DNA of 37,379 bases from Candidatus Jordarchaeia archaeon (GTDB lineage Archaea; Asgardarchaeota; Jordiarchaeia; Jordiarchaeales; Jordiarchaeaceae): contig JAHQXB010000014.1 of the NCBI GenBank assembly GCA_029856435.1, positions 1-37,379 of the forward strand. Reading direction: 5' to 3'. Positions 1 to 37,379 of the stretch are shown here, piece after piece (positions within the stretch are counted from its first letter, which is position 1; every line of letters begins with the position of its first letter). A model generated the notes under the pieces. That model had not been told where the DNA came from. It was given only the letters and a program-made list of their open reading frames with translations, and searched no databases. Position numbers and translations under genes: made by a program.

Positions 1-88
1 AACATAGGCGTCCTCACTTTTCAATAGGGTAATCTGTGTCTCTTCCTCAACGCTGGGCTCATTACGCTCCCCATAAATAGACTTAAAA

Positions 89-263
89 CCCATTTTTCGC
101 AGATTCTGCGAATTTCTCCGTGACGCTGAAAAACTCCCGGCGTTGTAGGTGTAGCCTCGAAGACCTCTCAAATAGTAGTTTGCGAGGGTTCCGAGAGACG
201 AGGTTCTCAAATCTAAGAGTCCACAAATCTCACAAAAAGATTCACAAATGTGCGAAAAATGGG
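89..263. mobile_element. MITE-like element with imperfect ~24-bp terminal inverted repeats
   Basis: Left end CCCATTTTTCGCAGATTCTGCGAA (89-112); reverse complement of right end CCCATTTTTCGCACATTTGTGAA (241-263). Flanked by direct repeat TTAAAA (83-88, 264-269). No credible ORF inside. Only one copy seen. Confidence 0.55.
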
Positions 264-470
264 TTAAAAGAAAGCAGTGGGTTTTTTCAGGGAGTTTTTT
301 GGCCTTGATTATTTTGATTTTGATGGTGCCGTGCCTAGATGTTTCTGGTTCCTTAGAACAAGCGCATAAGAAAATAGTCAGCTAGAAAATTCTTATTCAT
401 GAGCGATCAACATTGGAATCTAAGTTTTAGAATAACTTATCCAGACAGAAGCTATTGTTAACGACATAAA

Positions 471-578
471 GGTGATGTAGAATCGTCCGATTTCGCCTCA
501 AAAAAGGGGTGTTTATAGGGCTTCTTTCACGATTTGGAGCATTATTAGGGAGATGGAGCCGAATAAATCTGCATCACC
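471..578 (+). mobile_element. ~108-bp fold-back MITE with IS1-like GGTGATG...CATCACC ends, copy 1
   Basis: Near-identical to 6038-6146 and 19585-19691; ~29-bp imperfect terminal inverted repeat; no target duplication visible for this copy. Confidence 0.7.
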
Positions 579-725
579 CTTTTAGTGGACACCTAACTGA
601 GCGCCACCTGCCAAGTATGGCTCATTTTTTGGCTTTTTTTCATAAATAAAAATAAATTATTCTTTTTACATTATTTATTACTACTATTATTTTTATTATG
701 TATTGGTTTAAAGGAGTTTCTCAAA

Positions 726-1253
726 ATGGGTTTATTTGATTATAGTGATTATCTTGTAGAAGAAAAGTTATTGACACCCCGATACACTCTCATAATAAAG
801 AATGAGAAGGGTGAAGAACTGGGAAGAGCAGTTAGTAAATTTCTCTCTTTTAAGGGAAAAATTGAATTCACCGACAACTTGGGACAAAAAGTGGGCTCAA
901 TTGAGGGAAAGCTGTCTGCTAGGCCCACCTTCAAAATAGTGGATCAGAACCAGAAACTCATTGCTATAATTAAGGAGAAAATGCTAACTATTCACGACGA
1001 CTGGTGGGTTGAGAACACGGAGGGAGAAAAAATCCTGTTTGTGAAGGGCGACGTATGGGGTTTAGAGTATAAAATTGAGGATAAGTCTGGTCTTGTTGTT
1101 GCGGAGGTTTCAAAAAAGTTTTGGTCCATACGCGACCATTTCGGAGTCAAAATAAAATACGATTTCAATCCCTTCCTAGTACTCTCCATCGTGGTGGCGA
1201 TAGGTTTCCAAAAGCAGAGAGAACGGGGTGCTGCTGTGGCTTCCGCCTCCTGA
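726..1253 (+). CDS. LURP-one-related / scramblase (tubby C-terminal-like) family protein
   Basis: 175-aa ORF with AAGGAG RBS. Repeated beta-strand pattern with Y.v.EKll, DDWWVE, GD.W.lEY.I.D and RDhFGV.I motifs. Paralog at 3445-3957. Confidence 0.8.
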   Translation: MGLFDYSDYLVEEKLLTPRYTLIIKNEKGEELGRAVSKFLSFKGKIEFTDNLGQKVGSIEGKLSARPTFKIVDQNQKLIAIIKEKMLTIHDDWWVENTEGEKILFVKGDVWGLEYKIEDKSGLVVAEVSKKFWSIRDHFGVKIKYDFNPFLVLSIVVAIGFQKQRERGAAVASAS

Positions 1254-1432
1254 AATAGTTGAAAAAATTTGTCAGCTAACAATGGGTGTTACGGGTGTCA
1301 TATTTTTTGTGGCGTTTTTAGAGTATTACCCGAAGCACATACAGAAATAAAAACTCTAAATCCATCCCTATTAGTGGACAAACCAGCACCAGTGAGGGCA
1401 CCATATAACTATAGAGTTTGGGGCTGATTCTT

Positions 1433-1831
1433 ATGGATAAAAAAGTTGACGAGTTAATGGGAAAAATTAAATCCGCAATTCCCGGGAAAAGTTTTCTGGC
1501 TCTGATGGACGAAGGAGGAAAAATTCTATACAACAATTTTCACAGCGGCTTGAATGGCAACATCAAAAACTTTGCCCCTGCAATAAAAATAATGGATGTG
1601 GGAGACTACCATATTAAGAACTATGATAAAAGCTGTTTAATCATCTACAAGGTCAGTGACAGTTTAGCTCTAATTGCAGAAAGCTACGTTAAGGAAGGCT
1701 TACTCATTTTCACGATAAAACACCTGGCGGAAAACTTAAAAGACCAGTTCCTTGAAATAGACATTCTACAAACTTTCACAAATATGGTGGAGGAAGAAAA
1801 AGAGGCCAAGATAACAGAGCAACTATTATGA
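1433..1831 (+). CDS. Small roadblock/LAMTOR/longin-like fold protein (tentative)
   Basis: ORF track gives 1418 (TTG); ATG at 1433 is in frame. Helix, LALMDEGGKILY hairpin, strands (CLIIYKVSDSLALIAE), then helix (GLLIFTIKHLAENL), resembling small Asgard roadblock/longin-type proteins. Pattern recognition only. Confidence 0.45.
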   Translation: MDKKVDELMGKIKSAIPGKSFLALMDEGGKILYNNFHSGLNGNIKNFAPAIKIMDVGDYHIKNYDKSCLIIYKVSDSLALIAESYVKEGLLIFTIKHLAENLKDQFLEIDILQTFTNMVEEEKEAKITEQLL

Positions 1832-1943
1832 AATTCTCCAAGATGCATAGCACTTAATGGGCCTCCATAAAAATGCGGATGCCGCTTCCTCTTCTGCCAT
1901 TAGGTGCGGTTTCCCTTCCCATAATTGGGAACGCTCCCTTTAC

Positions 1944-2274
1944 AAAAGCTACAGGCGAGAAAAGCTCCTGACTTCTGGTTGAGGGGATGAATCTCCATGT
2001 TTATACACCAATTTTTGAACAAAGAATTTTGATGGGAAAGGGATACCCGAAAGCTAAGAAAATAAGGCTATCATCTGAAGTTGAAGAAAGGTTCCGGCAG
2101 GATATACGGGCTTGTTTGGAAGCTTTTCCGAGGAAGTCACTAACGCTGGTGGCACAGCCCCTCTGCAGACAGGTTTCCAAACAGTGAAGGTATGAATGCA
2201 GCCCTAGATTTGTCCCAGAAGCGGTGGAGATGCTGTGTTCAGGAATCCCCGAATTTGTTTGAGGGGAGTGTCAA
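1944..2274 (+). mobile_element. Non-autonomous IS200/IS605-family element (left end + TnpB-type RNA scaffold remnant + right end), element A
   Basis: TTAC (1940-1943), 17 nt, AAAG, hairpin, GATGAAT matches an IS608-like left end. Ends GGAATCCCC...GGGGAGTGTCAA (right end, GAAT guide, TCAA terminus). Shares 18/18 nt GCTGGTGGCACAGCCCCT with the ~245-bp elements. Confidence 0.75.
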
Positions 2275-2285
2275 CCGAGTTTCGC

Positions 2286-2990
2286 CTACTTGGGAACCTT
2301 TCTTTCCCTTATGTTAACCCAAAGCGAGCCAAAAATGATGAATCCCAGTTCAATAATTGGAATGCCGCCAACATTGGTGCTGCTAAGAATATCGCGTAAA
2401 ACGCCAGCGAAGCTTATGAATACTCCAGAGCCATAGATTGCCGCGGTTTCAATGAAAATTTTTCTATAGTGCCTGAATAATCTTTCCTTACCATGCTTTC
2501 TGATTTCTTCCGGAAACTCTTTGATGAGGTGGTGCCACCAAAGGCTCCAAACTGCAAAAAGTAAAGCTAAAACCAGAACAACACTATAGAAGGGCCAACG
2601 AAAATTTCCTATGCCATAAATAGCGCAGGGAAAACACGAAATAACTATGAGCAAAAGAGCGTCTACTATTGGAAACGGCATATCGGGGCGAATATACCTC
2701 ATTCGAGTACTCAGATAAGACCACCACCATGAAAGCACAGATATTGCAACAATAATGAACACAAATATTCCCACTACACCCAATTCCGTGGCGAAGATGA
2801 TGCTGAACCCCACAGCTATACTTACAAGAGTTGTTGCCAGCTCCACAAATATCTCGCGAGTAATCTCTTTTCCCAAACCCACTACTCGAACGTTCCTTCT
2901 CTCCTTATTCTCACTTATTCTTTCTTCCAAATCTCTTACCTCCAAATCGCCACAAGTAGACCAAAAAGGATATAATAATTGATCCCACAA
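2286..2990 (-). CDS. Multi-pass membrane protein, TMEM175/DUF1211-like (distant)
   Basis: 234-aa ORF with about 6 hydrophobic helices. SWWWSY...RYI...D...LLLIVISCFP echoes the TMEM175 pattern, but the canonical FSD motif is absent. Start uncertain. Confidence 0.5.
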   Translation of the reverse strand: MWDQLLYPFWSTCGDLEVRDLEERISENKERRNVRVVGLGKEITREIFVELATTLVSIAVGFSIIFATELGVVGIFVFIIVAISVLSWWWSYLSTRMRYIRPDMPFPIVDALLLIVISCFPCAIYGIGNFRWPFYSVVLVLALLFAVWSLWWHHLIKEFPEEIRKHGKERLFRHYRKIFIETAAIYGSGVFISFAGVLRDILSSTNVGGIPIIELGFIIFGSLWVNIRERKVPK

Positions 2991-3444
2991 AGTCTAAACC
3001 ACTTTTCGGAATAAAATAATTAACATCTTTATGCAATTTTAATTTTCTCCAAACACTTCAACACATTTCTTTCCCTCTCACAACCTCCAATCAAACTAAT
3101 AAAACAGACCCCAAAAGGGCTCAACAATCTAACCCGTCAACGGTACTACCAGCCTTAGGTTCATTTGGAGGAATCATTAGGCTCTCTCCTTCTCAATAGA
3201 TGGTGTTATGCTGTGTATCGCTTTAGAGAGGTAGGATTTCAGAAATTTTTCCTCTTCTACTGGAATTTATTATTTGGTTCAGGCTACGGATGAAGCGTTA
3301 GGGCTTCTAACCACCTGTTCGGTAGGGGTTTTAATGGGGATTTTGAAAAGTGGAGATGGAACAACTTTTGGTTTATGTGATTCATCATAGATGCGGTAAA
3401 AATATTAGGGCGGATATTGGTTATTTTTTTGAGAGGTTTCAGAT

Positions 3445-3957
3445 TTGGGTTTGTTTGATTATAGAACTTATCTTGTAGATGAAAAGTTGTTGTCTGTACG
3501 TGACACTTTGGTAATTAAGGATGAGAAAGGCAGGGAACTGGGCAAAGCCGTAAAAAGGCTTTTGGCGCTGAGAGAAGAAATAGAGTTCATTGATAGCCAG
3601 GGAAAAAAGGTTGGAGCAGTCAAGAGGAAAATGGTTACAGTCGCACCCGCCTTTGAAGTCTATGACCAAGGCAAGAAACGTGTAGCAAACATCAAAAAGA
3701 AAATTGTGGCCATCGGGGATGACTGGTGGGTGGAGGATAAAAAGGGCAAAAAAATACTAAACGTTGATGGGAACATTCTGGATTTGGAGTACAAAATAAA
3801 AGATAAACTTGGTCAAGAAGTTGCCCTGGTGTCAAGAAAACTTTTTTCTATACGCGACCACTACGGTGTCAAAATAGTTGGGGATGTTGATCCCCTACTG
3901 GTTCTGGCCACAGTTGTTTCAATAAATATGGAGAAAGAGAGGAAGGAGAAAGACTGA
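3445..3957 (+). CDS. LURP-one-related / scramblase family protein, paralog 2
   Basis: TTG start after GAGAGG; colinear with 726-1253 (MGLFDY, DDWWVE, RDHyGVKI). Confidence 0.8.
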   Translation: MGLFDYRTYLVDEKLLSVRDTLVIKDEKGRELGKAVKRLLALREEIEFIDSQGKKVGAVKRKMVTVAPAFEVYDQGKKRVANIKKKIVAIGDDWWVEDKKGKKILNVDGNILDLEYKIKDKLGQEVALVSRKLFSIRDHYGVKIVGDVDPLLVLATVVSINMEKERKEKD

Positions 3958-3989
3958 GTTTCCCAAAAAAAGGGGTTGTGTTTCTTGTT

Positions 3990-5210
3990 TTACATTGATT
4001 TTGCTGTGAGGTCTATGGCTCTTTGGATCTCTTTTTCTAGGAATTCTGGTAGGCCAAAGACTCTTATGTCCATGAAGCCTCTCACTATTAGGGCGGATGC
4101 CTCCTTTTCTGAGAAGCCTCTAGACATGAGGTATAGTATTTGTTCCTCGGCGATTTTTCCCACTGCGGCTTCGTGGGAGAGTTCCGCTCCACTTTTGCTG
4201 CCGATTAGTTCGGGGATGGCGTGTATTGTGGCGTTGTCTGAGAGTAGGAGTCCGTTGCATTCGAGGTGTGCTCTACTCTTTGAATTATTACCTACCAGCA
4301 TTCCCCTAGAGTAAACGTGGGCTTTATCTGTGGCGATTACTCTGGAGCTTACTTCGGCTCGGGTTTCGTCTCCGTCCAGAATAACTTTTGATCCCAGGTC
4401 GATTTGGGAGGAGCCACTGGCATAGATAACGGAGTTGAAAATTGCTGTGGACTTGTTCCCCTTGCAGTAGGCTGTTGGGTAGCTTTGAATGCTTCTTACT
4501 GGTTTGAGGAGTACATAGTTGTTTATGTAGGTTGCCCCGTCTTCCAGCAAGATTCCAGTTCGGGGGCGGACGTCCACATCCTGCTTCCAGTTGTGAACCA
4601 TGGTGAAGGTCAGCTTGGACCCCCTCTTTAGGTAAAATTCGGAGATTCCCACGTGGAGACCTCTACGCAGGTTTGGATGGGTAACGCAGCCCGTTATCAA
4701 TTGGGCTTCTGAGTCTGGCTCCAGCACCACAATGTTGTGAACATTTTGGTCAATGTTTTCACCCGCCAAAAAGAGGCAGGATTGCAGGGGGAGAGTGATT
4801 TTTACTCCTTCAAAGACATGGATGAAGTATCCGTGGTCCCATTCTAATTCTGCTAGGGCGGTGTATTTGTCTGTGTCTACTGGGACGAGGTTCCACCAGT
4901 AATCTTTGAGCCAGTCATATTTTTCGAGTGCCTGTTTGGTGCTCATTATTTCCGCTTTGTCTTTGAATGTGGTGTCTACGGTGCAGGAAACAACTGAGTG
5001 GTCTATTTGGAAGAATGTTCCTGCTCTTTCTTTGGTTTTGGGTGTGACTCCGCAACTCATGGCTCCCTCTAGGATTGGTTCTGGGAGTTCTGATATATTG
5101 GTTTCATCCCAATTGGTGGAGTTTCTTGAATACTCTTCTAGATTGAGGTCTACTCCATAGGGTGCGGGTTTATTTATTGCTTCTAGGGCTCTTTTCCTAT
5201 ACTCCGACAT
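3990..5210 (-). CDS. sufB: Fe-S cluster assembly scaffold SufB/SufD family (SmsB-type)
   Basis: 406 aa; C-terminal C.GLLLS...A.PEL...ELSHEAAVGKI.EEQI.YLMSRG motif; overlaps the upstream SufC-type ATPase. Confidence 0.9.
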   Translation of the reverse strand: MSEYRKRALEAINKPAPYGVDLNLEEYSRNSTNWDETNISELPEPILEGAMSCGVTPKTKERAGTFFQIDHSVVSCTVDTTFKDKAEIMSTKQALEKYDWLKDYWWNLVPVDTDKYTALAELEWDHGYFIHVFEGVKITLPLQSCLFLAGENIDQNVHNIVVLEPDSEAQLITGCVTHPNLRRGLHVGISEFYLKRGSKLTFTMVHNWKQDVDVRPRTGILLEDGATYINNYVLLKPVRSIQSYPTAYCKGNKSTAIFNSVIYASGSSQIDLGSKVILDGDETRAEVSSRVIATDKAHVYSRGMLVGNNSKSRAHLECNGLLLSDNATIHAIPELIGSKSGAELSHEAAVGKIAEEQILYLMSRGFSEKEASALIVRGFMDIRVFGLPEFLEKEIQRAIDLTAKSM

Positions 5211-5947
5211 CTTTCACACCACCAGTAGCCTTCTCTTAGAATGTGGTCAAGTGTTTCTAGGGGTGCCCCCGAGCAGGCTATGCAGCCCTCAATTATTACG
5301 TGGGCCTTGTTTGTTCTCACATAGCGTAGAATGTATCCTTGATGGGTTATGAGGATTCCTGACCTTTCCTCTAGGAGTTCATTTATGAGTTTCCCGATTA
5401 GCTCCAAGTTTTCAACGTCAACACCTGAGTCTGGCTCGTCAAGCATGATGAATTCCGGTCTCTGGGCCAGTATTTGGAGGACTTCGGAACGTTTGACTTC
5501 GCCTCCGGAGAATCCGTAGTTTAGATCCCTGTCTAGGAATGATGCTGGAAAATTGACCTTCTTAGCTAGGCTCTTTTCTCTTCCAGCTAGATTGTGGTTT
5601 TTTTCGCTTATTTTGCTTACAATGTCTCCTAACTTTACGCCTCTTATGGCTGGGGGATGCTGGAATGTGACGCCCATTCCCATTTTTATTCGTTCGTCGG
5701 TGGGCAGATTTGTTATGTCCTTGCCTTTGAAATAGATTTTTCCAGATATTATCCTATATTTTGGGAAGCCCAATAATGTAAAGATGAGGGAAGTTTTTCC
5801 GCTCCCATTGGGACCGAATATAACATGAACTTCTTTTTCTGGAATTTCAAGGTTAAAATCGTGGAGGACTTTTTTTCCGTCCACAACTACATTGAGGTCA
5901 TGGATTTCTAATATGTTCAACTTCCTCGCCTCCGAAAACAGCCTCAT
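5183..5947 (-). CDS. sufC: Fe-S cluster assembly ABC-type ATPase SufC (SmsC-type)
   Basis: Walker A GPNGSGKT, signature FSGGEVKR, Walker B MLDEPDSGVD, H-loop ITH, C-terminal CERC; adjacent to sufB. True start may be a few codons downstream. Confidence 0.9.
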   Translation of the reverse strand: MRLFSEARKLNILEIHDLNVVVDGKKVLHDFNLEIPEKEVHVIFGPNGSGKTSLIFTLLGFPKYRIISGKIYFKGKDITNLPTDERIKMGMGVTFQHPPAIRGVKLGDIVSKISEKNHNLAGREKSLAKKVNFPASFLDRDLNYGFSGGEVKRSEVLQILAQRPEFIMLDEPDSGVDVENLELIGKLINELLEERSGILITHQGYILRYVRTNKAHVIIEGCIACSGAPLETLDHILREGYWWCERCRSIGKEP

Positions 5948-6037
5948 TTAGTTCAGGAACATGGGTACAAGCAACTCCTTTAATTCCACTTATGCGTTAT
6001 TGTAGCTGTATTAATATATATTGCTCCCTACCCAGCC

Positions 6038-6146
6038 GGTGATGTAGAATCGTTCGATTTCGCCTCAAAAAGGGGGATGTTTATAGGGATTCTTTCACGA
6101 TTTGGAGCCTTATTAGGGAGATGGAATCGAACAAATCTGCATCACC
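6038..6146 (+). mobile_element. ~108-bp fold-back MITE with IS1-like ends, copy 2
   Basis: GGTGATGTAGAATCGTTCGATTTCGCCTC...GAGATGGAATCGAACAAATCTGCATCACC; near-identical to copies 1 and 3. Confidence 0.7.
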
Positions 6147-6149
6147 CCA

Positions 6150-6214
6150 TATGTTTAGGCGGCACTCCTGTTTATAGGGATCTGTTTTGTGGCTGCCTGA
6201 GAGAAACCATCACC
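6150..6214 (+). repeat. Degenerate, internally deleted tandem fragment of the fold-back MITE
   Basis: Contains TGTTTATAGGGAT and ends in CATCACC like the adjacent full copy. Confidence 0.35.
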
Positions 6215-6540
6215 CCCATCTTTTTTAAACACCTTTGTGTAGAAAAATGGAGGTAGGAAGGGATGCAGAAGCAGGCTAAGGCAAGCTCACACCACAAAAA
6301 TTCAGATCCCCGGAGTGTTGCTTAAACATATGGCATCACCTACGCAGCCTGCCTAAATTTTTTAAATATTTTTGAGTTGTTCGTTTCACATTTTAGAGTA
6401 GTTTTGGGAAAGAGTCTAAAAATACGTTTTTCCCACCTTTGCCGAATTTTTGGTCGAAAAAGTTTGGTGAGTGTTTATCAGCATGTTTTGTGAAGATTTT
6501 CCAAAGTGGTGCTTTCTTCTTGGTTGTATGTGTATAATTT

Positions 6541-7743
6541 TTAGAACTCGTTTTGGGTCAGAATGTTTAGGAAATAGTCTAGGCCGTTGCCCATTTTTTG
6601 GAGCTCATTTCTTTTGTACGGGGGTTCATCCAACAGGTTTAGCACATCTTTTTCCAAGTTTTCTGCGATTTTGCCATAGCCATATTTCTGGACCATTAGA
6701 GCGTTTTTCCTCTTTTCCATGTGTTCCTTGGCGGAGAATAGTAGTAGGGGCACTCCATACATTATGGCTTCAGAAATGGTTCCAAATCCGCCCCGCGTAA
6801 TAACAAGGCTTGAAGCGTTAATGTAGTTTTGAATGTCTGGGAGGAAACCGTTGAATTTCAAGTTTTCCTGCTCCAATTCTCTGCAAATTCCCGATGGTGC
6901 AACCACATGGAAGTGGATGTCTGGGTGTTCCAGTGCAATCTTTTTGTAAATGTGAAAATCATAATTTTTCCTTAAACAGCTTTTTTGGTAGGGTCTTCCC
7001 ATCACTAGAACCAATGGTTCATTTTTGCCCAATCCTAATTCCTCTCTCACCTTTGATTTGGTTTTGGTCACGTCTCTAACAATTGGGGGATAGACTTTTT
7101 CGCAGTCCACAACTTCTGGCCTAATATCCATTGCGAAATTCTCAGAAAGGCCCAAAAATGAACGCACACGCTCCCCCCAAACTATGGGCCTCTCAACCAG
7201 ATACGAGTAAAAATTCATCCTGAACTCTCTCCACCCGTACTTAAAGGGTAGGTAGTGAGTAATATTAATAGTCCTCATTCCCGGAATGCATGTGAGATGG
7301 GGGTTATAATCGTTAATTAGGACACGGTACTTCAAGCTCATAATTAGGATTCTCAAAAAGTCTATGGGGAAATATAGGCTACCAAAAATTAACCTCAAAA
7401 CCGTAGGGAAAACATTGAGGTCACCATTATTGCTATAAACATATTTTATTCCATGAAGCTTATTATTACACTTTAAATCGGGCTGGGAGAGAAATTTTAT
7501 TCTTTCCTCATCACTGAATACAAGGAAATCTATATTACTCATTTTTAGCCTTGAAGCTATTGCGCAAATCCTCTGGGCATGGCCGTATCCCTCTGTTGTG
7601 GGGCAAAGAACTACTTTGAAACTTTGATTTTCACAAATCGGTTTTTCCAACAATTGTTTATCCAACTCAGCGGTTACCAATCTCTTATCTCCCATCAAAA
7701 CTTTTGAGCTGAACTCGTATTCCTCTTCTCGCCAAATTATCAT
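6541..7743 (-). CDS. GT-B glycosyltransferase (GT28/MurG-like, MJ1255-like)
   Basis: N-terminal EGYGHAQR and C-terminal VITRGGFGTISEAIMYGVPLL...EK..NA motifs. Start probably at the MGDKRLV ATG. Confidence 0.8.
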   Translation of the reverse strand: MIIWREEEYEFSSKVLMGDKRLVTAELDKQLLEKPICENQSFKVVLCPTTEGYGHAQRICAIASRLKMSNIDFLVFSDEERIKFLSQPDLKCNNKLHGIKYVYSNNGDLNVFPTVLRLIFGSLYFPIDFLRILIMSLKYRVLINDYNPHLTCIPGMRTINITHYLPFKYGWREFRMNFYSYLVERPIVWGERVRSFLGLSENFAMDIRPEVVDCEKVYPPIVRDVTKTKSKVREELGLGKNEPLVLVMGRPYQKSCLRKNYDFHIYKKIALEHPDIHFHVVAPSGICRELEQENLKFNGFLPDIQNYINASSLVITRGGFGTISEAIMYGVPLLLFSAKEHMEKRKNALMVQKYGYGKIAENLEKDVLNLLDEPPYKRNELQKMGNGLDYFLNILTQNEF

Positions 7744-7934
7744 AAGATTAGGTTTTTTGTTTTTCTCTCTTTAAAAGAATTGTTGGCGAGATAAACCCCC
7801 AGCTTCTTGAGCCAAGTCTAGGAGAGCATACCAGCCAAAGTTTATAAAGACCACCTCAAGAAGAACAACCGTTTTCAAACAGTGAATAAATTAAGGAAGT
7901 TTTTTGATCTGGCAAAACGAACAGAATATCAAAA

Positions 7935-8269
7935 TGTTCCCCTTAAGGGGAACAATCGGAGAAAAACCAAGCCACACCGTGCGCATGAAGCTTGAGATAC
8001 CCAAAAAGGCTTCAATACGTTCGGCAACGAACGAATGCCAAGCTCAACGTCTGGCATAAGGGCTTGACTGGAGTACCAGTCAAAGTAACCAAGCCCTGAA
8101 GCACAAGGAAGAGGGAGATAAGCCTGAGAGGCGTTAGTCTATGCACCGTTAAAGCCTTGAAAGTAGAGGTACAACCCCGCAAGCATCCATGAAACACTGT
8201 CTTGGCGACAAGCGGGAAATGGTGAACGAAACCTGGAAGCCACCATTTTCAAATGGTGAAGGAGGTCAC
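7935..8269 (+). mobile_element. IS605/IS1341-type tnpB 3' remnant with structured RNA scaffold and right end, element E
   Basis: Ends GGAAGCCACCATTTTCAAATGGTGAAGGAGGTCAC (hairpin + TCAC terminus). AATACGTTCGGCAACGAACG resembles tnpB 3' tails. Several stems are visible. Perfect palindrome TGTTCCCCTTAAGGGGAACA (7935-7954) may mark the left end; left boundary uncertain. Confidence 0.6.
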
Positions 8270-8605
8270 TTTACTACCCATGCAGAGAAGGCCGCATGTT
8301 TAAACAGGACTCTCCTTTGTGGGGACTCTGACTGAGTTTTGAGGGATGACTTCCACCATTTTTAACAACATTACGTTAAAAAAATGAAATAAGGATGCAA
8401 ATAGAAGAACTGCGAAGAAAAGAAAGCGAAGTAACATTCAACGAAAATGACAGGAAGCAAAAAGAAAAACTGCAAAAGGAACTAATGAAACGTAGAGAAA
8501 CTAGACAAATACCAGAAGGAATGAAAAACCCTTCAAAGAAACTGAACCCATCCCCCCTTAATTCTACAACTTTAGCCCTGAAAACACGTTTCCATTACTC
8601 TATCT

Positions 8606-8850
8606 TTGACACTCTCCACGGCTGAAGCCGGGAGACTCCTGCTTCTAAGGTTTTCGTCTGCTCTGTTCATTGCCCTTTTTAGGCTTCCACTTCACTTCAT
8701 TCCACATTAGCAGGGGTTGTGCCACAGCCCGTTAGCCTCGCCTCCATAGAGGCTAGCTGATATTTTTAAGGCTCCGACGACACCGGCGTTTAAACTTATT
8801 GACAATTCGTCCCGCGGTTAAAACTGTAGGCTTTCTTGTCGCTGCGGCTT
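8606..8850 (-). mobile_element. 245-bp non-autonomous IS200/IS605 element (left end, TATA, RNA scaffold, right end), element B
   Basis: Minus strand: TTAC|AAGCCGCAGCGACAAG-AAAG-hairpin ... GTTTAAAC ... right-end hairpin CTCCCGGCTTCAGCCGTGGAG-AGTGTCAA. Homologous to 21632-21876 and 29581-29834. Confidence 0.8.
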
Positions 8851-8906
8851 GTAAAGAGTATGATTGTTTATTAAGAAAAAAGGTTTTTGCAAAACACTGC
8901 TTTATT

Positions 8907-10274
8907 TCATGCTAGCAGTTCGGTTAGCTGATTTATGTCGTCTACCTTCTCTAAATTCTCAATTGTGGAGACTATTTCTCCGATTTCCTGTTTGGTTTTT
9001 ACTCCTTCTGCCATACTGTATAGTTTTTTCTTAACGTCGAAGCCCTCCTCAGGTTGGAGGAAGGCGTCATACTTGGAGAATTGGGTATAGCTGGTTCCGT
9101 CCTTCATGGTTATGGTCACTTCAGCCGATGATCCTACTGCGGGATCTCCTTTGAGTTTGATTTTCTTTATTAATTCTTGTATCTTAGGGTCTAGTATTTT
9201 TTCCATTTTTAATTGTCTTGGCGTATACTCCTTGTCAACCAAGGATATGGCCATGGGATAGTATCCGTCTATTAGAAGTGCTTGGTAGGTCCAGTCTCGG
9301 CGATTCTTGATTCTCTCATAGAAATCGGGGTAGCGTAGAGAGTAGAATCCCGCAGTCAACATCATGATAAATGGGCACCTTATACTTATCTCTTTAACAT
9401 TTTCCGGCTCAACTTTGGTGCTGTTTGCGGTTTTGAGGATGGCATCTATTGGAGCATTGTAGTAGGCCACCACTGGGAAGGGTTTGTTCACCAGTTTCAG
9501 TGTTCTCCAATCCCTTCCCAAATCTTTTGTGATTATCTCCAGTCTGGATAAGTCGGGTATATTGGAAGCCATGTTGCAGTATCCCAGAGAGTGCTCCAGT
9601 ATCTCGTGGCTTCCACTCAAACCCGCCTGAGCTAAATTAGCTGAAGTAACTCCTACATAGACGGGCATTCCGGTGAGCATACCCTTACAATCTGCAGCCC
9701 AGCTAATCATGGTGTTTCCCTGCACATGGGTGCACGCTATACCCATAGCGTCCATTAACTGTTCCACATCTAGACCCATCAATTTGCCCGCCACTAGTGG
9801 TACGTCAATTGCGTGATTCGGCGAGGCGTGCCCCACATGGACAGGGTCCACTAACACTTCTCCAGTTCTTCCTCCAACCTCGTTTCCAATAACTAGAGCG
9901 GTGATTATTTCCTTACCACTGGAGCCGTAACTTTCACCCACAGCCAAAGCTGTTGGAACACCCGCGTCTCCCACGTGTGATTCTGGTAAGTAGTCCTCAA
10001 ACTCCAAAATGCATGCAAGGTAAGAGTTCACCATAGCGGCGTTTCTCATGGAGGTTTTGTAGCCACCGCTAATCACTGTGGACTCCGGCTTGTCACCCCA
10101 ATTTTTAACCGCTTTGATCATCCGTTGCCCGGGCTCCATCATCGAACCGGCATATATTGTGGCTATCATATTTATCAACTGGTTCTTTACACAAGAAACC
10201 ACTTCCTTCGGAATATGTTCGTACCTCAGGTTGTAGGCCCATTCCGCAACTTTTCTTGTAATGCCTTGCCGCAT
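8907..10274 (-). CDS. MmgE/PrpD family protein
   Basis: 455 aa; AAMVNSYLACILEFEDY...SH, ALAVGE, G.E...ALVIGNEV and KPFP patterns of the PrpD fold. Confidence 0.85.
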   Translation of the reverse strand: MRQGITRKVAEWAYNLRYEHIPKEVVSCVKNQLINMIATIYAGSMMEPGQRMIKAVKNWGDKPESTVISGGYKTSMRNAAMVNSYLACILEFEDYLPESHVGDAGVPTALAVGESYGSSGKEIITALVIGNEVGGRTGEVLVDPVHVGHASPNHAIDVPLVAGKLMGLDVEQLMDAMGIACTHVQGNTMISWAADCKGMLTGMPVYVGVTSANLAQAGLSGSHEILEHSLGYCNMASNIPDLSRLEIITKDLGRDWRTLKLVNKPFPVVAYYNAPIDAILKTANSTKVEPENVKEISIRCPFIMMLTAGFYSLRYPDFYERIKNRRDWTYQALLIDGYYPMAISLVDKEYTPRQLKMEKILDPKIQELIKKIKLKGDPAVGSSAEVTITMKDGTSYTQFSKYDAFLQPEEGFDVKKKLYSMAEGVKTKQEIGEIVSTIENLEKVDDINQLTELLA

Positions 10275-10294
10275 TTTTTTACCACCTCTCTTTT

Positions 10295-10663
10295 CTACTT
10301 TAATAGGGATAGTAGCTGTACAACCATTCCCAGAGCCAGAGCTGTGTTTTGCGCATCCTTGTTCACTACAAGTCTATCTGCGGCGGCCACGCTTGCCAAG
10401 TTTGCCTCGCCACGAAAAACCGATTTCCAGTCTTCTTCGTCCATCTCCACTGTAGCGGCCACCCATTCACTCTCCCCCTCCTCAAAATAAGCGGTTTCCG
10501 GCTCCACAGTTAAAACATAGCTCTTCTTGCCCCTCACCTTCAAGTTATACATTTTGTTCTTGATATAGTTGTAGTACTGAGTGCCGCTAACCACTCGCCA
10601 GAGATACTCATAAGCCTTGCAAAAATGGTTCAAGCCTTCCTCTACTTCATTCAATATAGACAC
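10295..10663 (-). CDS. SCP2 sterol/lipid-binding domain-like protein
   Basis: C-terminal ATVEMDEEDWKSVFRGEANLASVAAADRLVVNKD..TALAL matches the SCP2 pattern; 122 aa; co-oriented between the M24 and PrpD genes. Confidence 0.6.
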   Translation of the reverse strand: MSILNEVEEGLNHFCKAYEYLWRVVSGTQYYNYIKNKMYNLKVRGKKSYVLTVEPETAYFEEGESEWVAATVEMDEEDWKSVFRGEANLASVAAADRLVVNKDAQNTALALGMVVQLLSLLK

Positions 10664-10672
10664 CTCAAAAAT

Positions 10673-11851
10673 TTATACTTCTCTTATTAAGGGCTCCACA
10701 GGAGTCTTGGTGAGCTTCTCAGCACCCTTCTTAGTGATGAGTATGGGTATTTCTAGTCTCAGGCCTCCCACTCCGGGATGGTTCAACTGTATGAAGAGTT
10801 CTTCCACCATGTTCTCTTTAAACTCCATACTCGCCCAAGGCTCGAAACTGCTAATGGGGGGATACCACTCATGGCCCACTATTCCCAGACCATGGCCAAA
10901 AACTGGCGGAACATGTGGAAGATACTCGGTCTGGAAGAGCTTCTTGGAAATTTCGTTGGCGATTTCTCCAATTTTCATCCCCGGCTGTATATTATCAAGC
11001 ATATAGTGCACTATTTCATTGTAGGTGTCTATGAGTTTCTGCTGCTTGGGTGTAGGCTTACCCATAACCACATTGTATGCGAGGTCCGAGTAGTAGAGTT
11101 CGTAGGTGCAGTGGAGATCTATGCAGACCACCTCTCCCTTTCTTACCTTTTTGTTGCTGGGAGGTGTACAGGCACACTTGCTTAGGGCTCCACGTTCCCC
11201 AGAATAGATTTCATCTCCCCCGGTTACTGGCCAGTTCCACATGGAACCCAGCTCCCGCATTCTTTTCTCTCCCGCCCCCACTATGGCGGTTTCCGTAACC
11301 CCCACGTCCAAAACTTCCAGAGCCGCCTTCTGACCCTCATCTGCAATCTGGGCCGCCTTCTTGAGCAGTTTTATTTCCTCCGGCTCCTTTATTACGGCCA
11401 CCTCGTTTACCACATCTGAGCCATCAACAATCTCTGCTTCTGGTAGACACTCCGTTAGGGTCTGATACTCAGCATGGGTGATTAGTCCCTCCACGAGCCT
11501 TGGGGAGAGGCTCATCTCTATTCCAATTGTGGCATTTTGGAGCTTATTCTCTTTGACTCTATTAGCAATTTGCTCCATCCAAGTTATACCCTTAATGGGC
11601 CCCCACTCGTACACGTCTTTTATCCAGGTTTCGGTTTTCACCCTAGAAGCCTCAATAACCGAGGGATAGACTGCCACTTCGCCCTCAAGGGGCACGTAGA
11701 CTGCGGCCCGGTAGGGGATAAAGGTTCCCGAAATGTAGCATACACTGGAAAGTCTTGTTCCCACCAGAATATCTATGCCTTTCTTCTCCATATTGGACCT
11801 TATTCTCTCGATCCTCTTCTCAAAATCAAACTTCGGCTTCAAAACATACAC
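10673..11851 (-). CDS. M24 family (Xaa-Pro peptidase/creatinase-fold) metallopeptidase
   Basis: Creatinase-like N-domain. Metal ligands appear retained: IDLH, SDL, GHGLG, VEE, GLRLE. Confidence 0.85.
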   Translation of the reverse strand: MYVLKPKFDFEKRIERIRSNMEKKGIDILVGTRLSSVCYISGTFIPYRAAVYVPLEGEVAVYPSVIEASRVKTETWIKDVYEWGPIKGITWMEQIANRVKENKLQNATIGIEMSLSPRLVEGLITHAEYQTLTECLPEAEIVDGSDVVNEVAVIKEPEEIKLLKKAAQIADEGQKAALEVLDVGVTETAIVGAGEKRMRELGSMWNWPVTGGDEIYSGERGALSKCACTPPSNKKVRKGEVVCIDLHCTYELYYSDLAYNVVMGKPTPKQQKLIDTYNEIVHYMLDNIQPGMKIGEIANEISKKLFQTEYLPHVPPVFGHGLGIVGHEWYPPISSFEPWASMEFKENMVEELFIQLNHPGVGGLRLEIPILITKKGAEKLTKTPVEPLIREV

Positions 11852-11976
11852 CCCTTCAAAAATTTTCTCAAGTAATCTAAGCTATTTATGGATAAGGGGT
11901 TAAAAGGCTTTTTAAGAATTTGTAACGCCATAATCAACACAGCAATAAAGAGGAGTTTACTTTTCGGGGGAGGGAC

Positions 11977-12474
11977 TCATTTTAGTTTTTCTCCGCAGTA
12001 CTTGCAGAATCGGGAGTCCCAGTCAATTTCCATGCCGCAGAAGGGGCAGAAACTCACCTTTGGTTTGGGTATGGGAGTGAATCCTCCTGAGAATAGGGTG
12101 TGAATCATTGTGCAGAGGTTTCTCCAGGAATCTTTTAGTTTGGCCTTTTCCCTCTCGAATGTCTCTTCGTCCATTTCTCCATTTTGGAAGTATGGTGTAA
12201 TTTCGTAACTTACAGTGATGGAAACATGCTTCTTATCCTTTTTGAAGGTGAGGGGCCCCACCGAGTCGGCATAGCATAACTTTCGGCTAATTAGGATTCG
12301 ACCTCCTTCCCAATCCTTTTCCACCATTATGAATCCCAAATTGCTGATGACTTCCTCTATGAGGTTGAAAAACTCTTCCTCAGACAAATCCACATCTTCA
12401 AATTCACCCAACCAGCGGAGCTCCGACAATTTCACACACCAGCAAAAACCATTTGATGAAACGAGGCCTGCCAA
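11977..12474 (-). CDS. Protein with C-terminal double zinc ribbon
   Basis: C-terminal CPFCG...FCKYCG. Start probably downstream of the annotated one. Confidence 0.7.
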   Translation of the reverse strand: MAGLVSSNGFCWCVKLSELRWLGEFEDVDLSEEEFFNLIEEVISNLGFIMVEKDWEGGRILISRKLCYADSVGPLTFKKDKKHVSITVSYEITPYFQNGEMDEETFEREKAKLKDSWRNLCTMIHTLFSGGFTPIPKPKVSFCPFCGMEIDWDSRFCKYCGEKLK

Positions 12475-12630
12475 ACAACACTCATTATTCGAAACTCATA
12501 GTTCACATATATAAAAATTTTGAAATAGAAAATGTTTCTCTCTCAAATTGTTTTATGTTTTTTGGATTTTTCGAAAAGGTCTTATACTTACGAATTCATA
12601 ATAAAGAAAAAAGGTTGTTAAGGAGAGGTT

Positions 12631-13716
12631 TTGATGAGTAGTGAGGATGTTTATCAGGAGCTGCAGAAGCACCTTGACAAGATGCCTGTGGGTTTTCCAG
12701 CCACAAATTCCGGCGTGGAACTAAAAATATTGAAGTACCTTTTCACACCCGAGGAAGCGGGAATAGCGACAAAACTAAGCTGGGAATTTGAGCCCCTCCA
12801 AACCATTTATGGCCGCTTTGACAAGTCGCAAATCTCAATGGAAGAGTTGAGAAACAAATTGGACAACATGGCCAAGAAGGGCATTGTTCACTACAAAATT
12901 GTGAAAGGCGAGAGGTACTACGCAAATCCACCACTCGTCGTAGGCATGTACGAGTTTCAGGTGAACAGGCTCACCAAAGAGTTCCAAGAGGACATTGACA
13001 AGTACATCTCTGAAGCATTTGCCCTAGAATTTATCCGCACCGGAATAAACCAGCTCAGAGTCATACCCATAGAACAAAGCGTAAAAAGCGAGGGCTTCAC
13101 AGCAACTTACGATGACCTAAGAGAAATTATTAAAAACGAGGAGGGCCCCTTTTGTGTGTCTGAATGCATATGCCGCAAGGCCGCAGAACTGAGGGGAAAA
13201 CCCTGCAGCAAGACCTCCCTTCGTGAAACCTGCATATCCCTTGGAGACACAGCCCAACTGTACATAGATAGCGGATGGGGCCGCCCCGTAAACAAGGAGG
13301 AAATTCTTGAGATACTAAGAAAAAATGAGCAAGAAGGTCTAATTCTCGAACCAAACAATGCCCAGAGACCAGACTACATATGCAGTTGCTGTACGTGTTG
13401 CTGCGGAATCTTATCCAGACTAAAAGCCTTTCCCCGCCCCACAGACCTTATCAGCTCAAACTACTTTGCCCAGATAGACCCCGAATTATGCACCGGCTGC
13501 GAAACATGTGTTCAGCGATGCCAAATGGAAGCACTAAAAATAGTAGACGAAATTTGCACAGTAGACACAGGCAGATGCATAGGCTGCGGAAACTGTGTAC
13601 CCGTATGCCCCTCCACAGCAATCACCCTGCGGAAAAAGGAAAAGGAATGGGTGCCACCCAAAACCCTAGAAGATCTTTACAGAAAAATTAAGAGCATAAA
13701 AGACCAGACAATCTAA
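12631..13716 (+). CDS. 4Fe-4S dicluster domain protein with Cys-rich central domain
   Basis: CICRK..C..C and ICSCCTCCC motifs plus two ferredoxin motifs CTGCETCVQRC and CIGCGNCVPVC; AGGAGAGG RBS. Confidence 0.85.
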   Translation: MMSSEDVYQELQKHLDKMPVGFPATNSGVELKILKYLFTPEEAGIATKLSWEFEPLQTIYGRFDKSQISMEELRNKLDNMAKKGIVHYKIVKGERYYANPPLVVGMYEFQVNRLTKEFQEDIDKYISEAFALEFIRTGINQLRVIPIEQSVKSEGFTATYDDLREIIKNEEGPFCVSECICRKAAELRGKPCSKTSLRETCISLGDTAQLYIDSGWGRPVNKEEILEILRKNEQEGLILEPNNAQRPDYICSCCTCCCGILSRLKAFPRPTDLISSNYFAQIDPELCTGCETCVQRCQMEALKIVDEICTVDTGRCIGCGNCVPVCPSTAITLRKKEKEWVPPKTLEDLYRKIKSIKDQTI

Positions 13717-13869
13717 AAGTTGCATCTCAGTCTTTCTATATCATCCTTTTTGCTCAACTAATTCTAAAAGCACTATTGTCGAAGGGAGATGTGCCAATTT
13801 TCTGCTGGAAGCCCAAACCTTTCTCTCTGGTCAAAAAAAGGAGGGGGAGAGGCTTTTTGATTGGTTTAT

Positions 13870-14688
13870 TTATGCGCCTTTGAATTTGGGTTCTCTTTTT
13901 TCGAGAAAGGCCATTACCCCTTCCCTGGCGTCTTCGCTGGCTGTTGCAATGCTTGCCAGTGCTCCCTCAAATATTAGGCCAGCATCCACAGGTCCTTGGG
14001 ATCCAAAGTTCAGCGCGTATTTTGCTACTCTCTGGGCCACTGGCGGTCCTTTTGCTAGTTTTAAGGCGTACTGTCTCACTTCTTCCTCAAAGTTTTCAAA
14101 GGAGAACACCTTATTTACCAAGCCGATTCTGTAGGCTTCTTCCTCGTTTATTGGCTCGCCTGAGAGTATAAGCTCCTTAGCTTTGGCAAGTCCGATTAGT
14201 CTAGGCAGCCTTATGGTGCCACCCCAGCCCGGAATTATTCCACGATCCACTTCTGGTTGTCCAAGCTGTGAACCCTTAGCAGCTACTCTGAAGTCGCAGG
14301 CACAGGCTAATTCGCATCCTCCCCCAAGGGCAAACCCCCTGATTGCAGCTATCACAATTTTGGGAAACTTTTCAATTTTGGTGGTTAATTTAGCCATAAG
14401 AAGAGCGGTGTCCATCTGTGCTACGGCCATGGGAACTCCAAGGGTTAGTGTCGGCGGCTCCTTAAGATCAGCTCCTGCAGAGAAAAACCTATCACCGGCA
14501 CCCATAAGAATAACCACGTGGATGTCCTGTTGGAACCACAGTTCGTCAAATGCCTTGTCAAGGGCGTTAATTAGTGCTACGTTCAAAGCGTTGGCTTTCG
14601 GCCTGTTCATAATAACCCATGCCAAGGGAGGCTCCTTTTTAACAATAACAATGTTTTCCGACAATTCTCTTACACTCCAATCTTCCAA
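13870..14688 (-). CDS. Enoyl-CoA hydratase/isomerase (crotonase) family
   Basis: FSAGADL, ALGGGCELACACDFR, GQPEVDRGIIPGWGGT; both catalytic Glu positions present. Confidence 0.92.
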   Translation of the reverse strand: MEDWSVRELSENIVIVKKEPPLAWVIMNRPKANALNVALINALDKAFDELWFQQDIHVVILMGAGDRFFSAGADLKEPPTLTLGVPMAVAQMDTALLMAKLTTKIEKFPKIVIAAIRGFALGGGCELACACDFRVAAKGSQLGQPEVDRGIIPGWGGTIRLPRLIGLAKAKELILSGEPINEEEAYRIGLVNKVFSFENFEEEVRQYALKLAKGPPVAQRVAKYALNFGSQGPVDAGLIFEGALASIATASEDAREGVMAFLEKREPKFKGA

Positions 14689-15005
14689 AACTGAACATAA
14701 TTAAATAATTCAAATTGTAAATGAACGCTTTTTCAGCCCTTTATAAAAATCTTCCGCAAAAATAGTCAGTAACAAAACCACCGAATAGCACAGGCATAAA
14801 TGTTCTAATTCTTAAAGCATCAAAGGAGGCTGCGAAATTAAAAAAAATAAGATTCCCTTATATCTCTGCCAGGTTTTGGCAATTAGCTCTCGGATACTCT
14901 TTTGGATTATGTGTGTCCTCTAGAATCCTAATTTCAGCCCAGTTATTGATGAATCTAAATTCAAAAAATAAAAGTTGTTTTGTTTCTTTGTCCCTTTTTT
15001 GGGGG

Positions 15006-15470
15006 CTATTTTGGTTCCGTTTTCACTGTGAGTTGGCATACTGTTTCATTGTTATCCACATTGATGCCCAAAACTTGGATAATGTTTGTAGCATCAATTG
15101 TACCCATCAGCATAACAGACGTGACACATAGTGGGCAGGCTTTGTATCCTATAGATTTTCCATATTTACACATTTCCAGCCAAGGGCATTGAACAATTTT
15201 CATACTAAGATTGTTTCCAGAGTAGCTCAATTCGAACTCTTTGCCAAATACTCCGAAATTTTTACCCACAATTTCTAAATCCTTTATGAGCTCTTCCATA
15301 GTTTTAGGCGGAGCCGTACCTAAAAATTGTTGGGCCAGATTTTCAACCATGGGACCTAATATTTTTGATGATTGACGTCCGAGTAGCATGGGATTTATTC
15401 CCATCTTGTCCGCGGCACTAAGTATGGTGCCAAAAACGAATCCGTAAAAAAGATTTACTGTATCCGACAT
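15006..15470 (-). CDS. Small Cys-containing V4R/ligand-binding-like domain protein
   Basis: Probable start ATG 15470 (MSDTVNLFYG); the ORF-track extension to 15620 lies in AT-rich upstream DNA. CPW...C...CPLC...C pattern. Confidence 0.5.
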   Translation of the reverse strand: MSDTVNLFYGFVFGTILSAADKMGINPMLLGRQSSKILGPMVENLAQQFLGTAPPKTMEELIKDLEIVGKNFGVFGKEFELSYSGNNLSMKIVQCPWLEMCKYGKSIGYKACPLCVTSVMLMGTIDATNIIQVLGINVDNNETVCQLTVKTEPK

Positions 15471-15825
15471 AAATGTTTTCACCTTCACCAGAGTTTTTAA
15501 ATGATTAGAGCTTGCTAAGGGTTGGAAACCCTGTTTTTTGAACTTGTTTCGATTAGTTTCGCTTTCCGTTTTCACTGCTTCAAATATTACGAGTTGTATA
15601 AGTAAGTTATTATGTAGCATATATACATAATAAATATTTAAATGTATTGATTCTCCAATAAAACAGTATAGTCGGAAGTCGCCAAAGAGGCCAAAGGATT
15701 AAATCAATTTGGGAGGAGACATGAAAAAACATTTTCGCTATTACGCGGATTAATAAATGTTTTCGGATGAGTTCAGCTCACCTAAACCCTATCGTTAGGC
15801 CAAATTGCTCACCCTATCGAACACG

Positions 15826-16179
15826 TCAAGACCGTATCATTGTCAGAAGCATTTTGAATCTACTTAATGCTCTCAAGGCGTGTGGCTGGTTGGCTGGCAT
15901 TATTACCATTTCACCCTCTTTCACGCGTAGAGATTCGCCAGAGATGGTGATTTCCGCTTCGCCTTCAAGAATGTGCACTAAAGCATCAAATGGTGCAGTG
16001 TGCTCACTTAAACCCTGTTCCTCGTCAAAAGAGAATAATGTAACTGTCCCGGCCTTTTTATCAATTATTGTTCTGCTCACTACAGCCGCCTCCTGATAAT
16101 CGATTAAATCCTTCAACCTTACTGCTTGCGCCACCAGTTTCTTTGTATCCATTCCCCTTTTATCATCTTCCATTTCCAC
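15826..16179 (-). CDS. Cupin domain protein
   Basis: LSEHTAPFDALVHILEGEAEITI and MPANQPHAL cupin motifs; directly downstream of cooS. Confidence 0.85.
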   Translation of the reverse strand: MEMEDDKRGMDTKKLVAQAVRLKDLIDYQEAAVVSRTIIDKKAGTVTLFSFDEEQGLSEHTAPFDALVHILEGEAEITISGESLRVKEGEMVIMPANQPHALRALSRFKMLLTMIRS

Positions 16180-16288
16180 TCACACCCCTAAATTATGTCA
16201 ACTTACCATAATTAATCACTCCCCCCAGAAGAGGAAAAAGAGAGGGATGCGAAGTATTTTGGGTTTAACTTTTAATTGTAGTTTTGTG

Positions 16289-18193
16289 TTAGATGCCCAG
16301 CTTTTTCCTTTTCGCCTCTATGTGGGACAATATGGCTTCCGCAGCTCTTACTGGATCTTTTTCCACATTGAGTTGGGCGCCTGTAATTTGTTTCAAGTCC
16401 TGTGTTAACAGTTTGACCAGGTTCGGCCCTCCGGTTACTGTGGGCACCGGGTTGACGTAGGTGAATAGTCCCAGAGCCAAGGCAAATATTGCATCGATGG
16501 TTGCTTTTTGCTCCATGTATTCCGGCGCCACTGCTGCAACTGGTAGGTCTGGTATGGGTACTCCTCCCAGCGCATTTGAAACCGCAGCAAGTAGGTCGGC
16601 CAGACGCCCAGTATCGGTGCAGGTACCATAGCTCAGAACTGGAGGAATCTTCAATTTTTCACAAATACTCTTCAGTCCCGGCCCCGCAAATTTTTTAGCG
16701 TCTAGAGTGCAGAGACCAGACACTTGCATAGCGGCGTTCCCACACCCCATAGACAGAACCAGAACATCACGCTTAATCAGCTCCTTAGCCACATTCACAC
16801 TGTGTACGTCCTGACCATAATCTCTAAGAGTGGTACATGAAATAAGTCCCACAATCCCTCTTAAAGTTCCATCCTTTATTGCCCCTAGAAGGGGGTCAAG
16901 GGTTCCTCCTAGGGCTTCCAGAATGCTTTCGGTGGAAAATCCCACCAGTACTTCTTTCATGGGTAGATTGGTTACTGGTTCAATAGTGGCTCTGCGTTCC
17001 TTAAAGTTATCTATGGCCATTTGCAGTAGCTGGGCGGCCTGTTGCTCAGCTTTCTCGGGAACATAGTTGACCCTTTCTTTTACTCCCTCAAAGGCCACCA
17101 GCTCACTTACGGGCACCAGTTTAAACTTGTATTTTTTAGCGTAAATGGGGTCAATTTGCATGGAACAATTCATGTCGCAGGCGAAGAGGTCTACGCAGCC
17201 ACTAGCCAGAACCGCCTCCTGAGAAATCCAGTTTCCAGTGAAACCGTAGAAGGCGTGATCCATGTTCCATCTCTGAATCATTTCTTGACCTGTTTCTATG
17301 CTTGCAATTACTCGCAGGCCTTTGGCACCCACGACTTTAGCCTTCTCCTGCCACTCCGGTTTCCGAGCCAGCTGAACCATAGCAAAGCCCAAGAAGGGCT
17401 CGTGGCCGTTTGGCAAAACATTTACATAATCTGGATCCAAAACTCCTAAATCAACCCGCATAGTGTGCGGCCTTGGAATACCGTAGAGAATGTCTTGGCA
17501 GTACTCATTTACTATTTGGCTCTGGTAAGCCATAGCCAGACTTAGACGCATAGCCTTAAAGGCCAAACTGGCGTAGTAACCGTCCACATTTGTGAGGCAG
17601 GAACTTGTGGCAAGCATCATCTCACCATAAATTCCACCCGGAAATATGCCCAGCTTCCTCCAGACCTCTTTACGCTCCGGGGGAGCTAAGGCTTCAACTA
17701 TTCTGCTTGGTTCATAGTACTTTCTGTTGAAGTCTTCTTCCACAAAGTCACAAAGGCGAATGGCTATTTCCTCCACGGTTCCAGAGGTGTCTATTCCCAA
17801 TCTCTTAGAGAAGGCCTTCAACTTTTCAGGCTCTTTAATCTCGAAGGGCGTTTTACCCATTGCTGTGGCTCTGAGAGTCTTTACAGTCTGGTCTGTGTGG
17901 TAGTGATAGGTTGAGGCTCCCAAAACATTTCTGAGTAGCATCATACGCATAGCCATACCGTCAGCGGTGATGCCGCAAACTCCCCTCTTGTCCTTTTCAG
18001 CATCTGCTCTGCATGGTCCGTTTGAGCATAGGTCGCATCGCACTCCCGCTTGGCAGAAGGGACATCTTCTGTCGGGGTCTCCGCCCATTCCTTGGGCCTC
18101 ATATCGATCCCAAATGTTGGTCATGTTGTCCTTTTTTATTTTTTCATACATTTTCCGGACTGATTCATGATAGGATATTCTATCTTCCTTCAT
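16289..18193 (-). CDS. cooS: Anaerobic CO dehydrogenase catalytic-subunit homolog, atypical (CooS-V/clade D-like)
   Basis: CPFC D-cluster; CDLCSNGPC...C B-cluster; C-cluster NGHEP, DMNC, SCTT, MGCG, GTCTD; but SIETGQE replaces the usual CCTGNE. Probable ATG at 18193 (ORF track start 18223). Confidence 0.9.
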   Translation of the reverse strand: MKEDRISYHESVRKMYEKIKKDNMTNIWDRYEAQGMGGDPDRRCPFCQAGVRCDLCSNGPCRADAEKDKRGVCGITADGMAMRMMLLRNVLGASTYHYHTDQTVKTLRATAMGKTPFEIKEPEKLKAFSKRLGIDTSGTVEEIAIRLCDFVEEDFNRKYYEPSRIVEALAPPERKEVWRKLGIFPGGIYGEMMLATSSCLTNVDGYYASLAFKAMRLSLAMAYQSQIVNEYCQDILYGIPRPHTMRVDLGVLDPDYVNVLPNGHEPFLGFAMVQLARKPEWQEKAKVVGAKGLRVIASIETGQEMIQRWNMDHAFYGFTGNWISQEAVLASGCVDLFACDMNCSMQIDPIYAKKYKFKLVPVSELVAFEGVKERVNYVPEKAEQQAAQLLQMAIDNFKERRATIEPVTNLPMKEVLVGFSTESILEALGGTLDPLLGAIKDGTLRGIVGLISCTTLRDYGQDVHSVNVAKELIKRDVLVLSMGCGNAAMQVSGLCTLDAKKFAGPGLKSICEKLKIPPVLSYGTCTDTGRLADLLAAVSNALGGVPIPDLPVAAVAPEYMEQKATIDAIFALALGLFTYVNPVPTVTGGPNLVKLLTQDLKQITGAQLNVEKDPVRAAEAILSHIEAKRKKLGI

Positions 18194-18400
18194 TACAAGC
18201 CCTCCACTCAAACAATTTTCCAAAAATAGGAGTTGTAAGGGACTATCAAATGGAAATAAATAATTTTCCTTAAGACATATGGAACAATATTTTATAAATC
18301 TATTTATTATAACTCATTATGTTTACTGACTTTTAATCTATGAGTTATTAAAACAAGATACGCTGCAAAAATAAAAAAGGGGAAGTGGTTGGTGGTGCTT

Positions 18401-19471
18401 CTACTCAAACAGTTTTTGGACAAACTCGCATATTTTGGCTATTGCCTCCTTTGCCTCAGGCAGGTCGTATAAGCCGAAGGATTGAAACACATGAGGCATA
18501 TCATCCCATGTTTGCAGTGTAGCATTCACACCCGCCTTTTTGGCTCGCTCCACAAAGCGTTTGCAGCCTCCAAAAAGCATTTCAGAAGTACTGGCTTGAA
18601 TTAGCAGGGGAGGCAAACCCCTCAAATCCCCATAAATTGGAGAAATCAGTGGATCGCTGGGGTCCGCCCCTCCCAGAAACGCGGGAATCCACCAGAAGAG
18701 CCCCACATCTGCCAGAACTGGGTCAGTCTTAGCATTTTCAAAAAACAATTCGTCAGAACCAGTCCAGTCGGTTGCTGGCGAAAGACAGACCGCCCCAGCG
18801 GGTAAGGGTATTCCCTCATCTCTCAGTTTTAAGAGTGTGGTAAGCGTCAAGTTACCTCCCGCCGAGTCTCCGGCGATTACAATATTTTTGGGTTTGATTC
18901 CCTTTGATAGAAGCCACTTGTATGCCTTGGTGCAATCCTCCAGTTGGGCTGGGTGGGGATGTTCGGGTGCAAGGCGGTAGTCCACACTCAACACACGCAT
19001 CTTTGTTAACTGTCCCAGTGTAACAGTTAATATTCTGTGGGTGTTGGGGGAGCCCAAGACCATTCCTCCCCCATGGAAGTATAGGAGGACTCGGTCTTTC
19101 TTTGCGCCTGGGACGGTTTGCCACTCTGCGGGAACTCCGTCGGCGTCGACTTTTTCTATTTTCACCTCTTTGGGAATGGGGTGCCTTTTCTGATCCATAT
19201 CTGCGGCGTAGTTGAAAGCGTATCGGAAAAGCCTAGTTAAGAATAGCATTTCGTCTTTTGTTAACCAATTGTACAAGTCTTCTATGGTTCCCTCTCTCCT
19301 GAAGAACCGCTCATTTCCATCCACCAGTTTTTGCCACAGTGCTGGAAAGTTGACTCCCTGGTTCTCTTTGGCTTTGAGGAATTCTAAAACACCGTTAGTT
19401 TGCTCCTTTAACAGTTCATCCATAAGTTTAAGCACGTCCGGGCGAATTTTAGACCTATCTAAAATTGGCAT
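18401..19471 (-). CDS. Alpha/beta hydrolase, hormone-sensitive lipase (family IV esterase) type
   Basis: HGGG, DYRLAPEHP, GDSAGG and MPHVF motifs; N-terminal extension of roughly 90 aa. Confidence 0.9.
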   Translation of the reverse strand: MPILDRSKIRPDVLKLMDELLKEQTNGVLEFLKAKENQGVNFPALWQKLVDGNERFFRREGTIEDLYNWLTKDEMLFLTRLFRYAFNYAADMDQKRHPIPKEVKIEKVDADGVPAEWQTVPGAKKDRVLLYFHGGGMVLGSPNTHRILTVTLGQLTKMRVLSVDYRLAPEHPHPAQLEDCTKAYKWLLSKGIKPKNIVIAGDSAGGNLTLTTLLKLRDEGIPLPAGAVCLSPATDWTGSDELFFENAKTDPVLADVGLFWWIPAFLGGADPSDPLISPIYGDLRGLPPLLIQASTSEMLFGGCKRFVERAKKAGVNATLQTWDDMPHVFQSFGLYDLPEAKEAIAKICEFVQKLFE

Positions 19472-19584
19472 ATACTCTTTTAACCCCCAAAATTTTTAGT
19501 GACTTTTTGTCGGAAGTTTTATAAAAATGTTCCGCGAAACCTAAAGGGGGCCTCGTCTTTAAGTGTGTAGCTTCTCTCCATGCG

Positions 19585-19691
19585 GGTGATGTGGAATTGT
19601 TCGGTTTCGCCTCAAAAAGGGATGTTAGTAGGGCTTCGTTCACGATTTGGAGCCTTATTAGGGAGATGGAGCCGAATAAATCTGCATCACC
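19585..19691 (+). mobile_element. 107-bp fold-back MITE with IS1-like ends and 9-bp target-site duplication, copy 3
   Basis: GGTGATG...CATCACC flanked by CTCCATGCG at 19576-19584 and 19692-19700. Confidence 0.8.
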
Positions 19692-19696
19692 CTCCA

Positions 19697-19790
19697 TGCG
19701 TAATCGTTTGTTCCTCTCAAAAAAAAGGAGGCTTTACAGGGCTTCCTTCCAAAGAAGCCTAAAAAATGGTAAGACCAGTTAACCCTGCAC
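19697..19790 (+). repeat. Degenerate older copy of the fold-back MITE
   Basis: TAATCGTTTGTTCCTCTCAAAAAAAAGGAGGCTTTACAGGGCTTCC...AAATGG aligns by eye with the consensus. Confidence 0.4.
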
Positions 19791-19950
19791 AAAATTCATG
19801 TCAACGAACTACATACTACAATAAGGTCCCAATTTACAGGAAGCTTCAGTAGCCACTACCACAGAAGGTAGTTTACCGAATTTCAGCGATGTAAGTTATT
19901 GCACCTTTTTTAAAAATATGTGGGGAGATGGGGTTGTGGTTGGTATTTTT

Positions 19951-20640
19951 CTATTCTTGGGCCTTTTTTGCTTTCCACCTTCTTAGTGCTCTTTCTTCGA
20001 GTATTTTTGAGTATTTTTCCCATTGGTCTTCTTCGCCCTTCTTTTTTCTCCATAGTCTGAAGCGGCATGTTTCCGCTCCTGCAGGGATTATCCATTTGAA
20101 TTCTACATCAAAGTTAATTTCACCTTTTTCTTTAAAGTATCTTCTTATGCCTTCCACTAAGTAGCGTTGCACCCGGCAGTCAAATGGCTTGTAAACGTCT
20201 TGGTGTGGACACCATAGAATATCGAATATGCACTCGTCTTCGTTTAGGATTTCGGGTTTCTCAATGGAGGTCCAGAGAACTGTGTTAATCCATGTTCCCA
20301 CAAAACTGGTTTTCTCTATATCAGTTGTGCCCTCGGGAAATTTTGCGTTTTCAAAACTCTGCCGGGCAACATCGTATCCCACTTTTCTCAGGGCTTCACT
20401 GACCACCCGCTGACCTTCTGGACCAAAGTTTTCCTCCACATCCTCCATGATTTGCAGAACACTCATACCCATCATAGTTCCCCAAATGAGCAAGGTTGCG
20501 GGGTCAAAATCAGGTCTACCCATAACATCTTTCCGGAATCTTTCCACAGCCTTTTTGTAGGGTTCCTCGAACTTGGTTCCCTTCCAATTCTTTTCCTTAC
20601 GTTCACCCTTAACACATATTCCGTCAGTAATCACGGGCAA
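19951..20640 (-). CDS. L-2-amino-thiazoline-4-carboxylic acid hydrolase-like / V4R-like domain protein
   Basis: 229 aa; FDILWCP...DC...I..GAETCRFR Cys pattern. Function not established. Confidence 0.55.
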   Translation of the reverse strand: MPVITDGICVKGERKEKNWKGTKFEEPYKKAVERFRKDVMGRPDFDPATLLIWGTMMGMSVLQIMEDVEENFGPEGQRVVSEALRKVGYDVARQSFENAKFPEGTTDIEKTSFVGTWINTVLWTSIEKPEILNEDECIFDILWCPHQDVYKPFDCRVQRYLVEGIRRYFKEKGEINFDVEFKWIIPAGAETCRFRLWRKKKGEEDQWEKYSKILEERALRRWKAKKAQE

Positions 20641-20837
20641 ATCACCACAATCCCCTAAGAGATTTCAGTAAACTAAAAAGTTTTCTCTTTAGGGATATAA
20701 ATTGTGCTATCCACTTTCTAAATGTATCTTAAGAAAGGCTGAGAACTATTGTTTCTCCGCGAATAGTTGTGCATTTTCACCTTAGTGTGGGTCACCATAA
20801 GTGTGGAAGGCTAGTTGATTTTTATTGTATGTTTTTC

Positions 20838-21332
20838 TTATACTTTGACTAGGTGGTTTTGGTAGTTCTCAACGAAGTATTTTTTGCCTTTCTGGACGAT
20901 TTTGTGGCCTTCTTCTTCTAGTAATTTTTTGTGTGCTTCCACTCCGCCGGGATATTTTTCATTTAGAAGCCCGTCTGCTTTCAACGTGCGCCAGTAGGGG
21001 TTGGGGTTCTCTTTTCCTTCTTTTATGGTTTCTTGGGCGGCGTTGGCGGCGGTCATAATGAATATTCCTGTAGTTAGGGTGCAGCATGCTTCAACATTAT
21101 ATTTCTTGGCGAGTTTCATACAGATTTCTCTAATGGTTATGAGTTTGCCTCTGGGCACCGTTTTCATAACTTCTTCTACTTCGCAGGGGTTGACAAGCAC
21201 ACACCTGTCACCCACCTTCGCCCCCATTTTTTGTAGGGCTCTGAAACAGGGTTCTCCACCTTTCAGCTTTATTATCTTTGGAAATCCCTTCTTATCAGAC
21301 ATTTTCTCCCGCCACGATTTTCTCCTGCTCAT
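20838..21332 (-). CDS. MGMT/alkyltransferase-like DNA-binding protein
   Basis: VPRGKLITIREI HTH region, PYWR in place of PCHR, LLEEEG near the C-terminus. Confidence 0.7.
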   Translation of the reverse strand: MSRRKSWREKMSDKKGFPKIIKLKGGEPCFRALQKMGAKVGDRCVLVNPCEVEEVMKTVPRGKLITIREICMKLAKKYNVEACCTLTTGIFIMTAANAAQETIKEGKENPNPYWRTLKADGLLNEKYPGGVEAHKKLLEEEGHKIVQKGKKYFVENYQNHLVKV

Positions 21333-21631
21333 ACCCTTTTCACCATCCTAATTTAATTTAGGTACAAAATATATGAAATAAGTTATAGTTTCAGGATATA
21401 ACGTTGGCGGAGTCATTTTTTAGCTATAGATTTGGAAGTTTTCCCAGCCGCCTTCCTATAAATGGTAATAATTTCTGCTGAGAGGAAACGTTTTTGTTTG
21501 AGTCGTTTGAGAGTTTTCAGTCTTTGGATTCATCAGATCTACTTTTTGGTTTTGAATCACTCTTCAATCCCTAGCATTTTCGTTAATCTGCCTTCTGCTT
21601 TAGATGTGGGCGAGTCTTAATTAGTCGATGG

Positions 21632-21876
21632 TTGACACTCTCCACGGCTGAAGCCGGGAGATTCCCTCATATAAGATTTTCATCGGCTCTGTGTTCATCG
21701 CCCTTTTTAGGCTTCCACCTCACTCCACTCCGCCTTAGCAGGGGCTGTGCCACCAGCCCGTTAACCTCGCCTACATGGAGGCTAGCTATTTTTAAGGCTC
21801 CAACGGCACCGGCATTTAAACTTATTGACAATTCATCCCGCGGTTAAAACTGTAGGCTTTCTTGTCTCTGCGACTT
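21632..21876 (-). mobile_element. 245-bp non-autonomous IS200/IS605 element, element C
   Basis: Same length and layout as element B. Minus-strand right end GGAATCTCCCGGCTTCAGCCGTGGAGAGTGTCAA; TATA-like TTTAAAT at 21814-21820. Left flank reads ATTT rather than TTAC. Confidence 0.8.
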
Positions 21877-22029
21877 AAATTTAAACTATGAGTGGAAAAT
21901 ATTCATAAAAACTAGTAACTATATACTTTTATTGATTTTGAGAAAATAATGAGTTGTGCCTTTTTCAAAAGCGTAAATTAAATCTTTCTATTTATTATGT
22001 TTTAGTCCGATGTGTGGAGAGTGGTGTTT

Positions 22030-23154
22030 TTGGCTAAGAAGGCTAATGATGTTTCTTGGACTCCGGAGATGTTGGAGAAGGGTGGTTATCCACACTTTAT
22101 GCTGAAGGAGATTCATGAGCAGCCGAAGGCTTTGAGAAATGCTCTCAGTTTAAGGTTAGAGGTTTGCCAAGAGGCGGCACGGATTCTTAACGATTCCCAA
22201 CAGGTGTATATTACTGCGGCGGGCACATCGAATCATGCAGGGTTGGCTGGGCGTTACATGTTCACTAAACTTTCGCGGGTTCGAACTCAGAACATTTTGT
22301 CTTCTGAGTTTCCGGAGCTTACCGGGGAGCTTCTATGCGAGGACGATGTGGTTCTCGCTATTAGCCAGTCTGGGGAAACGGCGGACACAATAAATGCGGT
22401 TAAACATGCTAAGAGGCAGGGGGCAAAGGTGATTTCAGTGACAAATGTTGTGGGTAGCACTATGAGTAAACTCTCCGACTATACTATTTACACCTATGCG
22501 GGGCCAGAGTACGGGCTTGCAGCCACCAAAACATTCCTTGTTCAAGTTGCATGCCTATCATTGTTATCGCTGGATTTGTCTCTCATGAGGGGTTCTCTTA
22601 GTGATGGTGAGGTTAAAACTCTTAGAGAGGGTTTAATGAATACGCCTTATGTGGTTGATAGGACAATTAAGAGGCAGGATAGGGTGGTTAGAGATGTTGC
22701 TTATCAATTTGCGAATAAGCAGAGTTTCCTTTTCTTGGGGCGTGGTATTAGCACCGCCACGGCCATGGAGGGAGCGCTAAAACTTAAGGAAACTGCTTAT
22801 ATTCACGCTGAAGCCTATCCTGCGGGGGAGTTCAGACATGGACCAATGGCACTCATTGAGCCGGGATTCCCGGTAATAATAATTGCGCCTCCAGATGAGA
22901 CTTATGATAGGCTGGTTAAAAATTTGGGGGAGGTTAAGGTGCACCAGGCGAAAATAATAAGTGTGGTGCAGGAGGATGATTCTGAGGTGCGGGCATTGTC
23001 AGACCATGCAATTAGTATTCCGGAGACTGCGCCCATGTTTTCTCCCATAACCTTTGTGGTTCCCCTACAGTTGTTCGCTTATTTTGTGGCGTTCAGGAGA
23101 GGGTATAATCCGGATAAGCCCCGATACCTGGTAAAAGCGGTCACGGAGCCCTAA
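22030..23154 (+). CDS. SIS-domain sugar-phosphate isomerase/deaminase (GlmS C-terminal domain only, GlmD-like)
   Basis: AGTS, SQSGETADT, ATKT, EGALKLKE, EFRHGP and VKAVT motifs; no glutaminase domain. Probable TTG start 22030 after GGAGAGTGG (ORF track start 22012). Confidence 0.85.
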   Translation: MAKKANDVSWTPEMLEKGGYPHFMLKEIHEQPKALRNALSLRLEVCQEAARILNDSQQVYITAAGTSNHAGLAGRYMFTKLSRVRTQNILSSEFPELTGELLCEDDVVLAISQSGETADTINAVKHAKRQGAKVISVTNVVGSTMSKLSDYTIYTYAGPEYGLAATKTFLVQVACLSLLSLDLSLMRGSLSDGEVKTLREGLMNTPYVVDRTIKRQDRVVRDVAYQFANKQSFLFLGRGISTATAMEGALKLKETAYIHAEAYPAGEFRHGPMALIEPGFPVIIIAPPDETYDRLVKNLGEVKVHQAKIISVVQEDDSEVRALSDHAISIPETAPMFSPITFVVPLQLFAYFVAFRRGYNPDKPRYLVKAVTEP

Positions 23155-23172
23155 AGGCCTTGGTGAAGTTTT

Positions 23173-24654
23173 ATGCTTGTCAAAGAATGGATCGAGAAGT
23201 ATTTTCAGGCACTCCAAGAGGTTAAAAGAAACATTGGGCTCTGCCACATGTTTATCACGGGTTTAAACACTAATATTGATGGACTAAAACACGTCAGGGG
23301 CCCAGAAATAGAAAAGATAGTAAATGAAGAAAAATTGGCAGAAGAAGTTCTCCACAAGTTGAACAATCCTCCTAGGGAAATTGTGACTTTTTCCGATGTT
23401 TTGGCCGGTATACTCTACTGTGCCAAGAATGGTGATGGAGAAGAATGGTTCATTCGCAAACCCCGAATTACTGAGATGATAAAATCAGTTTTTGGCTATG
23501 ATAGGTTGCGTATGGGTGGGCAGTGTGGAATAATGACCAATGTGCTGGCCCTTATGAACCTAAAAGTTATTCCGAACGTGGTGGAGCTCCCCCCACTGCA
23601 GGCGGAGCAATTCACCAAGAACTGTGGGGAAATCCTTATACCTCGGTTTGAGGGGGGAAAAATTGTTTTCAAGAAACCTTTAGAAGCGGCTAGAGAAGAA
23701 GACAAAGTCTTTATACATTGGATATTTGAGTTCGACAATCAATTCAAAGCAAGAATTAACCACGAAATTGTGGAGGCTCCGGTTGAAAACAGGTTCATAG
23801 CAACCTATGATGATGAAAACATTAAGCTAAAAACGGATCCCGCTTTTCGGGAGGGAACCCTAAAAGTAATCCAGAAAGTGGGAAGGGTGATACTCTCCGG
23901 CTACCATATGCTTCAAAAGGTTTATCCTGATGGTTCCAAGCCTGAAGACTACATAAGGGAAACCCTAGACCTCATCAATTCCTGGAGGGAGAGAAATCCG
24001 GAAATTAGGATACACAGCGAGATAGGCTTCCTAGCTGAGCCAGACCTGAGAAAATCGGTTCTTGACATGGTGGCTCCAAATGTGGATTCTCTTGGTTTAA
24101 ATGAGGATGAATTAGCAGATAATCTACACACCCTAGGAGATAGGGATGGTCTTGCGGAAATAAAAGCCTTGGACGCTCCAAAGATTTATATGGGCGCAAG
24201 AAAGATTTTGGAGAAGTATCACTTGCCACGCATAATGGTGCACACTAGAGAATTCTCCCTAAGTTTGACTACCCCAAATTATGGAATCCATCCCCGAGAC
24301 GAACTATACTCTATAATGTTCGGTTCACTATTCGCAGCCACACTGGCACACACTGGAAACTTCCCCACAATCCAAGTCGCAGAAAAAACTCTCAAAAGCG
24401 GCGAACTAAAAGTAAGCATGAGGGGCATGGCGGAACACCAGAAACTCGCAGAACTACTTGAAAATGAGGAAGGCTACCCCAAGCAGAAATTTCTAGAAGA
24501 GGGATTCACAGATACAGAGCCCTCAATAGCCTTTGTTCCTTCAAAGTTAACGGAGCCCAAAGCCACTGTGGGAATGGGAGACACCATAACCTCAGCCACC
24601 CTAGCAGCACAAGAAGCACTAACACGCAGAGCCAAAAAACACCAAAACAATTAA
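23173..24654 (+). CDS. ADP-dependent glucokinase (PfkC family), glucose/glucosamine type
   Basis: NTNID, MGGQ.GIM.N, DSLGLNEDE and TVGMGDTI motifs. IHWIFEF and APVENRFI resemble glucokinase-type rather than PFK-type members. Confidence 0.85.
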   Translation: MLVKEWIEKYFQALQEVKRNIGLCHMFITGLNTNIDGLKHVRGPEIEKIVNEEKLAEEVLHKLNNPPREIVTFSDVLAGILYCAKNGDGEEWFIRKPRITEMIKSVFGYDRLRMGGQCGIMTNVLALMNLKVIPNVVELPPLQAEQFTKNCGEILIPRFEGGKIVFKKPLEAAREEDKVFIHWIFEFDNQFKARINHEIVEAPVENRFIATYDDENIKLKTDPAFREGTLKVIQKVGRVILSGYHMLQKVYPDGSKPEDYIRETLDLINSWRERNPEIRIHSEIGFLAEPDLRKSVLDMVAPNVDSLGLNEDELADNLHTLGDRDGLAEIKALDAPKIYMGARKILEKYHLPRIMVHTREFSLSLTTPNYGIHPRDELYSIMFGSLFAATLAHTGNFPTIQVAEKTLKSGELKVSMRGMAEHQKLAELLENEEGYPKQKFLEEGFTDTEPSIAFVPSKLTEPKATVGMGDTITSATLAAQEALTRRAKKHQNN

Positions 24655-24737
24655 TAAACACCACAAATATAGAGTAACCATAAATATGATTAGGTTAGGT
24701 GACTTTTCCCATTTTTTCTTGAAATGGAGGATTTGTT

Positions 24738-25577
24738 TTGTGTCAATATTGTGTTGAACATGGTCAGGGTACTAAATGGTATTTGAATCCTAAGAATTTG
24801 AATCTTAAGAAGGCGTGGGAAGATGCTAACGTTAGATCAGTTTTGGAGTCTCTGGCACTCGGTGGGCCCAAGGCGCTGGTTGAAACCATAGCTTCTGTGA
24901 ACGCCCTAGTTGAGGAGCTACCCTACTCCAAAGACGCGTTAGAGGCACTAAATAAAATGTCTGAGGGGGCTAACGGTGGACAAGTGGTTCCCCTAGAAGA
25001 CACAATCCAAATTCTAAAGACTCCTCAGAAGTTCGACATGAAAATAGGGTTAACCTACTGTGCCTGCAGAAAACAGTGGGGGGGACAAAACAAAATGGTC
25101 TGCATGCACTTTGAACCATTCTGCGACCTTCTAAAAAAGTCCCAGGGCACCCTATCCAAATATGATAGATACATCACACCCGAGGAAGCCATAGAACTCT
25201 GCAAAGACTGCTACAAGGAGGGACTCGTGCAGTGGGTTCAATGGTGCTCGATGCCCAACGTAATAGGAATCTGTAACTGCGAATTACCCTACTGCATAGT
25301 GTTCAGAACCAGACTAATTTCAGGCGTGAGAAACGCAGCCATAAAAGGCCACTACATTGCGCAGATTGACCAGAAAAGGTGTGATGGCTGCGGAGGAAGC
25401 CCCCAATGCTTACTAGCATGCAACTTTGGAGCCATAAGGTTCTCAAGACTGGAGCAGTACTCAGTCGTCGACCCCACAATGTGCTTCGGCTGCGGAGTAT
25501 GCAGAGAACGGTGTCCAAACAAGGCCATAAGCCTCATTGATAGGGAAAGCGTGGCAGTGGCAAAGGACCTCTGGTAG
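24738..25577 (+). CDS. 4Fe-4S binding protein with N-terminal CxxC
   Basis: MCQYC..HG start, CACRK, ICNC, and two C-terminal ferredoxin motifs (CDGC...C...C; CFGCGVC...CP). Confidence 0.8.
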   Translation: MCQYCVEHGQGTKWYLNPKNLNLKKAWEDANVRSVLESLALGGPKALVETIASVNALVEELPYSKDALEALNKMSEGANGGQVVPLEDTIQILKTPQKFDMKIGLTYCACRKQWGGQNKMVCMHFEPFCDLLKKSQGTLSKYDRYITPEEAIELCKDCYKEGLVQWVQWCSMPNVIGICNCELPYCIVFRTRLISGVRNAAIKGHYIAQIDQKRCDGCGGSPQCLLACNFGAIRFSRLEQYSVVDPTMCFGCGVCRERCPNKAISLIDRESVAVAKDLW

Positions 25578-25602
25578 CTAGAAAGAAAAGGAGGTAGCAA
25601 CT

Positions 25603-25836
25603 TTGAAAAAGTACAACATAGTTGTCGACATGGGGAAGTGTGTGGCACCCCAAAATTGTGACTTGAAATGTATCAAGACTTGTCCTCTTAAAGTATTCGC
25701 TTATTATCCCATTGACACTTCAAGAGAGGACAGCCCAGTTATGATAACTGCGACTTTCCCCTTTTCCTGTAATGGATGCAACCTCTGCGTCGTAGCGTGC
25801 AAGCCAAGAGCCATATCTGTTTCTCCACCCGCGTAG
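25603..25836 (+). CDS. Ferredoxin (2x[4Fe-4S] type)
   Basis: C...NC...C...CP and CNGCNLC...C motifs; GGAGGT RBS. Confidence 0.8.
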   Translation: MKKYNIVVDMGKCVAPQNCDLKCIKTCPLKVFAYYPIDTSREDSPVMITATFPFSCNGCNLCVVACKPRAISVSPPA

Positions 25837-25940
25837 GACGTGGTTTTGTTCGATTAGTCTCCGAGGAAGTGTTTATAGGGCTTCTTTTCCCATTTAGAAC
25901 CCTAAAATAAAAAATGGAACCGGGTGAGTCTAAATCGTTC
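25836..25940 (+). repeat. Diverged copy of the fold-back MITE
   Basis: GTTCGATT...GTGTTTATAGGGCTTCTTT...ATTTAGAACC...ATGGAACCG is colinear with the consensus; begins at the ferredoxin stop codon. Confidence 0.55.
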
Positions 25941-27223
25941 TAGCATAGATTCGCCATCCCTAAATTGCTGGTAGCCTCCAATTTTCTATTAGGAGTGGTA
26001 AGTACGGGTTCAAGGTGGAAGGGTGACGAAAAGGGGGGTTTCCTACTGGTGGGAGGAAGCCTAACAGTAAAAAGTTAACGCCTTGTTTCCTCGCCCTAGC
26101 AGTAATCTGTCTGTTCGCTGGACTAAACCCCTTACTACATTACATTTAAGCCTGTTTATGGGATGTTAAAACTGCTTCTATTTAGAATAAAGCTTGTTAA
26201 CTTCCAACAGTTAACGTTAAAGAAAAACTATTAAAATTATTATGCCTCAAAAACAGCCATACATATACATGTCGTGCAGCCGACTCCAGCCAAAACCCGG
26301 AGTGCGGGAAGTTTGAAAAAGTCCAATGGGGACAGGGCCACAACTAGGAACATTCCCCTACCGAAAGCAGTGGAGATGTGCCTGTCTCACCCGTTCCCCC
26401 GGGCGATAGATTCACAGGATAATATGTTTTTACCATTGTGTCCTAATAATTTATGGTTTTATCGGTGTTTTTCCTCAATTTTTAATATTTCCATCCCATT
26501 TAAGTGGTGAGAAACAGTTTTTGAGAAGAGCCAAAAAAAGGGCCCAAAAACACGAGATTTTGCGAATCTATCGCCGGGAGAAAGCCTCCCCATGAAACCG
26601 AGGAAAAAACCAAGTTACGCGAGGTCGACGCTGGGTCAGAACGGGTTACCTCAATTATAGGTACTTAGTGTAGTTGTTAAGGGAACAGAACATATTTCTT
26701 TCATTGACGGCAATCTTCTTACTTGCAGGCCTCGCAAGTTTCATTTTTTCCATTATTCGCAAGTAGTTCACGATTCTAACCAAGACTTGAAAAAGAGTCC
26801 AAATCAACTGTCAGTTCGAGTAAATGACAGCTTCCCAAATGTTAGACCAGAAAAACCGATAAAAGCCAGTGTTGAGGTATCTTTACAAATAATTAAACAG
26901 TATATTAACATAATTCTCATAGCTAATTGGACGCTTCCCACAAATAGGTTTGGGGATTCTTACTTCCAACCCCGCACAAAGAGCTCTGGAAGCAATGAGT
27001 AAACCGCCTAGTCAGCATGCTCTTCTTGGGGAATGGCTAATTTGTGGCTTAATTTTTTTCTTTCAAAAATTTTTAGCATCTATTCAAAATTTTTTTTATT
27101 ACTATTTAGAAAATTTTAATATTTTCCCCCATTATATGGGTTTAATAGTTTCCTCTGGTAATTGTAGGCTTCCCTGAAAACTTTTATGGTTATGCAGGAT
27201 TGATTTGGTGTGGATGGATGGAA

Positions 27224-28720
27224 ATGTCTGGAAAGTATGATGTAATAGTGGTTGGCGCGGGTCTTGGGGGACTCTCCGCCGCGGCCTCGCTGGCTAAGAA
27301 TGGACAGAAGGTTCTTTTACTAGAGAAACATTATAGGCCTGGCGGCTATGCGGGAAGTTTTGTGCGGGGTAGATTCGAATTCGAAATCGCCTTGCATGAA
27401 CTCTCCGGTCTGAACCTGGACGCTAAACGCGGCTTCTTCTACAAGTATTTGGAAAATCTGGGAATAACAAAGAGGATTGAATTCGTCAAGCTGGACACTG
27501 TTTACCGCTCCGTGTTTTCCGATATGGAGGTAACGGTTCCCGCGGGAAGAGAAGAGGCCGAAGGCGTTTTGGTAGACACCTTTCCCAAAGAGGCTGAAGG
27601 AATAAAACGTTTCATGGCAAGGATGAGCGCCACCAACAGGGCCCTAACCCTAATACAAAGAGGGGAAAGCTTTTCAAACCCCGAAATAAAAGAAAACTTC
27701 CTACCCTACCTAGACAAAACCCTAGCCGACGTCCTACAAAAGGATGTTAAAGACCCTAAAGCCCGGGCAGTCTTATCCCAACTGATGGGCTACTGCGGCC
27801 TGCCCCCATCAGAACTAGCATACGTAATATACGCCATTGTTTATGACACATATATACACCTTGGGGGAGCCCAAATCAAAGGCACATCCCAAAGCCTCGT
27901 CAACGCATTTGTAGATATTATCCAAGAGGCGGATAGCGAAGTTCGAGTCAACTGCGGAGTTAAAAAAATCCTCACCGAAGGCGACAGAGTAACAGGAGTA
28001 GTTACGGAAAATGGCGAAACCTTCCTCTCAGACCACATAATCTCAAACGTTAATCCTTTGACAACCTGCGCCAAAATGATTGGCGTAGACAAAGTTCCCA
28101 GTTCCTTTTTTGAAAAACTGCAAACCAAAGAAATCGCCATAGGAACCATGAACGTGTACCTAGGATTAGACGCACCCCACCGAGAACTGGGAATAGATGA
28201 ATTCGAAATATTCTTTAACGCAGGCTACGACTTCGACGCAGCTTGGGCAAAAAGTAGAGTCAGTCTAGAACCCGCAGACTTCGCCCTAGCTACCTACAAT
28301 GTTGCATACCCGGAAGCCTCTCCCCCAGGAACCACAGCTGCAGTCATCACCACTCTAAGCTACGCCCAACCCTGGTACAAAGTTCCCCCCTCAGAATACG
28401 TAGACACCAAGAACAGGATGGGCGAAAAACTACTAAATAAATTGGAAAGATTCTATCCCGGAGTCAGAGAGCACATAGAGGTCATTGAAGTATCCACACC
28501 CCTAACAAACATGCGCTACACGGGAAATCTCGGAGGCTCCATCCTTGGAACCCCCTACAGCCCAAACAACATATTTGGAAACCGCCTACCCCAACAAGGA
28601 CCCTTAAAAGGACTTTACTTTGCCGGAGCATGGACCCAAATAGGAGGAGGATTCCAAACCTGCATCATGTCCGGTATGTTAGCCGCACAAACGGTAATGG
28701 CTCAACTAATGAAAAAGTAG
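27224..28720 (+). CDS. Phytoene desaturase/CrtI-RetSat-like FAD-dependent oxidoreductase, paralog 1
   Basis: YDVIVVGAGLGG...LLEKH..PGGY FAD motif; STPLT..RYT and LYFAGAW...GGG C-terminal motifs. ATG 27224 (ORF track start 27200). Confidence 0.85.
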   Translation: MSGKYDVIVVGAGLGGLSAAASLAKNGQKVLLLEKHYRPGGYAGSFVRGRFEFEIALHELSGLNLDAKRGFFYKYLENLGITKRIEFVKLDTVYRSVFSDMEVTVPAGREEAEGVLVDTFPKEAEGIKRFMARMSATNRALTLIQRGESFSNPEIKENFLPYLDKTLADVLQKDVKDPKARAVLSQLMGYCGLPPSELAYVIYAIVYDTYIHLGGAQIKGTSQSLVNAFVDIIQEADSEVRVNCGVKKILTEGDRVTGVVTENGETFLSDHIISNVNPLTTCAKMIGVDKVPSSFFEKLQTKEIAIGTMNVYLGLDAPHRELGIDEFEIFFNAGYDFDAAWAKSRVSLEPADFALATYNVAYPEASPPGTTAAVITTLSYAQPWYKVPPSEYVDTKNRMGEKLLNKLERFYPGVREHIEVIEVSTPLTNMRYTGNLGGSILGTPYSPNNIFGNRLPQQGPLKGLYFAGAWTQIGGGFQTCIMSGMLAAQTVMAQLMKK

Positions 28721-28732
28721 GGAGAAACCACC

Positions 28733-29574
28733 ATTTCTGAGAAGTATGACGCCATAGTTATTGGTGCGGGTATGGGGGAACTCTCTGCTGCCGCCACTCT
28801 AGCCAGTAATAGGCAGAGTGTTTTGCTGCTGGAAAAACATTATAGGCCTGGTGGGTACGCGGGAAGTTTTGTGCGGGGTAGATTCGAATTCGAAACCGCC
28901 CTCCATGTACTATCCGGATTGGATTTAGAGGGAAAAACGTGGCTCACTCTACAGGAATTTTGAGAGCCTTGGAATCACGAAAAGGGTGGACTTGAAGGTG
29001 GACAATTTTTAAGCTGTTTATCCAGATATGAAGATCACAGTGCCAGCCAACCGGGAGGCTGCGGAAGAAGTTTTGGTGGACGTGTCTCCCCATGAGTTGG
29101 AGGGAATAAAGTGTTTCTTGGACAGAATGGCGGCTACAAACAGGACCTTGGCATTGTTAACCCGCACGGGAGACATTTCTCAGAAGGAGATTAAAGAGGA
29201 CTTTCTTACTTGCCGAGAAAAAACTCTGGCCGACGTTCTGCATATCGATGTGAAGGATCCTTAAGGCTCGTGCCGTGTTATCCCACATTATGGGATATTT
29301 TGGTTTGCCACCCTCCCAAGTTTCGTACATAGTGTGTGCGATTGCTTATGATACTCTTCTGAGATAGGGAATAACGCAGGTTAAGGGCACCTCCCAGACT
29401 CTATCCAACGCCTTCGTGGATATCATTGAGGAAAAGAGTAGCGAGGTTAGGCTCAGCCGTGGAGTTAAAAGAATCCTCACCGAAGGCCGAGTGAAAGGAA
29501 TGCTAACCGAAAACGATGAAAAAATATTTTTAGACTACATCGTTTCAAACGTTAAACCGTTGTTGGATAGTTAA
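28733..29574 (+). pseudogene. Decayed, 3'-truncated third paralog of the CrtI-like oxidoreductase
   Basis: Start ATG changed to ATT; GAGMGE instead of GAGLGG; at least two +1 frameshifts (near 28935 and 29262) and in-frame TAA/TAG. Homology stops at the SNV.P motif 6 bp before element D. Confidence 0.85.
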
Positions 29575-29580
29575 CATTTT

Positions 29581-29834
29581 ATGACTATCCGTTCCACCTC
29601 GGCCCTGAAGCCGGGAGATTCTGCTTCTAAGGTTTTCATAGGCTCTGTGTTCATTGCCCTTTTTTTAGGCTTCCACTTCACTCCACCTATAGGAGCAGGG
29701 GCAGTGCCACCAGCCCGTTAACCTCGCCTCCATGGAGGCTAGCTATATTTAAGATTATGACGGCACCGGCATTGGAACTTATTGACAATTCATCCCATGG
29801 TTAAAACCGTAGGCTTTCTTGTGGCTGCGACTTG
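29581..29834 (-). mobile_element. ~250-bp non-autonomous IS200/IS605 element, element D (more decayed)
   Basis: Homologous to B and C; TTAC target at 29835-29838 (minus strand). Right end altered and TATA-like box mutated to TTCCAAT. Confidence 0.75.
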
Positions 29835-29895
29835 GTAAAAAGGGGATACAGTGTGAATCTACTGGCTACAGGCTCCTCTCATAAATAGCGGTAGA

Positions 29896-30548
29896 TCAGT
29901 GTTTCTGAAGCACTTTATTCACGATGAATTTTTTCATGTTGTGAGTGTATAAGGCATAGAGAAAAGCGGTGAATAGTATCAACAAGAACAAAACTGACGC
30001 GATAGACTCCTCCCATAGCATAATGAAATGCAACAATATGCCAATTGAAAGCAAGGATCCAATTATGGATAATGTGGGATTTAGGATAACGCTTTTCCTT
30101 TTTTGTGCCTTTCTTTAATAGAGACACCACCAGCCGTTTCTCATCACCATACCGCTCATATTCCTTAACACCCCTTAATAAACTGACAAGTTGGAGAGCT
30201 CAACTGAAAAAGGGTAAAAAGCGCCTAGGAAACTATAAAAACAACAATTAATAGCATTGAGAAAGGAGTGATTGCGGGATATACTGCAAAATTGGTAAAA
30301 GGTGCCGAGAGATGAACCAACCTTAAACCCATAGGGGAGAAATAACAAACAACCCAACTAGTTACTGGGGGTGCAGACTCCAGAATCAAAATGAAAACCC
30401 ATCTGGGGAAATGCAAATAAAAGGCAATAATAAGAGTCACAGAAATGGGTATAACCACAAGAAGCAATGTTAGTAAACGCCCCATATAGACCGTTTTTAT
30501 ATCCATATTTTCCCAACCAAACATATTTCTCACCCCTTTAAATTTCAC
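29896..30548 (-). pseudogene. Probable fragmented membrane-protein gene
   Basis: Hydrophobic segments lie in different frames (30225-30548, and a start-less frame ending ...FLYALYTHNMKKFIVNKVLQKH* at 29896), separated by stops. Family not recognised. Confidence 0.3.
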
Positions 30549-30686
30549 AATTTAATACAATAAAATAAAGATTTATAACGCAGCGGACGCTAATTAATGA
30601 ACAATCCGTGAAACAAAATACTAACGTGTTTCTCGCAATTTTGGGAATATTACCAGTTTGTGAATTAAAAGTTTGGAGTAGTGGAA

Positions 30687-32189
30687 ATGTTTGAAAAGTT
30701 TGATGTGGTAGTGGTCGGCGCGGGTCTTGGAGGCCTCTCTGCCGCAGCTACCCTTGTCAAGAGTGGACAGAAAGTGCTTCTATTGGAGAAGCATTATAGG
30801 GCTGGTGGTTATGCGGGTAGTTTTGTGCGGGGCAGATTTGAGTTTGACATTGCACTCCATCAAATCTCGGGTTTAGACTTGGTGGGTAAACGTGGTTTTC
30901 TTTATCGAAACCTTGAGAGTTTAGGTGTGACAAAGAGGGTGGAGTTCGTACGTCTTCTCAATGTTTACCGCTCCGTCTTCCCAGATTTGGATATCACCCT
31001 TCCTGTGGGGAGGGAGAGTGCTGAGGGAGTTTTGTTGGACACTTTTCCCAAAGAATCGGAGGGGATAACCCGCTTTTTGGACAGGGTGGAGGCTACCAGT
31101 AGGGCTTTGGGTATGCTGCAACGCGGAGCGGGCTCAGAGGAGGAAAAAAAGTATGTTAAGGAGAACTTTTTTGCCTATAAGGATAAAACTTTGGCAGAAG
31201 TTCTTAATGGAGATGTTGGGGATCCTAAGGCCCGGGCGGTGATAGCTCAAATTTTCGCTTATTTTGGTCTGCCGCCTTCAAGGGTTTCCTACCTAATTTA
31301 TGCTTTGGGTTGGGGTGACTATTTGCGTTATGGGGGTGCTCAGGTCAAAGGCACATCTCAGATGCTTGCCAACGCTTTTGTGGATATTGTTCAGGAGATG
31401 GATGGCGAGGTTAGATTCAACTGCGGAGTCAAAAAGATACTTACAAGGGGAGGAAGGGTAACTGGTGTGGTAACCGAGAAGGGTGAAAAAATAGAAGCTC
31501 CCTATGTAATTTCAAATGTGAATCCCATAACCACCTGTGCCCAAATGATTGGAGTGGACAAGTGTCCTGACTCATTTTTCAAAGCATTGCAGACCAAGGA
31601 AATTGCCATTGGTTCATGCTGCGTCTACATGGGGTTAGATGCTCCTCATGGGGAGCTGGGAATAAGTGATTTTGAAATATTCATAAACTCAAGTTACGAT
31701 TTTGAATCCTTCTGGGACAGGCTTAAGACCAGCGTTGAACCCGCAGACTTCGGATTAGCATGCTATAATTTAGCCTATCAAGACGCCTCACCCCCAGGCA
31801 CCTCAATTGTAGTACTTACAACCACAAGCTATGCTGAACCTTGGTACAAAGTTTCCCCCGCTGAATACGTGGAGACTAAGAATAGGGTTGCAGATATAAT
31901 GTTGGAGAGAACAGAGAAGATCTTTCCGGGGATAAGGAAGCACATAGAGGTTATCGAAGTGTCAACCCCTCTAACCAACATGAGGTACACTGGTAATCCC
32001 GGTGGCTCAATCTATGGGTGGCCCTATTCTCCTAAAGAGAGCATTATGTACCGTTTACCACAAGAGGGACCTTTTAAGGGGCTCTTTTTTGCGGGAGCCT
32101 GGACCCAGATAGGGGGAGGATTCCAGCCCTGTATCATGTCGGGATTGATGGCTGCACAAAGGGTAATATCTGAGCTCACAAAGAAATGA
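30687..32189 (+). CDS. Phytoene desaturase/CrtI-RetSat-like FAD-dependent oxidoreductase, paralog 2
   Basis: Colinear and highly similar to 27224-28720 with the same motifs. ATG 30687 (ORF track start 30681). Confidence 0.85.
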   Translation: MFEKFDVVVVGAGLGGLSAAATLVKSGQKVLLLEKHYRAGGYAGSFVRGRFEFDIALHQISGLDLVGKRGFLYRNLESLGVTKRVEFVRLLNVYRSVFPDLDITLPVGRESAEGVLLDTFPKESEGITRFLDRVEATSRALGMLQRGAGSEEEKKYVKENFFAYKDKTLAEVLNGDVGDPKARAVIAQIFAYFGLPPSRVSYLIYALGWGDYLRYGGAQVKGTSQMLANAFVDIVQEMDGEVRFNCGVKKILTRGGRVTGVVTEKGEKIEAPYVISNVNPITTCAQMIGVDKCPDSFFKALQTKEIAIGSCCVYMGLDAPHGELGISDFEIFINSSYDFESFWDRLKTSVEPADFGLACYNLAYQDASPPGTSIVVLTTTSYAEPWYKVSPAEYVETKNRVADIMLERTEKIFPGIRKHIEVIEVSTPLTNMRYTGNPGGSIYGWPYSPKESIMYRLPQEGPFKGLFFAGAWTQIGGGFQPCIMSGLMAAQRVISELTKK

Positions 32190-32273
32190 GACATCTACTA
32201 TACTATTTTTCCGCAGTTACGTTTGGCTCACAGCCTTTTTGGTTGGTTGTGTTTGTTCGTTTTTTTGTTTGTT

Positions 32274-32858
32274 TTACCATACTTTTCCTTTGTATTCGCT
32301 TATCATGGGGCAGCCTAGGCATCTTTTTTCTTGGTGTTTCTTGCAGTCGGCGCAGTTGATTTCTAGCCCGCAGAAGGGTCTATCAACAATTTTTACCTTC
32401 ATCTGGTAGGGCAGGTTTAGCTCTTTTGCGGCGGATATTATGATGTTGAATTGTATTTCTTTGACTTCTTTTAGTGGTCCTAGGTGGCACTCGACTATTG
32501 ATTCAAGTGTGGGTATGTCTTCTCCTATTAGAAATAGGAGGACGTTGCTTTTCCCGGAAACCACGTAGCCGTTGAGGAAATATGGGCAATTTTGGAAAAT
32601 TGACAGTATTTTTGCGCTGTCGATGGTGGATACGTCAACTTTAGCTATGTTGAGTCCCAGCTTTAAGGGGTTTACCCCGCAAATTTTGCGGAATACTCCC
32701 ATCTCCTTTAGTTTCCTTAGTCTCATAGCTACTGAGGGCTGGGACAGGTTAATAATTTCTGCAATCTGTTCCTGGGGGATTTCGGGATCCTCGCTTAGGA
32801 GTGTTAGTATCTCCCGATCCTTATCATCCAACTTAAAAATATGCTCTTCCATTTTCAC
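32274..32858 (-). CDS. Lrp/AsnC family transcriptional regulator with Cys-rich C-terminal extension
   Basis: LDDKDREIL..L...PEI.QEQIA...LSQPSV..RL.KL...G HTH; tail FCG..INCADC......RCLGCP. Confidence 0.8.
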   Translation of the reverse strand: MKMEEHIFKLDDKDREILTLLSEDPEIPQEQIAEIINLSQPSVAMRLRKLKEMGVFRKICGVNPLKLGLNIAKVDVSTIDSAKILSIFQNCPYFLNGYVVSGKSNVLLFLIGEDIPTLESIVECHLGPLKEVKEIQFNIIISAAKELNLPYQMKVKIVDRPFCGLEINCADCKKHQEKRCLGCPMISEYKGKVW

Positions 32859-33460
32859 CTAATAATGAAGTCATAGCGTATTTATAAGAATATTGCGCAA
32901 ATCCTTTTTCTACTTATAATTTATAGGTTAGAGGGGGGAAACTTGAATAAATTATAATAATCAACTTTATTAAATATTTAACTATTAAATAAAATAGAAA
33001 AAATAAATATATTAATTCAAAGCAAAAAAATGTGAACAATACCCATTTGGGAGAGCACACATGGAGGAGGAAACCAAAACTCCAAACAGGAAAAGGAGAA
33101 TCCCCCAAAACTGGGAGGAGGGATTCTCCTAACAATTCTCCCAAAAAAGAAAACCTCCAACCAAAAATCAAGATTCCAAAAAGAGTGTGGCTGAATGAGC
33201 TTCACAGATTCACAATAATTTGGCTCGTAGATAGTGGCCACCCACCAAATGTATCTACCATATTTTTCTGTGAAGCCCCACTAAACACACTTCTAACACA
33301 ACGACTAAAAAATGGTTACAACAAGTGATTGTGAGCTGTGCAGAAGCGAGAAAGAAGGCGAATTAAACCTTAAATTCAATCATAAATCTGTTTAGAAACT
33401 CGTTTGAGGCGTGATTTCCTTCTTTTGAAAAATTATTAAACTGCTAATGGAGGCTAAAAA

Positions 33461-33640
33461 ATGTCAAAAACTGTTAATAATGTGAGAGAAAAAGCTACTT
33501 TAATTGTGGACTTTGATACTTGGAAGGGTTTGAACCAGATTAAAAATGAACTTAATTTGAATTCCATCGATGAGGCAATTCGATTCCTCATAAAGGAATA
33601 CAATTCTAGCTATGAAAGGTGGAGAAACTACAAAACGTGA
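33461..33640 (+). CDS. Small ribbon-helix-helix (CopG/antitoxin-like) protein, 59 aa, absent from the ORF track
   Basis: GGAGG RBS; MSKTVNNVREKATLIVDFDTWKGLNQIKNELNLNSIDEAIRFLIKEYNSSYERWRNYKT has a strand-helix-helix RHH pattern. Confidence 0.65.
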   Translation: MSKTVNNVREKATLIVDFDTWKGLNQIKNELNLNSIDEAIRFLIKEYNSSYERWRNYKT

Positions 33641-33666
33641 AAATTTTGAGAGTAATTTCGTTTCTT

Positions 33667-34047
33667 TTATAGATGTTCTTTGATGATGTTTAGTAGACTT
33701 TCTATTTTTATGGGTTTAAGTATGTAGCCGTCGGCACCCTTGTTTAGGGATTCAATGGCGCTCCGCATGGTGGGATAACCGGTAATCATAATTTTTGACA
33801 TTTTGGGATTAATTTTTCTCATAACGGGTAGGAGTATGGTGCCCTCCATGTCGGGAAGTCGAATGTCTATTAGTGCAAGGTTGTATGATGTGGCTTCTAT
33901 TCTTTCTATTGCTTCTTTACCATTTTTGGCCGTGTCCACAATGTACCCTTTTTCTTCCAGTATGGTTTTTAACACCTTCCCAATTTTTTCATCGTCTTCC
34001 ACTATAAGAATTTTAGAGGGACAATTCATCTCTCTTCCCATCCCCAA
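33667..34047 (-). CDS. Stand-alone response-regulator receiver (CheY-like)
   Basis: ILIVEDD, LIDIRLPDMEG (phospho-Asp), ITG and KP. Possible start at ATG 34029. Confidence 0.88.
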   Translation of the reverse strand: MGMGREMNCPSKILIVEDDEKIGKVLKTILEEKGYIVDTAKNGKEAIERIEATSYNLALIDIRLPDMEGTILLPVMRKINPKMSKIMITGYPTMRSAIESLNKGADGYILKPIKIESLLNIIKEHL

Positions 34048-34521
34048 ATAATATTTTGATTAAAGGGAAGATGCTACATATTATTCTTCTTAACCATAGC
34101 ATCTTTTAACTAGGTTAAAGGCCTTGAATCTTCGTGGGGCGACACTTTCTATGGGTCCTAACCTAACCTTTGGTTCCACGCTACACTGAATATTTAAAGC
34201 AAAATTTTGACCTGCAAAGACTGCGGAGACCACACTTACGCAAATTCTTCCAAATATACAATTTTCACAACTTAATTTCCATATTTTTGTTATACTCTAG
34301 TTCTATCTCATATAAAAAAGTATTCAGTCTTATAAAAAACTCATTCTTAACCAAAGATTAAACCACCAAGAACAAAAGGGAAAAGCAAGCTAAAAACACT
34401 TTATCGGATGGGAACAATTATCAGGAGGAATTTTGTCCCTTAAAAAAACACCAAACAAATTTTACTCTTACTCAAAATAAGTAAAGTAGCTACTTAATGG
34501 CTGTTCTGGAAGGTTAACCAG

Positions 34522-35301
34522 ATGTATGTTAGTGAATTATTCCCGATTGATAGAGCATCCCTACTGATAAAAGCGAAGAAAGTGTTGGCTGTGCAGGCCC
34601 ATCCTGATGATTTTGATTTTTTCGCGGGAGGAATCATTGCTAAACTGGCACAAAGAGGATGCGAAATAACCTATTTGACTACAACTGATGGCTCCCGATC
34701 CACCACAAACCCAAAAATAACGCCGGAAAAATTGGCTGAAACACGCATGAAAGAACAGGAGAGGGCGGCAAAGATTCTGGGCGTTAAACACTTGATGTGG
34801 CTAGGCTACACAGACAGCGAATTCCAACCTACCCTTGAAGCAAGAGGCAAAATAATAAGAGCAATTCGCCAAACTAGGCCCGATGTTTTAATGACCCTTG
34901 ATCCATGGCTGCCCTACGAGGCTCACCCTGACCATGTAAATACTGGTCTTGCTGCCTGCTGGGCCGCAATGCTTAGTGGATTCACAAACGTGAATCAGGA
35001 ACACTTTAGTGAAGGACTTGAACCACACCAGGTATCTACAGTGTGCCTTGCAATTAGTGCCAAGTACAACACGTATGTAGATATAACAGAAACCATGGAT
35101 CTGAAAATCCAAGCTCTAGCGCAGCATAAGAGCCAGTTCCAGTCTGAAACTGAGGTGGGATTGGGTCCCTTCGAAATATGGGAGACAATAATAAAATCGG
35201 TAGCAGAAGGTTTCGGAAGGGAAAAGGGAATGAAGTATGCCGAAGTTTTCAAGGTGCTTACACCCTTGGAGATGCATTGTAACTTGTCCCTTGCCCGATG
35301 A
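34522..35301 (+). CDS. PIG-L family deacetylase, diacetylchitobiose/GlcNAc deacetylase (Dac)-like
   Basis: AHPDD and DPWLPYEAHPDH Zn motifs, LEPH, H.SQF and terminal E.FK...LEMH resemble Thermococcales Dac. Confidence 0.8.
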   Translation: MYVSELFPIDRASLLIKAKKVLAVQAHPDDFDFFAGGIIAKLAQRGCEITYLTTTDGSRSTTNPKITPEKLAETRMKEQERAAKILGVKHLMWLGYTDSEFQPTLEARGKIIRAIRQTRPDVLMTLDPWLPYEAHPDHVNTGLAACWAAMLSGFTNVNQEHFSEGLEPHQVSTVCLAISAKYNTYVDITETMDLKIQALAQHKSQFQSETEVGLGPFEIWETIIKSVAEGFGREKGMKYAEVFKVLTPLEMHCNLSLAR

Positions 35302-35432
35302 GGATTAGGCTATCCAAAACTTCTTTTTTATTTCTTTTTTGGTTTTTCTGAAATTGTGGTGGCCTTAAAAAATTTGATTTAAAGGCTTTTAAGACGAATA
35401 ATTTTATTTTATGGGGAGGTTTAACCGAAAGA

Positions 35433-35492
35433 TTTAAATACTACTATTTGTAGTATACAACTTGGATTAGTATACAAATAAAATTAGTATAC
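35433..35492 (+). promoter_or_regulatory. hsp20 promoter: TATA box plus candidate repressor operator
   Basis: TTTAAATA at 35433-35440; inverted repeat ATACTAC-TATTT-GTAGTAT; TAGTATAC at 35451, 35468 and 35485 (17-bp period); RBS GGAGGTG at 35494-35500. Confidence 0.6.
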
Positions 35493-35506
35493 TGGAGGTG
35501 GGAAAC

Positions 35507-36025
35507 ATGGCTGAGGTGAAAGAAAGAAAAGAATCAACTGAAATCGAGCCAATAGAAAAAAGATCATGGCTATATAGACCATTCGAAGAACTGTTCGAAG
35601 ATTTCAACAGAACCTTCGAAGCCCTCATGAGGCCATGGTTCGACATTGTCCCCTCAAGGAGAATCGAGTTCCCAACACTAACCAGATTCCCAAGACTGGA
35701 CCTAGAAGACACTGGTGAAGGCTACACCGTTACCGCCGACGTTCCAGGAATCCCCAAGGACAACATAAACCTGAACATCACAAAGGACACCCTAGAAATC
35801 AGCGGCGAACTTAAAGAAGACAAGGAGGAAAAGGGAAAGAACTACCTCCACAGAGAGAGAACCTACGAGTCCTTCCGAAGATGCATAGTCTTCCCAGAAG
35901 AAGTAGTTCCAGAGAAAGCCGAAGCACAGATTAAAAACGGCATCCTAACACTAAAGGTTCCCAAGAAAGAGCCCACACCCAAACAGGAGCCAGTCAAAGT
36001 ACCCATAAAGGACACAAGCGAGTAA
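35507..36025 (+). CDS. hsp20: Small heat shock protein Hsp20 (alpha-crystallin domain)
   Basis: LDLED...TVTADVPGI.K, LEISGE, ERTYESFRR.I.FPEEV, A...NGILTLKVPK and terminal V.VPI motif. Confidence 0.92.
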   Translation: MAEVKERKESTEIEPIEKRSWLYRPFEELFEDFNRTFEALMRPWFDIVPSRRIEFPTLTRFPRLDLEDTGEGYTVTADVPGIPKDNINLNITKDTLEISGELKEDKEEKGKNYLHRERTYESFRRCIVFPEEVVPEKAEAQIKNGILTLKVPKKEPTPKQEPVKVPIKDTSE

Positions 36026-36199
36026 AAAGGAACCAGACAAATTCCCACAAATCATTCTTTTTTTAATTTTTCTTCAAAAAAGGATTTAAACTAATTCTTC
36101 TAAACATTGAATCTTTCTTGGAAAAAAGGTTTCTCTTTTACTAACAAGAAGTTTTTAATCAGAAATCTATTATTTTGAGGTTTGTTGCCTTTTTGTGTG

Positions 36200-36982
36200 C
36201 TAGTCTTTTTCTTGGGGTTCTTGGCACAGAATTTGTGGTCTTTTTTCTTTTGGGGACTTTCCCAGTCGGAGTTGGAGCATCTTCCATATTTCGTCACAGA
36301 TTTCTTTGTTTTCGCAGGTAGTGCAATCGTATGAGGGGGTTGATTTGATGGGAGCTGCTATTTTCCAAGCCTCTTCAGTTATTTTTCCGAGTTCTCTCAC
36401 GTCTTCTTCGCTGGAGGTTACAAATATGGCTTCTACAGCTTCTGCTTTTGGGGGTTTCTCTTTGAGGCTTACCATTAGTGCTTTTCCCAGAGTTTCTAGT
36501 GCGAAACCCTTTTCTACGGCTTCCCTGCTGACTCTGCTCCATACTCTTTGACGCTGGGGAACTGCCCTCAACATGTAGCCCTCTAAATTTAGATCGTACT
36601 GGTTACGAATGAGAAGTCTATAATCCTTAGGCTCCAAACCCCTAGTTTGGGCTATGAGAACTTGGGCGAATGGTAAATTGCCCTTTGCTTCGGGAATGTC
36701 GGGGCCCACAATTGTTATTTTTCCGTCTCTAACTAGGGAGGGATTCTCGGTCCATAGGACGAAGGCCACGGAGGCCGTTTTGGGATTTCCAAGCTCAACA
36801 AAAGTGTCCTCTTTAAGGATTATTTCTGGCTTATTACTCGTTGGGAGGGTTTCTTTCAGTTTTTTGACGCTAGTGTTACACTGTTTCTCGCTTATTCTTC
36901 TTCCCTGTCTTTTCCAGTATTCTATATGCTGCCTGAGCTCACATATCATTAGGTCGAATATCTCCAATAGATTTGCCTCCAA
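36200..36982 (-). CDS. Acetyl-CoA synthase (CdhC/AcsB) middle-domain-only homolog with C-terminal CxxCxxxxxC
   Basis: DGKITIVGPDI, LPFAQV, EGYM.R...R.W.RVS..AV.KGF...LG match the ACS middle domain; the A-cluster domain is absent; tail DCTTCENKEICDEI. Confidence 0.65.
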   Translation of the reverse strand: MEANLLEIFDLMICELRQHIEYWKRQGRRISEKQCNTSVKKLKETLPTSNKPEIILKEDTFVELGNPKTASVAFVLWTENPSLVRDGKITIVGPDIPEAKGNLPFAQVLIAQTRGLEPKDYRLLIRNQYDLNLEGYMLRAVPQRQRVWSRVSREAVEKGFALETLGKALMVSLKEKPPKAEAVEAIFVTSSEEDVRELGKITEEAWKIAAPIKSTPSYDCTTCENKEICDEIWKMLQLRLGKSPKEKRPQILCQEPQEKD

Positions 36983-37379
36983 GTGGGCATTTTTTTCATC
37001 TTCTTCTTGCTCGGATGTTACTGTTACCGTTGATTAACCCCGATGCCCAGACTTTTCGGGAAGGATTATGTTGGCCCTTTTTTTGGTTTGGTTTCTACGC
37101 CAATTTTTCCAGTTTTTCACTATTAGTTTTTTGCTAACACTCCTTTAACTATTACCTACTACGATTATGTAAATTATAATTACTGCCCATTTCAAGACTA
37201 AAAGGGAGGGAAACCTCTAAAAGGATGAAAAATATTTTCAACAAAAAGGGAATTGCCCCACATTCCGCACCCTTCGTGAATTTTTTGGTATTTTTTCTTT
37301 TTCCCAATTTCTGCTCATTTCTTCTGCAGGGATTTGGGGGTTTCCGAAGAATTGTTCGGTAAAGGCGGGCATCCTCCAT

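Follow-up and report, generated by a model that had tools for sequence, protein, structure and literature searches.

The window, that is, the whole stretch of 37,379 nucleotides analysed here from a Jordarchaeia genome, contains three homologous elements on its minus strand, named B, C, and D. These raise the question of whether they form a dispersed, CRISPR-less set of differently programmed guide RNAs for a TnpB or TldR protein supplied in trans, as was proposed in a preliminary description, or whether they are ordinary parasitic miniature transposons (minis), the simpler alternative considered there. The homology of the three elements was upheld by our analyses, all of them being copies of a single repeat of about 245 bp, and they are old remains, devoid of genes, of an IS608-type (IS200/IS605) transposon in Jordarchaeia, an Asgard archaeon. 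The features discussed below are the following.

8606..8850, minus strand: element B, preceded by TTAC on its left side and closing in TCAA on its right
8590..8605, minus strand: would-be 16-nt guide of B, AGATAGAGTAATGGAA, the flank past TCAA
21632..21876, minus strand: element C, a 245-bp mini made up of the left end, a putative promoter, the omegaRNA scaffold in the tnpB tail, and a right end that closes in TCAA; left TTAC missing
21837..21860, minus strand: left-end recognition module of C, AAAG (21860-21857) plus the imperfect hairpin CCTACAGTT-TT-AACCGCGGG (21856-21837)
21814..21826, minus strand: BRE/TATA-like motif AATAAG-TTTAAAT in the left end of C, a putative promoter
21632..21816, minus strand: tnpB 3' remnant of C, an omegaRNA-type scaffold (N-A-G-A-V-G-A-L-K-I-A-S-L-H..NGLVAQPLL.., from its translation against the TnpB alignment)
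21632..21664, minus strand: right end of C, with GAAT at the hairpin foot, the hairpin TCTCC-CGGC-TTCA-GCCG-T-GGAGA with a bulged T, GTG, and TCAA (21635-21632)
21616..21631, minus strand: would-be 16-nt guide of C, CCATCGACTAATTAAG, the flank past TCAA
29605..29834, minus strand: element D, a relic preceded by TTAC, whose TATA box has changed to TTCCAA and whose right end is truncated, with TCAA and the 3' half of the hairpin missing

Copies of the repeat and their anatomy

A genome-wide count, which had been suggested as a check, was obtained by querying the window's own genome (G000) with element C. It gave nine near-full and at least five partial copies, several of them at contig ends, and at least nine copies were dispersed at unrelated sites, which is indirect evidence of mobilisation by TnpA. 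Pairwise identity among the copies was 86-96%, and since no pair was closer than about 96% there was no sign of recent activity or movement. Neither a transposase nor a nuclease is encoded in the 245 bp, where all that is left of tnpB is a tail with a broken frame. The copies differ in indels of 1, 2, 4, and 5 nt, and the reading frames are broken in different ways in each of them; therefore, an interpretation of the minis as small protein genes was dropped. Terminal inverted repeats and target duplications were absent, and sub-terminal imperfect hairpins were present at both ends.

The ends of the elements agreed for the most part with what had been described before, including the AAAG and hairpin of the left end, the TTAC at B and D, and the right end ...GTGGAGAGTGTCAA, closing in TCAA, in B and C. 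TTAC formed the left flank in seven of the nine near-full copies, B and D included. The left flank of C lacks it and reads TTTAAATTT/AAGTCG (here and below a slash within a sequence marks a boundary). In the left-end hairpin of both B and C, a G>A change leaves an A/C mismatch in the stem. The 33 nt of the right end of C are identical to the right end that lies beside a tnpB tail on contig C56 of the same genome. Element D had been given as 29581-29834; its homology reaches only to about 29605, and 29581 therefore does not mark an end of the element.

Behind the AAAG and hairpin, the left end of the copies carries a conserved promoter motif, GATAAG/TTTAAAT. As noted earlier, B and C preserve its form CAATAAG-TTTAAA unchanged, and D carries a mutated version. 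In full-length relatives, GATAAG-TTTAAATA is kept at a fixed place after GATGAATTGTC, about 22 nt before the first start codon, and the same left-end module precedes tnpA in contigs C166 and C58 of G000 and in full-length elements of many archaea. In each copy this left end is followed, without any spacer, by the final ~185 nt of tnpB, which begin with the RuvC-III "NAD" codons and extend to the right end. The deletion junction lies at the AAT of the TATA box, where the tnpB-derived part begins (...TTTAAAT/GCC GGT GCC, read as N-A-G-A-V-G, formerly NADAVG). A junction at about position 93 of the mini, where several contigs break, was rejected, given that the translation places the start of the tnpB-derived part at about position 61, at the TATA box. 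All copies in G000 trace to one deletion event; their origin is thus a single deletion that fused the left end, after its TATA box, to the RuvC-III codons of tnpB. The earlier reading of the anatomy, with coding DNA deleted and promoter, scaffold, and right end kept, was right. Its recognition of a tnpB tail (..NGLVAQPLL..) in the interior also held, and only the length of ~160 nt has to be raised to ~185 nt of tnpB-derived sequence. With the putative left-end promoter, the omegaRNA scaffold, and the right end all retained, the 3' flank would serve as the guide.

Scaffold conservation and decay of the window copies

The 3' part of the element is a structured RNA scaffold conserved in the TnpB family across many archaeal phyla. 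RNAalifold on plain MAFFT alignments recovered some of the helices only; the structure used was drawn up manually on the basis of folds of individual sequences, and its pairs were then counted against slid and shuffled controls. In 46 sequences, 87.3% of the cells were paired vs. 39-49% in the slid controls, and 31 pairs had double-sided changes vs. 11-15 in the controls; the observed score was reached by none of 500 shuffles. Compensatory changes across the family were also present in helices 6-7, those of the right-end hairpin. In addition, the synonymous diversity of tnpB drops from ~0.5 to 0.15-0.3 exactly over the scaffold stretch, and the last ~15 codons of tnpB fall in three different reading frames among members of the family, which indicates that the DNA or RNA is what is conserved. 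An additional helix in the RuvC-III codons, H0, was paired in 82% of the cells and was left out of the constrained scaffold because synonymous variation was not reduced over it. The minis align with TnpB-linked loci in translation and as DNA, and their matches to the nhmmer and covariance models span the full model length. No Rfam family matched, either at the gathering score or at E-values up to 10.

The scaffold model R1 scored 167.9 bits on C (over 21632-21816), 150.6 bits on B, and 117.5 bits on D. The scaffold of C comprises helices H1 (21785-21766) and H2 (21759-21742), the long closing helix H3, H4, and the right-end hairpin, and the transcript start predicted from archaeal TATA-to-start spacing is near 21791, just upstream of H1. 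Of the 45 scaffold pairs, 37 are kept in B and 37 in C; the range is 37-40 for the minis and 42-44 for TnpB-linked relatives. The stems quoted in the preliminary description are consensus forms. The actual stems are GCCTCCATGTAGGC in C and GCCTCTATGGAGGC and GGGCTGTGGCACAACCC in B, so that neither copy is pristine. Moreover, the 3' strand of the long closing helix of C bears four changes, H2 of B contains a mismatched pair and lacks 1 nt, and an A/G mismatch in H1 is common to all copies.

Within the G000 family, changes amounted to 0.41 events per site in stems vs. 0.24 in loops, and of the 24 stem changes 14 break pairs and 10 keep them. A comparison of stem and loop changes among the G000 copies thus gave no sign of purifying selection on RNA structure. 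The structure is supported by covariation at the level of the family and partly eroded in the window copies. The window copies are old and drifting. D is dead, while in C the TTAC is gone and one helix is partly lost; parts needed for mobility are missing from both. The decay of the copies looks neutral.

Partner genes, guides, and target sites

A search for tnpA and tnpB with the same ends had also been proposed, and it was successful for tnpA, while tnpB was found in partial or pseudogene pieces only. Contig C166 of G000 carries an intact Y1 (HUH) tnpA (139-aa ORF, HIH and SYYVST motifs, PF01797 at 133.6 bits), and the left end directly upstream of tnpA on C166 and C58 is 88-89% identical over 37-43 nt to that of the minis. 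The cognate tnpB was only partly assembled, its pieces lying at contig ends (the start on C166, the tail on C56 and C156), and the tail on C56/C156 is ~80% identical to the scaffold of the minis. The nearest complete homologue, on contig C145, is a pseudogene, and contig C160 has an uninterrupted 309-codon tnpB piece with a diverged scaffold that is ended by the contig edge. A full-length sister element with a matching left end has an ORF with Y1_Tnp, OrfB_IS605, and Cas12f1-like TNB domains. A metagenome scan for a full-length parent with the 34-nt scaffold core of the mini gave no exact match.

The TnpB of the family has an invariant Gly in IVLGRL where typical TnpBs have the RuvC-II Glu. 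Both other catalytic motifs retain their Asp, YIDLG in RuvC-I and NAD/HRD in RuvC-III, a C4 zinc ribbon is present, and the protein is transposon-borne with a Y1 TnpA. The same Gly-for-Glu RuvC-II is shared with clade RIIr-5, an assignment that rests on the motif only, and this "rearranged" RuvC-II clade is predicted to be active and transposon-borne in the passages of PMC10691335 that deal with it.

With regard to the guides, the 3' flank differs in every copy, and the flanks quoted beforehand for B and C were correct. The 16-nt guides of ten copies had no second site in G000 at 0-1 mismatch, and matches with 2-3 mismatches were at chance level; TTAC plus the guide of B or of C had no exact match in viral contigs. 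In the sister genomes, homology picks up again exactly at both ends of C, and the orthologous site on contigs C167 of G003 and C573 of G004 is empty (TTAC/CCATCGACTAATTAAA). The guide of C matches this TTAC plus target at 15 of 16 positions, and its relation to the empty sister site is ordinary homing geometry. Element B lies 56 nt downstream of an MmgE/PrpD-family gene on the same strand. At the orthologous site on contig C167 of G003 there is a remnant of ~40 bp (start of the left end, right-end hairpin, and TCAA), so the insertion of B is older than the species split. D sits in a stretch without homologues in the sister genomes. Loci and guides are therefore not conserved across the sister genomes, the B site being reduced, the C site empty, and D truncated.

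These results bear directly on the opening question. If the host had domesticated the minis as a CRISPR-less repertoire, each guide being programmed differently for a TnpB or for a TldR without nuclease activity, this would account for the different 3' flank of each copy and for a family TnpB without the canonical RuvC-II glutamate. However, at 0-1 mismatch in G000 (ten guides) and as exact matches in viral contigs (B and C) the guides match nothing beyond their own flanks (for C, also the empty sister site), there is no sign of selection on RNA structure, the copies are drifting, with one truncated, and the sister species lost or shrank them; the glycine, on its side, is that of the clade predicted to be active. 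Additionally, TldRs (TnpB-like nuclease-dead repressors) are also TnpB-derived and RNA-guided, with guides that need not be transposon flanks, but they are immobilised and linked to host genes and their guides match host promoters, whereas the minis have transposon ends and guides that match their own flanks. A repertoire of this kind is, in consequence, extremely improbable, and the simpler alternative of ordinary parasitic minis fits best, with guides that match their own sites only and copies that drift.

Origin of the minis, rival readings, and significance

Elements B, C, and D are very probably non-autonomous deletion derivatives (PATE/MITE-like) of an IS608-type IS200/IS605 transposon which kept its cis-acting parts and are now drifting. 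These parts are the AAAG and left hairpin reading TTAC, the GAAT, right hairpin, and TCAA, and additionally an own, putative promoter and a structured omegaRNA scaffold of ~155 nt overlapping the tnpB tail. Following the established biology of IS608 and TnpB, a Y1 TnpA acting in trans (the one on C166 is a candidate) would excise the mini and insert it in single-stranded form on the 3' side of TTAC, leaving the target unduplicated. A transcript made from the left-end promoter would begin ~5 nt ahead of the first scaffold helix and continue past TCAA into the flank, and this RNA would have a 16-20-nt guide matching only TTAC plus the own flank, that is, its own empty site. A compatible TnpB in trans may then cut vacated sites, and recombination would restore the element (homing). 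This agrees with IS608 of Helicobacter pylori and the "peel-and-paste" IS200/IS605 family in the insertion 3' of TTAC, the right-end cleavage after TCAA, the tetranucleotides next to the hairpins (AAAG on the 5' side of the left one, GAAT at the base of the right one), the imperfect hairpins with an unpaired base, the lack of inverted terminal repeats and target duplication, and the Y1 (HUH) TnpA partner. The minis differ from these in being gene-less, in their Asgard archaeal host, in a promoter of archaeal BRE/TATA type, and in an associated TnpB from the clade with Gly in place of the RuvC-II Glu.

Relatives of the minis bear on the role of the scaffold. Independent minis with the same 3' part were found in G003 (contig C72), G004 (contig C274), G005 (at least 40 copies), and Nitrososphaera and Bathyarchaeota records, a sample partly biased in this direction because most of them were found through scaffold homology. 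There are at least five independent deletion lineages, with breakpoints within ~10 codons of RuvC-III, just upstream of the onset of synonymous constraint. The IS608 transposase needs far less of the right end than 185 nt. That the scaffold was retained incidentally, the minis being pure TnpA substrates with the ~185-nt tail as a chance remainder that never had an RNA role, would suit the single deletion event behind all G000 copies, their neutral-looking decay, the detection bias just mentioned, and the scaffold-less derivatives of ~45 bp at two loci in G003, which show that the scaffold is not needed for persistence. It is nevertheless very unlikely in view of the recurrent breakpoints, the modest right-end requirement of the transposase, and the G005 family, which has a scaffold, if a shortened one, even though nothing but a match to 33 nt of the right end led to it.

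At the other extreme, the minis might be stand-alone omegaRNA genes that work at present from the left-end promoter with a TnpB from elsewhere, serving homing and retention or cutting the DNA of insertion-free relatives. In this regard, B and C keep the promoter motif, most scaffold pairs, and TCAA with its flank; the predicted start is just upstream of H1; the guide of C fits the sister-species target; and several independent minis retain the whole constrained stretch. Standalone omegaRNAs also act in trans in another organism, according to the part of PMC10691335 concerned with them. Against this stand the stems without a selection signal, the damaged helix of C and the H1 mismatch of all copies, the fewer pairs kept than in TnpB-linked relatives, the lack of any copy pair above ~96% identity, and a cognate TnpB seen as a pseudogene or contig-broken pieces. 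Present function of this kind is therefore unlikely, and the deletion derivatives are better regarded as drifting leftovers.

It must be noted that omegaRNA-encoding PATEs (palindrome-associated transposable elements) are described in the relevant passages of Meers 2023 (PMC10055086), and that standalone omegaRNAs used in trans are already published (Altae-Tran 2021, as summarised in PMC10691335; PMC10055086). As portrayed in those passages, such elements of OMEGA systems are likewise ORF-less, with IS200/IS605 ends, a guide-RNA scaffold, and a guide that is the flank past the right end, and TnpA and TnpB would be needed in trans. The cases presented there come from bacteria (Geobacillus, Ktedonobacter), and for some of them RNA and activity were recorded, whereas the minis are old and degraded and have the left-end promoter fused straight to the scaffold. 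Since omegaRNA-bearing PATEs were already described, the minis belong to a type of element that is known rather than to a new guide system, and they open no new kind of system.

A bolder and improbable extension is that the minis serve, or served until a short time ago, as omegaRNA genes sufficient in themselves, with an RNA used in trans by the Gly-type TnpB, and thus as gene-drive units cutting insertion-free alleles. If this were true, the left-end promoter would be placed so that transcription begins at the scaffold edge, the guides would match TTAC-flanked empty alleles in sister lineages, allowing drive in a recombining, polyploid archaeal population, and such selection would explain why deletions that arose independently in several archaeal phyla all end a little upstream of the scaffold. 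Apart from this, omegaRNA-only IS200/IS605 minis are now documented in an Asgard archaeon, and a covariation-supported scaffold model is provided for a widespread archaeal TnpB clade with rearranged RuvC-II, which could aid the choice of guide scaffolds. Finally, the repeated stops just upstream of the scaffold provide modest comparative evidence that non-autonomous elements depend for their survival on the guide RNA as well as on the transposase sites.

Mini-element family and its derivation

The metagenome-assembled genome (MAG) that contains the window as contig C84 comprises 181 contigs and 3.54 Mb. Minus-strand reading and alignment of three stretches showed that elements B, C and D belong to one repeat family of gene-less minis, as the preliminary description had observed, although C proved to lack TTAC, and D to reach only to 29605 at its right end and to lack TCAA. 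An IS200/IS605 mini of a second family is also present in the window.

8606-8850, minus strand: element B, TTAC and TCAA both present
21632-21876, minus strand: element C, TCAA present, TTAC absent
29605-29834, minus strand: element D, TTAC present, homology ending within the right-end hairpin, TCAA absent
1944-2274, plus strand: second-family mini, ORF-less, 331 bp, TTAC followed by AAAAGCTACAGG ... GGGGAGTGTCAA

Searching the genome with element C revealed 9 near-full and at least 5 partial copies, several at contig ends. When aligned with their flanks, the element start (AAGTCGCAG...) lay directly 3' of TTAC in 7 of the 9 copies, and the 3' terminus was ...GTGGAGAGTGTCAA. Pairwise identity among copies was 86-96% (92-97% to the consensus), so no recent burst took place. 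At the left end, AAAG is directly 5' of an imperfect hairpin (CCTACGGTT-TT-AACCGTGGG), while at the right end GAAT stands at the foot of the hairpin TCTCC-CGGC-TTCA-GCCG-T-GGAGA (with a bulged T), followed by GTG-TCAA. The pairs TTAC/AAAG and TCAA/GAAT are those of IS608, and the mini ends show the same ones. One copy (G000:C138:69234-69579, L012/L013) is interrupted between TATA/H0 and H1 by a nested, AT-rich stretch of 130 bp whose ends (GCTATAGA...TCTATAGC) are inverted; H0 is a helix within the RuvC-III codons and H1 the first helix of the scaffold. This insertion might itself be a tiny mobile element. Four contig breaks fall at the same point of the mini. The left hairpin of the second-family mini is distinct, and the element also contains a TATA-like box and a scaffold of greater length, which matches the scaffold covariance model weakly (25 bits); relatives are on contigs C144 and C142.

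On contigs C166 and C58, a Y1 transposase gene is immediately preceded by DNA that matches mini positions ~12-54. The C166 transposase ORF is uninterrupted, with HUH (HIH) and SYYVST motifs and a PF01797 score of 133.6 bits. In the sister genome G005, a full-length element consists of a mini-type left end, a 557-codon ORF and a mini-type right end. This ORF, with Y1_Tnp, OrfB_IS605 and Cas12f1-like TNB domains, is a decayed tnpA fused to tnpB and runs through the right-end hairpin to TCAA and an adjoining TGA. Translated from the TATA box, the mini reads N-A-G-A-V-G-A-L-K-I-A-S-L-H-G-G-E-V-N-G-L-V-A-Q-P-L-L..., which is the tail of TnpB starting with RuvC-III (NADAVG / HRDAVG). Therefore, the founder deletion fused the left-end ...TTTAAAT to the tnpB codons AAT-GCN-GAY, with ~185 nt of tnpB tail and right end retained.

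The left ends of full-length elements in many phyla have the sequence ...GATGAATTGTC-GATAAG-TTTAAATA..., with the first start codon ~22 nt on. Given the established spacing from BRE/TATA to the start of leaderless archaeal mRNAs, we infer that an archaeal BRE/TATA promoter lies here and that the mRNA it drives is leaderless. The minis retain CAATAAG-TTTAAAT; at the usual spacing, the predicted start of transcription is near mini position 86, which in C is window ~21791, and H1 would follow ~5 nt later. Altered forms of the motif occur in D (TTCCAA) and in the copy on C181.

Conserved RNA scaffold and its presence in other minis

Hundreds of proteins in archaeal MAGs, from Bathyarchaeia, Nitrososphaerota and several Asgard groups among others, are closely related to the family TnpB (residues 133-557 of protein P0001). 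Over nearly identical DNA, family members use three different frames for the last ~15 codons (protein alignment A2, columns ~400-450), giving the C-termini ..RSKNLPASAVESVN, ..EARISRLQPWRVS and ..EAESPDFSRGECQ. The stop codon of some family tnpBs falls in the flank past TCAA, so the end of the protein is set by the insertion site. From RuvC-III to TCAA, 46 sequences were aligned (4 minis, 5 genus relatives and 37 TnpB-linked loci), and six helices proposed from single-sequence folds were then tested by pair counts. Paired cells amounted to 87.3%, vs 39-49% when partners were slid 1-3 columns; pairs with changes on both sides numbered 31, vs 11-15 in the slid controls; and the covariation score was 0.342, a value reached by none of 500 shuffles, vs 0.06-0.10 in the slid controls. 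Synonymous diversity is ~0.45-0.6 along tnpB, RuvC-III codons included, and falls to 0.15-0.3 from the codons past 'LNIA' to the gene end, so that the constrained element has its 5' limit at helix H1 (mini position ~90). All of this stretch plus ~30 nt is still present in the minis, and their interior is a structured RNA that the TnpB family has conserved, matched by no family in Rfam. The anatomy first proposed, namely left end, promoter motif, tnpB-tail scaffold and right end, is supported.

Several independent deletion derivatives have kept this 3' part. Two of them, in which the tnpA start is still present, have junctions at MNADVV (G003:C72) and LNIARK (G004:C274); the others are minis of Nitrososphaera/Methanomethylicaceae and Bathyarchaeota records, a G005 family and the second family of the window's own genome, to which 1944-2274 belongs. 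A decayed mini of this architecture is identical in Nitrososphaera sp. and Methanomethylicaceae records (L072:410-620, L079:1-190), which could be a binning mix-up or a recent transfer. G005 harbors at least 40 copies of a ~280-bp mini (L146, L149, L151, L152), many at contig starts, comprising the left end, TATATAAATA, a duplicated GACGC..CCCC..GGG motif and the right end of B and C; its scaffold is shortened, a 5-bp hairpin replacing the ~70-nt H4 region. The clustering of deletion breakpoints just upstream of the scaffold is suggestive but no proof, because most such minis were detected via scaffold homology. At two unrelated loci (L047 on C211, ~1245-1293; L049 on C141, ~1478-1527), G003 also contains the same ~45-bp element, formed, after TTAC, by AAATCGTTGGCTAGAAAG, a single hairpin CCCCCGACTTCAGCCGTGGGG and AGTGTCAA. 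The two copies resemble 'solo-hairpin' forms that a deletion from the left to the right hairpin would leave, and their identity prompts the question of whether such a stub can still move. Together with a remnant at the G003 counterpart of the B site, they count against a strict scaffold requirement.

Candidate partner proteins in the genome

The preliminary description had called for a tnpA/tnpB with the same ends. An intact tnpA was found on C166; the linked tnpB is divided by the assembly, with its start on C166 and its tail and right end on C56 and C156, where the scaffold is ~80% identical to that of the minis. Another family tnpB, on C145 (L062, G000:C145:3600-6200), is a pseudogene with several stops, bounded by TTAC...TCAA ends of its own. 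In place of tnpA, a 41-aa DUF7557/VapB-antitoxin-like ORF lies upstream, an arrangement resembling RHH/MazE-TnpB (PMC10691335). In addition, C160 carries a family tnpB with a diverged scaffold, truncated by the contig end but uninterrupted over the 309 codons present, and C43 a 431-codon tnpB of another clade. Family TnpBs have an invariant Gly at the site of the typical RuvC-II Glu (A2). This was rejected as a sign of a dead TldR, since it matches the 'rearranged' RuvC-II clades, which are predicted to be active (Altae-Tran et al. 2023, PMC10691335).

Insertion sites, decay and guides

At the C locus, homology with three sister genomes breaks off and restarts exactly at both element ends. The right flank follows a TTAC in both G003 and G004 (TTAC, then CCATCGACTAATTAAA; C's own flank is CCATCGACTAATTAAG), and this site is the empty target of C, TAM included. 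Directly left of it in G003 and G004, and partly in G005, is a HEPN and nucleotidyltransferase pair (L171, G003:C167:23900-25000, 265-976). Both this pair and the 'TAC' of TTAC beside C are absent from the window's genome; therefore, the left cleavage site of C has been lost, and a deletion abutting its left end took out the toxin-antitoxin-like module. The orthologous B site in G003 (L172, G003:C167:11300-11520) holds a ~40-bp remnant, ...GAGAGACAAG-CTCCCGACTTCGCGTGGAGTATCAA, followed by the orthologous flank (AGATGG...). With the start of the left end, a degenerate right-end hairpin and TCAA, it is an internally deleted form of the B insertion, which is therefore older than the split of these species. 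No counterpart of the stretch surrounding D was found in the sister genomes.

Substitution events were counted by class across 14 aligned copies and fragments. Events per site were 0.41 in scaffold stems, 0.24 at unpaired scaffold positions, 0.50 in the left hairpin, 0.28 in the right hairpin and 0.29 in BRE/TATA, and the stem events were 14 pair-breaking and 10 pair-keeping. B and C have in common a G>A change by which the left hairpin acquires an A/C mismatch. The closing helix of C is altered at four places in its 3' strand, H2 of B contains one mismatch and one deletion, and an A/G mismatch in H1 is common to all copies. Of 45 pairs, 37-40 persist in the minis, vs 42-44 in TnpB-linked relatives. 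The pattern of the window copies looks like neutral decay after insertion; the single indication of constraint comes from copy C4, whose right hairpin shows one compensatory double change.

The 16-nt flanks of 10 copies had no other site with 0-1 mismatch in the genome, matches with 2-3 mismatches were at chance level (only two of them preceded by TTAC), and TTAC plus guide of B and of C had no exact match in viral contigs. The proposed dispersed guide repertoire is thus unsupported. The idea of standalone omegaRNAs serving a TnpB in trans is already in print (Meers 2023, PMC10055086; Altae-Tran 2021, summarised in PMC10691335), and the locus adds one more case, from an archaeon and rather worn.
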